A stretch of DNA of 64,000 bases from Mobula birostris (taxonomy: Eukaryota), in contig NC_092374.1 in NCBI RefSeq assembly GCF_030028105.1, forward strand, positions 188,388,638 to 188,452,637, in the 5' to 3' direction. The first letter of the stretch is position 1, and each line of letters opens with the position of its first letter. A program made the translations under genes and the position numbers. This document shows, piece after piece, positions 1 through 64,000 of the stretch. The notes beneath the pieces were generated by a model. That model was given only the letters and a program-made list of their open reading frames with translations, was not told the origin of the DNA and made no database searches.

Positions 1-745
1 CAGTAGACCTTATCAATACTTTCTGCCATTTGCTGCTTCATGACCTTCACCCACACTCTGAGTTCTCACCCATTCGATCATCAACTGTGCACGGCTGCAA
101 TGAAAAACTCACTTGCAACATCAGCACTGATACATGATATAAGCAGTGTTCACAAGGAGAAAATATATTAAACATAAACATCATTTTTACAAGAAAGAAC
201 ACAATTAGAACAAAAAAAAAGAAAATTACAATTAAATAAGACTAAGTCAACCCCTGACATTTGTCTGTTGCTATCTCGGGTTTATTGGGAGGGGAGGTCA
301 CAAGCTTTATATCCTCAGATTCATTTTCTAGCAGGCACTCACAGTAGGACAAAGAAATACGACAGAATCAATGAGAAACTCTACAAGACTGACAAACTAG
401 TGCAAAAGAAGACAAATGGTGTAAATACAATAAATAAATAGAGACAGAATCCTTCAGGAAGCTCTGCCATGGATGGTCCCAAGCTGGGACTGCAAAAGGA
501 GGGGTTTGGCATGGGGCTTGCCAACCCCATCCCTTTAAAAAACCAGAGGGCTGGTGCCCAGCAGATGAAAAATCAATATTGATGCCATCAGGCTGGAAAC
601 TATCAAGGTGAATATGAGGTGCTGTTCCTCGAATCTACGTCGAGCCTCCACGTAACAGTAGAGGAGGCTGCCAGTCTGTCGAGGAGATGATGGGCAGATG
701 TCATTTTAACCGAGAGTGGGGCAGAAATGTCCTGCCTGGGTTTTG

Positions 746-1712
746 GTGTAAACCTTTCCTGTGTCCTGACTGAGTGTCTGTGTAAACCATTCCCGCGTCC
801 CGACTGAGTGTCTGTGTAAACCATTCCCGCGTCCCGACTGAGTGTCTGTGTAAACCATTCCCGCGTCCCGACTGAGTGTCTGTGCAAACCATTCCCGCGT
901 CCCGACTGAGTGTCTGTGTAAACCATTCCCGTGTCCCGACTGAGTGTCTGTGTAAACCATTCCCGTGTCCCGACTGAGTGTCTGTGTAAACCATTTCCGC
1001 GTCCCGACTGAGTGTCTGTGTAAACCATTTCCGTGTCCCGACTGAGTGTCTTTGTAAACCATTCCTGTGTCCCGACTGAGTGTCTGTGTAAACCATTCCC
1101 GCGTCCCGACTGAGTGTCTGTGTAAACCATTCCCGTGTCCCGACTGAGTGTCTGTGTAAACCATTTCCGCGTCCCGACTGAGTGTCTGTGTAAACCATTT
1201 CCGCGTCCCGACTGAGTGTCTGTGTAAACCATTTCCGTGTCCCGACTGAGTGTCTTTGTAAACCATTCCTGTGTCCCGACTGAGTGTCTGTGTAAACCAT
1301 TCCCGTGTCCCGACTGAGTGTCTGTGTAAACCATTCCCGTGTCCCGACTGAGTGTCTCTGTAAACCATTCCCGTGTCCCGACTGAGTGTCTGTGTAAACC
1401 ATTCCCGTGTCCCGACTGAGTGTCTCTGTAAACCATTCCCGTGTCCCGACTGAGTGTCTGTGTAAACCATTCCTGTGTCCTGACTGAGTGTGTAAATCAT
1501 TCCCGTGTCCTGACTGAGTGTCTGTGTAAACCATTCCTGTGTCCTGACTGAGTGTCTGCGTAAACCATTCCTGTGTCCCGACTGAGTGTCTCTGTAAACC
1601 ATTCCTGTGTCCTGACTGAGTGTATAAATCACTCCCGTGTCCTGACTGAGTGTCTGTGTAAACCATTCCTGTGTCCTGACTGAGTGTCTGCGTAAACCAT
1701 TCCTGTGTCCTG
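746..1712. repeat. 34-bp minisatellite (unit ~CTGAGTGTCTGTGTAAACCATTCCCGTGTCCCGA), about 28 units, a few shortened to 30 bp
   Basis: Direct tandem repeat. The 34-aa periodicity in all three minus-strand ORFs is what a stop-free 34-nt unit produces. Confidence 0.97.
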
Positions 1713-1755
1713 AATGGTAATTTGCCCTTAAAACACTCACAAATCCACTCCTGCA

Positions 1756-3765
1756 CAATTTGTAATCCCAGCAATTATCGGCCTGTGAGTTTGACGTCAG
1801 TGGTGGGTAAAGTGATGGAAAGTATTCTTAGAGATGGTATATATAATTATCTGGATAGACAGGGTCTGATTAGGAACAGTCAACATGGATTTGTGTGTGG
1901 AAGGTCATGTTTGACAAACCTTACTGAATTTTTTGAAGAGGTTGCTAGGAAAGTTGACAAGGGTAAAGCAGTGGATGTTGTTTATATGGACTTCAGTAAG
2001 GCCTTTGACAAGGTCCCACATGGAAGGTTAGTTAGGAAGGTTCAATCGTTAGGTATTAATATTGAAGTAGTAAAATGGATTCAGCAGTGGCTGGATGGGC
2101 GACGCCAGAGAGTAGTGGTGGATAACTGTTTGTCAGATTGGAGGCCAGTGACTAGTGGTATGCCTCAGGGATCTGTACCGGGTCCAGTGTTATTTGTCAT
2201 GTACGTTAATGATCTGGGTGATGCGGTGGTAAATTGGATGAGTAAGTATGCAGATAGGTGGAGTTGTGGATAATGAGGTAGGTTTTCAAAGCTCGCGGAG
2301 AGAATTAGGCCAGTTAGAAGAGTGGGCTGAAAATGGCAGATGGAGTTTAATGCTGATAAACGTGAGGTGCTACATTTTGGTAGGACTAATCAAAATAGGA
2401 CATACATGGTAAATGATAGAGCATTGAAGAATGCAGTAGAACAGAGGGATCTAGGAATAATGGTGCATAGTTCCCTGAAGTTGGACTCTCATGTGGATAG
2501 GGTGGTGAAGAAAGCTTTTGGAATGCTAGCCTTTATAAGTGTAACGCTCAGTTATTTTGGCTCGTATATGTCTAGGGGAAATCCCACCCAGCACCTGCCT
2601 GAACGCTTCCCACGGAGTCGGTTGCTGCCCGAATCAATCCCAAACATCAATCATCAGCCAGCACACCCAGTACGTTTTACCAAGTACACTTTATAGATAT
2701 TATTAAGTCTATGACATTAATATAAATTCGATACAGAAAAGGAAGTAATGAAAAAAGGCGCCAAGACTTATCAAAGTCCAAGTTCTTGGCGCGCAACCGT
2801 TGGAGGTCAATCGATTCCTGACGACCACCCGGATCCTGTTGACTCACGGCTTGGGACCACCTGAAGTGATCGACCGGAGCCTTTCCGCACGTCCGCCGTC
2901 CTCCCCGTCTCTCCTCCAACTCCCCGACAAAAACCCCGTTCCCAGTCATGAGACAGCATTATCATCCAAAATCAAAATGATACATGACCACCCATTGGCT
3001 AATAGCACCCTGCTGTCTGTTTTTTACCCAAGCAACTGTCTAGCTGGAGACTTTCTCAGCATTTAACATAACAAAGAAGCATTACCCAGTATAACATAAC
3101 AAAGAAGCCATTTTAAATTTAACATACGAAAAAAGAAAGACCCCGTACGTAAGTCAGAGCATTGAGTATAGGAGTTGGGATGTAATGTTGAAATTGTACA
3201 AGGCATTGGTGAGGCCAAATTTGAAGTATTGTGTACAGTTTTGGTCGCTGAATTATGGGAAAGATGTCAACAAAATTGAGAGAGTACAGAGAAAATTTAC
3301 TAGAACGTTACCTGGGTTTCATCACCTAAGTTACAGAGAAAGTTTGAACAAGTTGGGTCTCTATTCTTTGGAGCATAGAAGGTTGAGGGGGGACTTGATA
3401 GAGGTATTTAAAATTATGAGCGGGATAGATAGAGTTGACGTGGATAGGTTTTTTCCATTGAGAGTGGGGGGAGGTTCAAACAAGAGGACATGAGTTGTGA
3501 GTTAAAGGGCAAAAGTTTAGGGGTAACATGAGGGGGAACTTTACTCAGAGAGTGGTAGCTGTGTGGAACGAGCTTCCAGCAGAAGTGGTCGAGGCACATT
3601 TTATGTTGTCATTTAAAGTTAAATTGGATAGATATATGGACAGGAAAGGAATGGAGGGTTATGGGCTGAGTGCAGGTCGGTGGGACTAGGTGAGAGTAAG
3701 AGTTCGGCATGGACTAGAAGGGCCAAGGTGGCCTGTTTCCGTGCTGTAATTGTTACATGGTTATA
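1756..3765 (+). mobile_element. 5'-truncated, degenerate CR1-clade LINE (RT and 3' end), split by an insertion at 2540-3149
   Basis: CR1 ORF2 motifs NYRPVSLTSVVGK, QHGF, YMDFSKAFDKVPH, PQGSV, YAD, LKYCVQFWS; the CR1 sequence resumes across the insertion. Confidence 0.93.
2540..3149. mobile_element. Probable solo LTR (610 bp) inserted in CR1
   Basis: Starts TGTAACG, ends CGTACG (near TG...CA), flanked by 4-bp TAAG duplication (2536-2539 and 3150-3153); no coding similarity seen. Confidence 0.6.
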
Positions 3766-3904
3766 TATGGAATTACAAACATTTGCTCTTGGAGAATTTG
3801 TCAATGAAATAAATAAACACCTGGTGAATGAAGAGAGGTAATTTCTAAGGTAAGGACAGCTTTATGGGCTGAAGGGCCTGTATCGTGCTGTAGGTTTTCT
3901 ATGT

Positions 3905-4030
3905 TTCTATGTAAACCATCCCTGTGTCCTGACTGAGTATCTGTGTAAACCATCTCTGTGACCTGACTGTCTGTGTAAACCGTTCCCGTGTCCCGACCGA
4001 GTGTCCATGTTATCCGTTCCCGTGTCCACT
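3905..4030. repeat. Degenerate second array of the 34-bp minisatellite; continues at ~5730-5765 after a Penelope-like insertion
   Basis: Same GTAAACCATTCCCGTGTCCTGACTGAG motif. Confidence 0.85.
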
Positions 4031-5725
4031 TAGTGGTGGGATACCGTTGGAGATGGCGGAAGTTACGGAGAATATTATGTTGTACCCGGAGGCTGGTGGG
4101 GTGGTAGGTGAGGACCAGGGGAACCCTGGTCCTAGTGGGGTGGCGGGAGGATGGAGTGAGAGCAGATGTGCGTGAAATGGGGGAGATGCGTTTGAGAGCA
4201 GAGTTGATGGTGGAGAAAGGGAAGCCCCGTTCTTTAAAAAAGGAGGACATCTCCCTCGTCCTGGAATGAAAAGCCTCATCCTGAGAGCAGATGCGCGGAG
4301 ACGGAGGAATTGCGAGAAGAGGATGGTATTTTTGCAAGAGACAGGGTGAGAAGAGGAATAGTCCAGATAGCTGTGAGAGTCAGTAGGCTTATAGTAGATA
4401 TCAGTGGATCAACTGTCTGCAGAGATAGAGACAGAAAGATCTAGAAAGGGGAGGGAGGTGTCGGAAATGGACCAGGTAAACTTGAGGGCAGGGTGAACGT
4501 TGGAGGCAAAGTTAATAAAGTCAACGAGCTCAGCATGCGTGCAGGAAGCAGCACCAATGCAGTTGTCGATGTAGCGAAGGAAAAGTGGGGGACAGATACC
4601 AGAATAGGCACAGAACATAGATTGTTCCACAAAGCCAAAAAAAAGGCAGGCATAGCTAGGACCCATACGGGTGCCTATAGCTACACCTTTAGTTTGGAGG
4701 AAGTGGGAGGAGCCAAAGGAGAAATTATTAAGAGTAAGGACTAATTCCGCTAGACGGAGCAGAGTGGTGGTGGGGGGGGACGGGGACTGATTAGGTCTGG
4801 AATCCAAAAAGAAGCGGAGAGCTTTGAGACCTTCCTGATGGGGGATGGAAGTATATAAGGACTGGACATCCATGGTGAAAATAAAGCGGTGGGGGCCAGG
4901 GAACTTAAAATCATTGAAAAGTTTAAGAGCGTGAGAAGTGTCACAAACATAGGTAGGAAGGGATTGAACAAGGGGTAATAAAACCGTGTCGAGGTATGCA
5001 GAAACGAGTTCGGTGGGGCACGAGCAAGCTGAGACAATAGGTCTGCCAGGACAGGCAGGATTGCGGATCTTAGGTAGGAGGTAGAAACGGGAAGTGCGGG
5101 GTGTGGGAACTATAAGGTTGGTAGCAGTGGATGGGAGATCCCCTGAGCGGATAAAGTCGGTGATGGTGTGGGAGACAATGGCCTGGTGCTCCTTAGTGGG
5201 GTAACGATCGAGGGGTAAATAAGAGGAGGTATCCGCGAGTTGTTGCTGTGCCTCGGCAAGGTAGAGGTCAGTACGCCAGACTACAACAGCACCCCGCTTA
5301 TCGATGGGTTGGAATGGGAACAAGGTGCGGTGAAGTCAAGACGGTTGATGTCCCATCAGCAGTTAGCAATAAAGAGATCCAGAGCAGGCAGAAGACCAGA
5401 GAGGAGGGTTGAAGACGGGAGAAGGGGTCATCGGTGGGGGTGGAAGAGTCCTTGCCGAAGAAGTAGGCTCAGAGACGGAGACGGTGGAAGAAGAGTTCCG
5501 CATCATGGCGAACACGGAACTCGCTGAGGTGTGGGCGAAGGGGGAGAAAGGTGAGGCCCCTACTGAGGACAGAGCATTCTGCCTCCGACAGTTGAAGGTC
5601 GGAGGGGATGGTAAAGACCCAGCACGGATGAGAGCTGGGATCAGAGGGGGGAGGCTGGGGGTGTCAGTGGAGAGGGGAGGGTTGGGGTGAGAGGAAGATG
5701 GAGCCTCTGAGTACCCAGGAGCTGA
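4031..5725 (-). mobile_element. Penelope-like element fragment (RT)
   Basis: ORF 4409-5323 has FYLLPKI, GRPIVS, MDVQSLYTSIPH, GVAIGTRMGPSYA, LRYIDN and LPFLDL, which are PLE RT motifs. Confidence 0.92.
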
Positions 5726-5994
5726 CGATGTCTTGACTGAGTGTGTAAACCATTCCTGTGTCCTGAATGGTAATTTGCCCTTAAAACACTCTCAAATCAC
5801 TCCCGCACAATTTGAAATACAAATATTCGCTGTTGGAGAATTTGTCAATGAAATAAATAAACACCTGGTGAATGAAGAGAACTGACTGGTTTATCAAAGA
5901 CAGCGATTGCAGGCTGCTGGTTCACAGTGGAACTAGATTCACAAACTGACAAAGTAATCTTTCTACTGACTGTACAATGATACTTTATGGTTAG

Positions 5995-6365
5995 AGTGGG
6001 GAGCTGAGGCTTGAGAGAGGAGAGTAAAGGCTAACTTGAAGTTTCTGTCAGGCTTTTCTTTCTTTGTCTATTTGTGCCCAGCTGGAGTAGTGAGAATGGA
6101 TCCCAGGGAAGTGGTACCCTCCTCATGCAAGATGTGGGAGATCTGGAACACCTCCATTCTCTCCGATTGCTCCGTCCGTGAGATGTGTATTTGGGTGCCA
6201 TTGCTTACAGACAACGTTAGGCAACTGGAGCCGGAGCTGGATGACCTATAGATCATTCAGGAGAATGAGGAGCTGATAGATAGGGGCTACAGGGAGACAG
6301 TCACACCCAATTTGCAGGAAGCAGGTCGCTGGGTGACCGTCAGAAGATAGAAAGCGAATATATAT
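5995..6365 (+). mobile_element. CR1 ORF1 5' fragment
   Basis: Translation SSCKMWEI...LLTDNVRQLEPELDDL resembles the fish CR1 ORF1 N-terminal zinc finger and coiled coil. Confidence 0.65.
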
Positions 6366-6404
6366 ACTGTGCAGAGTTTCCTTGTGGCTGCTCTCAATAA
6401 CAAA

Positions 6405-7145
6405 TACAGTGAATTCTGGTTAATCGTATCATCAGTTAATCAGAACAACCACTTATTTGGGACAGCTCTTAAAGAGCGGACACTAATCAAGAAAGTAGCT
6501 GGGATTCCCTTCATTTATTTGGGACATTATGCCACTGAATTAGGATAGGAGACATTGAACAGTTTCTAACTAACATTAGTCGCGTGTGATTGCGTGGCAC
6601 TGTGCTTAGAGTGAACAGTTTTTAAATAACGTCAATTGCATGTGCCAGTTGCATCAGTGATTTTTAACACTGATAGTTGGTGAGAAATAAGCAATAAGAT
6701 AATTCAGAACTGTTTTGCTCATTGCTGTTTCAAGCATTCAGGCTTGGAGATGCCTGAAATGTCCGGGAGTGAAAATGAAACAATTTCACAACCTCACCAG
6801 GTTCAGAACTACCAAAAAATGTGACAGTATCGACAACCATCTTGAATGTTATAATGAAAATGAAGAATTGGAGAATGCAACCATCGAAGGTATTGCATGA
6901 AGGCAGTCCATTATCTGCATTAGATCTCTGCGCTGATTTCGTTCATTTACAGTTCACCGGAAGAACACGATAGCATACTTAAAATGAATTCCTCTGTCAA
7001 CAGCTATCAGGAACTAATACACAGGTTTATAGTACTATATTGGTAGTGTTCTAATTTCTTCTGTATTTTATTTAAATACATAATTTGTTACTCACTTAAG
7101 TGGTAGCTTGAGTTTTTTATAACATCTTAACTATTTCCATAAAAC
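6405..7145. mobile_element. Degenerate DNA-transposon remnant (Tigger/pogo-like, non-autonomous)
   Basis: Begins GAATTCTGGTTAATCG; AT-rich, no intact ORF. Family assignment is from resemblance only. Confidence 0.35.
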
Positions 7146-7659
7146 TTGACAAGAGATGCAGACCATCTAATCAAGAGGAAGAAGGAAGCTTATTTATGGT
7201 TTAGAAAGCAAGGATCAGGCAGGTCTCTATAGAGTTACAAGGAAGCCAGGAAGGTGCTTACGAATGGATTTGGAAGAGCTAAAAAGGGACATGCGAAGGC
7301 CTTGGTGAGTAGGATTAAGGTAAATGCTAAGGCATTCTACACATGTGAAAAACAGGAGGATGGCTAGAGTTAGGGTAGGATTGCTCAGCAATAGGAGAGG
7401 AAACTTTTAGGTAGGCACTTGGATGATAGAAACATGGAGGGCTCCGTCGGGAGGAAGGGTTAGATTGATCTGAGAGCAGATTACTAAATCATGGGCTGAA
7501 GGGCCTGTGCTGTCCTACAATGTTCTGTGTCTGATAAGCACATTGAGGGAGTACAAGGGGAAATCAATAACAGAGCGGAGCACAAAGTGGTACAGAGAAA
7601 GTAACACTCACAACACGCTGGAGGAACTCAGCAGGTCGGGCAGCATCCGTGGAAACGAT

Positions 7660-7697
7660 GAGTCGACATTTCGGGCCGGAACCCTTCATCAGGACTG
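7660..7697 (-). ncRNA. Minimal hammerhead motif in the inverted pseudo-LTR
   Basis: Reverse complement reads CAGTC-CTGATGA-AGGGTTCCGGCCC-GAAAT-GTC-GACTC. Confidence 0.6.
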
Positions 7698-9908
7698 AAG
7701 GGGGAAGGGGCCAAGGCTGGTAGGTTCCAGGTGAAAAACCAGTAAGGGGAAAGATAAAGGGGTGGGGGAAGGGAAGCAGGGAGGTGATAGGCAGGAAAGG
7801 TGAAGAAAGAATAGGGGAAAACACAATGGGTGGTAGAAGGAGGCAGAACCATGAGGGAGGTGATAGGCAGCTGGGGGAGGGGGCAGAGTGAAATAGGGAT
7901 AGGGGGAGGGAATTACCGGAAGTTGGAGAATTCTATGTTCATACCAAGGGGCTGGAGACTACCCAGACGGTATATGAGGTGTTGCTCCTCCAACCTGAGT
8001 TTAACCTCATCATGGCAGTAGAGGAGGCCATGTATGGACATATCTGAATGGGAGTGGGAAGCAGAGTTGAAGTGGGTGGCCACTGGGAGATCCTGTCTGT
8101 TTTGGTGGATGGAGCGAAGGTGCTCGACGAAGCGGCCCCCCCAATCTGCGTCGGGTTTCACTGATATAGAAGAGACCGCACCAGGAGCACCGGATGCAGT
8201 AAATGACCCCAACAGACTCACAAGTGAAGTTTTGGGGGACAACCATAGTTCAGTCTCTCCCCACCTACATCCAGGATACATAGTTTATCACCCATGGTTC
8301 AGTCTCTCCTCACCTACATCCGGGATACATCCCATGCCCTCCACCTCTTCAATAACTTCCAGTTCCCCGGTCCCAACCGCTTCATTTTCACTATGGATGT
8401 CCAATCCCTATACATCTGCATTCCCCATGAAGAAGGCCTCAAAGCCCTCTGCTACTTTCTGGATAATAGACCTCACCAGTTCCCCACCACCACTACCCTC
8501 CTCCAGTTGGCGGAAGTGGTTCTCGCACTCAATAACTTCTCTTTTGGCTCTTCCCACTTTCTCCAGACCAAGGGTGTAGCTATGGGAACTTGCATGGGCC
8601 CTAGTTATGCCTGCCTCTTTGTTGGTTATGTGGAACAGTCTGTGCTCCAAACCTATTCTGGTACTGCTCCCCAACTTTTCCTTCAGTACATTGATGACTA
8701 CATTGGTGCTGCTTCCTGCACCCATGCTGAGCTCGTCAATTTCATCGACTTTACTTCTAACTTCCACCCAGCCCTCAAATTAACTGGGCCATCTTGGACA
8801 CTTCTCTCCCCTTTCTTGATCTCTTGGTCTCCATCTCTGGAGACAGACTGTCCACTGACATCTTCTACAAGCCCACTGACTCTCATAACTACCTCAACTA
8901 TACCTCTTCCCACTCCGCCACATGCAAAAATGCCATTCCCTATTCCCAATTCCTCCATCCCCACCGCATCTGCTCCGAGGATGAGGTTTTCCATTCCAGG
9001 ACCTCTCAAATGTCCTCTTTCTTTAAGGATTGTTGTTTCCCTTCTGCTGTCATCAATGATGCCCTCACCGGCATCTCCTCCATTTCCTGCACTTCGGCTC
9101 TCACCCCATCCTCCCGCCACCACAACAGGGACCCCACCACTAAGCACATCTTTCCCTCTCCGCCTTCCGCAGGGATCGGTCCCTCCGCGACTCCCTGGTC
9201 CACACGTCCCTCCCCACGGATCTCCTACCTGGCACTTATCCCTGTAAGCGCAAGTGCTACACCTGTCCCTACACCTCCTCTCTTGCCACCATTCAGGGCC
9301 CAAACAGTACTTCCAAGTGAGGCAACACTTCGCTTGTGAGTCTGTTGAGGTCATCTATTGCATCCGGTGCTCCCGGTGCGGTCTCCTCTACATCGGTGAA
9401 ACTTGACGCAGATTGGGGCACTGCTTTGTCGAGCACCTCCACTCTGTCTGCCAAAACAGACAGGATCTCCCAGTAGCCACCCACTTCAACTCTGCTTCCC
9501 ACTCCCATTCAGATATGTCCATACATGGCCTCCTCTACTGCCATGATGGGGCTAAACTCAGGTTGGAGGAGCAACACCTCATATACCGTCTAGGTCATCT
9601 CCAGCCCCTTGGTATGAACATAGAATTCTCCAACTTCCGGTAATTCCCTCCCCCTCCCTTCTCCTATCCCTATTTCACTCTGCCCCCTACCCCAGCTGCC
9701 TACCACCTCCCTCATGGTCCCACCCCCTTCTACTACCCATTGTGTTTTCCCCTATTCTTTCTTCACCTTTCCTGCCTATCACCTCCCTGCCTCCCTTCCC
9801 CCACCTCTTTATCTTCCCTCTTACTGGTTTTTCACCTGGAACCTACCAGCCTTCTCCTTCCCACCCTCCCCCCCACCTTCTTTATAGGGCCTTGGCCCCC
9901 TCCCTCTT

Positions 9909-9946
9909 CAGTCCTGATGAAGAGTCTCAGCCCGAAACGTTGACTG
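9909..9946 (+). ncRNA. Minimal type-I hammerhead ribozyme motif in Penelope pseudo-LTR
   Basis: CAGTC-CTGATGA-(13 nt)-GAAAC-GTT-GACTG: perfect 5-bp stem I, conserved core, palindromic ACGT stem III; stem II is degenerate. Confidence 0.65.
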
Positions 9947-10384
9947 ATCATTTCCACGGATGCTGCCCAACCTGCTGAGTTCCTCCAGCGTGTTTTGAGT
10001 GTTGCTTTGACCCCAGCATCTGCAGATTATTTTGTGCTTATGGTACAGAGAGAGTACAGTGCAGACAGACAATAAGGCGCAAGGAGCATGATGAGATAGG
10101 TTGAGGTCAAGAGTCCATCTTCCACATCACAGCAGGATAGAACTGGAATTGGTTTATCATTGCCACATGTACTGAGACAGAGTGAAAAAGCTGCATTGCT
10201 CTTACATGGGGATAGGATGGGCTCCACAGACCTTGAAACTTCCTTCCTGGTGGATATGGGTGACAATCGAGACAGCAGTAGGTGAGGGGAAGAAATAACC
10301 TCAGCTGTGCATTTCTCTCCATAGATGCTGTCCGACCTGCTGAGATCCTCCTGCATTTTGTGTGTGTTCATCCAGACTTTTTAA

Positions 10385-10635
10385 AATTTATTGAGATACA
10401 GCATGGAACGGGCCTTTCTAGGCCAGCAACACCCGATTTAACGCTAGCCTAATCATAGGACATATAAAGACCAATTATCCTACCAACCGGTACATCTTTG
10501 GACTGTGGGAGGACACCAGAGCACCTGGAGGAAACCCGCATGGTCACGGGGAGAATGCGTACACTCCTTACGGACGGCGGTGGGAATTGAACCATGTTGC
10601 TGGTACTGTAAAGCCTTGTGCTAACAACTATGCCT
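10385..10635 (-). mobile_element. tRNA-derived SINE (V-SINE/HE1-like)
   Basis: Minus strand has a B-box-like GGTTCAATTCC followed by a V-domain-like GGGTTTCCTCCAGGTGCTCTGGTGTCCTCCCACAGTCCAAAGA; related copies at 24550-27680 and 45020-45320. Confidence 0.7.
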
Positions 10636-10699
10636 CATTTCTCATATCGGTTGTCCCTCTTGTGACATAAATTCAGCCTCTCGCTGCTGTGTTGCAATA

Positions 10700-13600
10700 T
10701 TGACATTCGTTCTGGCCGGAGACTTCAATTGCACCATTGATGCGGCTGGAGGACCCGGCAGTGCCGACGGCAGGCTAGACAGTACCTCCAGACTCCTGAG
10801 GGAAATGGTGAAGACAGCCAAGCTGCGCGACGCCTTTGGCACCCCCACAGGTGGAGCACAGCCGCAAGCCACCTGGACACGACCGGACGGCTCAGCCCGC
10901 TCCCGGATCGACTTCCTCTTCCTGTCTGAGTCCCTCACGGTCAGGTCCACCGACGTCACGCCGGTGTTCTTCTCTGACCACTGCCTTCTGAGAGCCACCT
11001 GTCACTTACGGGAGGACCAGAAGGCAGGCAGGGGGACGTGGAAGCTGAACGTAAAGCTGCTGACCCCAGAGAACATCGAGGAACTAGAGAGGGAGTACAC
11101 AGGTTGGAGAACCTTGAAAGCCTTCTTTGATTCCCCGGTTCACTGGTGGGAAGCCACCAAGGAGAACATTAAGAGGTTCTTCATCCGCAAGGGTATTCAG
11201 AAGGCAAGGCAGGAGCAGAGGGAACTGCGTAAACTCCAGACAGAGTTGCAGCAACTTCTCCTTCTGCAGTCGAAGGGGGTGGATGTCAGGGAGGAACTGC
11301 GAGAGGTGAAGGGCCGGCAAGCCCAGCACCTCGCCGCTGAATCCTCCAAGATCATCTTCCGATCAAGGGTCCAAACCGTGGAGCAGGACGAGACGTGCTC
11401 ACGCTTCTTCTTCCAAAAGGTGCACAGGGGGAGCTCTGTGATCCACAACCTTAAGGAAGAGGACGGCTCAGTCGCGTCCTCGCAGACCGACATACTGAGG
11501 ATCTGCAAGTCCTTCTATGCCGGTCTGTACGAGGAAAAGGCCACAGAATCCACAGCCTCCCGCAACTTCCTGTCGTCTATCACGCAGGTCTTAGACGACG
11601 GCAAGCGGGAGAGTCTGGATCAGCCACTGACCCTGGACGAGCTGACAGGCTCCATCCGTTCCTTCGGGTCGGGTAAGACTCCCGGAAGCGACGGCTTACC
11701 GGCCGAGTTGTACTCGGCTCTGTGGAACTGGATGGGCCCAGACCTGCTGGAAGTGTACAACGCTATGCTTCTGGCCGGCAGTATGTCTGAGTCCATGAGG
11801 AAGGGCATCATCACCCTCATCTACAAGCAGAAGGGGGAAAGGGAGGACATTAGGAATTGGAGACCCATCTCTCTCCTGAATGTGGACTACAAGATCCTGT
11901 CCAAGGCTATCGCCAACAGGGTCAAGTCTGCTCTGGGACAGGTGATCCACCCGGACCAAACCTGTGCTGTACCGGGCAGGAAGATCTCAGACAGCCTCGC
12001 GCTGCTGAGGGACACCATCGCCTACATGCAGGACAGGGGGGTGGACGCCTGCCTGGTCAGCTTGGACCAGGAGAAAGCCTTCGACAGGATATCGCACACG
12101 TACATGGCGGACGTGCTCTCCAAAATGGGATTTGGGGAGGGAATCCGGAATTGGATCAGACTGCTCTACACAGACATCCGTAGTGCAGTCCAGGTCAACG
12201 GGTGGGAAACAGACAGCTTCCCCATCAGGTCTGGAGTCAGGCAGGGCTGCCCCCTCTCCCCTGTCTTGTTTGTCTGTTGCATAGAACCCTTTGTGGAAGC
12301 CATCAGGAGGGATGAGGGCATAAGAGGGGTGACGCTGCCAGGCAGTGGAGGGACCCAAGTGAAAACCTCCCTGTACATGGACGACGTCACCGTCTTCTGC
12401 TCTGATCCGAGGTCAGTTCGCAGGTTGATTGGCACCTGCGAACAGTTCGAGCTAGCGTCGGGGGCCAGGGTCAACCGCACGAAGAGCGAAGCCATGCTCT
12501 TTGGCAACTGGCCCGACCGATCCAGCGTCCCCTTCACCATCAGGTCTGACCACGTGAAGGTGTTGGGGATCTGGTTCGGAGGGGCTGAGGCGTGCAACAA
12601 GAACTGGCAGGAGCGGACTGCCAAGGTGAAACAGAAACTGGGACTGTGGGGAGGGCGCTCCCTGTCGATAACGGGCAAGAACCTGGTCATCAGGGGTGAG
12701 GTGCTCTCAGGGCTGCTGTACTTGGCGCAGGTCTGGCCCGTCCCCCGCTCCTACAGCTCGGAAATCACCCGAGCTGTCTTCAGATTCGTCTGGGGATCCA
12801 AGATGGAGCGGGTGAGACGGACCGCCATGCACAAGTCCCTGGACAACGGGGGCAAGAACGTCCCCAATGTCGCCCTCACCCTGATGGCCAGCTTCGTATG
12901 TGGCTGCATCAGGTTGTGTGTAGAGCCCAGGTATGTGGGCACCAAGTACCACTATGTGCCCAGGTTCTACTTGTCGCCCTGGCTGCGAAGGATGGGTCTG
13001 GCCCCACTCCCGCGCAACGCCCCAGTCAGCTGGTCGTTGCCGGCATACCTATCCCACGTAGCAAAGTTCTTCCAGGAGAACGCCTTTGACCACAAGGCCA
13101 TCAGGCAGTGGTCGGCACGAAGTGTCCTGCAGGCACTGCAGGAGAAGGACGTGATGGACACAGTGGGGTGGTTCCCTGAGCAGACTGTCCAGTTCATCTG
13201 GCAAAATGCCTCATCGCCAGATCTCACCAACAGGCACCAAGACCTCGCCTGGCTGGCGGTGAGAGGGGCCCTCCCAGTCAGAGCCCTCCTGTACGCCCGG
13301 AACGTCGTCTCCGCACCCCACTGCCCACGGGAGGACTGCAGTGAGGAGGAGTCTGTGACCCACCTCTTTGCACACTGTCAGTTCGCAAAGAGGGTGTGGA
13401 GGAGGATGGACGGGCTAGTGTCACGTTTCATCCCCAGCAGCTGCGTGACAGAGGACTCTCTGATCTACGGGCTGTTCCCGGGGACGCACACGGAGACCAA
13501 CATCCGGTGCTGCTGGCAGATCATCAACTCGGTGAAAGACGCTATTTGGTCAGCCCGAAACTTGATGATCTACCAGCACATGGAGATGTCCGTGGGAGAA

Positions 13601-13705
13601 TGCTGCCGACTGGCACATTCTCGGCTGCAGGAGTACGTGCTGAGGGACGCACTGAAACTTGGTGCAGCCACCGCAAGGGCCCGGTGGGGAAGGACCACAG
13701 TATAG
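10700..13705 (+). CDS. Tx1-like ORF2: C-terminal part of APE endonuclease, RT and CCHC zinc knuckle; truncated, no native start
   Basis: GDFNC, RIDF, SDH; DQEKAFDRISH, QGCPLSP, YMDD; CPREDC...THLFAHC; 1001 codons with no stop. Confidence 0.93.
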   Translation: MTFVLAGDFNCTIDAAGGPGSADGRLDSTSRLLREMVKTAKLRDAFGTPTGGAQPQATWTRPDGSARSRIDFLFLSESLTVRSTDVTPVFFSDHCLLRATCHLREDQKAGRGTWKLNVKLLTPENIEELEREYTGWRTLKAFFDSPVHWWEATKENIKRFFIRKGIQKARQEQRELRKLQTELQQLLLLQSKGVDVREELREVKGRQAQHLAAESSKIIFRSRVQTVEQDETCSRFFFQKVHRGSSVIHNLKEEDGSVASSQTDILRICKSFYAGLYEEKATESTASRNFLSSITQVLDDGKRESLDQPLTLDELTGSIRSFGSGKTPGSDGLPAELYSALWNWMGPDLLEVYNAMLLAGSMSESMRKGIITLIYKQKGEREDIRNWRPISLLNVDYKILSKAIANRVKSALGQVIHPDQTCAVPGRKISDSLALLRDTIAYMQDRGVDACLVSLDQEKAFDRISHTYMADVLSKMGFGEGIRNWIRLLYTDIRSAVQVNGWETDSFPIRSGVRQGCPLSPVLFVCCIEPFVEAIRRDEGIRGVTLPGSGGTQVKTSLYMDDVTVFCSDPRSVRRLIGTCEQFELASGARVNRTKSEAMLFGNWPDRSSVPFTIRSDHVKVLGIWFGGAEACNKNWQERTAKVKQKLGLWGGRSLSITGKNLVIRGEVLSGLLYLAQVWPVPRSYSSEITRAVFRFVWGSKMERVRRTAMHKSLDNGGKNVPNVALTLMASFVCGCIRLCVEPRYVGTKYHYVPRFYLSPWLRRMGLAPLPRNAPVSWSLPAYLSHVAKFFQENAFDHKAIRQWSARSVLQALQEKDVMDTVGWFPEQTVQFIWQNASSPDLTNRHQDLAWLAVRGALPVRALLYARNVVSAPHCPREDCSEEESVTHLFAHCQFAKRVWRRMDGLVSRFIPSSCVTEDSLIYGLFPGTHTETNIRCCWQIINSVKDAIWSARNLMIYQHMEMSVGECCRLAHSRLQEYVLRDALKLGAATARARWGRTTV

Positions 13706-13920
13706 GTTTCTCCACCTGTGGGAGTGGGAGGGGTCGGTGGGCGAGGAGTATACCCCTCAACAATGAGATGCTAAGCTGAACTACTGGAGTGCCACGTGGG
13801 TGGCTATAAACACGGGTATTTTACTGAGTATAATGGAAACGTATGTAAAGGATGAAAAGTTATTGAATGGTTTATTGTATATATTTATTTTTGAATAAAG
13901 TATATTTTGAAATAAAAAAA
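10709..13920 (+). mobile_element. 5'-truncated Tx1-clade (L1 superfamily) LINE, copy 1
   Basis: Intact ORF2 remainder, AATAAA plus A-tail, TSD AATATTGACATTC (10696-10708 and 13919-13931). Confidence 0.95.
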
Positions 13921-14149
13921 TATTGACATTCAGATTCATTTTATTTATTACGTGAGCATCTCAAGATATAGTTAAATGTTATTTGCATTTACACCAATGT
14001 ACGTGTCGTTGCATATTCCAGCGCACACATAGCTTGCCCACAGTGTTCAGCACAACACAACACATTTATGAATAGCTTATTTAATTTAATGTTTGAATGT
14101 ATTTTTATTTATTGCAGAGTACTGCTGCCGCAAATCTGGCGATACAGTA

Positions 14150-14560
14150 CTACATTGATTGGCCTTATCTCAAATAATAATGAGGGAGCCTACAGAGAAG
14201 TCTTAGTGGTGTCAAGAAAACAACCTCTCCCTCCATGTCACAAAAACAAAGGAGCCGGTTGTGGACTACAGGAGGAATGGAGACAGGCCATTGACATCAA
14301 TGGATCTGAGGTTGAGAGAGTGAACAGCTTTAAGTTCCTCGGCATTCACAGCACCGAGGATCTCACGTGGTCCTTACATTCCAGCTGTGTGGTGAAAAAG
14401 GCACAACAATGCCTCTTTCACCTCAGATAGTTGAGGAAGTTTAGTATAGCCTCCCAAATTTTAATAACTTTCTACAGGGGCACAATTGAGAGCATCCAGT
14501 CTGGTATGGGAATTGTACTTCCCTCAATCGCAGGACTGCAGTGCGAACAGCCCAGCTCAT
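14150..14560 (+). mobile_element. Rex1/Babar-type LINE 3' fragment
   Basis: INGSEVERVNSFKFLGIH...KKAQQCLFHLR. Confidence 0.7.
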
Positions 14561-15233
14561 CTGTAGATGTAACGTAACTATTTTTTCTCCTCACGTATGT
14601 GAAGGATGTAAGTCATAAAGTAAATTCAATTATCACAACATACAGTATGTTAGTAATAATATGCCCGATTCTGACCTAAGACCACCAACCATAAGTTTGA
14701 CCTTTGGGCTTCGAGTGATTCAACCTCCACTTATTTGACTTTCTATGGTAGAGTGCAGGGCTTTGACTTCCAAGATATTAAAAAATAACATCAGGGAGGA
14801 GGGGTGGAGGTTGGTCTCTACCATGGATCTGCGCCTGGAAAGTCTTCATTCTCCAGGGCGCAGGCCTGGGCAAGGTTGTATGGAAGACCGGCAGTTGCCC
14901 ATGCTGCAAGTCTCCCCTCTCCACGACACCAATGTTGTCCGAGGGAAGGGCATTGGGACCCACACAGCTAGGCACCAATGTCGTCCCGTCGCAGAGCAAT
15001 GCGTGATTAGGTGCCTTGCTCAGGGACACAACACGTTCACGACCTTCTGGTCGCTAGTACAATGTCTTAACCGCTTGGCCTGTAACGTACTCCCCTGTTA
15101 GCCTCTTGGTCTTCCTCGAGCAACGTATAAGCATGTGCTTAGCTTCCCAGCCTGTCCCCAACGATAACGATAAGATCTGGTGGTGGGAAGGCTATGTAAG
15201 GGAGAAAACAGATGGCTAACAAACACATTGAAG

Positions 15234-15246
15234 TCTGTCTTTAAAT
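15234..15246 (-). terminator. snRNA 3' box
   Basis: ATTTAAAGACAGA begins 8 nt past the U1 3' end; consensus is GTTTN0-3AAARNNAGA. Confidence 0.8.
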
Positions 15247-15253
15247 TGACTCT

Positions 15254-15417
15254 CAGGGGAGAGCGCGAACGCAGTCCCCCACTACCACAAATTATGCAGT
15301 CGAGTATCCCGCATTTGGGGATATCGCAGGCGTCAGCACACCCGATGTGCAATGGGATAGCCTCGTCCTGGAACCTCAGCCCTCCTGATCACCAGCGGTT
15401 CCCTGCCAGGTAAGTAT
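15254..15417 (-). ncRNA. RNU1: U1 snRNA gene (variant sequence), 164 nt
   Basis: 5' ATACTTACCTGG, loop I GATCAGGAGG, loop II ATTGCAC, Sm site AATTTGTGG, SL4 GGGGGACTGCGTTCGCGCTCTCCCCTG; canonical length. Confidence 0.97.
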
Positions 15418-15459
15418 ACTTTAATGTATCCCGCACAGTGAGCCAACGAGAGCACGACT

Positions 15460-15476
15460 CCTTAATATCAACATGA
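15460..15476 (-). promoter_or_regulatory. Candidate proximal sequence element (PSE)
   Basis: TCATGTTGATATTAAGG at -59 to -43; imperfect match to the vertebrate PSE at about the expected position. Confidence 0.35.
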
Positions 15477-15605
15477 GCTCAATTACTTTGCTTCTGTGTA
15501 GCCACATATAGCCTAGAAAGAAGATGCAGCTACATCTGTTGTTTCTCCTCTCTTTCTAACCTAGCTTTACTTTTTAAGGTCTCACGACTTCTTTTCGCCT
15601 TGGCT

Positions 15606-15613
15606 ATTTGCAT
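15606..15613 (-). promoter_or_regulatory. Octamer ATGCAAAT of the U1 distal sequence element
   Basis: Perfect octamer at -189 to -196 from U1 +1. Confidence 0.8.
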
Positions 15614-15692
15614 ACCTTCCTTAATTGGAAGCAGCCCCTGACGTGTAGTCGAAGCAGCCCGCTGGGTGTTGGGCCATTCCTGGTGGGTTTCA

Positions 15693-15710
15693 TTCACAGA
15701 ACGCATGAGC
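15693..15710 (+). promoter_or_regulatory. SPH/ZNF143(Staf)-like site
   Basis: TTCACAGAACGCATGAGC resembles TTCCCAGAATGCA; lies 80 bp from the octamer. Confidence 0.45.
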
Positions 15711-17564
15711 TTGTGCGGGATCCAGTCTGTCGCTCCCAGACAAGAGGAAATGTGCTCTGTGGATGCTGGAAATCCGAGCTGGAGGAACTCAGCAGGCCAG
15801 GGAGCATAGAGGAAGAGTAGAGTCAACTTTTCAGGCCGAAACCATTCGCTCGGAGTCTCTGCAGCTCCGAGGCGTCCTGTTCGGCTGGGAGGCAGCGGCT
15901 TGTATCAACCGGTGCTCCTTTGAGTTTAGCTCAGCTCACACAGAGCCGGGGCTCTCGGAGTGAGTGAGTGAGAGTGAGAGAGAGACTGAGACTCTCTCTG
16001 AGTTCGTTCTATTTTTAGACCAGTCTTTTGAGGTTTCATTGGGGAATCGGGCTATTTTACGTCTGCTAATTCCGTCATTCGACACCCACGTACATTTATT
16101 TATTTATTATTATTTTTTTTTTCTTTTTTGTATTTGCACAATATGTTGCCTTTGGCACGCTGATTGTTACTCCGTCTTTGTTGTGTGCAGTTTTACATTG
16201 ATTCTATTGTGTTCTCTCGTACTTATTGTGAATGCCCACAAGAACATTAACCTCTGCGTAGTACATGGTGAAAATCTTGAGCAACGCACACAAAATGCTG
16301 GAGGAACTCGGCAGGTAAGGCAGCATCTATGGATGGGAATAAACGGTGGGCTGAGACCCTTCATCAGGACTGCTGACATACAGTGCTGTACTGTATTTCA
16401 CAAGAAAAAATCTGTAAATGCTGGAAATGCTGAGCAATACACACAAAATGCTGGAGGAACTCAGCTGGCCTGGCAGCATTTATGGCAAAAAGTGCAGTTG
16501 ACGTTTCAGACAGAAACCCTCTGGCAGAACATACTGTATATGTTCTTTGATAATAAATATACCTTGAATTTTGAACTTAGAGAATTGATACAATGAGTCC
16601 AATATTTCATTCAACACTGACACAGAGGGAAAATCCAGGTGAAATTACAAGTGTATAAACAGGTAATGGCCAACATAATGAACCAACACAGGGTTCCCAA
16701 GTCACCCTCCACCCTCACTAAATCCCTTACCTCTTTCATCTATCCCCTCACGACTTCTCATTTTATTTCCCCCTCCCAGATTACTTGCCTTTTATTCTCT
16801 GGTGGGATGGCTCTGCTCCTGAAGAAGGAGCCTGTGTGGCCTATCACTTTAACCGGGGCTAGGGCTCTGCGTTGGAGTGGTGTCTCTCCCTTCCGATGAC
16901 ATTGGAGGATGTTACCGAGGTTCTGCATTTGTGGATTTTGACTATGGACATTTTCAGTCTTACGGTTTTTGTATTCTGCATTTTTGCCCAATCTTTCTCG
17001 TTTTTTTGTGCAGCAGGGAGGGGGTCTGGGGAGCAATGTTCCTGTTGTGTTTTTGTTAGTTTTTTGTGCAAGGTGGGGGGATTTGGGAGCCAATATCCTT
17101 TTTTTGCATTCTGTGCGGTGGGGGGGAGGGAGTTTGGGTGGTTGATGATCGTGTTGCCATTCTTTTTTATTGGGCAGGGTTGCTATTTCTCTTTGAAGTG
17201 GCTTCCGTGGTTTTGCTTTGTTTCATGGCTATCTGAAGAAGAAGAATCTCAGAGTTGTATACTGCACACATACTTTCATGTCACCTCCTCCTCCCCTCGC
17301 CTTCTTATTCTGGCTATTGCCCCCTTCCTTTCCCAGTCCTGATCAACGTTCATTGTTTATTTTCCTCCAGAGATGCTGCCGGACCTGCTGAGTGTCACTC
17401 TCCCTGGCAGTTTTACCAGTTTGTACCTTACTTTGCCCTGGGATCTGCAGTAGTTTCCACTCAGCTTTCAGCAGCCTGAATGCTCATCCCTGAATCCCTG
17501 CTCCGCTCTGCCTGTTGGTTTAACAAGTTCGTTGGTTGTCCCATCGGATCTCAGTCAGTATTCC

Positions 17565-20500
17565 TACCCTGTCCCTTCCAAACACAACCGTGGTTTGCGA
17601 CCAAGACAGGACCAGAGCTAGACTATTCAACCCATCGAGTCTGCTCCACCATTCACTCGTGGCTGATTTTTTTATCCCTCTCAACCCGTTTCTCCCACCT
17701 TCTCATAACCTTTAATCTGAGAAATCAAGAACCTATCAGCCTCTGCTTTAAATATACCCAGTGGCCTGGCCGCCACAGCTATTTGTGGCAATGAATTCCA
17801 CAGATTTACTACCCTCTGCCTGAAGAACTTCCTCCTGATCTCTGTTCTAAATGGACGTCCCTCTATTCTGAGGCTGTGCCCTCTTGTCCCAGATTCCCCC
17901 ACTATAGGAAACATCTTATCCACACCCACTCTTTCTAGACATTTCAATATTCAGTAGGTTTCAGTGAGATCTTCTAAACTCCTTATTCTTCTAAACTCCA
18001 GTGAGTACAAGCCCAAAGCCATCAAACATGCTTCATCCATTGACATTTTCATTCCCATAAACCTCCTATGAACCCTCTCCAATCCCAGCACATCTTTTCT
18101 TAGATAAAGGCTCCCAAAGTTGCTCACAATACTCCAGGTGCAGTCTGACCAATGTCTTGCAAAGCCTCAATATTAGATCCTTGCTCTTGTGTTCCAGTCC
18201 TCTCAAAATGAACGCCAACCTTGCATTTACCTTCCTCACCATTGACCCAATCTGCAAGTTAACCTTTGGGGAATCCTGCACAAGCATTCCCAGGTCCCTT
18301 TGCACCTCTGATTTTTGATTCTTTTCCCCATTTAGAAAATAGTCTATGCCTTTATTCCTTCTACCAAAGTGCATGACCGTACACTTCCCTACACTATATT
18401 CCATCTGCCACTTCTTTGCCCATTCTCCCTATCTGTCCAAGTCCTTCTGCAGACTCCCTGCTTCCTCAACCCTGTCTGTCCCTCCACCTGTCTTTGTATC
18501 ATCTGCAAAACCATCAATTCCGTCATCGTCGTAGAACGTGAAAAGAAGCAGTCCAATACTGCCCCTTGCGGAACACCTCTAGGCACCGGCAGCCAACCAT
18601 AAAAAGCTCCTTTTATTCCCGCTCCTTGCCTCCTGCTAGTCAGCCAATCTTCTATCCATGCTAGTATCTTTCCTGTAATACCATGGCCCCTTATCTTGTT
18701 AAGCAGCTTCATAGTCATAGTCATAGTCAAACTTTATCGATCCCGGGGGAAATTGGTTTATGTTACAGTTGCACCATAAATAATAGTAATAAAACCATAA
18801 ATAGTTAAACAGTAATATGTAAATTGTGCCAGGAAATAAGTCCAGGACCAGCCTATTGGCTCAGGATGTCTGACCCTCCAGGGAGGAGTTGTAAAGTTTG
18901 ATGGCCACAGGCAGGAATGACTTCCTATGATGCTCTGTGTTGCATCTCGGTGGAATGAGTCCCTGGCTGAATGTACTCCTGTGCCCACCCAGTACATTAT
19001 GTAGTGGATGGGAGACATTGTCCAAGATGGCATGCAACTTGGACAGCATCCTCTTTTCAGACACCACCATCAGAGAGTCCAGTTCCATCCCCACAACATC
19101 ACTGGCCTTACGAATGAGTTTGTTGATTCTGTTGGTGTCTGCTACCTTCAGCCTGCTGCCCCAGCACACAACAGCAAACATGATAGCACTGGCCACCACA
19201 GACTCATAGAACATCCTGATCATCGTCTGGCAGATGTTAAAGGACCTCAGTCTCCTCAGGAAATAGTGACGGCTCTGACCTTTCTTGTAGACAGCCTCAG
19301 TTTTCTTTGACCAGTCCAGTTTATTGTCAATTCGTATCCCCAGGTATTTGTAATCCTCCACCATGTCCGCACTGACCCCCTGGATGGAAACAGAGGTCAC
19401 CGGTACCTTAGCTCTCCTCAGGTCTACCACCATCTCCTTAGTCTTTTTCACATTAAGCTGCAGATAATTCTGCTCACACCATGTGACAAAGTTTCCTACC
19501 GTAGCCCTGTACTCAGCCTCATCTCCCTTGCTGATGCATCCAACTATGGCAGAGTCATCCGAAAACTTCTGAAGATGACAAGACTCTGTGCAGTAGTTGA
19601 AGTCCGAGGTGTAAATGGTGAAGATAAAGGGAGACAAGACAGTTCCCTGTGGAGCCCCAGTGCTGCTGATCACTCTGTTGGACACACACTGTTGCAAGCA
19701 CACGTACTGTGGTCTGCCAGTCAGGTAATCAAGAATCCATGACACCAGGGGAGCATCCACCCGCATCGCTGTCAGCTTCTCCCCCAGCAGAGCAGGGCGG
19801 ATGGTGTTGAACGCACTGGAGAAGTCAAAAAACATGACCCTCACAGTGCTAGCTGGCTTGTCCAGGTGGGCGTAGACATGGTTCAGCAGGTAGATGATGG
19901 CATCCTCAACTCCTAGTCGGGGCTGGTAGGCGAACTGGAGGGGATCTAAGTGTGGCCTGACCATAGGCTGGAGCAGCTCCAGCTTCATGGGCAGCAACTT
20001 GTCAAAGGCCTTCCGAAAATCCAAATAAACAACATCCACTGGCTCTCCTTTGTCTATCCTGCCTGTTATTTCTTCAAAGAATTCCAAAAGATTTGTCAGG
20101 CTAGATTTCTCCTTAAGGAAATCATGTTGACTTTGTCATGTGCCTCCCAGTACCTCGAAGCCTGATTCTTATTGGATCCAACATCTTCTCAGCCACTGAG
20201 TCAAGCCTATAATTTTCTTTTTCTGCCTACCTCCCTTCTTGGAGTGACATTTGCAATTTTCCAGTCCTCTCGAACCATTCCAGAATCTAGTGATTCTAGA
20301 ATGATCATTACTAACGCCTCCATAATTTCTTCAGCTACCCTGAAACCCTAGGGTGTTGTCCATCTGGTCCAGGTATCACTTCTTACCTTCAGACCTTTCA
20401 GCTTCCCAAGCACTTTCTCGTTATTAATAGCAACTACACTCACTTCTGCCCACTGGCGTACTGCTAGGGTTTTCCACAGTGAAGACTGATCCAAAATGCT

Positions 20501-20680
20501 TATCAAGTTCATTTGCCATTTCTTTCTCCCCCATTACTAGCTCTCCAGCATTATTTTCCAGCAGTCCGATATTCACTCTCACTTCTCTTTCACTCTTTGT
20601 TCATCTGAGAAAACTTTTGTATTGTCCTTTATATTATTAGCTAGCTTCCTTTCATATTTCATCTTTTCCAACAAAACCAC
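17565..20680 (-). mobile_element. Degenerate CR1 LINE interrupted by a Rex1/Babar insertion
   Basis: EYSVGKCTVMHFG, LEYCEQLW and VDVVYLDFRKAFDK segments flank the insert. Confidence 0.88.
18713..19979 (-). mobile_element. 5'-truncated Rex1/Babar-clade LINE with (GACTAT)n tail
   Basis: LDPLQFAYQP, FFDFSSAFNTI, PQGTVLSP, FSDD; TSD CAGCTTCAT (18704-18712 and 19980-19988). Confidence 0.9.
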
Positions 20681-21878
20681 ACAAACAAAAACTGGCAAGC
20701 ACGCACGTGCAGAGAAGACCAACAGTGCCAATAGATAGATAGTAATAGGCGGCCGTCGATCCCAGGGGATCAAGGGCTTGCGCCTCTGGTGGACCGTGTC
20801 CTCTCCAGGGCACAAGCCTGGGCGGGAAGATTTGAAGAACCGGCTGTTGCCCCTGCAGCGGGTTCCCCGTCTCCACGTCACTGATGTAGTCTGAGAGAAG
20901 GACAAGTGCCGATACAGCTTGACACCAGTGTCGTCGCAGAGGTTGTCAGAGTGAAGTTATAAGGAACATCAAACTGCCTTAGCGACCCGGGCTCCGGATT
21001 TCTTCCTCAGGGTTTACTTCCGGAGCCTTTCCCATGGGCGGGCATGGCCACAAGGCAGCGGGGGCTTAAAATCAGAGCCGGGGCTGCCATTCAAGGCTGA
21101 CGAGCCCCACTTGCCCGAAGCAACTGGTTTTGAGGCGCCAGCGGCGCACCTTTGCCCCTTCTCTTATCGGTACAAACGGTTCCACCGGCATTAGTAGCTG
21201 AGCCACACGTGAAGGCCAAGAGTTGGACTTGGTTGTCAGCGGCTGTTAGATTTGCACAGCATTTGGAGCACTTTATAGGTAGTGGGAGATTATCCCCACT
21301 ACCACCCCCGGCTATGACAGCCTTGGGAACCATAGGTGGATAGATGAATACTGAGAACATGAATTGCAGAGTGCTTGAAGGTGATTTCTGACTGAAGCAA
21401 ATCGCGTTAGCTCCATCGGGGACACTAGCCACCCACCATTTAGAACACCTTCAAAATGCGATGCGTCAGGAAAGCAGCATCCGTCATTAAGGACGCTCAC
21501 CACCCGGGCGGGATACGCCCTCTCCTCAATACTACCATCAGAAAGTACAGGAGCCTGAAGACCCACACTCAGTGTACTTTATTGAAGCAATTGTTTATTT
21601 AAAAATATTTCATATTGTAACTTCTTAAAATATATTGCACAGTGCTGATGCTACAAAACACCTTATTTCACAACATACGCATGTCAGTAATGATGAACCT
21701 GATCCTGAGATGAGACTGGAAAAGTTTGGGGAAGTCCAGCTCAGGGTGAGCACTGTCTTGATGACTGCCAGGAATCTGACAAGTCGACAAGTTGCACCCG
21801 GTGCATTTTACCCAGTCACACAGCTCACCCTGCAGAGGGCAGTAGTGAGGCTGCAAATTCGACACCTTTGCCGGTGAC

Positions 21879-21965
21879 ACACATAAAAGTTGCTGGTGAA
21901 CGCAGCAGGCCAGGCAGCATCTCTAGGAAGAGGTGCAGTCGACGTTTCGGGCCGAGACCCTTCGT
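21879..21965 (-). mobile_element. 87-bp retroposed Penelope pseudo-LTR fragment with partial hammerhead
   Basis: Flanked by exact 14-bp TSD CCTTTGCCGGTGAC (21865-21878 and 21966-21979). Confidence 0.85.
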
Positions 21966-22249
21966 CCTTTGCCGGTGACTCTTCTGAATACTCCCGAGAG
22001 CAGGGGTGGGAAACCCTTTTCGGAATGTGTGCATAAATTGACAATAGACTCCGAAAGAGAATTTGTAACTCTGAGCACAGATTATCGTTACTGAGTTAAT
22101 TAGTAACAATAATTATGTACTTTAAGGAAAAGGGGTGAGCCCCGGAGCTTATTCATTATTTGACTATTGATAAAATAGTATTACAGAGACTGAAGGAAAC
22201 AAACAGAGCAATCAACAGTATTGAGGCACTGCTGTGTGCCAACAAAACC

Positions 22250-23010
22250 TTTACACATGCCATACAGCCTTAGAAATCACCAGGCTTACCTATAGCCCTC
22301 TATTTTACTAAACTCCATGTACGTATCCAAAAGTCTCTTAAAAGACCCTATCATATCCACCTCCACCACCGTTGCCGGCAGCCCATTCCACGCACTCACC
22401 ACTCTCCAAGTAAAAAACTTACCCCGCCATCTCCTCTATACCTACTCCCCAGCACCTTAAACCTGTGTCCTCTTGTGGCAACCATTTCAGACCTGGGAAA
22501 AAGCCTCTGACTATCCACACGATCAATGCCTCTCATCATGTTTACACCTCTATCTAAGAAAAGAGAAGCTGCATTGGAGGGGGTCCAGAGGAGGTTCATG
22601 AGAATGATCGAAAGTGTGAACACATGAGGGCCTGTACTCACTGGAATTCAAATGAATGAGGATGATCACATTGAATCTTATCGAATATTGAAAGGCCTAG
22701 CTAGACTGTATGTGGAGAGGATGTTTCCAATAGTGGGGCAATCTGAGGACAGGGGGCATAGAATTGAGGAACGTCCGTTTAGAAGAGAGATGAGGGTGGT
22801 GAATCTGCAAATTCATTGCCACAGAAGGCTGTGCAGGCCATGTCATTGGGTATATTTAAGGTGGAGGTTGATAGGTTCCTGATTAATCAAGGCATCAAAG
22901 GTTACGGTGAGAAGGCGGGAGAATGGGGTTGGGAGGGAGAATAAATCAGCATGATGGAATTGTGGAGCAGACCCGAGGGGCTGAATGGCCTAATCTTCTC
23001 CTATATCTTA
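22250..23010. mobile_element. CR1 3'-end fragments in opposite orientations
   Basis: RGIDRVDSQRLFP...RGHRFKV on minus; YRILKGL...RMFPIVG on plus. Confidence 0.75.
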
Positions 23011-23464
23011 TGATCTTTATTGTGTTTTCCTGAAGAACATTTGAGTCTCTGGCTATAACCGGTTTATTGCTCTTACATTTTACTCAGCCACCTTCTCCAT
23101 CTCTCCCTCCTTTAGGTATTTACTGGGCCCTGATTTTTCCTGAAGCTTGCTTCCCCAATACATCATTTCTATCGGCCCACTCTCTTCTCACTAAGGTGCT
23201 CGACTTCTCCCTTCTCCCCGGCGTCCTTGTGGCATTACTGTTGCCCGATGGGTTGGGTGTCTATGTGAAATCCACCCCCTCGCCTGCTCCCACTTGAGGT
23301 GTCCCGTGAAATGGAACTTTGCTTTCTAAAACCAATCCCTGTCACGTACCCCCTTCCCTATCCACTGATCCCAGTGCCAACAGGAACAATACTCTACAGG
23401 CCTTCATCATTTCCATAAATTAAAATAAGTTAATTAACTAAATTAATAAAAGTAAATCAGAGCG

Positions 23465-23715
23465 ACACACAGAAAATGCTGGAGGAATTCAGCAGGCCAG
23501 GCAGCATCTAGGAAAAGAGTACAGTCAACAGTTCGGGCTGAAACCCTTCTTCCAGGGATGCCTACTCTGAGGAAGTTTAAGTCCTCCAGTCCTGCTGAAG
23601 GGTTTCAGCCCGAAACGTCAACTGTACACTTTTTGACAGGTGCTGCCTGTCCTGCTGAGTTACTCCAGCATTTTGTGTCTGCTGCTCAGATTTCCAGCAT
23701 CTGCAGATTTTCTCT
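23465..23715. repeat. Inverted pair of hammerhead-bearing pseudo-LTR units
   Basis: Arms of ~100 bp around a ~40-bp spacer; same arrangement at ~41370-41570. Confidence 0.8.
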
Positions 23716-24729
23716 TGTTTGTCAACGTATATCAGAAACAGATTGAAACCAACAAAGCAGTCAAAAGAATCGAGGGGCTGTACTGCATACCACATGCTAA
23801 CAATCTTTGCATGTGCCACATTGGACACACACACACCATCTGTTCATCATCCCTGCCGTAGACATACATTACCTTTCACCCATGAAAAACCCTTTGCTTA
23901 CTCCAATCCCTATTTACTGGGCACAGGCTCTCCACCACCCCCCCCCCTTCAAATACAGTACTACTTCTTCTTCCATAGTTCCATCAACATTATTTCTACC
24001 TTTTCAGTGACATACAACTCCTGTTTGTTGCAGTCAATTCACATGTCTTACACTGAACACTGGGTAGGATTTTAGATGGTTCCTGAGGCCTACCCGAACC
24101 ACAGAAAGCCCAGGAGAACACTGACTGCACTCCCTCTCTGCGCTAATTCCCCCCTACCCCACCCCGATGTGACCCTGTGCACACCCAATTTCACAGGGGC
24201 TCCGTTACTAACACAAGAGGCGGACTCTCAGGCCTAAGCTCCCCCACCACCACTACCACTGTTCCAAGTAAATACCGGTTTAGTGATATATTCAATTTCC
24301 AGGCCCTCCAAATGGTGTATTGCTAACTCAGGTCACCGTGTTAATGTGTGTGCTGAGGTTTGCACTGGAGATTGGCTTAAGCAATGCAAAGGTATTGTGG
24401 GGACTTCCAGTAAACATCGTGGTACTGAGTTTTGTGTAAAAGCCTCTCAGATTCCTGAGAGTATCTACCCCTTTTACATAGTGTACTAACACTGCAAATG
24501 TATGGAAAGATTATTTTATTGGACGGTGTTATGAACGTAGCATCTCCATAGGCAGCACACTAGAGTGGCGGTTAGCCTAACGCTTTACAACGCTAGCAAT
24601 CGTGATTGGGGTTCAATTCCTGCCACTGTCTATAGGAGTCTGTGTTTTCCCTGTGACTGCACAGATTTCATCCCGATGCTCCAGTTTCCTCCCACAATCT
24701 GAAGACGTATGGGTCAGGGTTAGTGAGTT

Positions 24730-27330
24730 GTGGAACTAGAGAGGAAGTACACAGGTTGGAGAACCTTGAAAGCCTTCTTTGATTCCCCGGTTCACTGGTG
24801 GGAAGCTACCAAGGAGACCATTAAGAGGTTTTTCATTCGCAAGGGTATCCGGAAGGCAAGACAGGAGCAGAGGGAACTGCGTAAACTCCAGACAGAGTTG
24901 CAGCAACTTCTCCTTCTGCAGTCGAAGGGGGTGGATGTCAGGGAGGAACTGCGAGAGGTGAAGGGCCGGCAAGCCCAGCACCTCGCCACTGAATCCTCCA
25001 AGATCATCTTCCGATCAAGGGTCCGAACCGTGGAGCAGGACGAGACGTGCTCACGCTTCTTCTTCCAAAAGGTGCACAGGGGGAGCTCTGTGATCCACAA
25101 CCTTAAGGAAGAGGACGGCTCAGTCGCGTCCTCGCAGACCGACATACTGAGGATCTGCAAGTCCTTCTATGCCGGTCTGTACGACGAAAAGGCCACAGAA
25201 TCCACAGCCTCCCGCAACTTCCTGTCGTCTATCACGCAGGTCTTAGACGACAGCAAGCGGGAGAGTCTGGATCAGCCACTGACCCTGGACAATCTGACAG
25301 GCTCCATCCGTTCCTTTGGGTTGGGTAAGACTCCCAGAAGCGATGGCTTACCGGCTGAGTTGTACTCGGCTCTGTGGAACTGGATGGGCCCAGACCTGCT
25401 GGAAGTGTACAACGCTATGCTTCTGGCCGGCAGTATGTCAGAGTCCATGAGGAAGGGCATCATCACCCTCATCTACAAGCAGAAGGGGGAAAGGGAGGAC
25501 ATTAGAAATTGGAGACCCATCTCTCTCCTGAATGTGGATTATAAGATCCTGTCCAAGGCTATCGCCAACAGGGTCAGGTCTGCTCTGGGACAGGTGATCC
25601 ACCCGGACCAAACCTGTGCTGTACCGGGCAGGAAGATCTCAGACAGCCTCACGCTGCTGAGAGATACCATCGCCTACGTGCAGGACAGGGGGGTGGACGC
25701 CTGCCTGGTCAGCTTGGACCAGGAGAAAGCCTTCGACAGGATATCGCATACGTACATGGCGGACGTGATCTCCAAAATGGGATTTGGGGAGGGAATCCGG
25801 AATTGGATTAGACTGCTCTACGCAGACATCCGTAGTGCAATCCAGGTGAACGGGTGGGAAACAGACAGCTTCCCCATCAGGTCTGGAGTCAGGCAGGGCT
25901 GTCCCTTCTCCCCTGTCTTGTTTGTCTGCTGCATAGAACCCTTTGCGGAAGCCATCAGGAGGGATGAGGGCATAAGAGGGGTGACGCTGCCAGGCAGTGG
26001 AGGGACCCAAGTGAAAACCTCCCTGTACATGGATGACGTCACCGTCTTCTGCTCTGATCCGAGGTCAGTTCGCAGGTTGATTGGCACCTGCGAACAGTTT
26101 GAGCTAGCGTCAGGGGCCAGGGTCAACCGCACGAAGAGCGAAGCCATGCACTTCGGCAACTGGCCAGACCGATCCAGCATCCCCTTCACCATCAGGTCTG
26201 ACCACATGAAGGTGTTGGGGATCTGGTTCGGAGGGGCTGAGGCGTGCAACAAGAACTGGCAGGAGCGGACTGCCAAGGTGAAACAGAAACTGGGACTGTG
26301 GGGAGGGCACTCCCTGTCGATAACAGGCAAGAACCTGGTCATCAGGTGTGAGGTGCTCTCAAGGCTGCTGTACTTGGTGCAGGTCTGGCCCGTCCCCCAC
26401 TCCTACAGCTCTGAAATCACCCGGGCTGTCTTCAGATTCGTCTGGGGATCCAAGATGGAGCGGGTGAGATGGACCGCCATGCACAAGTCCCTGGACAACG
26501 GGGGCAAGAACGTCCCCAATGTCGCCCTCACCCTGATGGCCAGCTTCGTATGTGGCTACATCAGGTTGTGTGTAGAACCCAGGTATGTGGGCACCAAGTA
26601 CCACTATGTGCCCAGGCTACGAAGGATGGGTCTGGCCCCACTCCCGCGCAATGCCCCAGTCAGCTGGTCGTTGCCGGCATACCTGTCCTACGTAGCAAAG
26701 TTCTTCCAAGAGAACGCCTTTGACCACAGGGCCATCAGGCAGTGGTCGGCACGTAATGTCCTGCCGGCACTGCAGGAGAAGGACACAGTGGGGTGGTTCC
26801 CTGAGCAGACTATCCAGTTCATCTGGCAAAATGCCTCATCGCCAGATCTCACCAACAGGCACCAAGACCTCGCCTGGCTGGCGGTGAGAGGGGCCCTCCC
26901 AGTCAGAGCCCTCCTGTACACCCAGAACGTCATCTCCGCACCCCACTGCCCACGGGAGGACTGCAGTGAGGAGGAGTCTGTGACCCACCTCTTTGCACAC
27001 TGCCAGTTCGCAAAGAGGGTGTGGAGGAGGATGGACGGGCTCGTGTCACGTTTTATCCCAAGCAGCTGCGTAACAGAGCACTCTCTGATCTACGGGCTGT
27101 TCCCGGGGACGCACACGGAGACCAACATCCGGTGCTGCTGGCAGATCATCAACTCGGTGAAAGACACTCTTTGGTCGGCCCGAAACTTGATGATCTACCA
27201 GCACATGGAGATGTCCGTGGGAGAATGCTGCCGACTGGCACATTCTAGGCTGCAGGAGTACGTGCTGAGGGACGCACTGAAACTCGGTGCAGCCACTGCA
27301 AGGGCCCGGTGGGAAAGGACCACGGTGTAG
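24730..27330 (+). CDS. Tx1-like ORF2 remainder (RT + CCHC), 866 codons open, with two small in-frame deletions relative to copy 1
   Basis: Same motifs as copy 1; YLSPW-region and VM residues are missing. Confidence 0.9.
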   Translation: MELERKYTGWRTLKAFFDSPVHWWEATKETIKRFFIRKGIRKARQEQRELRKLQTELQQLLLLQSKGVDVREELREVKGRQAQHLATESSKIIFRSRVRTVEQDETCSRFFFQKVHRGSSVIHNLKEEDGSVASSQTDILRICKSFYAGLYDEKATESTASRNFLSSITQVLDDSKRESLDQPLTLDNLTGSIRSFGLGKTPRSDGLPAELYSALWNWMGPDLLEVYNAMLLAGSMSESMRKGIITLIYKQKGEREDIRNWRPISLLNVDYKILSKAIANRVRSALGQVIHPDQTCAVPGRKISDSLTLLRDTIAYVQDRGVDACLVSLDQEKAFDRISHTYMADVISKMGFGEGIRNWIRLLYADIRSAIQVNGWETDSFPIRSGVRQGCPFSPVLFVCCIEPFAEAIRRDEGIRGVTLPGSGGTQVKTSLYMDDVTVFCSDPRSVRRLIGTCEQFELASGARVNRTKSEAMHFGNWPDRSSIPFTIRSDHMKVLGIWFGGAEACNKNWQERTAKVKQKLGLWGGHSLSITGKNLVIRCEVLSRLLYLVQVWPVPHSYSSEITRAVFRFVWGSKMERVRWTAMHKSLDNGGKNVPNVALTLMASFVCGYIRLCVEPRYVGTKYHYVPRLRRMGLAPLPRNAPVSWSLPAYLSYVAKFFQENAFDHRAIRQWSARNVLPALQEKDTVGWFPEQTIQFIWQNASSPDLTNRHQDLAWLAVRGALPVRALLYTQNVISAPHCPREDCSEEESVTHLFAHCQFAKRVWRRMDGLVSRFIPSSCVTEHSLIYGLFPGTHTETNIRCCWQIINSVKDTLWSARNLMIYQHMEMSVGECCRLAHSRLQEYVLRDALKLGAATARARWERTTV

Positions 27331-27537
27331 GGTTCTTCACCCACGGGAATGGGAGGGGTCGGGGAGTATACCCCTCAACAATGATATGGTAAGCTGAGCT
27401 ACTGGAGTGCCACATGGTGGCTATAAATACGGATATGTACTGACTATAATGGAAACGTATGTAAAAGGATGGAAAGTTATTGAATGGTTTATTGTATATA
27501 TTTATTTTTGAATAAAGTAAATTTTGAAATAAAAAAA
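24734..27537 (+). mobile_element. 5'-truncated Tx1-clade LINE, copy 2
   Basis: Closely similar to copy 1; A-tail; TSD AGTGAGTTGTGG (24722-24733 and 27538-27549). Confidence 0.95.
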
Positions 27538-27689
27538 AGTGAGTTGTGGGTAAGCTATGTTGGTGCTGGACATTTGCAGACTGCCCCCAGCACAACCTCA
27601 GACTCTGTTGGTCATTGAAGCAAGCAACACATTTTTGATGTTTCAATATCGATGTGACAAATAAAGCTAATCTTTTTAATCCTATTTGA

Positions 27690-28330
27690 ATCACTAAGAC
27701 AAACAAGTTGGTGGTGGACTTCTGAAGGTGAAAACACCCTGCATTCCCATCTCCATCAAGGGAACAGATGTGGAATTCGTCCGGGACTACGGATACCTGG
27801 GAACTCACCTGGACAATAAACTGGACTGGACTAAAAATACAGAGGCTCTGTACAAGAAGGGACAGAGCTGACTAGTTCCAGAGGAGGCTCTGCTCATTCA
27901 GCTGTGCGGCAGATGTTCTACGACACAGTGGAGGGCAGCAGGGGTGAGAGCAACTGACGCCAAGATCATCAATAAGCTGGAAGGCTGGTTCTGTTCTGGG
28001 GGTGGAACTGGATTCCTCAGTGGTTGTGCCTGAGAGGAGGATGCTGCAGATGCTATGGAGCATTACGGACAATCCCTCTCACCCCCTCCGTGAAGCACTG
28101 GACAGGGAGAGGAGGACCTTTAGTAACGGACTGATTCCAGTGAGGTGAACCACTGAACGTCACAGGAGATCCTTTCTCTCTGTGACTATGAGACTCTACA
28201 ACTCCTCCTCAAGCACATGGTTTCATTGCACATCTGTATTTTACACTATTACTTTTTAATGTACATTTTGTATTTATTTGTACCTCAATGCTTACATTTT
28301 GTATTTTAAAGAATAAATGTCTGACTGAGT
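27690..28330 (+). mobile_element. Rex1/Babar LINE 3' fragment
   Basis: YLGTHLDNKLDWTKNTEALYKKGQS-like translation. Confidence 0.7.
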
Positions 28331-28984
28331 AACCTTGCAACAATAATTTCCTTTGGGGTAAATAAATAGTTATATTTTATTTAATTCTTTACCGTTTTTG
28401 ATTTATTTTTTTGAGATAAAAATTGCACAAAAACTGAAATCAGCTATTAGAAGGAGTGCATGGAAAGAGCCTGTTTAATGTCCTGGTACCACTGAACACG
28501 GAGGCACTGTGGCCTGTGGAGCAGCTTGCCAAACACTTCACAGCTGGAGGGAACATAAGTGGTGTTGATGCTTTGTGAGAAAAAGTTTTCTCTATTTAAA
28601 CTGATAGTTAAAAATGTCTCAATTCTACTGACAGTATAAATACTATGTATAAAGTATATGTTTTTGAAAAAGAAGCATGTTCAAGAGATAAAAAAAATAG
28701 GGAGAGAAAAGAACAGTTCTTGTAATGAAAATATTTTAAAATTTGTTTTGTGTTCTTTTCTGATTCAGCAAGGGCATTCAAAAATATATTTGCAAACAAA
28801 GCAAGCAGCATACACGTGTTAAAGGGCAAGAGAAATTGCTTTATTACAGTCATATACAATACAAAAGGAAGACAATCGATTAATAACTTACTGGTACAAA
28901 GAAAAGCAGAATAATACTCATCATCCACTTAATACAATCCCAGTGGCCGACTACTGATCCAACAGCCTCTCACGCAAAGCGCGT

Positions 28985-28997
28985 ATACACACACACA

Positions 28998-29032
<35 letters not shown>
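28985..29032. repeat. (CA)n microsatellite
   Basis: Direct observation. Confidence 0.97.
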
Positions 29033-29037
<5 letters not shown>

Positions 29038-29588
29038 ACTCTTCACCAGCAATGCTGGAAATCCAAAGCAACACACACAAAATGCTGGAGGAACTCAGCA
29101 GGCCAGGAAGCAGCACCTATGTAATTGAATAAATAATTGACGTTTTGGGCCGCAGCAGGTTCGTAGGTGAAGTGTTGCCTCACCTGGGAGGGCTGTTTGG
29201 AACCCTGAATGGAGGTGAGGGAGGAGGTGAATGGGCAGGTGTAGCACTTTGGGGAGGGGAGGAACAGATGGATGTGTGTTCATGGACTCTTCATTGTACT
29301 TCAACAGCAAATTTAACTCTCTCCTTACAGGGCTGACTGCTGGGGGAGTCCTTTTGTGCCTCTTCCCACAAAGAACCTGGAATAAAGCTTCTGCTGCTGA
29401 TAATCTCTTGACAATCTGGCAGAGATTTTAACATTCCCAGTCAGGAGCCAATGGACTGGAAATTATGCCATGTTGCTTTTTCGGAAGCCCAAGTCCTGAG
29501 TTGGGAGCGATAGGATCGAAATGTTCGGTCACACCAGATAGTGTTTTTCCAAGGCAATGGCATCCAACAGCAGACTGTTCAGCCCTTT

Positions 29589-29657
29589 CTAATTGGAATG
29601 TACAGATCCAGCATCTTCTGTGGTAAAGGTTGTGAAACTCTGCAGTTCTTCAACATT
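29589..29657 (-). CDS. Candidate terminal coding exon of the IgV-5TM gene (phase 0: NVEELQSFTTFTTEDAGSVHSN*; phase 1: EC*)
   Basis: Strong acceptor tttcactttctgtgttttcag; AT-rich putative 3' UTR follows, with AATAAA at 28840-28845 and 28402-28407. Confidence 0.55.
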   Translation of the reverse strand, partial: NVEELQSFTTFTTEDAGSVHSN

Positions 29658-30277
29658 CTGAAAACACAGAAAGTGAAATTGTAAAATGCAGAAACTGATT
29701 AGCTTCACGTTCCAGGGTGTCAGTAATTCTGAGGATCTATCCTTGACCTAACACATTGGTGCAATCACAAAGAAGGCAGGTCAGTGGCTATACTTCATTA
29801 GGAGTCTGTGGAGATTTAGTACATCACCAAAGGCTCTAGCAAATTTCAACAGGTGTACCGGGGAGAATATTCTGCCTGGTTGCATTGCCGTCTGGAGTGG
29901 GGGTGCCAATGGATGTGATCAGAAAAGGCTGTCGTACATCATAAACTCAATCAGTTCCATCATGGGCACTAGCTACCCCATCAGAGGACAACTTCAATAA
30001 GCGATGCTTCAAGAAGTTGGCTGAGGTCCACCACCACCACCCAGGACATGCCCTCTTCTCATTGGGACCATCAGGGAGGAGGTGCAGGAGCATGAAGACA
30101 CACACTTACATCTTAGGAACAACTTCCTTCCCTCTGCCATCAAATTTCTGAACAGGCCACAAACCCGTGACCTCACTTTCTACATTACTTAATTATTTTT
30201 TATATTTCTTATTGTCACTTTTATGATTTTTTTTAATGTCTTGCACTACTGCTGAAAAAGAACGAATTCCTCAAGAC

Positions 30278-30820
30278 ACACTTAGCAGCCTCTTTATAGG
30301 GTACCTCCTGTACCAAATAAAATAGTCACTGAGTATGTTCATGGTACCCCACCCACTTCAAGATTTTAACATGGTCTGCAATCAGAGGTGCTCTTCTACA
30401 CACCACTGTTGTCATATGTGGTTATCTGAGTTGCTGTTGCCTTTCTGTCAGCTTGACATTCTCCCCTGACCTCTCTCATTAACAAGGCATTTATGGCTAC
30501 AGAACTGCCGCTCACTGGATGCTGTTTTTTTTTTTTGCATACCATTCTCTTTAAAATCTAGATAATGTGTGTGAAAATCCCAGGAGATCAGCAGTTTCTG
30601 TGATACTCAATCCACCCCATCTGGCACCGACAGTCATTCCACAAAGTCACATAGATCACATTTCTTCCCCCATTCCGATGTTCAGTCTGAACAGTAAATA
30701 AACTTCTCGACCATGTCTGCATGCTTTTATACGTTGAGTTGCTACCACAGGACTGGCTGATTAGATATTTGATTAACAAGCAGTAGTACAGGCATACATA
30801 ATAAAGTGGCCACTGAGTGC
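30278..30820. mobile_element. Non-autonomous Tc1-type MITE (~540 bp)
   Basis: Degenerate TIRs CACTCAGTGGCCACTTTATT / AATAAAGTGGCCACTGAGTG; another TIR copy at ~38713. Confidence 0.6.
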
Positions 30821-30955
30821 ACGTCATTGATTCTGATTCTAATTCTGAGAGTAAGTGAAGGAGGGAGATATGAAAGCACAGAAGACCAAAGCAACATCTA
30901 TTTACAAACTGAGAGACTGTGAAAGAAGGTCAAGATGGTAGTACATCTCTGTTAC

Positions 30956-30985
30956 CTTCATAGACAACGTGTTCAGACACAGGAG
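30956..30985 (-). CDS. Candidate 30-nt cytoplasmic exon (phase 1: SPVSEHVVYE)
   Basis: ttctcccactgtctacacag| ... GAAG|gtaaca. Confidence 0.5.
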
Positions 30986-31451
30986 CTGTGTAGACAGTGG
31001 GAGAATCCGTGCAGTACTGTGCAAAAGTCTTAGGCACATATGAAGACCTTTGCACAGACTGTACTTATCAATGTGGAGAGCAGGTTTGTAAATCTGGCAG
31101 GAGCAAAGAATATTGGGAATGGTGAGGATGGAGTGCTGCAGGAGGGGTGTGGAACAGGTGGGAGAGAAGGAATGCCAGGGCTGGTGGGAGGGTGGCCCAG
31201 GTGCAGACACACCATTCGCCAAGACACCAGCAAGGTCATTTGATTCCAAACAATTGGTTTATTGATCTCTGGTGCTTCCCGCTCCCTCCCCTCTTCCTTC
31301 CCCTTTTCCCAACCATGATTCCCCTCTCCCTGCCTCCTTCCCACTTTCAGTCGACAATCGAGACCCAAATCAGAATCAGGTTTATCATCACTCACGTCAT
31401 AAAATTTGTTTTTTTTTGTACCAGAGTGCAGTGCAAAACATATTATATATA

Positions 31452-32907
31452 CAGTGCCTGTAAAAAGTATTCACTCCCTTGGAAGTTTTTATGTTTTATT
31501 GTTTTACAACATTGACACACTAAATCATCACTGGTACAGCCAATTGGTTTTAGAAGTTACATAATTAGTTGAATAGAAATCTGTTTTTGGAGACCTGAGT
31601 GCAGTCAAGGCATTTCAATTGATTGCAGTAAAAATGTACCTGTATCTGGAAGGTCCTACTGCTAGTGAGTCAGTGCCCTGGCAAAAACTATACCATGAAG
31701 ACAAAAGAACACTCCAAGCAGCTCCGCAAAAAGGTTATTGAACAGCATAAATCAGGAGATGGATACAGGAAAATTTCCAAGACACTGAATATCCCTTGGA
31801 GTACAGCTGCCAATCATCAAGAAATGGAAAGAATATGGCACAGTTGTAAATCTGCCTGGAGCAGGGCACTCACTGAGTGACCGTACAATAAGGGTCTAGT
31901 GAGGGAAGCCACCAAGAGACCTATGACAACTCTGAAGGAGTTACAAGCTTCAGTGGCTGAGATGGGAGAGACTGCACATACAACGACTGTTGCCCAGGTG
32001 CTTCACCAGTCACACCTTCATGGGAGAGTGGCAAAGAGAAAGCCACCGTTAAAAAACCTCACATGAAATCTCAGCTAATGTTTGCCAGAAGGGATGTGGG
32101 AGACTCTGAAGTCAGCTGGTCTAATGAAACCAAAATTGAATTTTTTGGCCATCACACTAAATGCTACATTTGGCATAAGCCAAACACCTCACATCATCAA
32201 AAGCACACCATCTCTACCATGAAGCATGGTGGTGGCTGCATCATGCTGTGGGGATGCTTCATTGCAGCAGGTCCTGGAAGGACTGTGAAAGTAGAGGGTA
32301 AAATGAATGCAGCAAAATACAGGGAAATCCTAGAGGAAACCGTGATGCAATCTGTAAGAGAACTGAGACTTGGGAGATTTGTTTTCCAGCAAGAAAATCA
32401 CTTCAAGCATAAAGCCAAAGCTTCACGGGAATGGCTTAAAAACAACAAAGTTAATGTCCTGGAATGGCCAAGTCAGAATCCAGACCTCAAGCCAATTGAG
32501 ATTTTGTGGCTGGACTTGAAAAGCATTGTTCACTCACAATCCACATGCAATCTGATAGAGCTTGTGCAGCTCCGTAAAGAATGGAGAAAAACTGCAGTGT
32601 CCAGATGTGCAAAGCTGACAGAGACCTATCCACACAGACTCAAGGCTATAATTGCTGCCAAAGGTGCATCTACTAAATACTGACATGAAGGGGGTGAATA
32701 CTTACACAATCAATTATTTTGTGTTTTATATTTGTAATTAATTTAGATCACTTTATACAGGTCTGTTTTCACTTTAACACAAAAAAGTCTTTTTTTGTTG
32801 ATCAGTGTCAAAAAAGGCAAATTAAATCCACTGTGATTCAATGCTGTAAAACAATAAAACATGAAAATTTCCAAGGGGGGTGGGGTGAATACTTTTTATA
32901 GGCACTA
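31452..32907 (+). mobile_element. Tc1/mariner DNA transposon, degenerate transposase
   Basis: TIR CAGTGCCTGTAAAAAGTATTCAC at both ends, TA flanks; WSNETK, KHGGGCIMLWGCF, WPSQNPDLKPIE motifs. Confidence 0.95.
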
Positions 32908-32924
32908 TATATGTTAATATTCAC

Positions 32925-32952
32925 AGTCCAGATTTGGCCTCTGAGGTAGTTT
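32925..32952 (-). CDS. Candidate 28-nt cytoplasmic exon (KLPQRPNLD)
   Basis: ctcacag| ... CT|gtgaat; phase 0 to 1 links the 38-nt and 30-nt exons; the splice sites are weaker. Confidence 0.4.
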
Positions 32953-33148
32953 CTGTGAGCGTGTCAGATATATGTGATTGGATTTGACTTAATATATTGG
33001 ATTGTGAGTATCAATGTCTGACTTGTATAAACAGAGTGGGAAGATTTCAGTGTGCACAAATTTGTAGCTGTGTGTCAATAATTTATAGCATATTAAATAA
33101 GCTCTACTGCATAAAATACATTCGCTGGAATTAATACGAACAAAATAC

Positions 33149-33186
33149 CTGTGGTCCTTTTTCATTAGTGTTGCTTTTATTTCTGC
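33149..33186 (-). CDS. 38-nt juxtamembrane cytoplasmic exon (CRNKSNTNEKGPQ)
   Basis: tattttcttcattatag| ... CAG|gtattt; in frame with the TM5 exon. Confidence 0.7.
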
Positions 33187-35465
33187 CTATAATGAAGAAA
33201 ATAATCAATAACTATGGATATTCAATATTTCAATGAATTGTCTCACCAACAGTCACTAAAAGAGTTTCAATCCTCTCTCATTTACTCTTGAGAATTTGAC
33301 CCCTTCTTAGTGACTTAACAGAGAGTGCAGACAAGATCTCCAGTTTACAGACTGGGGAAGGTCCCGGATCACACAGTGGGAAAGGGTTAACAATCAATAG
33401 AAGAGTTGCTTTATGCACAGACTCCCACAGTAACTTCCCTGAGGTGTTTCACATGGAGTATTTTGCTCCCCCATTCTTCTGACTGATGGAATTTCCTGCA
33501 CTCAGAGAGCGCAGAATCAGGACACAGGCTCCCGTCCTGCACTGGGAGCCGGGCCAGGAAATGTGCCTTCTTGTTACTTGCCTTTAAAGATCATGGCTTT
33601 CCCCAAGACAGGGTCTGCCATCACATTCCCATTGCCTGCTCCCAGCTGAATGATTGAAAATTGTGGACTGTGTGCTGAATGTCCAAATACTTAAAATGAA
33701 GGGGCAGACAATCAAACAGCAACTCCTTTCCCAGTTTCCCATATCTGCTCCCCATGGGCAAGGTTCCTTTCACCTTCCTATCCTGGGAATGTGAGTGACA
33801 CCAAGTCCCGACACAAGAGAGACCACAGGTGCAAAGTGCCCTTCGGCTCATTTATCTGGCACTTTCTGGAATCCTCCATCCCTGCCCTCCTCCCAGATGT
33901 TCCCCTGATGGACACGGCACTGGGTTTCACCCACCCCTTCCCTCCAGTGATTGATCCAACTCTACGAGATGATAAACCTCTTGAATTCACTCCCCAACAA
34001 TCTCCAAAAGAGAAATGACAAAAGCCCCTGGACTTCACCTTCACTTACCCCAAGAATTTGACCATCCGGAATGGCACAGGCCGGATATTCACTGGGGTAG
34101 GGCGGGGGGAGGGGAATTGCACAGGCCAGATATTCCCTGGAGGAGGTCAAGGTGGTGGGGGGGGGGGGGGGGGAGGAATGGAAAACTCCGCCTGCACTCA
34201 CCAGTCATCCAGCTGTACCCTTTCCGGACCCAAAGGCAAATCGGGCTGTGCAAGTCTGTGGATACAGTTATAAAACGGGATAAATCAAGCCTCGCCCACA
34301 TTATCCCAGGCAACCTTAACACCACAGTCCTTCCCCCATCACTCTGAAACATCAAAACTAAAACGATATTACTGAGGTACCAATTTGAAATTATTTTAAA
34401 AGGTGCAATAAAAATAGGAATGGCTTAGGGCAGTTGCAGGTCAGGAAGCCTCTGTGGAGACAGAAGTAATTCACGTTTGAGGCCCACGCAGCATCCGGTG
34501 ACAGGCACAGCAAGAAGTTCTGGAGCTCCGCATTCCTGCAGATTTCCAGCAGTCTCCCGTAAGAACGGCAGATTTTTTTCTTGAAAGACGGTGAAATCCT
34601 CCAGTTTTATATTCATCTGTATTTACGTTGGATTCTTTTATTTAATTCACCAGATTTTAATTTCCCCATTGCCCTGTGTCAGGATTCAGGCTTATCGGGC
34701 CGAAAAATTAGTTTTACCACTGTCTCACAGAATAGAACCAAGAGCCCTCTGCACTATAGATAGAAAATACTCAGCAAAGTCCATAAAGAGGATCTAGGCA
34801 ATAAAAATATTTTGAGTGTTTTGACAATACTTCTGATTGATACTGTGTCTTTCTTCACTATGGAATTCTGATGAGGTCAGGCAGGACCTTAATGAAAATC
34901 ATACTCTAATCCCAAAAGGCAAAGTGATCCCCTGATGTCAGGGTGAGATGGGATACAACTCTATTGCAACGCCTGATTGGCAAGAAATGACTAGGGAAGT
35001 GTTAGACTAGTGTGTAATATTGTTATTTTACGCAGATTAACTCTTCCTGTGCTTGCTTAATATGTGTGTAATTGTGGTATTTTACTGAGAAAGGCAGGAG
35101 AATGGGGTTGAGAGAGATAGTAAATCAGCCCTGGAGAGGCAGAGCAGACTCGATGGGCTGAATAGCCTAAACTGCTCCTACGTCTTATAGTCTATTTATG
35201 ACAAAAATACCAATGACTCCATGAGGAGCTTCCAGTAGCAGCAGGGAAGATACAGGCCAGAGCTCCTCCTGAACTACAGCAGCCAGTCAGGGACAGGGGA
35301 GGGGCAACAAGCTGGAGGTTTCCCCATAACCCCAACCTGAAGGGGCAGTGGGACCCTGGGGAAAGTTTTCATTATGACTGAGTTCCTCCAGCATTTTGTG
35401 TGTGCTGCTTTGATTTCCAGCAAAAGGTTTGTGATCTGAAGGGTTCTGATCATTTTGATACTTAC

Positions 35466-35558
35466 AGGAAGAGAATATTAAGGCCATGATAAAGCTGACT
35501 GTACATTCGGCCACTGAGGCGATGAGCACATTCCAAGTGTGGAAGGTACTTCCTTGTT
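35466..35558 (-). CDS. TM5 exon (93 nt): KQGSTFHTWNVLIASVAECTVSFIMALIFSS
   Basis: tattttcag| ... T|gtaagt; phase 1/1; hydrophobic helix. Confidence 0.85.
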
Positions 35559-36059
35559 CTGAAAATATAGAACAGCAAAGACACTGAGTAATCTCGCACA
35601 TGCATATCAATCATATCAACAGCCATTCACAATGGGTCGTCCCAGAATGGCAACATCAAAACCTGAACACAGTCATTTGAGGAAGTGGGGCTGTCAGTTA
35701 GTCATCAATAGCTCTAGCTGCTGACCAACTTCAGAAACTGTGCCGATGCTGTCGAGACTCTGGGGACAGCCAGCCTTACCCTGGCTGGGCCAAGCAGACA
35801 CACTTCCCCCTACCACTGATACCCAGTACCTCCACAATGAAGCTCACTGCTGTCCAGCTGCTGCTCCATCTACTGCAGGGGGGAGGGGAGCAGTGGGCTG
35901 CCGAGCTGGAGAGATGACAGGGAGGTAACAGGTGCCCAAGGTAATTCTCTCCACTCTATCACAGACTGTGTCTTTCCACTCCTTGGTAAACCCCCAAAAG
36001 CTGATCATCTCCCTCTTCTGCCCTCTCCCACCCCCCACAATCGCTACATAATCTGGGAA

Positions 36060-38385
36060 AGACAGACTGCCTTCTGCCACCGCTCAAACGTCAGGCTGCC
36101 GTTTACTGATTACAGCTTAGGGCTCAAAACCATCATCCCCTCAGTACTAATCAAACTTTGAAACCTGGGCCTCTTCCTGCAAAATGGATTCTTGACCTCC
36201 TCATTGGGAGACCTGTCATTTTAGATCCGAAGTAACATCCCTTCCTTGCTGACAGCCAATACTGGCATATCTGAACGATGCATGCTTAGCCCAAAGCTCT
36301 ATTCTCTCTACACCCACAACTGCAACTTATTCTGATCCAGGACAGAGTCCCCCCATCCCATTCCAAACAGTGATACAGCCAGTTAGAATGCTCTCCACAG
36401 TACATCTATAGAAATCTGCGAATGTCTTTGGTGACATACCAAATCCCCTCAAACTGTTCCATTTGACAGATGCAGCATGGATTCAGAAAGGGTAGGTCCT
36501 GTTTGACAAACTTACTGGAGTTCTTTGAGGGCGTAATGAGTGCAGTGGATAGAGGGGAACAGGTGGATGTCGTATACTTGGATTTCCAGAAGGCGTTCGA
36601 TAAGGTGCCGCAGAAGAGACTTATAAATAAGATACGGATGCATGGAGTCAGGGGAAGAGTATTGGCATGGATAGTGGATTGGTTAACCAATAGAAGGCAG
36701 AGAGTTGGTATAAATGGGTGTTTCTCCAGTTACCAGTCAGTGGTGAGTGGAGTGCTGCAGGGGTCAGTACTGGGCCCGCAGCTGTTTACCATTTACATTG
36801 TTGATTTGGGAGAGGAATTTGAGAGTAGGGTAACAAAATTTGCTGATGACAGTAAACTGAGTGGAAAAGCAAATTGTACAGAGGATGTGGAGAGTCTGCA
36901 GAGGGATATAGATTGGTTGAGTGAGTGGGCCAAGGTCTGGCAGATGGAATACAACATTGGTAAATGTGAGATCATCCACTTTGGAAGGAATAATAGAAGA
37001 GCAGGTTATTATTTAAATGGTGAAAGATTGCAGCACGCTGTTGTGCAGAGGGACTTGGGAGTGCTTGTTCGTGAATCGCAAAAAGTTGGCTTGCAGGTAC
37101 AACAGGTTATTAAGAAGGCAAATGGAATGTTGGCCTTCATTGCTAGAGGGATTGAATTCAAGAGCAGGGAGGTTATGCTGCAACTATACAGGGTACTGGT
37201 GAGGCTGCACCTGGAGTACTGTGTGCAGTTCTGGTCTCCATCCTTGAGGAAGGATAAACTGGCTTTGGAGGCAGTGCAGAGGAGGTTCACCAGTTTGATC
37301 CCAGAGATGAAGGGGTTAACCTGAAGAGAGATCAAGTCGCCTGGGACTATACTCTCTGGAATTCAGAAGAATGAGAGGGGATCTTACAGAAACATACAAA
37401 ATTTTGAAAGGGATAGAAAAGATAGAAGTAGGAAAGTTGTTTCCATTGGTAGGTGAGACTAGAACTAGGGGACATTGCCTCAAGATTCAGGGGGAGAAGA
37501 TTTAGGACAGAGATGAGGAGAAACTGTTTTTCCCAGAGAGTGGTGAATCTGTGTAACTATCTGCCCAGGGAAACAGTTGAGGCTTCTTTACTAAATATAT
37601 TTAAGATACAGTTATATAGATTTTTACATAGTAGGGGAATTAAGGGTTATGGGGTAAAGGCAGGTAGATGGAGCTGAGTTTACGGACAGATCAGCCATGA
37701 CCTTATTGAATGGCGAGGCAGGCTCAATGCGCCGGATGGCCTACTCCTGCTCCTGTTTCTTATGTTCTTATGTTAATGAACTGCATTGATATGCTGGACC
37801 CAAGATAGATTCTCAGAGATTTTGGCACCCAGGAACTTAAAATTGCTCACTCTCTCCATTTCTGATCCCTCTATGAGGACTGGTGTGTGTCCTTATGTCT
37901 TTCCTTTTCTGAAGTCTACAATCAATTCTTTGGTGTCATTGACGTTGAGTGCAAGGTTGTTGATGGATCAACCAGCTGATCTATCTCACTCCTGTACGCC
38001 CTCTTGTAACCATTTGAAATTCTGCCAACAATAGTTGTGCCATTAGCAAATCTATAGATGGCATTTGAGCTGTGTCTAACCACACAGTCATGGGTTTAGA
38101 GAGTGAGTAGAGTAGAGTAGTGGGCTAAGCACACAACCTTGAGGTGCGCCAGTGTTGATTTGGAGATGCTATTTCCGATCTGCACAGGCCATGGTCTTCC
38201 AGTGAGAAAGTCAAGGATCCAGTTGCAGAGGGAGGTAAAGGGGTCCAGGTTTTGGAGCTTTTTGAGAAGAACTGCAGGAATGACTGTGTTAAATGCTGAG
38301 CTGTAGTCTACTAGCATCAGCCTGGCATAAATATTAGTATTGTCCAGGTGATCCAAGGCATCATGAGAAGCCTATGAGATGTTTC
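36060..38385. mobile_element. Rex1/Babar fragments (partly inverted) with a CR1 inserted at ~36455-37773
   Basis: [17 protein letters not shown] on minus; CR1 QHGFRKGRSCLTNLLEF...KFADD on plus with a (TTCTTATG)n tail. Confidence 0.85.
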
Positions 38386-39914
38386 TGTTAGGATAGGAGT
38401 CCCATCTCAAGTGGAGGCTCACTTCATTGCTACCAGCCCTGCCAAAACGGATGCCTGCATCCTTTCCAACTAAAAAATGGAACCTCAGATTCTTATATCA
38501 ACACCTCAGCCACATACAAATTCCCTTGACACCTGTTTATATCCAATTTAGTGTTCAGTTTGGGCGGTCATTCAGAGATTATTATGAATAATGTTTAATC
38601 ATTTTGTTCAGCAATTAAACTCATTCCCAAAATTTGGAACTTCCTGCTCTATAGAACGACAACTCCCTAGAACTCCACTTGTTAATTTGTTGGCAAACAC
38701 CCCCTCATTTTATACACTCAGTGGCCATTTTCATTAGGTACCACCTGATGTTTGTGGCGGTAGCCCATGCAATTCAAGGTTTGACATGTTGTGCATTCAG
38801 AGATGCTCTTGGGTGTATTTAAAGCGGATGTTGTTAAGTCCTTAATTAGTCAAGGCGTCAAAGATTATGGGGAGAAGGCAGAAGAATGGGGTTGAGAGGG
38901 ATAATAAATCAGCCATGATGGAATGGTGGAGCAGACTTGAAGGGCCAAATGGCCTAATTTGCTCCTATGCCTTTTGGTAAAGGTCTCCTCACCAGCAGCT
39001 GGTGGACTTGTGGAATTTGTTGCCACAGGCAGCTGTGAAGGTCAGGCCGCTGTGTGTATTATAAGGCAGAGATTGATAGGTTCTTGATTGGACACAGCAT
39101 CAAACGTTACAGGGAGAAGGTCAGGGAGTGGGGCTGAGGAAGGGAAAAAAGGACCAGCCGTGATTGAATGGCGAAGCAGACTTGATGGGCCAAATGGCCT
39201 AATTCTGCTCCTATGTCTTATAGTCTTATGGACATAACAAAGTGGTTAAGCAACAGTTGGACTCACAGGGCACATCCAAAATCTAATGTCACCTTGTCCA
39301 TTGACAAGTAACATAGTGGGATCTGTTCATGAAATAATGACCGTAGTTCTGATTTCAATTGAACAAAACCTCCCAATACCATCTTCTACACTCCGCAGAC
39401 TCATTAATCAGGCCTCTCCCGAACAGTGAACCCGTCCCTTGGACGAAGCACTGAGATGAACAGAGGAGGAATGCACTCTGTGTGGGGTATTTCAATGTCC
39501 AAGTGTGTCACGGGTTGTGACACAACTAACTGCTGTGCACTCAAGCAATGGCAGATAGAAGTTGTTCAAGTATAGTTGTCATTCAACCATACACAAAACA
39601 TCGTTCTTCTGGGGCCAAGGTGAACAAACACACTACACAGAGTCACACACAGTACATAAGAGTTATGATCCAGCACATACAGTCACAAAATACTATAAGC
39701 ATAAGTCGCTGAGTGGTCTGAAAGTGTGGGATGTTGTCCTGAAGCGTTTCTGCAAGAACAAGCACGCAGCAGTTACTCATCTCACGATGAACCAATCTAA
39801 AAGAGAAACCTTCCTGACCTTACACACACAACTCTAATTGCTGTGACTCACAGACACACTCTTGTCCTGCACTGGCATTTTCCATCTTTTATTGCTGCTG
39901 TTTCACATATTTAT

Positions 39915-40447
39915 ATAGAAACATAGAAAATAGGTGCAGGAGTAGGCCATTCGGCCCTTCGAGCCTGTACCGCCATTCAGTATGATCATGGCTGATCATC
40001 CAACTCAGAACCCTGTACCTGCCTTCTCTCCATACCCCCTGATCCCCCTAGCCACAAGGGCCATATCTAACTCTCTCTTAAATATAGCCAATGAACTGGC
40101 CTCAACTGTTTCCTGTGGCAGAGAATTCCAGATTCACCATTCTCTGTGTGAAGAAGTTTTTCCTAATCTCAGTCCTAAAAGGCTTCCCCTTTATCCTCAA
40201 ACTGTGACCCCTTGTTCTGGACGTCCCCAACATCGGGAACAATCTTCCTGCATCTAGCCTGTCCAATCCCTTTAGGATTTTATACGTTTCAATCAGATCC
40301 CCCCTCAATCTTCTAAATTCCAACGAGTACAAGCCTAGTTCATCCAGCCTTTCTTCATGTGAAAGTCCTGCCATCCCAGGAATCAATCTGGTGAACCTTC
40401 TTTGTACTCCCTCTACGGCAAGGATGTCTTTCCTCAGATTAGGGGAC
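39915..40447 (-). mobile_element. CR1 3' fragment
   Basis: LRKDILAVEGVQRRFTRLIPGM...RGHSLRIKG. Confidence 0.85.
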
Positions 40448-40635
40448 TGTGTTACTGTGTTCACTGTGTTATTATAACAGTGCCAGTAACATTATACTAT
40501 GTTACATAAACTGCACCTCACACTTTATATCAACCTGTCAGCCTTCAGGCCAGGCCACGCAGGGACTTATGCTAATAGTCTTTGAGTGACTGCATCTGCT
40601 GGATCATGAACAGTATGGAGAAATAGACAACTCAC

Positions 40636-40719
40636 TTTCCTGATGGATGTCTTTGATGAAGAAAGCAATTGAGGTGCCAACCACGATGACGTGCAGTGCA
40701 AGCTGAATAACTGAAATAA
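40636..40719 (-). CDS. TM4 exon (84 nt): VISVIQLALHVIVVGTSIAFFIKDIHQE
   Basis: ttctctgtctctgacag| ... GAAA|gtgagt; 85-nt intron to TM3; an alternative in-frame acceptor lies 9 nt downstream. Confidence 0.82.
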
Positions 40720-40804
40720 CTGTCAGAGACAGAGAACATGATGATAAGAGAGTTGGATATCACTACGACTGGAAATTTTATAAAACTGATGAGCTGTTTC
40801 TCAC

Positions 40805-40927
40805 CGATACTGGTGCTGAATCTGCAAATTCGCCGGCATTTAGGTACTTGAATGATAAATGGTACAGTCAAAGTAAACAATAGGAGAACTGCAATGCATG
40901 CTGTAGCCACATTTAGTAAACAAGAAT
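40805..40927 (-). CDS. TM3 exon (123 nt): DSCLLNVATACIAVLLLFTLTVPFIIQVPKCRRICRFSTSI
   Basis: tgtttgctctag| ... ATCG|gtgaga; phase 1/1. Confidence 0.85.
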
Positions 40928-42986
40928 CTAGAGCAAACACCAAACAGTAAGGGTTAGCAATTTATGCAGAACTTGAGAAATTAAGCCAACAAGATAGCAT
41001 AATCCCATTTCCCAACAGTAGTTAGATATTAGTTCCACTGATGTAGGTGAGACTGGAAAGGCCCACTCTCTCCTCTCCCTACCTCATCTTCGTATGACTC
41101 CCCCATCCCAACCCCCCAGCTTCACCTGGATTGACCTATCACCTGCCAGCTCTTACTTCACCCCTTTCCCCTCATCTTTTTATAATGGCCATCTCCACTC
41201 TTGCTTCCAATCCTGATCAAGGGTCTCGATCCAAAACTTGAAGTGGCCATTTCCCTCAGAGAGACGGTGACCAATTCACAGATTTCTTCTAGCTCCATCG
41301 TGAGCAGCACCAGAAAGGCTTCATTGCTGTCCATAAGCAAAAGAGATTTTGCAGTCGCTGAAAATCTTGAGAAACAGACACAAAATGCTGGAGAAACTCA
41401 GCAAGCCAGGCAGCATCCAAGGAGGGGAATAAACAGTCAACGTTTCAGGTCGAGACTCTTCATCCAGATCTAACAAATCCTAATGAAGAGTCCTGGACCG
41501 AAAAGTCAACTGTTTTATTCCCCTCCCCTCCACAGATGCTGCCGAACTTCCAGAATTTTGAGTGTGTTGTGTGTGCTCATTTGTGGCTCACCTGTTTACC
41601 CCCAATAGGGTGATGGCGAGCACCCTAATGTAACCTCCGCTGTTCCCATGGGTAGGCAATCTCATGAGTTCCTTGGTGTGATCATGCCTCATTTCTCACC
41701 TTAGATGCACGCCCTCTGGTATTATACATTACAACCCGAAGAAAAAGATACCAGCTACGTACCCGTGCCTCTCATAACCTTATAAACTCTCGGTCTCCCC
41801 TCAGCCTCAACCTCAACCTCTCCAGAGAAAACACATTTTTGTCCACACTCCCCTCATGGCATGTGCCCTGTATTTGAGGCAGCATCCTGGTGAACCTCTT
41901 CTGCACCCTCCCCAAAGCTTCTGCATTCTTTTTTTGCAATGAAACAACTGGGATTAAATGCAGTAGTCCACACGTAACCTAGCTACAGTTTAGTAAAGTC
42001 GCAACACGACTTCCCAATTCTTGAAATCAGTTCCACAACTGATAAAGATAATAAGCATGTTATATACCTTCTTTAGCATCCTATCAACTTGAGGCCACTT
42101 TCACCTACAGACTTGGACCACAGGTTGTCTCTGTACATCAATACATTTAAAGGTCCTGCCATTAACAGTGCACTGACTTTTTACATGTCGTCTGCCAAAG
42201 TGCAAAGCTTCACGTTTGGCCAGATTAAGCGCCACCTGTCATTTCTGCAAGTGATCTCTGTTCTTTTCTAGTATTCTACACTAACCGTAACATCGCCAAT
42301 CCTTGTATCATTTGCAAACCTGCTAACCCCTTCCCCCTGCAAACAATCTATGTCCTTTGCCATTTTTCAAAGCTATCCACAAAATCACCAAGCTCTGTAT
42401 CATCTGCAAACCTGCTAACCCCCTCCCCTTGCAAATAACTCTACACTCCTACCCCGAGTCAATTGTCTGCCCACGTCAATAGCAACAAACTGTCAACTCA
42501 ACGAGTTTCAACATAAGGATTTTATTAAATGCCATCTGGGAGTTCAGATCCCCAATGGGCCTATCAGTATACCTATCGATATTAAGCTCAACCACACTAA
42601 GTGTGGCCAGTGACTCATTAAAACAGAATAGAACTTGATTGCCATTGCTAGACAACAAGATTGTGAGGCTACTGCAGTCTGTGTAAAACAGATATTTACA
42701 ATACATGTGGTACAGCTTAATAAAACTAACAATTTCGATATTTACAAGCAATATGTGACCTTGATTCTACTGGCAAGCCGGGGTGTAGCATTGTTCACCG
42801 TTATTGAAGCCGAAACCTCCAGCAGTTTCTCTTCCCTCGGCCGTGGGACCGAGGACTGCAGGTGCTGGTGGTCCTAAGGAAGCACCGTACAGAAATGCAC
42901 TGAACAAGGCACTTGTCTGTTCCAAACCCCCCAGAGGTTTGGAAGTTGGTCACTTTTATGGAAGTGAGTAACATCTGTGCACAAAC

Positions 42987-43088
42987 CTTTAAAATGAACC
43001 GAGCGACTGAACGCAGCGAGGATGAAAAGAAGCTGCAGGATGTTACATATATACAGGACATGCTTCCACTGTTCGTACTTTGGTAATT
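42987..43088 (-). CDS. TM2 exon (102 nt): ELPKYEQWKHVLYICNILQLLFILAAFSRSVHFK
   Basis: tgtccttttctccatag| ... AAAG|gtttgt; phase 1/1. Confidence 0.82.
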
Positions 43089-45598
43089 CTATGGAGAAAA
43101 GGACACAAGTATCAAAGCTGCAAAAGTCACACAAGTGGGTCAACATATGCCTGAAGTGATAAAGTACATACTGAACCTAATAAGGAACAGAAAGAATAAA
43201 GCTTGGTGCAGAAGGCCAGGATCTTTGAAATTGGTCACTCAGGTAGATAAGATAGTCAATGAGACAGAGGGACTTCTTGCTTTGAAAAAATATTCTTGCT
43301 CAAATCACTTTTAAACCTTTTACCCTTCACTCAAAATTTATCTCCTTTAATTTTACACACCTGCTATGGGGAAATATTTCTATATTAGCCTTGTAAGGTG
43401 AGATAATGGTTTTGCTTACACAGACAGTGGTGGGTGCCTTGGGGCAAATGGAGCTCAGCAGCTGTGGTTGGCAGCTCATTTGGGGGAAGGACGACTCAGA
43501 TCTCCAGCCTCCGCTGCCTTGCGGCTACTCCCACTCATAGGGAAGACTTGCGTTGAGTTCGATGCTGACTGGCAACTTCTGTGGCGCTGCTGGTGCCAAA
43601 CTGTAATGGCCTCTGCAGTTCCTTTAGATTCATCAGCAGCGTGGAGAAGGGGAGCCTGTCATACTGCCCTGGTTTGCATATCACGTAGAAAGCCGGGATG
43701 CAACTTCCCTGGTCAACCCCAACCAACAGAGGACCTATGGTGGGAGCCTAGAACCTGCAGCCAGGGGTGGTGGTTGGGGCTGATATATAAGGGACACCAG
43801 AGACTCTTAGATAGGCGAATGTGTGATAGAAAAACGGAGAGTTATGGGATGTGTCAGAGTAACAGGGTTAGGTTGATCATGGGGTAAGGGTGGAACAACA
43901 TTGCAGGCTGAAGGGCCTATGCTGGGTTGTGCAGCACTGTCCTCTGTTCTATGTAGCCTGAGCATGGAAAACAACGCTGGGGAGCAAGTAGTACATCTTT
44001 ATAATCACTGATTAGGCCTCAGCTACAGTAACAAGTGCAGTTCCAGTCATCACACCCTAAAGGGATCAAGTATTACATTGGTCTGGGTACAATTTTAGTT
44101 GTCATTCGTGAATACCCATGAATACAGCCAAACAAAACAGCGTTACATCGTGGCTAAGGTGCAAGACACAGTACCAACAGTCACACACAGCACAAAGCAC
44201 ATAGAAGGCAGCAAGCAAATATAAGATACAAATAAAATACAGTCACACAAAAATATGTATATTCCAAGACCCTGAGTCGATGAATATTGCAGAAATCTGC
44301 AGTCGAACACAATACGCCTTGTCTACCTCCGACTGAACACTTGGGCAGGGTTGGGGGGGGGGGGGAGAGGGGAAGCACGGGTAGCGCTGACTCCTGCTTG
44401 GACGCCGCGCCACACTGCCTCCAGTGGAGCGCACCAACTGACGCCTTTCACCTGTGCGGCTGCAGACAGCGACACTGCAGCTTAAGGCCTAGTCCTCGCT
44501 ACGACTGATGCCACGCAGCTCCTCTACCATTCACCAATAAGTTAGTGAAACAGACTTGCAGCATTCCACATTAACAAGGCATGGAGTGTTTCATTCTCCT
44601 TGGAGTGGAGGAGGACAAGGAGGAAGCCAGATTCAAGATGTGCAAATGAGGAGGAGTGTAAATAGTGGGAGACATTAGACAGCTTAAGTTTAGGGCAAGG
44701 GGTAAGAGGGTGAGAAGCACCATCCAGATGGTGCTTGGCATCTGAAAGATGTTGCATGTCGGAGTTCACAGGAACTGTAATATAGAGTAGTTGTTAAGTC
44801 ACGTTTTGGAACCATTAGGCCTGTTTCTGTAATGTGATGCTCTTTGGTCCATCCATTTTGAAGCATACTGGATTGATGGCAAGAATGTGGTAAGTGTGGA
44901 TGCTGATGACTGATTGGTACCAAGCAGGACTCACTAGCTTTCTGAGTTTACCCCTCACTTATTCCTTTACTCTGCGGTTCCCGTCTATAGGGTGGGAGGG
45001 CGGAGCGTTGGAGAATGATGAACTGTATTGGATCGATCGCGAGAATGTGATACAGCACCGATCTTCCAGCCCTTCAAACCGCCTCGCCCAGCAACCCACA
45101 ATTTAACCCTAGCTTAATCACGGGATAATTTACAATGACCAATTAACCTACTAACCAGTATGCCTGTGGAATCTGGGAGGAAACCAGAGCACCCAGAGGA
45201 AACCCACGTGTTCACAGGGAGAACACACAAACTTCTTACAGGCAACAGTGGGAACTGAACCCAGGTCGCCTGTACTGTAAAGCATTGTGCTAACCACTAC
45301 GCGATCGTGCCGCCCCATTAACATTCTCTTAAAGGTTGCAATTGGACTTGCATCTACCACTTCTGCTGGCAGCTTGTTCACCCTCGTAGCACCCTCAGAG
45401 CAAAGAAGCTCCCCTTCAGCTTCCCCTTGGATATTTTATCTTTCACTCTAAACCTGTGACCTCCGAGTCACAACCAATCTAAGTGGAAAAAGCCTGTAAG
45501 CATTCGCCTCTCTGCCTGTTGTTACTAATATTAATAAAGATTTGCAAGCAATGCCTGCACATTTATGTTAAAGTGTAAACTGGACAAAAATGGAATAC

Positions 45599-45715
45599 CT
45601 CTGTTTGATTTACACTTCCAGATGTTCAGAAGAAAAACTGCAATAAGATAAACTGAAGAAAACACCAGGGCTGAGATCGACAGAACAATCATCGGAATGT
45701 CATCAGCGGAAGGGT
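45599..45715 (-). CDS. TM1 exon (117 nt): DPSADDIPMIVLSISALVFSSVYLIAVFLLNIWKCKSNR
   Basis: tgtgtttaattgcag| ... AGAG|gtattc; phase 1/1. Confidence 0.87.
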
Positions 45716-45900
45716 CTGCAATTAAACACAAGTCTGGTTAACCAAACATAGAACAGCGAGGCAGAGACAACAGACAATAGACAATAGGTGCAGGAGTAGG
45801 CCATTCAGCCCTTCGAGCCAGCACCGCCATTCACTGTGATCATGGCTGATCATCCACAATCAGTACCCCGTGCCTGCAGTCTCCCCATATCCCTTGACTT

Positions 45901-48900
45901 AGACCATAAGACCATAAGACAAAGAAGTAGGCCATTCGGCCCATCGAGTCTGCTCCGCCATTTTATCATGAGCTGATCCATTTTATCCTATTTAGTCCCA
46001 CTGCCTCGCCTTCTCACCATAAACTTTGATGCCCTGGCTACTCAGATACCTATCAATCTCTGCCTTAAATACACCCAATGACTTGGCCTCCACGGCTGCC
46101 CGTGGCAACAAATTCCATAGATTCACCACCCTCTGACTAAAAAAATTTTTTCGCATTTCTGTTCTGAAAGGGCGCCCTTCAATCCTGAAGTCATGCCCTC
46201 TTGTACTAGACTCCCCCATCATGGGAAACAACTTTGCCACATCCACTCTGTCCATGCCTTTTAACATTCAAAATGTTTCTATGAGGTCTCCCCTCATTCT
46301 TCGAAACTCCAAGGAATACAGTCCAAGAGCGGACAAACGTTCCTCATATGTTAACCCTCTCATTCCCAGAATCATTCTAGTGAATCTTCTCTGTACCCTC
46401 TCCAACATCAGCACATCCTTTCTTAAATAAGGAGACCAAAACTGCCCACAGTACTCCAAGTGAGGTCTCACCAGCGCCTTATAGAGCCTCAACATCACAT
46501 CCCTGCTCCTATGCTCTATTCCTCTAGAAGTGAATGCCAACATTGCATTCGCCTTCTTCACTACCGACTCAACCTGGAGGTTAACTTGAAGGGAATCCTG
46601 TACGAGGACTCCCAAGTCCCGTTGCATCTCAGAACTTTGAATTCTTTCCCCATTTAAATAATAGTCTGCCCGTTTATTTTTTCTGCCAAAGTGTATAACC
46701 ATACACTTTCCAACATTGTACTTCATTTGCCACTTCTCTGCCCATTCTTCCAATCTATCCAAGTCTCTCTGCAGACTCTCCGTTTCCTCAGCACTACCGG
46801 CCCCTCCACCTATCTTCGTATCGTCAGCAAACTTAGCCACAAAGCCATCTATTCCATAATCCAAATCGTTGATGTACAATGTAAAAAGAAGCAGCCCCAA
46901 CACTGATCCCTGTGGAACACCACTGGTAACCGGCAGCCAACCAGAATAGGATCCCTTTATTCCCACTCTCTGTTTCCTGCCAATCAGCCAACGCTCTATC
47001 CACGTATGTAACTTTCCTGTAATTCCATGGGCTCTTATCTTGTTAAGCAGCCTCATGTGTAGCACCTTGTCAAAGGCCTTCTGAAAATCCAAATATACAA
47101 CATCCACTGCATCACCCTTGTCTAGCCTACTGGTAATTTCCTCAAAAAATTGTAATAGGTTTGTCAGGCAGGATTTTCCTTTAAGGAATCCACGCTGAAT
47201 TCTGCCTATCTTGTCATATGCCTCCAGGTACTCCGTAACCTCATCCTTGACAATCGACGCCAACAACTTCCCAACCACTGACGTCAAGCTAACAGGTCTA
47301 TAATTTCCTTTTTGCTTCCTTGCCCCCTTCTTAAATAGTGGGGTGACATTTGCAATCTTCCAGTCTTCCGGAACCACGCCAGAATCTATCAACTTTTGAA
47401 AGATCATCGCTAATGCCTCCACAATCTCCACAGCTACTTCCTTCAGAACACGAGGGTGCATTCCATCTGGTCCAGGAGATTTATCGACCTTTAGCCTATT
47501 CAGCTTCCTGAGTACTTTCTCTGTCGTAATTGTGACTGCGCACACTTCTCTTCCCTGCCACCCTTGAGTGTCCGGTATCCTGCTGTCTTCCTCAGTGAAG
47601 GCTGATGCAAAATACTTGTTCAGTTCCTCTGCCATCTCCTCATCTCCCATTACAATTTCTCCAGTATCATTTTCTATCGGTCCTATATCTACTCTCACCT
47701 GTCTTTTACTCTTTATATACTTGAAAAAGCTTTTAGTATCCTCTTTGATATTATTTGCTAGTTTCCTTTCATAGTTAATCTTTTCTCTCTTAATGACCTT
47801 CTTGGTTTCCTTTTGTAAGGTTTTAAAGACTTCCCAATCCTCTGTCTTCCCACTAATTTTTGCTTCCTTGTATGCCCTTTCCTTAGCTTTAACTTCTCTT
47901 GTCAACCACGGTTGCATCCTTTTTCCACTCGAAAATTTCTTCTTTTTTGGAATATACCTGTCTTGCACATTCCTCATTTCTTGCATAAACTCCAGCCACT
48001 GCTGCTCTGCTGTCTTTCCCGCCAGTGTCTCTTTACAGTCAACTTTGGCCAGTTCCTCTCTCACGCCACTATAATTTCCTTTACTCCACTGAAACACCGA
48101 CACATCAGATTTCGGCTTCTCTTTTTCTAATTTCACAGTGAACTCAATCATGTTATGATCACTGCCTCCTAAGGGTTCCTTCACCTCAATCTCTCCAATC
48201 ACCTCCGGTTCATTACACAATACCCAATCCAGTACAGCCGATCCCCTAGTGGGCTCAACAACAAGCTGTTCTAAAAAGCCATCTCGCAGACATTCTACAA
48301 ATTCTCTCTCTTGAGATCCAGTGCCGACCTGATTTTTCCAATCTACTCGCATGTTAAAATCCCCCACAATTATCATAACACTGCCCTTCTGACAAGCCTT
48401 TTCTATTCCCTGCTGTAATTTGTAGTCCACATCCCTGCAGCTGTTTGGAGGCCTATAAATAACTGCCATCAGGGTCCTTTTACCCCTGCTATTCCTTAGC
48501 TCAACCCATAAAGATTCTGCACCTTCTGATCCTATATCACCTCTTTCTAATGATTTAATATCATTTCTTACCAATAAAGCCACTCCTCCCCCTCTGCCTA
48601 CCTTCCTATCCTTCCGATACACCGTGTATCCTTGGACGTTCAGCTCCCAGAGACATGCATCCTTTAGCCAGGTTTCAGTGATGGCCACAATATCATACCT
48701 GCCAATCTGTAGCTGTACAACAAGATCATCCACCTTATTCCTTATGCTGCGTGCATTTAAGTACAGCACCTTAAGACCAGTATTTGATACTTTTTGCTTT
48801 GATTTCACTGCAACTTTATTGCACTGCAACTCATCCCAATGGCTACACAGTTGACCCATCACCTGCCTGTCTTTCCTGACATCTTTACTGCTCACTATCT

Positions 48901-49500
48901 TAGATTTATTTCTGTTTTCCCCTTCCTCCGCTCTATCATTCCGGTTCCCATCCCCCTGCCAAATTAGTTTAAACCCTCCCTAACAGCTCTATTAAACTTT
49001 CCCGCCAGGATATTGGTCCCCTTCGGGTTCAGGTGTGACCTGTCCTTTTTGAACAGGTCATACTTCCCCCAGAAGAGATCCCAATTATCCAAGAATCTGA
49101 AGCCCTGCCCCCTACACCAGTCTCTCAGCCAGGCATTCATTTGTCTGATCCGACTACTCTTGCCCTCGCTAGCACGTGGCACAGGTAGCAATCCCGAGAT
49201 TACTACCCTGGAGGTCCTGCTTCTCAGCTTCCTTCCTAACTCCTGAAAATCTCTCTTCAGGACCTCCTCCTTTGTCCTATCTATGTCATTGGTACCAACA
49301 TGTACCAAGACAACTGGCTGCTCACCCTCCCACTTTAGAATATTCAGGACCCGATCCGAAACATCCCGTACCCTGGCACCTGGGAGGCAACACACCATGC
49401 GGGTATCTCTGTCAGGCTCACAGAATCTCCTGTCTGTTCCCCTGACTATGGAATTCCCTCATGACTACCGCACTTCTCTTCTCTCTCCTTCTCTCCTGCA
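45901..49500 (-). mobile_element. Near-complete CR1 LINE: ORF1 SGNH-esterase fragment, ORF2 endonuclease + RT, 3' UTR, (TATGGTCT)n tail
   Basis: CLPGARV...HVGTNDI (48964-49398); 875-aa ORF with YLNARSI, ITETW, GDFN, SDHN, LDFQKAFDKV, KFADD; frameshift near 46268. Confidence 0.95.
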
Positions 49501-49982
49501 CAACAATGCCAGACTTCACTGTCATTAGGAGCTCTACCCATCTCTTTCTTGAAAGCATCCAGAGAACTGGACTCCACTGCCTTCTGAGGCAGAGCATTCC
49601 ACAGATCCACAACTCTCTGGGTGAAAAAGCTTTTCCTCAACTCCGTTCTAAATGGCCTATCCCTTATTCTCATTATTCACCCAGTTAACGTAAAAGCTGC
49701 GAGATGTTGCAATAGCCATTTATCTGCTGCAGAGAAGAGAATGCACCACCCCTGCCCAGTCTCACCGACTTGTGGTTAGAGGACTGAACTGGAACACAGG
49801 ACATTACAGGCCCTTTGGCCCACAATGTTGGTTTTACTGCCCGTTACACTGCTGGTGTTTAGGGCAGCAATGAAGGTTCTCCATCTCTGGCAGTGTTCAC
49901 AGCTTCCTTCATCATGTCAATAGCTTCCTCTTGGATTTCACTAGGGTTAGTTATCCAAGTCCCATGTGGAGGCTCAGGAATA

Positions 49983-51578
49983 TAGTGGCATGCAAAAGTT
50001 TGGGCACCTCTGGTCAAACTTTCTGTTACTGTGAATAGCTAAGCGAGTAAAAGATGAACTGATTTCCAAAAAGGCATAAAGTTAAAGATGACACATTTCT
50101 TTAATATTTTAATCAAGACAACATTTTTATTTCCATCTTTTACAGCTTCAAAATAACAAAAAAGGAAAAAGGCCCAAAGCAAAAGTTTGGGCACCCTGCA
50201 TGGTCAGTACTTAGTAACACCACTTTTGGCAAGTATGACAGCTTGTAAACACTTTCTGTAGCCAGCTAAGAGTCTTTCAATTCTTGTTTGGGGGAGTTTC
50301 ACCCATTTTTCCTTGCAAAAGGCTTCTAGTTCTGTGAGGTTCTTGGGCCGTCTTGCATGCACTGCTCTTTTGAGGTCTATCCACAGATTCTCGATGATGT
50401 TTAGGTCAGGGGACTGTGAGGGCCATGGCAAAACCTTCAGCTTGTGCCTCCTGAGGAAGTCCATTGTGGATTATGAGGTGTGTCTAGGATCATTATGCTG
50501 TTGTAGAAGCCATCCTCTTTTCATCTTCAGCTTTTTCACAGACGGTGTGATGTTTGCTTCCAGAATTTGCTGGTATTTAATTGAATTCATTCTTTCCTCT
50601 GCCAGTAAATATTACAGGTACCACTGGCTGCAACACAAGCCCAAAGCATGATCGATCCACCCCCTGTGCTTAACAGTTGGAGAGGTGTTCTTTTCATGAA
50701 ATTCTGCACCCTTTTTTCTCCAAACATACCTCTGCTCATTGCAGCCAAAAAGTTCTATTTTAACTTCATCAGTCCACAGGACTTGTTTCCAAAATGCATC
50801 AGGCTTGTTTATATCTTCCTTTGAACCTTTAAAATAGAACATTAGAAAAAATAGAGAAAAAAGGGTGCAGAACTTCATGAAAAGAACACCTCTCCAACTG
50901 TTAAGCACAGGGGTGGATGGATCATGCTTTGGGCTTGTGTTGCAGGCAGTGGCATGGGGAACGTTTCACTGGTAGAGGAAAGAATGAATTCAATTAAATA
51001 CCAGCACATTCTGGAAGCAAACATCATACCGTCTGTAAAAAAGCTGAAGATGAAAAGAGGATGGCTTCTACAACAGCAAAATGATCCTAAACACACCTCA
51101 AAATCCACAATGGACTACCTCAAGAGGCGCAAGCTGAGGTTTGGCCATGGCTCTCACAGTCCCCTGACCTAAACATCATCGAAAATCTGTGGATAGACCT
51201 CAAAAGAGCAGTGCATGCAAGACGGCCCAAGAATCTCACAGAACTAGAAACCTTTTGCAAGGAAAAATGGGTGAAACTCCCCCAAACAAGAATTGAAAGA
51301 CTCTTAGCTGGCTACAAAAAGCATTTATAAGTTGTGATACTTGCCAAAACGGGTGTTACTAAGTACTGACCAGGGTGTCCAAACTTTTGCTTCAGGCCCT
51401 TTTTGTTTTTTGTTATTTTGAAACTGTAAAAGATGGAAATAAAAATGTTTTCGTGCTGAAAATATTAAAGAAATGTGTCATCTTTATGCTTTTTGGAAAT
51501 CAGGTCATCTTTTACTCGCTTAGCTATTCACAGTAACAGAAATTTTGACCGAGGTGCCCAAACTTTTGCATGCCACTG
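49983..51578. mobile_element. Fold-back Tc1 derivative made of two inverted 3' halves
   Basis: TIR CAGTGGCATGCAAAAGTTTGGGCACC at both ends with TA flanks; transposase C-terminus (WPSQSPDLNIIENLW...GVTKY) on minus at 50204-50826 and on plus at ~50857-51369. Confidence 0.9.
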
Positions 51579-51579
51579 T

Positions 51580-54450
51580 AGCTGTAAATACCATTCCCCC
51601 CCCCCCCCCCACCAGCAAGGTACTGCGTGAGGTCTACAGCACCATCAGTGACTTTCAAACCAAACACCCCAATGGTATCTTCATGATTACAGGTGATTTT
51701 AACCATGCAAACCTAAAGGCAGTCCTGCCTAAATTCCACCAACATGTTGAATCTGCTACCAGTTTACATTAACATACCAGCTGCCCATAAAGTAGTCTCT
51801 CAACCCCACAATGGACTCTCAGATCACCAATCTGTAATGTTAATTCCAGCATAACAAACCAGTGATCAAACAGGTCAAACCAGTTCCAAGGGTGGTGAAA
51901 ATCTTGCCTGAGGGGGCAATCTCTACACTGCAGGACTGCCTTGATAATACAAACTGGAGAACGTTCAGCGAGGTTGTTACCTATGGCAACCACGTTAACC
52001 TCAAGGAATACAGTGTTGATAGAAAGTTTGTGAACCCTGTGAAATTTTCTCTATTTCTGCATAAATACGACTTAAAATGTGATCAGATCTTTATGCAAGT
52101 CCTCAAGCTAGATAAAGAGAACCCAATTAAATACATCACACAAAAATACTTCTGTCAAGGCAAAAAGATCCAATATTACATGTATTTTTTGGAAAAAGTA
52201 TGTGAACCTCTGGGCTAATGCCTTCTCCAAATATGGAGTCAGGTGTTCCAATCAATGAGATGAGATTGGAGGTGTGGATTGCAGAGGTGCCTGCCCTATA
52301 AAAAAGACACACAAAGTCAGGCTACTGAAAGCCTGCTCTTCTCAAGAAAGATCTGTTTATGCGTAGCATGCCTCAATGAAAACAACATTCAGAGGACCTT
52401 AGAAGAAGAACTGTAGAGGTGCATGAAGCTGGAAAAGGCTACAAAAGCATTTCTAAAGACCTGAGTGTTCATCAGTCCACAGTAAAATATATTGTCTACA
52501 AATGGAGGAAACTCAGTGCTGTTGCTACTTTTCCTAGGAGTGGGCATCCTGCAAAGATCACACCAAGAGCGCAATGTGCAATGCTGAAGAGGGTGAAAAA
52601 GAACTCGAGGGTAACAGCAAAAGACCCTCAGAAATCTCTAGAACTTAAAGTCTCTGTTCATGTGGTCCCTTTAAGAAAAACACTGAACAGGATGGTGTTC
52701 ATGGAAGGACACCACAGAGGAAACCACTCATCTCCAGAAAGAACATTGCTGCATGTCTCAAGTTTGCAAAAGACCACCTGGATGTTCTATAACAATTCTG
52801 GGACAATGTTCTCTGGACAGATGAGACAAAAGTTGAACCTTTTGGCAGAAATGCACATTGCCATGTTTGGAAGAAAAAGGGCACTGCACACCAACACCAA
52901 AACCTCATCTGAACTGTGGAGCACGGTGGAAGGAGCATCATGGTTTGGGACTACTTTGCTGCCTCAGGGCCTGGACGGTTTGCAATCGTTGAGACAACAA
53001 CAAATTCAAAATGGTACCAAGATATTTTACAGGAGAATGTCAGGGTAGCAGTACGTCACCTGAAGCTCAGTAGAAGTTGGATAATGCAACAAGACAATAA
53101 TCCGAAAGACAAGAGTGAGTCAACAACAGAATGGTTTAAAAAGAAGAAAATTTGTGTTATGGAATGGCCGTCAAAGTCCTGACCTTAATCCTATGCAAAA
53201 TGTTGTGCAAGGACCTGAAGCAAGCAGTTCATGCAAGGAAGCCCACCAACATCCCAGAGTTGAAGCAGTTTTGTACGGAGGAATGATGTCCAACAAGCTG
53301 ATGTGCAGGACTGATCAACAGTTACTGGGAATGTTTGGTTGAAGTTGTTGCTGTACAAGGGGGTCACATCAGTTGCTGAAAGCAAAGGTTCACATACTTC
53401 TTCCAACAAATACATGTCATGATGAAGCATTTTTCTCAATAAATAAATGAATAAACCAGTACAATGTTTTGGCATTATTTATTTAATTGGGTTCTCTTTA
53501 TCTAGCTTTAGGACAACATGAAAAACTGATTACATTTTCGGTCATATTTATGAAGAAACAGAGAAAATTCTACAGGGTTTCCAAACTTTCTAGCAACACT
53601 GTGTACCGATTCTGTGACCAGCCACAGAGAAGTGTACTGAGGATGTTACCATCATGAAACACATCCGGGTGAGGGAAAAATCAGAAGCCATGGCTTACTG
53701 CAGAGGTCCGTGCCTAGCGCCAGTATCCTACCAAAATGACAATCGTCGGCTAGCATTAACATCAATGATTATGAAATGCTTTGAGCGGCTGGTCATGCAG
53801 CCTTTCTCCTGGCTACATTGGATCCGTTCCAGTTCACTTATCGCTCAAATGAATCCACTGACAATGCAATAGCCACAGCTTTCCACTGTCCTGTCCCAAC
53901 TGGAAAACGGGGTCTCATATGCCAGACTGCTGTTTATAGAGTTCAGTTCGGAGTTGAGTTCAACACCATCATAACCTACCCCAGAAACTGGTGGGGAAAC
54001 TGTCCTCGCTTGGTCTCAGCACCTCCTTCTGCAATTGGATACTGGGCATCTTAACAGTAAGGCCACAGTCAGTCCATGTGGACAACAACGTCTCTTGTTC
54101 CATTTCGCCGAGCACTGGCGCTCCCTAAGTCTGAGTGCTCAGCCCACGGCTGTTCACGCCGCTGACACATGACTGTGTCTGTCGCATGATTCCGCTCAAA
54201 CCGTGTCACCGAGTTTGCGGATGACACAACAGTGATCGGCCTTACCAAGAACGTGATGAGATGGAATACAAAGAGGACATGGAGGGGCTGGCGGATAGTG
54301 TGAGAAGAACACCCTAAGCCTGAACACGGAGAAGACAAAGGAAATCATTGTGGACCTCAGGGAGGTGCAGATGAACCATCCCCCTCTGCGAAAACCTGGC
54401 TCCTGTATAGAGAGAGTTAAGTTCACCAAGTTCCTGGGAGTTCACACCAC
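51580..54450 (+). mobile_element. Degenerate Rex1/Babar LINE split by a Tc1 element
   Basis: ITGDFNHANLKAVLP (endonuclease) before the Tc1; IMKCFERLV, DPFQFTYRSNESTDNAI after it. Confidence 0.8.
52011..53601 (+). mobile_element. Tc1/mariner transposon (degenerate)
   Basis: TIR CAGTGTTG...AGAAAGTTTG at both ends, left TA; HEAGKGYKSISK, GRPAKIT-like and EHGGRSIMVW motifs. Confidence 0.93.
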
Positions 54451-54454
54451 AAAT

Positions 54455-56010
54455 GGTCGATGAACCGAGTGAGTATTTTGTAGCAGTCTACACTGTGGAA
54501 GACAATAGTAGTATGCCGGAAGTTCAAGAGTGTCAAGGGGCAAAAGTGAGTGTAGTTGCTATTACAAGGGAGATGGTGTTTGGGAAACAGAAAAGTCTAA
54601 AGCCACCTGGACCTGCCAGACAATACCCCAGGGTTCAAAAAGAGGTAGCTGGTGATTATGGAGGCACTATTAATGACCTTTCAAGAAACAATAGATTCTG
54701 GCATGGATTTGGAGGACTAGAAATTACAAATGTCGCTCTACTCTTCAAGAAGGGAGGAAGACAGAAGAAAGGAAATTATAGGCCAGTTCGCCTGACCTGA
54801 GTGGCTGGGAAAGTGTTGGATTCGATTGTCGGGGATGTAATTTCGGGGAACTTGGAGGCACTTGACAAAATAGGCTAAAGTCACCATAGCTTCCTTAAGT
54901 GAAAAACTGGCATGACAAATCTGTTGGAATTCTTTGAATAATAAGTAGGATAGACGAAGAGAATTGGTGGATGTTGTGTACTTGGATTTTCAGAAGGCCT
55001 TTGACAAGATGTCACACGTAAAGCTGCTAAACAAGATAAGCGCCCAGGGTATCACAGGAAAGGTTCTAGCATTGGCTGAGTGGCAGGAGGCTACGTGTGG
55101 GAATAAAGGGAGCCTTTTTTTGGATTGGCTGCTGGTGACTAGTGGTATTCCACAGGGGTCTGTGTTGGGACCGATTCTTCTACATTGTATGTCAACAATT
55201 CGGATGATGGAATTGATCATTTTTGCAACCAAGTTTGCTGATGATATGAAGATAGATGGAGGGGTAGGTAGTGTTGAGGAAGCAGAGAGGCTGCAGGAGG
55301 ATTTAGACAGATTAGAAGAATGGGCAAAGAGTGGCAGATTGAATACTGTGTCGGGATGTGTATGGGCACACACTTTGGTAGAAGGAATAAAAGTGTAGAC
55401 TACTTTCTAAATGGGAAGAAGATTCAAAAATCTGAGGTGCAATGTGATTTGGGAATCCTCATGCAGGATTCCCAAAAGGTTAATATGCAGGTTGAATCAG
55501 TTGTGAGGAAGGCAAATGAAATGTTAGCATTCATTTCAAGAGGACTACAATATAAACACAAAGATGTAATGCTGAGGCCTGTATAAGGCAAGGGTGAGGC
55601 CTCACAGAGTGGTGTGAGCCGTTTTGAGCACCTTTTCCAAGAAAGAACGTGTTGATACCGGACTGGGATTGGAGTAGGTTCACGAGAATGATTCCAGGAG
55701 GGAAAGAGTAGCGATTGAAGGCTCAGGGCCTGTACTCGCTGGAATTGAGAAGGACTGGGGGTGGTGGGGGAATCTCATTGAATACTGAAAGGCCTAGATA
55801 GTGCAGATGTGAAGAGGCTGCTTACTTTGGTGGGGGAACCTATGACCAGAAGACACAGCCTCAAGATAGAAGGACATCCATTTAGAACAGAGAGAGGGGG
55901 AAGCTCTTTCCCCAGAGGGAGGTGAATCTGTCGAATTTCTTGCCACTGGCAGCTGTGCAGGCCAGGTCACTGGATGCATTTAAGGCGTAGGTTGATAGGT
56001 TCTTGATTAG
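54455..56010 (+). mobile_element. Degenerate CR1 fragment; duplicated at 56870-57890
   Basis: VDVVYLDFQKAFDKM, KFADD; the two copies are near-identical. Confidence 0.88.
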
Positions 56011-56376
56011 TTGGAGCACGTAGGTTATGGGAGAAGCAGAAGAATGGAGTCGAGAGGGAAATGGGTCAGTCATGGTGAAATGGGAGAGCAGACTCAATGG
56101 GCTGAATGGCCTATTTCTGTTCCTATGTCTTATGGAGATCCAGAGTAACACTCACATACACTGGTGCTGGAGGAACTCAGCAGGTCAGGCTGCATTCATG
56201 GAGAGGAATGAACAGGCCACGTTTCAACTTGAGACCCTTCATCAGTATCATTCCTCTCCATAGATGCTGTCTGATGTGCAGAATTCCTGCAGCAATTTGT
56301 GTCTGTTCATGAGAACTTGTCCAAGCTGAACAGCATCCAATCCTAATATAAATGCTCAGTGACACAAGCTACTCAC

Positions 56377-56682
56377 CAAAGATTCGCAAATCTATTTTTC
56401 TCAGCTTTCGACTATTAACGCTGATAGTATAATTTCCCTGGTCACTTGTCTTTAAATTGCTTAATAATAAATCTCCAGTGGACAGATTAAAATTCAAACG
56501 ATCTTTAAAATATTTGTTTGGTTTCACTTCTGGGTGGTTTGGTCCAACATCCAAAATGGTGAACTCGGTTTCATTGTTGCTAGTGAACTTCCACACAACT
56601 TCATGACCATGGAGATTGGCACTGTTTCCAGACTCCAACGAAACATTTGAACCAAGGGCACCCTCAACTTGCTTCATCTCTG
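56377..56682 (-). CDS. Ig V-set exon B (306 nt, cysteine-free, CD2/SLAM/CEACAM N-domain type)
   Basis: (T)n-ccttccttaatgcccag| ... TTTG|gtgagt; phase 1/1; G-x-N-V-x-L, VVWKF, DRL, GDLLLSNL and DQGNY V-set motifs. Confidence 0.93.
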
Positions 56683-57896
56683 CTGGGCATTAAGGAAGGA
56701 AAAAAAAAATCAGTTATGTTGCATCCTTGAAAAAGGTGAAATGTGGGCAGAGTTCAAGGCAAGGTGATATACATAACTAAACAGAAGGCAACTAAAAAAA
56801 ACAGTTTTGCTGGGAGGGGGGGAAAACGATGAAATATGTAGCTAAGCTAGCCTAAAATACCAGTATATTTTCAGATATATAAAAGGAGGCAATAGTAGGA
56901 TTGGACCATTGGAAAACGATGCTGGAGAGATAGTAATGCGGGACAAGAGAAAGGTGGACGAACCGAGTGAGTATTTTCTATCAGTCTTCACTGGGGAAGA
57001 CACCAGTATGCCAGAAGTTCAAGAGTATCAAGGGGCAGAAGTGAGTGCAGTTGCTATTACAAGGGAGATGGTGTTTGGGAAACAGAAATGTCTAAAGTCA
57101 CCTGGTCCTGCCAGAAAATACCCCAGGGTTCAAAAAGAGGTAGCTGAAGAGATTATGGAGGCATTAGTAATGAACTTTCAAGAAATCGATTCTGGCATGG
57201 ATTTGGAGGAAGGAAAATTGAAAAGTCACTCCACTCTTCAAACAGGGAGGGAGGCAGAAGAAAGGAAATTATAGGCCAGTTACCCTAACCTGAGTGGCTG
57301 GGAAAGTGTTGGATTCGATTGTTGGGGATGTAGTTTCAGGGAATTTGAAGGCACACGACAAAATAGGCTAAAGTCAGCATAGCCTTCTTAAGGGAAAATC
57401 TGGCATGACAAATATGTTGGAATTCTTTGAATAATAATTAGGATAGATGAAGAGAATTGGTGGATGTTGTGTACTTGAATTTTCAGAAGGCCTTTGACAA
57501 GATGTCACACGTAAAGCTGCTAAACAAGTTAAGAGCCCAGGGTATCACAGGAAAGGTTCTAGCATTTGCTGAGTGGTAGGAGGCTACGTGTGGGAATAAA
57601 GGGAGCCTTTTTTTGGATTGGATGCTGGTGACTAGTGGTATTCCACAGGGGTCTGTGTTGGGACCGATTCTTCTACATTGTATGTCAACGATTTGGATGA
57701 TGAAATTGATCATTTTATGACCAAGTTTGTGGATGATATGAAGATGGATGGAGGGGTAGGTAGTGTTGAGGAAGCAGAGAGGCTGCAGGAGGCCTTAGAT
57801 TAGAAGAATGGGCAAAGAGGTGGCAGATTGAATACTGTGTCGGGAAGTGTTTGGGCACACACTTTGGAAGAAGGTATAAAAGTGCAGGCTAATACT

Positions 57897-59677
57897 GGGG
57901 TTCCGGTGACGTCATTGCTCAGAATGGCAGCTTAAGTCAACAGCGTCTCCGGAAAAACGCATATTTTGGCCAGTTAATCCATCAAATATAAGATCTTTCG
58001 AAAATATCTGAATTGATAAGGGAAGGCAAGAATGGGGAGAAGGAATGGAGATAAAAAAAGCACCACTGCGGAGCCTTTGGAAGAGAAAGGTACAGCGTGT
58101 GGCTCTCCTACACGTGCATGTGGTGGCGATGCTGACGCTGGGCCTAGTGCAGTCGAAGCGGCAAATTTGAAAAGGATTTTGGAAGAGATAAGGGAAGTTC
58201 AAAAAGATATAAAACAACAACTCAATGATATCCAGTCAGAGCTCGCCAATGTCAATGAGAAAATAACGGTGGCAGAGACTCGAATTGAGAAGATGGAAGA
58301 TCGCATGCAAAATGTGGAACAGATACTAAAAGTAAGACGATAAAAATATTAAATCAACAGGAAAGTAAATTGCTTGACCAGGAGGGAAGATCGCGATGGA
58401 AAAATATCAGGATTTATAATGTTCCCGAAGGAGCGGAGGAATTGTTGATGACAGACTTGTAGACTAGCTGCTGCGGGAAGCGCTGGAGATTCCTCAGACT
58501 ACGGAGATTGAAATTGAAAGGGCGCACCATTCACCTGTCCAGCGGCCTCTCAGAGACAGAGAAGGTAAACCGCGCTCCATAGTACTTAGATTCCTTCGAT
58601 TCAAGAGCAAGGTGGAGATTCTACGAAGGGCCTGGGGTAAGAAGAGGGTATTTTGGAACGGGAAGTTAACATACTTCGATCATGATTACCCCCCGGCGGT
58701 CCTACAGAAACGGAAAGAATATTCCGAAGCAAAACGAATATTAAAGCAAGAAAAGATTAAATTCCAAATCCCATACCCTGCTAAACTGAGGGTATTTTAC
58801 CAAGAAGGGACGCGACTGTACCAGACGGTGGAGGAGGCAACTACAGACATGAACAACAGAGGACTGTCCATTAGCGTGGTCAAACCAAGGGAAAGTCTGG
58901 CTGAGCAGTTATCCCGAACTGCTTGGGAAATAGTAAGAGAACCTGGAAAGCAGGGGACGGAAACAGGACAAGAAAAGGATTTTAGGAGGAGACTGTCAGT
59001 TCTCCGAGGGCAGCCCTCACCTCCTCCAGAAGAGCCATAAGGTTTGGCTAATTTTAAAAGTGCTGATAAACTAAACGGAAGCAAAAATAGACGGTGAGAT
59101 ACCCATCTCGAGAAATACGTGTTATAATGTGGATTTTATATTACTCAATTTTTAAAATTTATTTATTCATTCCTTTTTCCCCACCTAAATGAGAATATAT
59201 ACATGGGAGGAATACACAGGGAAATCATTTCTGTGTAATGGACATCGTTTTTTTTTTAAACTTACTTTTATAGGTACTGCAGCAGGGGCCTCAACCCACG
59301 GGTAGGAGGGGCTATCCCCCACGGCTAGACTTTTCTTCTAGCCCAACCCAGGGTCATCTAGAGACCCCAGCCTTGGAACCACACCTTCGTTACCCTTTTT
59401 TTAAAATTCACTTTTCTTGGTTCTTATTTGTTCAGGGAGTAGATCGATTAAGTTATATTCTGCAAACTTCAATGATATACTAACAGATAAATGAGAGTAA
59501 GACCATATATTTTGGTATATACCTCAAGAATGGTTGAAAAGAGATATAAATATTTGATGAATGTACTGCTGGTGGCTGGTAAAAAGACCCTTACCAGGAA
59601 ATAGTTATCTCAGGAGAGCCCAACTTTAAATGTATGGATGGAAATTACAATGGACATTTACAAAATGGAGAAGATAA
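57897..59677 (+). mobile_element. L1-clade LINE with ORF1 (disrupted) joined to only the last ~150 bp of ORF2
   Basis: 5' GGGGTTCCGGTGACGTCA; coiled coil plus FDHDYP...YPAKLRV (L1 ORF1 C-terminal domain); LLVAGKKTLTRK...WMEITMDIYKMEK at 59560-59677; no RT. Confidence 0.82.
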
Positions 59678-59689
59678 GTTCTTGATTAG

Positions 59690-62325
59690 ACCCATGGAAA
59701 ACCTACAGCACAATACAGGCCCTTCGGCCCACAGAGTTGTGCTGAACATGCCCTTACCTTAGAAATTACTAGCCCTCTATTTTACTAAGCTCCATGTACC
59801 TATCTAAAAGTCTCTTAAAAGACCCTATCATATCCACCTCCACCACCATTGCTGGCAGCCCATTCCATGCACTCACCACTCTCTGAGTAAAAAACTTACC
59901 CCTGACATCTCCTCTGTACTTACTCCCCAGTACCTTAAACCTATGTCCTCTTGTGGCAACCATTTCAGCCATGGGAAAAAGCCTCTGACTATGCACACGA
60001 TCAATGCCTCTCATCATCTTATACACCTCTATCAGGTCATCTCTCATCCTCCATCACTCCAAGGAGAAAAAGTTGAGTTCACTCAACCTATTCTCATAAG
60101 GAATTCTCCCCAATCCAGGGAACGTCCTTGTAAATCTCTTCTGCATCCTTTCTATGGTTTCCACATCCTTCCTGTAGTGAGGCGACCGAAACTGAGCACA
60201 ATACTCCAAGTGGGGTCTGACCAGGGTCCTATATAGCTGCAACATTACCTCTCAGCTCCTAAATTCAATTCCACGATTGATGAAGGCCAATACACCGTAC
60301 GCCTTCTTAACCACAGAGTCAACCTGCACAGCTGCTTTGAGGGTCCTATGGACTCGGACCCCAAGATCCCTCTGATCCTCCAAACCGCCAAGAGTCTTAC
60401 CATTCTATATTCTGCCATCATATTTGACCTACCAAAATGAACCACTTCACATTTATCTGGGTTGAACTCCATCTGCCACTTCTCAGCCAGTTTTGCATCC
60501 TATCAATGTCCCGCTGTAACCTCTGACAGCCCTCCACACTATCTACAACATGTCCAACCTTTGTGTCATCAGCAAACTTACTATCCCATCCCTCCACTTC
60601 CTCATCCAGGTCACTTACAAAGAGTAAGGGTCCCAGAACAGATCCCTGAGGCACTCCACTGGTGATCAACCTCCATGCAGAATATGACCCGTCTACAACC
60701 ACTCTTTGCCTTCTGTTCTGGATCCACAAAGCAATGTCCCCTTGGATCCCATGCCTCCTTACTTTCTCAATAAGCCTGGTTTGGGCTACCTTAACAGATG
60801 CCTTGCTGAAATCCATATACACTACATCTACTGCTCTTCCTCCATCAATGTGTTCAGTCACATCCTCAAAAAATTCAATCAGGCTCGCAAGGCATGACCT
60901 GCCCTTGACAAAACCATGCTGACTACTCCTAATCATATTATACCTCTCCAAATGTTCATAAATCCTGCCTCTCTGGATCTTCTCCATCAACTTACCAACC
61001 ACTGAGGTAAGACTCACTGGTCTATAATTTCCTTGGCTATCTCTACTCCTTTTCTTGAATAAAGGAACAACATCCGCAACCCTCCAATCCTCCGTAACCT
61101 TTCCCGTCCCCATTGATGATGCAAAGATCATCGCCAGAGGCTCAGCAATCTCCTCCCTCGCACCCCACAGTAGCCTGGGGTACATCTCATCCGGTCCCGG
61201 CGACTTATCCAACTTGATACTTTCTAAAAGCTCCATCACATCCTCTTTCTTAATATTTACATGCTTGAGCTTTTCAGTCTGCTACAAGTCATCACTATAA
61301 TCACCAAGATCCTTTTCCATAGTGAATACTGAAGTATTCATTAAGTACCTCTGCTTTTTCCTCCGGTTCCATACACATTCCCACTGTCACACTTGATAGG
61401 TCCTATTCTTTCGCGTCTTATCCTCTTGCTCTTCACATACTTGTAGAATGCCTTGGGATTTTCTTTAATCCTGCCCGCCAAGGCCTTCTCATGGCCCCTT
61501 CTGGCTCTCCTAATTTCTTTCTTAAGCTCATTCCTATTAGCCTTATAATCTTCTAGATCTCTATCATTACCTAGCTCTCTGAACCTTTTGTAAGCTTTTC
61601 TTTTCTTCTTGACTAGATTTATTACAGCCTTTGTACACAACGGTTCCTGTACCCTACCATAACTTCCCTGTCTCATTGGAACGTACCTATGCAGAACTCC
61701 ACACAAATATCCCCTGAATATTGGCCACATTTCTTCTGTACTTTTCCCTGAGAACATCTGTTTCCAATTTAAGCCTCCAATTTCCTGCCTGATAGCCTCA
61801 TAATTCCCCTTACTCCAATTAAACACTTTTCTAACTTGTCTGTTCCTATCTCCCTCCAATGCCACTGTAAAGGGGATAGAAGTATGATCACTATCTCCAA
61901 AATGCTCTCCCACTGAGAGACCTGACACCTGACCAGGTTCATTTCCCAATACCAAATCAAGTACAGCCTCTCCTCTTGTAGGCTTATCTACATATTGCGT
62001 CAAGAAACCTTCCTGAACACACCTAACAAACTCCACCCCATCTAAACCCTTTGCTCTAGGGAGATGCCAATCGATATTTGGGAAATGAAAATCTCCCATC
62101 ACAACAACTCTGTTATTATTACACCTTTCCAGGATCTGTTTCCCTACCTGCTCCTCGATATCCCTGTTAATATTGGGTGGTCTATAAAAAACACCCAGTA
62201 AAGCTATTGACCCTTTCTTGTTCCTAACCTCCACCCACAGAGACTCCGTAGACAATCCCTCCATGGCGTCCACCTTTTCTGCAGCCATAACACTGTCTAA
62301 TCAACAGTGCCACACCCCCACCTCT
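59690..62325 (-). mobile_element. CR1 LINE (endonuclease + RT + 3' end, frameshifted)
   Basis: GVFYRPP, GDFHFP, SDHT; KSPGPDEMYP, KFADD; LEYCAQF. Confidence 0.93.
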
Positions 62326-62688
62326 TTCCCATGTAGGTTATGGGAGAAGCAGGAGAGTGGAGTCGAGAGGAAAATGGGTCAGTCATGGTGAAATGGGAGA
62401 GCAGAGTCAATGGCTGAATGGCCTATTTCTGCTCCTATATCTTATGGAAATCCAGAGTAACACTCACATACACTGGTGCTGGAGGAACTCAGCAGGTCAG
62501 GCTGCATTCATGGAGAGGAATGAACAGTCGACGTTTCAAGCTGAGACCCTTCATCAGTATCATTCCTCTCCATAGATGCTGTCTGATGTGCAGAATTCCT
62601 GCAACAATTTGTGTCTGTTCATGAGAACTTGTCCAAGCTGAACAGCATCCAACCGTACTATAAATGCTCAGTGACACAAGCTACTCAC

Positions 62689-62994
62689 CAAAGATTCGCA
62701 ATTCTCTTTTTCTCGGCTCCTGACCATCAATGCTGATAGTATAATTTCCCTGGTCACTTGTCTTTAAATTGCTTAATAATAAATCTCCAGTGGACAGATT
62801 AAAATTTAAACGATCTTCAAAATATTTGTTTGGTTTCACTTCTGGGTGGTTTGGTCCAACATCCAAAATGGTGAACTCGGTTCCATTGTTGCTAGTGAAC
62901 TCCCACACAACTTCACGACCATGGAGATCAGCACTGTTTCCAGACTCCAACAAAACATTCGAACCAAGGGCACCCTCAACTTGCATCGTTTCAG
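62689..62994 (-). CDS. Ig V-set exon A (306 nt, cysteine-free), paralog of exon B
   Basis: Same acceptor and donor context as exon B; about 22 nt differences by hand count; frame open. Confidence 0.93.
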
Positions 62995-63193
62995 CTGGGC
63001 ATTAAGGAAGGAAAAAAAAAATCAATTAAGTTGCATCCTTGAAAAAGGTGAAATGTGGGCAGGGGTCAAGGCAAGGTGATAAATGAAATAGACATAAGAA
63101 CTCCTCTCAATAAGGGGCATTTGCACTAGACACAGGTCTAAAATTAAAACGGAAAATATTGGACGTGTTCAACAGGTCAAGCAGCATCAGAGG

Positions 63194-64000
63194 TAGTGCC
63201 GGATTAACCTAATAGCAAAAGTAGCATTTGCTACTGGCCCCACAGTAAATGCTTGCAAGCTGCAGTCTGGTGAAATCAACATCTCACTGTATTCTCACAA
63301 CGATCTGGCTACGCTGTTGTTTTCATGTCGGGGGAGCTGCATGCTGCATGGTATGTGTGTGCAGGCTTGTGTTGGTTCCTTGCTGTGTTGTGGTGACCTT
63401 TGTGCTATCTCCCATGCTCCCAAGCCGCTGCAGCGTGCGCTGTTACGCTGCTGGAGGGTGCGCCACTGACTTTGATTGTGCGCTATGTTCTGCCATCTGG
63501 ACCAGTTGACAGATTTGTGAAGTTTTTGGATATGGAAGGGCATAGTGCTGAACAGCTCGCTCATAGTTTACTTGACTTTTTAAGGGAAAATGACATTGAT
63601 AGAAAAGACTGCCGTGGTCAAAGTTATGACAATGCCAGCAACATGAGTGGCAAGTATAGTGGCTTACAATCACGAATTAAAGAGCTGAATGAGTGTGCAG
63701 ATTACATTCCATGTTTTGCACATTCACTAATTTGGATGGAAAATGTGCTGCTGAATATTGTCAAGAAGCATTACTTTTCTTTCAATTTGTAGAAAGCCTG
63801 TACACATTTTTTTCTGCTTCTACTTATCGGTGGGATCTCCTTTCTGCTGCATTATCTGATGGTGGTGCTCATTTGCCCATTGTGAAAAGAATGTCAGATA
63901 CTTTATTGTCGCCAAACAATTGATACTAGAGCATACAATCATCACAGCGACATTTGATTCTGCGCTTCGCAATCCCTGGAGTACAAATCGATAGTAAATA
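63194..64000 (+). mobile_element. hAT-superfamily transposon fragment (runs off the window end)
   Basis: TIR-like TAGTGCCGGATTAA; CRGQSYDNASNMSGKYSG and CFAHSL transposase motifs; frameshifts. Confidence 0.85.

Follow-up and report, generated by a model that had tools for sequence, protein, structure and literature searches.

Gene structure and splice forms

The window, by which we mean the whole 64,000-nucleotide stretch of DNA analysed here, corresponds to Mobula birostris GCA_030028105.1, CM057560.1 (0 mismatches over 44,412 bp). Its minus strand carries a gene that spans about 44 kb; of the 11 coding exons, 10 lie inside the window (Table 1). The predicted gene is real and encodes a Mobula birostris surface protein, with two cysteine-free V domains carried on a five-helix anchor. 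A first-pass annotation had proposed eight GT-AG exons joining in phase 1 without stops, and this proposal held: 8 of 8 have an AG acceptor and a GT donor where predicted, seven are divisible by 3 with phase 1 entry, and joined together they yield a single open frame of 389 codons. Across V1, V2, TM1 to TM5 and the tail exon, the product matches RefSeq isoform X2 (XP_072115212.1) residue for residue, save one Ala. This sole difference lies at the V2 acceptor, which RefSeq sets at the CAG 3 nt downstream (exon 56377-56679, one Ala fewer); the Hypanus orthologue retains the missing Ala.

The gene is not hidden, as it had been called, since RefSeq already predicts four isoforms (X1-X4), but it is unnamed there ('uncharacterized protein'). 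While its eight exons stood, the earlier model was incomplete at both ends, lacking the leader, the 54-nt cassette and the terminal coding exon. The leader, sought beyond position 64000, was located there. The terminal exon was absent from the earlier exon list even though it supplies that annotation's start coordinate. All ten in-window coding exons are open, with intact borders.

Table 1. Coding exons of the manta Ig-5TM gene, in order of transcription, with the evidence for each.
Feature	Position in window	Strand	Evidence and remarks
Leader exon	73844-73966 (window-equivalent)	-	Outside window
Ig V domain 1 exon (cysteine-free, CD2/SLAM-like V-set)	62689-62994	-	Phase 1-1; AG/GT; Pfam V-set 28.6 bits; identical in RefSeq X1-X4
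Ig V domain 2 exon (recent tandem copy of V1 exon)	56377-56682	-	Tandem CAG-CAG acceptor; RefSeq start 56679
Stalk (DPSADD) + TM helix 1 + first cytoplasmic loop (KCKSNR) exon	45599-45715	-	Borders, hydrophobic peak, RefSeq match, AlphaFold2 model
TM helix 2 + start of outer loop 1 exon	42987-43088	-	Borders, hydrophobic peak, RefSeq match, AlphaFold2 model
TM helix 3 + second cytoplasmic loop (KCRRICR) exon	40805-40927	-	Borders, hydrophobic peak, RefSeq match, RNA words
TM helix 4 (with His) + start of outer loop 2 exon	40636-40719	-	Borders, hydrophobic peak, RefSeq match, RNA words
Remainder of outer loop 2 (QGS; relatives GC[ED]P) + TM helix 5 (with Glu) exon	35466-35558	-	Borders, hydrophobic peak, RefSeq match, family alignment
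Cassette exon, 54 nt, +18 cytoplasmic-tail residues	34202-34255	-	Phase 1-1; tblastn and border check
Tail exon, 38 nt, RNKSNTNEKGPQ	33149-33186	-	AG/GT borders, RefSeq match
Last coding exon, 22 codons + TAG stop (29589-29591)	29589-29657	-	tblastn and border check

Both V domains exceed the Pfam V-set cut-off of 26 bits (V1 28.6, V2 30.5) and contain zero cysteines, in keeping with their earlier description as cysteine-free IgV domains of the CD2/SLAM kind. A PDB search returned JAML, SLAMF6, CD48 and CD2 as the nearest solved relatives, all of them weak, and faint Pfam matches to Receptor_2B4 and SLAM were obtained with the manta gene or its relatives. Seven N-glycosylation sequons fall in the V domains. 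The V2 exon lies in a duplicated block of 753 bp (56017-56769 versus 62330-63081) that is 94.3% identical between copies; divergence of V2 from V1 is 7.2% in the exon and 4.5% in the flanks, and the dN/dS of 0.83 between the copies is also compatible with relaxed constraint. Compared with Swiss-Prot models, a full-length model matched the Ig proteins JAML, CLMP and Ly-9 via the two V domains, and because the alignments run through these domains, the matches are uninformative on the anchor. As for an ordinary SLAM/CEACAM gene with additional C2 exons, tblastn with 14 family members as queries found no C2-type Ig exon between V2 and TM1.

The RefSeq-predicted isoforms indicate that, through phase-1 cassette splicing, the protein can have one or two V domains, five or three helices and a tail of varying length. 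Isoform X4 omits the V2 exon, X3 omits the TM3 and TM4 exons jointly, and the cassette exon, which the orthologues of M. hypostoma and Hemitrygon share, is included in X1, X3 and X4. The manta gene is transcribed, as judged from the exon-intron-exon stretch 40636-40927 (TM3-intron-TM4). In each of four RNA runs from one study, the sampled-word share of this stretch was 0.54, compared with 0.56 expected if both the TM3 and TM4 exons are retained and the 85-nt intron has been removed; this measure is a share of words and not a count of junction reads.

The membrane anchor and its relatives in sharks and rays

Five hydrophobic peaks coincide with the five TM exons, and two AlphaFold2 models each place five long helices there, at middling confidence (mean pLDDT 67 and 74). 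Lys and Arg number about 12 in the inner loops and tail versus about 4 in the outer loops, and are concentrated after TM1, after TM3 and in the tail. These data agree with the positive-inside, five-pass arrangement anticipated by the first-pass annotation, and in the predicted five-pass topology the N terminus is outside, the C terminus inside, and each helix is encoded by a phase-1 exon of its own. V2 is joined to TM1 by the linker RIFDPSADD. No ITIM, ITSM or other recognised motif was found in the cytoplasmic tail; its constitutive exons are without Tyr, and the Tyr residues of the cassette exon match neither ITIM nor ITSM.

Pfam and PDB sequence searches with the anchor returned noise only. 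The best fold matches of the TM-only model (pLDDT 74) were generic, namely cytochrome b561 and STEAP at TM of about 0.5 and E of at least 0.3, in a comparison of low power for helical bundles. Since cytochrome b561/STEAP-like proteins came first in Foldseek (TM about 0.5, E no better than 0.4), a haem carrier was considered as a candidate; it was rejected because the E-values are non-significant and the helix His residues of the ray clade are not conserved in sharks.

Profiles of the TM module (hmmsearch, jackhmmer) gathered about 45 proteins and then about 30 more; the module is shared by at least 70 predicted proteins, drawn from no fewer than 14 species of sharks and rays. Members come from Mobula, Hypanus, Hemitrygon, Pristis, Heptranchias, Scyliorhinus and Pristiophorus, and further from Heterodontus, Rhincodon, Mustelus, Hemiscyllium, Chiloscyllium and Cetorhinus. 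None was found outside elasmobranchs in word-indexed searches, which have a short reach. Database names for these proteins are misleading (HEPACAM-, CD48-, SLAM- or CEACAM-like), and NCBI labels on paralogues include 'CD48 antigen-like' and 'SLAM family member 9-like'. Some entries hold two or three TM modules and resemble fused tandem genes. Our literature search turned up no description of an Ig-5TM or CD47-like family in sharks or rays. The other option raised at first pass, an undescribed Ig-5TM family, proved right: the elasmobranch family is large, unnamed and seemingly undescribed in the literature.

The usual family build is a cysteine-free V domain of the CD2/SLAM type, a C2 domain and the 5TM module, with one to three V repeats among elasmobranch relatives. 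Identity to the manta V domain has a median of 43.5% in the 30 V matches with a 5TM module and 29.3% in the 86 without one, and in these predicted proteins the V type and the module co-occur across sharks and rays. The RefSeq relatives in Hypanus sabinus (LOC132394532), Pristis pectinata (LOC127585946) and Mobula hypostoma (LOC134346677) have the TM module, V type, tail motif and splice variants in common with the manta gene. Among orthologues the TM module is 59-92% identical, with profile E-values down to 1e-120. Their builds are V-V-5TM in Hypanus, V-V-V-5TM in Hemitrygon and V-V-C2-5TM in Pristis; the M. hypostoma orthologue shares both the build and the substitutions of the manta gene. 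This distribution is best explained by an ancestral V + C2 + 5TM build from which the stingray/manta lineage lost the C2 exon and in which it duplicated the V exon.

Sharks and Pristis retain the C2 domain, the TM4-TM5 loop Cys and the Gly preceding TM3, whereas the manta gene is without all three. The loop reads GC[ED]P in most relatives and QGS in the manta gene. The position before TM3 is Asp in both Mobula species, while in the 25 remaining members of the alignment it is almost always Gly. In most relatives the loop Cys is accompanied by a spare Cys on the F strand of C2, and the two cysteines were lost jointly in members P0087 and P0130 and in the V-V clade; Pristis is an exception, with the loop Cys kept and the spare Cys located elsewhere. 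This co-occurrence suggests that relatives probably have a disulfide between the membrane-proximal Ig domain and the TM4-TM5 loop. Judged by the alignment, the manta gene is a derived member, with the loop Cys replaced by Ser and the Gly before TM3 by Asp, at the best-conserved loop positions of the family.

Comparison with CD47 and CD2/SLAM proteins

CD47, the 'don't-eat-me' marker, has been described as alone among immune-system receptors in having 5 TM helices, and as having a supposedly unique fold unlike that of any other protein (PMC8410850). Its C15-C245 bond, C245-I246-P247 and G191 are retained even in poxvirus CD47-like proteins; its V domain has the canonical B-F disulfide, and an SWF linker leads to helix I (PMC8410850). 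The human CD47 gene comprises 13 exons; those encoding the ectodomain and the multi-pass domain are constant, and the tail isoforms arise when exons 8-13 are skipped (PMC10902115).

CD47 and the manta gene product share an Ig V domain placed directly on five helices in an N-out, C-in orientation, and in both a short cytoplasmic tail is altered by small skipped exons. The exon plan is also alike, running from leader to V to helices (one exon each in the manta gene) to small skipped tail exons, the CD47 side being taken from the literature (PMC10902115). Three further CD47-like features are present in most relatives and absent from the manta gene: the loop Cys-x-Pro, the spare Ig Cys, and the Gly at the top of helix 3, whose equivalence to G191 was set by its position in the topology and not by alignment with CD47. 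In contrast, the manta V domains are of the CD2/SLAM type and, having no Cys, are without the canonical and inter-domain disulfides of CD47. There are two V domains in the manta gene (V + C2 in relatives) versus one in CD47, and the SWF linker is missing. CD47 is a single gene, while the Ig-5TM family has many paralogues per genome.

The V-set without a B-F disulfide in the manta gene, the V + C2 ectodomain of its relatives and the tandem expansion of the gene family are all CD2/SLAM-like. Anchors in the CD2/SLAM family are single-pass or GPI, and the tails of SLAM members bear ITSM. The manta gene differs in its five-pass anchor, in a tail without ITSM or other tyrosine motif, and in having no C2.

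The first-pass annotation had suggested a divergent CD47-like receptor, a claim that, in the sense of kinship, was not sustained by Pfam, the PDB profile, Foldseek or VIA-align. PF04549 gave no match in isoform X4 or five relatives, and at E up to 10 neither PF04549 nor PF08204 matched any of the TM modules of 27 members; the sole match to PF08204 was faint and fell on the C2 domain of a paralogue. A 17-member TM profile run with hmmsearch against all PDB sequences returned hydrophobic noise only (SLC30A4, the ACE2 anchor) and no CD47. With the TM-only model, CD47, whose 5-TM fold (7MYZ) has a central helix III, was absent among the matches listed by Foldseek (against PDB, Swiss-Prot models and BFVD), VIA-align wide and an Atlas shape search, methods of low power for helical bundles. 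In a comparison of language-model features, the CD47 cluster (PF04549) was the top named match for the TM parts of three members, at scores of 0.65-0.69 where the trust level is 0.9; these TM parts are 16-25% identical to that of the manta gene. This lead to CD47 is weak. The likeness to CD47 is architectural; the kinship claim failed the sequence comparisons made, and the low-powered fold searches gave no CD47 among the matches listed.

A serious possibility is that the build is convergent, with an elasmobranch-specific multi-pass module unrelated to CD47 having been joined to a CD2/SLAM-type ectodomain by phase-1 exon shuffling. This would fit the uniformly negative comparisons with CD47, a V domain of CD2/SLAM and not CD47 type, and the confinement of all members found in short-reach searches to elasmobranchs. 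However, the motif parallels, the exon plan and the repeated language-model lead exceed what would be expected from topology alone, and the negative fold searches used middling models and are low-powered for helical bundles.

It is possible, if doubtful, that the 5TM module and the multi-pass domain of CD47 share ancestry, the gene being a divergent paralogue with a CD2/SLAM-type ectodomain. Each places Ig ahead of 5TM in the N-out, C-in orientation, and the manta arrangement of one constitutive exon per helix and then small skipped tail exons recalls the skipping that generates CD47 tail isoforms (PMC10902115). In most members, moreover, the loop Cys-x-Pro, spare Ig Cys and helix-3 Gly parallel C15-C245, C245-I246-P247 and G191 (PMC8410850), and PF04549 leads for three members. 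Against common ancestry, CD47 is missing from the PF04549/PF08204, PDB profile and fold searches; the language-model scores are far under 0.9, and CD47 is perhaps nearest as the only named Ig-plus-multipass family; and the manta gene itself has neither the loop Cys nor the Gly, and likewise no canonical V disulfide or SWF linker. We regard as unlikely the larger reading that the family module is the first relative of the CD47 fold, with CD47 the lone bony-vertebrate survivor of an ancient jawed-vertebrate Ig-5TM family that in sharks and rays grew to dozens of genes with CD2/SLAM-type ectodomains.

An incipient pseudogene, or an Ig gene reading through into a separate multi-pass gene, could account for the lost Gly and loop Cys, the V-copy dN/dS and the database proteins with repeated TM modules, but is highly improbable given the open exons with intact borders, the same build and substitutions in M. 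hypostoma, the V-V-5TM build kept in Hypanus and Hemitrygon, the co-occurrence of V type and module in sharks and rays, and the exonic words in four RNA runs.

Proposed role and significance

We consider it probable that the manta gene is a real, transcribed gene for a type-I-oriented glycoprotein of the elasmobranch Ig-5TM family that acts in recognition or adhesion. The predicted protein comprises a signal peptide, two cysteine-free V domains of the CD2/SLAM type, five helices and a short tail, and may serve as a cell-surface ligand in recognition or adhesion, its outer V domain engaging a partner on a second cell. Binding would most likely be to one of the expanded CD2/SLAM-like receptors of the manta genome, or else homophilic. 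The five-helix bundle could function as an anchor and a platform for lateral association, comparable to the multi-pass domain of CD47. In this lineage the putative disulfide tether between the membrane-proximal Ig domain and the TM4-TM5 loop would have been lost, together with the near-invariant Gly before TM3, and cassette splicing may tune V count, helix count and tail length.

Sharks and rays have dozens of predicted genes with Ig domains on a five-helix anchor, under misleading names in databases. Should the family and CD47 be kin, the oldest jawed vertebrates would allow tests of how the 'marker of self' originated, and if CD47 is a lone survivor, the CD47 and CD2/SLAM lineages would be linked. 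If the two are unrelated, the Ig-plus-five-pass design evolved twice, and a multi-pass anchor therefore likely does something that a single helix cannot. The manta gene, with C2 replaced by V repeats and the likely tether lost, would therefore offer a natural experiment on the purpose of that tether.

Gene model and splice forms

The eight exons of the first-pass annotation were confirmed on the minus strand, each flanked by an AG acceptor and a GT donor, and their splicing yielded a single open frame of 389 codons. Seven of the eight have lengths divisible by three and begin in phase 1; the 38-nt tail exon closes on a codon boundary. The gene is real, though not hidden as originally described, since RefSeq already predicts it as a Mobula birostris 'uncharacterized protein' with isoforms X1–X4 (XP_072115211 to XP_072115214). 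An exhaustive HMMER search with the second Ig V exon (V2) as query found a 367-aa protein whose five-helix anchor (5TM module) is identical to the model save for an 18-residue insert, and a follow-up search retrieved three further isoforms of it. The gene occupies 44.4 kb on CM057560.1 (GCA_030028105.1), a locus overlapping the window over 44,412 bp with 0 mismatches.

Isoform X2 matches the product of the eight exons over its full length, except for one Ala at the join between the first Ig V exon (V1) and V2. The V2 acceptor is a tandem CAG-CAG (56680-56685), of which RefSeq takes the second, so that V2 starts at 56679 and the Ala is lost. This Ala is retained in the Hypanus orthologue protein, and both acceptors may therefore be used. 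The annotated start places 20 residues before a second Met; because the orthologues start, and the signal peptide begins, at that second Met, translation probably initiates at Met21.

RefSeq predictions further include the cassette exon in isoforms X1, X3, and X4, omit V2 from X4, and omit TM3 and TM4 (207 nt, exons within 40636-40927) from X3, leaving three helices with the N terminus still outside and the C terminus inside. In M. hypostoma, the orthologue's isoform X2 likewise skips TM3 and TM4 together. Helix number is thus either varied by splicing or an artefact of prediction. Some helices are missing in other paralogue isoforms too.

Transcription was evaluated by looking up 31-letter words from the 292-bp stretch comprising the TM3 exon, the 85-nt intron, and the TM4 exon in RNA runs. 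Spliced mRNA with both exons but not the intron should contain 147 of the 262 words (0.56); a share of 0.54 was found in each of four RNA runs from one study of one organism, an indirect observation that is consistent with spliced mRNA. The share was smaller in a second organism.

The window is repeat-rich vertebrate DNA, with LINE ORFs and Tc1/mariner remnants in the introns. The minisatellite produces long spurious minus-strand ORFs in three frames. The plus-strand LINE ORF2 has a second copy that is 95% identical over 2.8 kb, which suggests recent activity of this family.

Coding exons and repeat elements discussed in the text (window positions)
Feature	Position	Strand	Remarks
Leader exon	73844-73966 (window-equivalent)	-	10001-10123 of L001, the genomic locus carrying the gene; ~10.85 kb upstream of V1, outside the window
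V1	62689-62994	-	
V2	56377-56682	-	first-pass boundaries
TM4	40636-40719	-	
TM5	35466-35558	-	
Cassette exon	34202-34255	-	54 nt, phase 1-1; missed in first-pass list
Tail exon	33149-33186	-	
Last coding exon	29589-29657	-	TAG at end; missed in first-pass list
Minisatellite	746-1710		34-bp unit, 28.6 copies, 92% matching
LINE ORF2	10700-13705	+	1001 aa, intact-looking (endonuclease, reverse transcriptase, zf-RVT)
LINE ORF2, second copy	24732-27537	+	
LINE ORF	46268-48895	-	875 aa (endonuclease, reverse transcriptase); V2-TM1 intron, gene's own strand
Relatives of the 46268-48895 LINE	54633-57891		more diverged; around V2
Tc1/mariner-type transposase remnants	32063-32683 and 52419-53048	+	in introns; DDE_3 domain; Sleeping-Beauty-like HTH just below Pfam cut-off
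Inverted repeat	49984-50720 / 50854-51577		~738 bp, 91.7% identical, arms ~130 bp apart; V2-TM1 intron

Domain structure and topology

The protein-level predictions were borne out: both Ig exons exceed the Pfam V-set threshold, the V domains are cysteine-free, and each of the five short exons encodes one hydrophobic stretch. Two AlphaFold2 models (mean pLDDT 67 for the whole protein, 74 for the anchor only) showed a pair of Ig sandwiches and an anchor of five long helices. In agreement with the positive-inside rule, the basic residues Lys and Arg cluster behind TM1 (KCKSNR...K) and TM3 (KCRRICR) as well as in the tail, which supports a topology with the N terminus outside and the C terminus inside. 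All seven N-glycosylation sequons N-terminal to the membrane lie within the V domains, whose closest solved structures, JAML, SLAMF6, CD48, and CD2, are all weak matches.

V1 and V2 represent a tandem copy of 753 bp with 94.3% identity. Divergence is higher in the exon (7.2%) than in its flanks (4.5%), dN/dS between the copies is 0.83, and the substitutions are concentrated in two places, the N terminus and the F-G region.

Elasmobranch family and comparison with CD47

The anchor profile matched ~45 proteins in a first search and ~30 more in later ones, all from sharks and rays (at least 14 species in 13 genera). Their database names, either 'uncharacterized' or HEPACAM-, CXADR-, CEACAM-, CD48-, SLAM9-, hemicentin-, or VEGFR2-like, are misleading where they take the '-like' form. 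The commonest build is a leader, a cysteine-free V, a C2, and the 5TM module. Median identity to the focal V was 43.5% in 30 V matches with the module versus 29.3% in 86 without it, with almost no overlap between the two ranges; V type and anchor have therefore remained coupled since before the divergence of sharks and rays. Within the orthologous group the arrangement is V-V-C2-5TM in Pristis, V-V-5TM in Hypanus, V-V-V-5TM in Hemitrygon, and V-V(-V)-5TM in Mobula. No remnant of a C2 exon was found within the window, and M. birostris has paralogue proteins with C2 and 5TM. The most fitting placement of the focal gene is within an unnamed Ig-5TM family of elasmobranchs whose ectodomains are of CD2/SLAM type, where it is a derived member. 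Four proteins of 700-940 aa from Hypanus, Hemitrygon, and M. birostris (P0010, P0031, P0009, and P0157) carry two or three 5TM modules each; they resemble tandem family genes fused by read-through but might be genuine genes with several modules.

Across the family, conservation of the anchor peaks at a Gly directly preceding TM3 and at the GC[ED]P motif of the TM4-TM5 loop. The loop Cys co-occurs with an additional, third Cys on the F strand of C2 (DCGxYxC), and both are missing from one Cetorhinus member, one Pristis member, and the entire clade of stingray and manta orthologues with repeated V and no C2; the exception is one Pristis protein with the loop Cys and a spare Cys elsewhere in C2. 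This co-occurrence in related sequences suggests that, in relatives of the focal gene, a disulfide probably ties the loop to the Ig domain nearest the membrane. In both Mobula species, Asp replaces the pre-TM3 Gly and the loop Cys is missing (Ser in M. birostris).

The CD47 structure paper (PMC8410850) describes CD47 as the immune system's sole 5-TM receptor, with a fold that matches nothing else. The hallmarks of CD47 given there are the C15-C245 bond, which ties the V domain to the loop between TM4 and TM5 (C245-I246-P247), Gly191, which tops helix III, and an SWF linker; poxvirus copies keep the Cys pair and the Gly. The elasmobranch family parallels CD47 in the order of its domains, in topology and exon plan, in the splicing of its tail, and in three features at the motif level. 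The focal gene itself, in contrast, fails several of the CD47 hallmarks.

Of the suggested CD47-like character, the build stands, but the direct tests of kinship were all negative or uninformative. Neither PF04549 nor PF08204 of Pfam matched, a PDB profile search did not find CD47 chains, and CD47 was not among the Foldseek, VIA-align, and Atlas shape matches listed for the anchor model (pLDDT 74). The only positive sign, a hint, came from language-model features: in three members, the anchor part had a CD47 cluster as its top named match, with scores of 0.65-0.69 that lie well below the tool's trust line of 0.9. These anchor parts are 16-25% identical to that of the focal gene, and CD47 may rank first as the sole named family combining Ig with multiple membrane passes. 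Deep kinship of the anchor with CD47 is conceivable, but we consider it rather doubtful.

Proposed role

Predicted helix 4 contains an ionisable His and helix 5 a Glu, which could pair with each other in the bundle or draw in another membrane protein as partner. The helix-4 position is often Glu in sharks. The tail carries no ITIM- or ITSM-like tyrosine motif. Because of its architecture and lack of a signalling tail, the focal protein is most likely a cell-surface recognition ligand, whose V domains would engage a partner in trans while the helix bundle would provide the anchor and lateral association.

What the first reader, a model, noticed from the sequence alone, without database searches (positions are those of the whole stretch)
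54462..63080. Intragenic tandem duplication of the IgV exon with divergence concentrated in the F-G hairpin
Seen in sequence: the block CR1 fragment + IgV exon (54462-56768) recurs as 56951-57890 plus 62335-63080, the second copy being interrupted by L1 and CR1 insertions. Both exons keep their frame and splice sites. By hand count they differ at about 22 of 306 nt, giving 16 amino-acid changes, and 8 of these fall in one 10-codon stretch near the C-terminal end (IDGQEPRKRE versus VNSRKLRKID). Several are charge swaps (E/K three times, D/N twice). Established: the GFC face and FG loop are the ligand-binding surface in CD47-SIRPalpha and CD2-family pairs. Inference: either a two-domain ectodomain or mutually exclusive or skippable exons that switch ligand specificity.
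Basis: partly seen in the sequence, partly recalled or inferred. Interest (0 to 1): 0.7.

Follow-up and report, generated by a model that had tools for sequence, protein, structure and literature searches.

The report
Duplicated V exon in manta receptor
A manta-ray gene for a surface protein on a five-helix membrane anchor carries two tandem copies of its antibody-like V exon; gene models join them into a two-domain head, and the copies differ most in one charged loop.

Summary
Two intact 306-nt, phase 1-1 IgV exons lie on the minus strand: B at 62689-62994 and A at 56377-56682. They sit inside a tandemly duplicated block of at least 2.3 kb. They differ at 22 nt and 16 residues. Eight of those residues fall in 10 codons of the F-G hairpin (permutation P about 1e-4).

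The gene is already in RefSeq as Mobula birostris "uncharacterized protein" isoforms X1-X4 (XP_072115211-214). I rebuilt all four exactly from the window with GT-AG introns. X1-X3 splice B to A, giving V-V on a five-helix membrane module. X4 skips A. No A-only model exists. So this is a two-domain ectodomain with a skippable second V, not mutually exclusive exons.

M. hypostoma has orthologues of both copies plus a third V. Six of the eight hairpin differences predate that species split, three on each copy. Copy A reversed its loop tip from acidic DGQE, the family consensus, to basic NSRK, and lost about seven negative charges overall.

V exons have multiplied separately in stingrays, sawfish and a shark.

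This is a well-supported, ordinary kind of event in an unstudied family. The scan has noted similar V-exon duplications elsewhere in this genome.

The parts
62689..62994 (-). IgV exon B. It is the 5', membrane-distal V domain (V1) and is constitutive in all four RefSeq isoforms.
   Evidence: Open frame, phase 1-1. Pfam V-set 28.6 bits against a cut-off of 26. 100% match to residues 40-141 of XP_072115211-214.
56377..56682 (-). IgV exon A. It is the 3', membrane-proximal V domain (V2) and a cassette exon. RefSeq uses the distal AG of a CAGCAG tandem acceptor, so the spliced exon is 56377-56679 (303 nt).
   Evidence: Open frame. Pfam V-set 30.5 bits. Present in X1-X3 and absent from X4.
62702..62731 (-). 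F-G hairpin codons of exon B (IDGQEPRKRE). It keeps the family-consensus acidic tip DGQE.
   Evidence: Strand F is residues 122-128, the loop 129-133, and G starts at 134 in the model.
56390..56419 (-). F-G hairpin codons of exon A (VNSRKLRKID). The tip is derived and charge-reversed (NSRK).
   Evidence: 9 of the 22 nt differences lie here. Polarised with outgroups. Strand F is 223-229, the turn 230-231, and G 232-242.
54451..55402 (+). Duplicated block, copy 1, CR1-like reverse-transcriptase fragment. It continues as CR1 to about 56135.
   Evidence: 90.7% identical to 56950-57891. Matches the full-length CR1-like element of the window. Pfam RVT_1.
56017..56769 (+). Duplicated block, copy 1: CR1 3' end, intron, exon A and 87 nt of upstream intron.
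   Evidence: 94.3% identical to 62330-63081.
56950..57891 (+). Duplicated block, copy 2, CR1-like fragment. The CR1 extends about 56 nt further 5', to about 56894.
57892..62329 (.). Post-duplication insertion in copy 2, replacing 614 bp of CR1. It holds a minus-strand non-LTR element (endonuclease plus RT, about 59.8-62.3 kb) and a plus-strand coiled-coil ORF1-like fragment (58.0-59.0 kb).
   Evidence: Absent from copy 1. Pfam Exo_endo_phos_2 and RVT_1.
62330..63081 (+). Duplicated block, copy 2: CR1 3' end, intron, exon B and 87 nt of upstream intron.
29589..45715 (-). The rest of the gene: eight exons for the five-helix membrane module and tail. They are 45715-45599, 43088-42987, 40927-40805, 40719-40636, 35558-35466, 34255-34202 (cassette, absent in X2), 33186-33149, and 29657-29589 (with stop). 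The leader exon lies beyond the window's end.
   Evidence: Exact spliced reconstruction of X1-X4. Five long helices in the model.

Best explanation
Exons B and A are two tandem V-domain exons of one Mobula birostris gene (RefSeq XP_072115211-214, 'uncharacterized protein'). The gene encodes leader, V, V and a five-helix membrane module.

They arose by a segmental tandem duplication of at least 2.3 kb in the Mobula lineage. The duplicated unit was a CR1 fragment plus intron plus exon. The event predates the M. birostris / M. hypostoma split. Retroelements were later inserted into the upstream copy.

The exons are spliced in series, B then A. This gives a two-V ectodomain whose first G strand runs straight into the second domain. 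A is a symmetric cassette that can be skipped to give a one-V form. B is always present.

Soon after the duplication the F-G hairpin changed in both copies, about three replacements each. After that it was largely retained in both species. B keeps the family's acidic DGQE tip. A has a basic N(S/G)RK tip and lost five acidic residues overall, taking net charge from -7 to 0.

What is shown: the duplication, intact frames and splice sites, exact agreement with the gene models, the clustering, the polarity and timing of the changes, and the hairpin location.

What is inferred: that transcripts really include A, that the hairpin change was driven by selection, and that it alters binding.
For: - Duplication and counts.
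- All four RefSeq isoforms rebuilt exactly from the window with GT-AG introns. Sources and names.
- M. hypostoma LOC134346677 has V1 with the IDGQE-type hairpin and V2 and V3 with the VNG(R/L)K type.
- The V1 orthologues pair in the tree with 95/93 support, and V domains otherwise group by lineage.
- Outgroups and distant relatives carry VDGQEL.
- Clustering P about 1e-4.
- There are 8 non-synonymous hairpin changes against 1.2-2.0 expected at the neutral rate (P = 3e-5 to 1e-3).
- Hairpin dN/dS is 2.4, against 0.51 for the rest of the exon.
- Net charges.
- Strand assignment and five membrane helices.
- V-V ectodomains have a structural precedent. JAML is the best fold match.
Against: - The isoforms are computational RefSeq models.
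- The protein collection holds no independent transcript-derived fragment of these exons.
- Whole-exon dN/dS is 0.83, not above 1. The hairpin dN/dS rests on 8 non-synonymous and 1 synonymous change.
- The neutral baseline is uneven. JC distance is 0.046 beside the exon and 0.083 in the CR1 block (Fisher P = 0.02). Conversion or constraint may therefore have acted near the exon.
- The structure model is only moderate (mean pLDDT 68.8, V domains about 70-87).
Confidence: 0.78

Rival explanations
1. The hairpin cluster is a mutational artefact rather than selection. It could be a short gene-conversion tract copied from another family member, or a single complex multi-nucleotide event, afterwards merely tolerated.
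For: - Nine differences lie in 30 nt, one codon with two changes.
- The copies show mosaic patterns that point to exchange. M. birostris A shares S13 and N21 with M. hypostoma V2 but H25 and K58 with V3. M. hypostoma V1 and V2 share I62.
- Divergence is lower next to the exon than further away.
- The family is large, so donors exist.
Against: - The eight differences split about evenly between the two lineages when polarised with outgroups. One tract cannot explain them all.
- None of the 150 representative relatives outside Mobula carries an N[GS][RLK]K tip.
- The changes in A fit a directional loss of acidic residues that also occurs outside the patch: D21N, E30K, E58K.
Confidence: 0.25
2. 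Exon A encodes a stalk or spacer domain under relaxed constraint. Only the distal V1 binds ligand. The proximal copy replaces the C2 domain that other family members carry, and its former binding loop is free to drift.
For: - Relatives in sawfish and sharks have V-V-C2 or V-C2 before the membrane module, while Mobula and stingray genes have no C2.
- B keeps the consensus DGQE tip and A lost it.
- A can be skipped (X4).
Against: - Since the species split the A-type hairpin has changed little. It shows 1 of 10 residues between M. birostris A and M. hypostoma V2, against 6 of 91 elsewhere. That is a burst followed by stasis, not steady drift.
- B's hairpin also changed.
- dN/dS outside the hairpin is 0.51, so the domain is constrained.
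Confidence: 0.2
3. Mutually exclusive exons: each transcript carries either B or A, switching specificity.
For: Homologous tandem exons of equal length and phase are the usual raw material for mutually exclusive splicing. The divergence sits in a likely binding loop.
Against: - Three of four RefSeq isoforms contain both, and none contains A alone.
- Including both keeps the frame (306 + 303 nt).
- Orthologues in M. hypostoma, Hemitrygon, Hypanus and Pristis are modelled with two or three V domains in series.
Confidence: 0.04
4. Exon A is an unused pseudo-exon, or the duplication is an assembly artefact.
For: No read evidence was available here.
Against: - A is intact after 5-8% neutral divergence, with dN/dS 0.51 outside the hairpin.
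- An orthologous copy is intact in an independent M. hypostoma assembly.
- The two copies have different retroelement content, which rules out a haplotype duplicate.
Confidence: 0.05

Closest known systems
B7-H3 (CD276) 2Ig/4Ig isoforms made by tandem Ig-exon duplication (PMC3172298)
   Same: An intragenic tandem duplication of Ig exons in an immune-type surface protein. It arose in some lineages and not others, gives longer and shorter ectodomain isoforms, and the copies have diverged.
   Different: B7-H3 duplicated a V-C exon pair on a single-pass protein. Here one V exon alone was duplicated, on a five-helix membrane module, and no function is known.
CD47 (IgV + five transmembrane helices)
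   Same: The overall build: N-terminal V-type domain(s), five membrane helices, and a short alternatively spliced cytoplasmic tail.
   Different: No detectable sequence relationship. There is no Pfam CD47 membrane-region hit, and a profile of the membrane module does not find CD47 among solved structures. CD47 has one V domain. The V domains here have no cysteine.
CD2/SLAM-family V domains
   Same: A V-set domain without the canonical B-F disulfide (no Cys in either exon) and the D-x-G-x-Y motif. There are weak Pfam hits to the 2B4 and SLAM models. The GFC face and F-G region are the binding surface in that family (established knowledge).
   Different: The Pfam 2B4 and SLAM scores are below the curated cut-offs. 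There is no C2 domain, no single-pass anchor and no ITSM tail.
JAML and other V-V ectodomains (CD226, CD96)
   Same: Two V-type domains in series. JAML is the top Foldseek match in PDB and Swiss-Prot models.
   Different: TM-scores are low (0.2-0.4) and identity is about 20%. JAML is single-pass. The match reflects domain type and order, not orthology.
Shark-and-ray Ig + five-pass membrane family noted elsewhere in this scan (s1-145080, s1-145079)
   Same: The same genome, chromosome region and build. This gene is a member.
   Different: Those members are V-C2-5TM. This one is V-V-5TM with no C2 exon.

Membership tests
Immunoglobulin V-set domain | Match to Pfam PF07686 above the gathering score | tested here: met
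   30.5 bits (A) and 28.6 bits (B) against a cut-off of 26. The predicted strands are A, B, C, C', D, E, F, G.
Tandem exon duplication | Homology extends from the exon into both flanking introns, in the same order and orientation | tested here: met
   Colinear blocks 54451-55402 / 56017-56769 and 56950-57891 / 62330-63081.
Cassette (skippable) exon | Length a multiple of three with equal phases, plus an isoform that lacks it | tested here: met
   303 or 306 nt, phase 1-1. RefSeq X4 joins B directly to 45715. This rests on gene models only. Reads were not available.
Mutually exclusive exon pair | The two exons are never included together, or joint inclusion breaks the frame | tested here: not met
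   X1-X3 include both in frame. There is no A-only model.
CD47 family | IgV followed by five transmembrane helices | tested here: met
   Helices at 248-279, 286-314, 318-342, 353-382 and 389-422 in the model. A hydropathy count gives 5-6.
CD47 family | Sequence homology of the membrane module to CD47 | tested here: not met
   No Pfam CD47 hit at E <= 0.01. A 22-sequence profile of the module finds no CD47 chain at E <= 10.
CD2/SLAM family | V domain lacking the canonical disulfide, paired with a C2 domain on a single-pass anchor | tested here: not met
   There is no Cys in either V exon, which fits. But there is no C2 exon between 56.4 and 45.7 kb, and the anchor is five-pass.
CD2/SLAM family | Match to Pfam 2B4 or SLAM V-domain models above the cut-off | tested here: inconclusive
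   Receptor_2B4 scores 13.4 bits against 21. SLAM scores 22.5 against 25 in the Hemitrygon orthologue.
Positively selected binding loop | Non-synonymous rate above the neutral rate on the relevant branches, by a codon model | tested here: inconclusive
   The pairwise Nei-Gojobori hairpin ratio is 2.4. There are 8 changes against 1.2-2.0 expected. No branch-site test was possible because M. hypostoma DNA could not be fetched.

The most novel reading that the evidence does not exclude
The duplication created an electrostatically complementary pair inside one protein: an acidic, DGQE-tipped distal V and a basic, NSRK-tipped proximal V. The two would bind each other in cis or between cells, as CD2 and CD58 do after their gene duplication. 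Skipping exon A would switch that self-recognition on or off.
Probability: 0.08. Interest if true: 0.6.

Novelty: new member of a known kind. Interest (0 to 1): 0.33.

Why it matters
This is a clean, dated example of a surface receptor gaining a domain by exon duplication. The new copy's probable binding loop was then quickly retuned: a charge reversal was fixed before two manta species split and has been kept since.

The gene family is undescribed and restricted to sharks and rays. It has the same build as CD47, and its V-exon number varies from one to at least three in the closest orthologues. That makes it a workable system for asking whether extra V domains add binding sites or only height.

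It does not change any general principle. The gene and its isoforms are already in RefSeq.

Tried and rejected
- **Read evidence.** No read-level test of splicing was made.
- **Exon-only protein search.** The exon alone found nothing in the word-indexed protein search because of its length window. The exhaustive search found the family.
- **M. hypostoma DNA.** Isoform X2 was not on record. For X1 the sample's file was too large. All cross-species work is therefore at protein level.
- **A third V exon or a C2 remnant in the window.** A relaxed tblastn finds only the two exons. No C2 match appears.
- **CD47 homology of the membrane module.** None found.
- **'L1' label for part of the insertion.** Not confirmed by Pfam.
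- **Strand-specific G-to-A mutation process.** I considered this because 9 of about 12 derived changes in A are G to A on the coding strand. The flanking introns show no such bias. The pattern is more simply the signature of acidic-to-neutral or basic replacements. I did not pursue it.
- **Literature.** Searches found no description of the family.
- **Assembly artefact and mutual exclusion.** Both rejected, as explained under the rival explanations.
Full report
**1. What is in the sequence**

The region holds a tandem duplication. BLASTN of the window against itself pairs 54451-55402 with 56950-57891 at 90.7% identity. It pairs 56017-56769 with 62330-63081 at 94.3%.

The first block of each copy is a plus-strand CR1-like reverse-transcriptase fragment. 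The second block is the CR1 3' end, a short intron stretch, an exon, and 87 nt beyond it.

Between the two blocks, copy 1 has 614 bp of continuous CR1. Copy 2 has 4438 bp instead (57892-62329). That insert contains a minus-strand endonuclease plus reverse-transcriptase element and a plus-strand coiled-coil ORF. Pfam does not confirm the latter as L1 ORF1.

The exons lie on the minus strand:
- B is 62689-62994.
- A is 56377-56682.
- Each is 306 nt, open, and phase 1-1.
- Each has a long polypyrimidine tract plus AG acceptor and an identical G|GTGAGT donor.

Both pass the Pfam V-set gathering score. Neither contains a cysteine.

**2.

The counts are exact. There are 22 of 306 nucleotide differences and 16 amino-acid differences. 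Eight of them fall in the ten codons IDGQEPRKRE (B) against VNSRKLRKID (A). E/K occurs three times and D/N twice.

The clustering is not chance:
- Random placement gives 9 differences in 30 nt with P = 0.002.
- Random placement gives 8 differences in 10 codons with P = 0.0002.
- Weighting sites by how variable each column is in 36 V domains of the family leaves P near 1e-4.

**3. What gene this is**

An exhaustive protein search with exon A found a family. Cluster look-ups named the members.

The window's gene is Mobula birostris 'uncharacterized protein', with four isoforms:
- X1: XP_072115211, 468 aa
- X2: XP_072115212, 450 aa
- X3: XP_072115213, 399 aa
- X4: XP_072115214, 367 aa

I rebuilt the part of each protein from residue 40 onward, base for base, from the window using only GT-AG introns. 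The exon chain is B, A (from 56679, the distal AG of a CAGCAG tandem acceptor), 45715-45599, 43088-42987, 40927-40805, 40719-40636, 35558-35466, 34255-34202, 33186-33149 and 29657-29589.

The isoforms differ as follows:
- X2 lacks the 54-nt exon.
- X3 lacks the 40.9/40.7 kb pair.
- X4 lacks exon A.

The leader exon is outside the window.

The predicted structure has mean pLDDT 68.8, with the V domains mostly 70-87. It shows two V-type sandwiches followed by five long helices. This is a V-V-five-pass protein.

No C2-type exon and no third V exon are present in the window.

**4. How the two exons are used**

In the models, B is constitutive and A is a cassette. Three isoforms carry B then A in series, one carries B alone, and none carries A alone.

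Joint inclusion keeps the frame. In the model, the G strand of the first domain continues directly into the first strand of the second.

Independent annotations give the same picture:
- M. hypostoma LOC134346677 has forms with three V domains (X1, X2) and two (X3).
- Hypanus sabinus LOC132394532 has two-V and one-V forms.
- Hemitrygon akajei has three V domains.
- Pristis pectinata and Heptranchias perlo have V-V-C2.

I therefore read the locus as a two-domain ectodomain with an optional second domain, not a mutually exclusive pair.

The caveat is that these are gene models. The protein collection also contains no independent transcript-derived fragment.

**5. When and how the copies diverged**

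In a tree of V domains, the M. birostris and M. hypostoma V1 domains pair with 95/93 support. The A-type domains of both species group near each other. The V domains of stingrays, sawfish and the shark each cluster within their own lineage.

In Mobula the homology between copies runs through 2.3 kb of intron and CR1, at only 4.6-8.3% divergence. This duplication is therefore specific to the Mobula lineage. It is not an ancient pair kept similar by exon-limited conversion.

I polarised the differences with outgroups:
- The V1 stem acquired M1T, K2M, V87I, a change at L92, and D96E.
- The V2/V3 stem acquired E30K, D88N, Q90R and E91K.

Six of the eight hairpin differences therefore predate the species split, three on each copy. 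Since the split the hairpins changed little: 2 of 9 differences between V1 orthologues and 1 of 7 between A and M. hypostoma V2.

The tip motif DGQE is the family majority, even in relatives at about 38% identity. B keeps it. A reversed it to NSRK (NGRK or NGLK in M. hypostoma).

A also lost acidic residues at D21N, E30K and E58K. Net charge is -7 for B and 0 for A. In M. hypostoma it is -5 for V1 and 0 for both V2 and V3.

E30K sits next to the near-invariant Trp on strand C. By the alternation of strand residues, it lies on the same sheet as F and G. This placement is an inference.

**6. Rates**

| Region | dN/dS (Nei-Gojobori) | Counts |
|---|---|---|
| Whole exon | 0.83 | 16 non-synonymous, 5 synonymous |
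| Hairpin | 2.4 | 8 non-synonymous, 1 synonymous |
| Rest of exon | 0.51 | 8 non-synonymous, 4 synonymous |

Neutral estimates differ along the block. JC distance is 0.083 in the distal CR1 block and 0.046 in the 446 nt beside the exon (Fisher P = 0.02).

Against either estimate, eight non-synonymous hairpin changes exceed expectation. Expected numbers are 1.2-2.0, giving P between 3e-5 and 1e-3 before correcting for about ten windows.

This fits an early adaptive shift, but the numbers are small. The uneven baseline hints at conversion or constraint near the exon. A previous follow-up in this genome (s1-145217) found that intron stretches next to V exons can be conserved elements, which is a further reason for caution.

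**7. Signs of exchange between copies**

M. birostris exon A shares S13 and N21 with M. hypostoma V2, but H25 and K58 with V3. M. hypostoma V3 keeps outgroup-like states (V7, E10) that V1 and V2 have both lost. M. hypostoma V1 and V2 share I62.

One simple reading is that the Mobula ancestor had three V exons. M. birostris exon A would then be a V2/V3 hybrid left by unequal crossing-over between codons 21 and 25. This is an inference from protein data only and needs M. hypostoma DNA. I put it at about one in three.

**8. Comparison with known systems**

- **B7-H3.** Tandem Ig-exon duplication giving longer and shorter isoforms is known for B7-H3, where it arose in some mammalian lineages (PMC3172298).
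- **V-V ectodomains.** JAML is the best fold match, though with low TM-scores.
- **CD47.** The V plus five-helix build recalls CD47. No sequence relationship is detectable by Pfam or by a membrane-module profile against solved structures.
- **CD2/SLAM.** The V domains resemble CD2/SLAM V domains in lacking the disulfide. The specific Pfam models score below their cut-offs, and the rest of the architecture differs.
- **Literature.** I found no paper on the family.

**9. Verdict**

The gene and its isoforms are already in RefSeq. What is new is modest: the dating, polarity and charge logic of the hairpin divergence, and the evidence for repeated gain and probable loss of V exons. The scan has reported similar V-exon duplications in other manta receptor genes (s1-145217, s1-145264).

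Noticed in passing
window 746-1710: A 34-bp minisatellite of about 28.6 copies at 92% match. Short related arrays lie near 3869-4027 and 5734-5798.
   Followed up: partly
window 7598-8234 and 9323-10008: A large inverted repeat with arms of about 640 bp that are 89-93% complementary, about 1.1 kb apart. It coincides with a sharp flip of GC skew from +0.25/+0.36 at 4-8 kb to -0.34 at 8-10 kb. A weaker outer pair lies at 4131-4784 and 8476-9129.
   Followed up: no
window 46268-49398, minus strand: A CR1-like retrotransposon in the intron between exon A and the first membrane exon. It has an uninterrupted 875-aa endonuclease/RT ORF and an upstream 144-aa ORF, so it may be a young or active copy.
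   Followed up: no
window 50204-51172 and 52419-53342: Fragments of Tc1/mariner-type transposase ORFs in the same intron.
   Followed up: no
window 34202-34255 and 40636-40927, minus strand: Further alternative splicing in the RefSeq models. A 54-nt cassette changes the cytoplasmic tail (X1 against X2). Joint skipping of two exons would remove 69 residues of the membrane module (X3), roughly two helices, which would alter the topology. M. hypostoma X2 shows the same skip.
   Followed up: partly
proteins P0003, P0004, P0006, P0008: Relatives of this V domain include very long proteins with 12-17 V-type repeats and no predicted membrane helices after the last V domain (one in P0008). Their source organisms were not looked up.
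   Followed up: no
Hypanus sabinus XP_059826796/7 (P0152, P0001): The two V domains of the stingray orthologue are identical in amino-acid sequence. This could be a very recent duplication, conversion, or an assembly or annotation effect.
   Followed up: no
window 56377-56682 against 62689-62994: Nine of about twelve derived changes in exon A are G to A on the coding strand. The flanking introns show no such bias. This is probably a by-product of acidic-to-basic replacements.
   Followed up: partly
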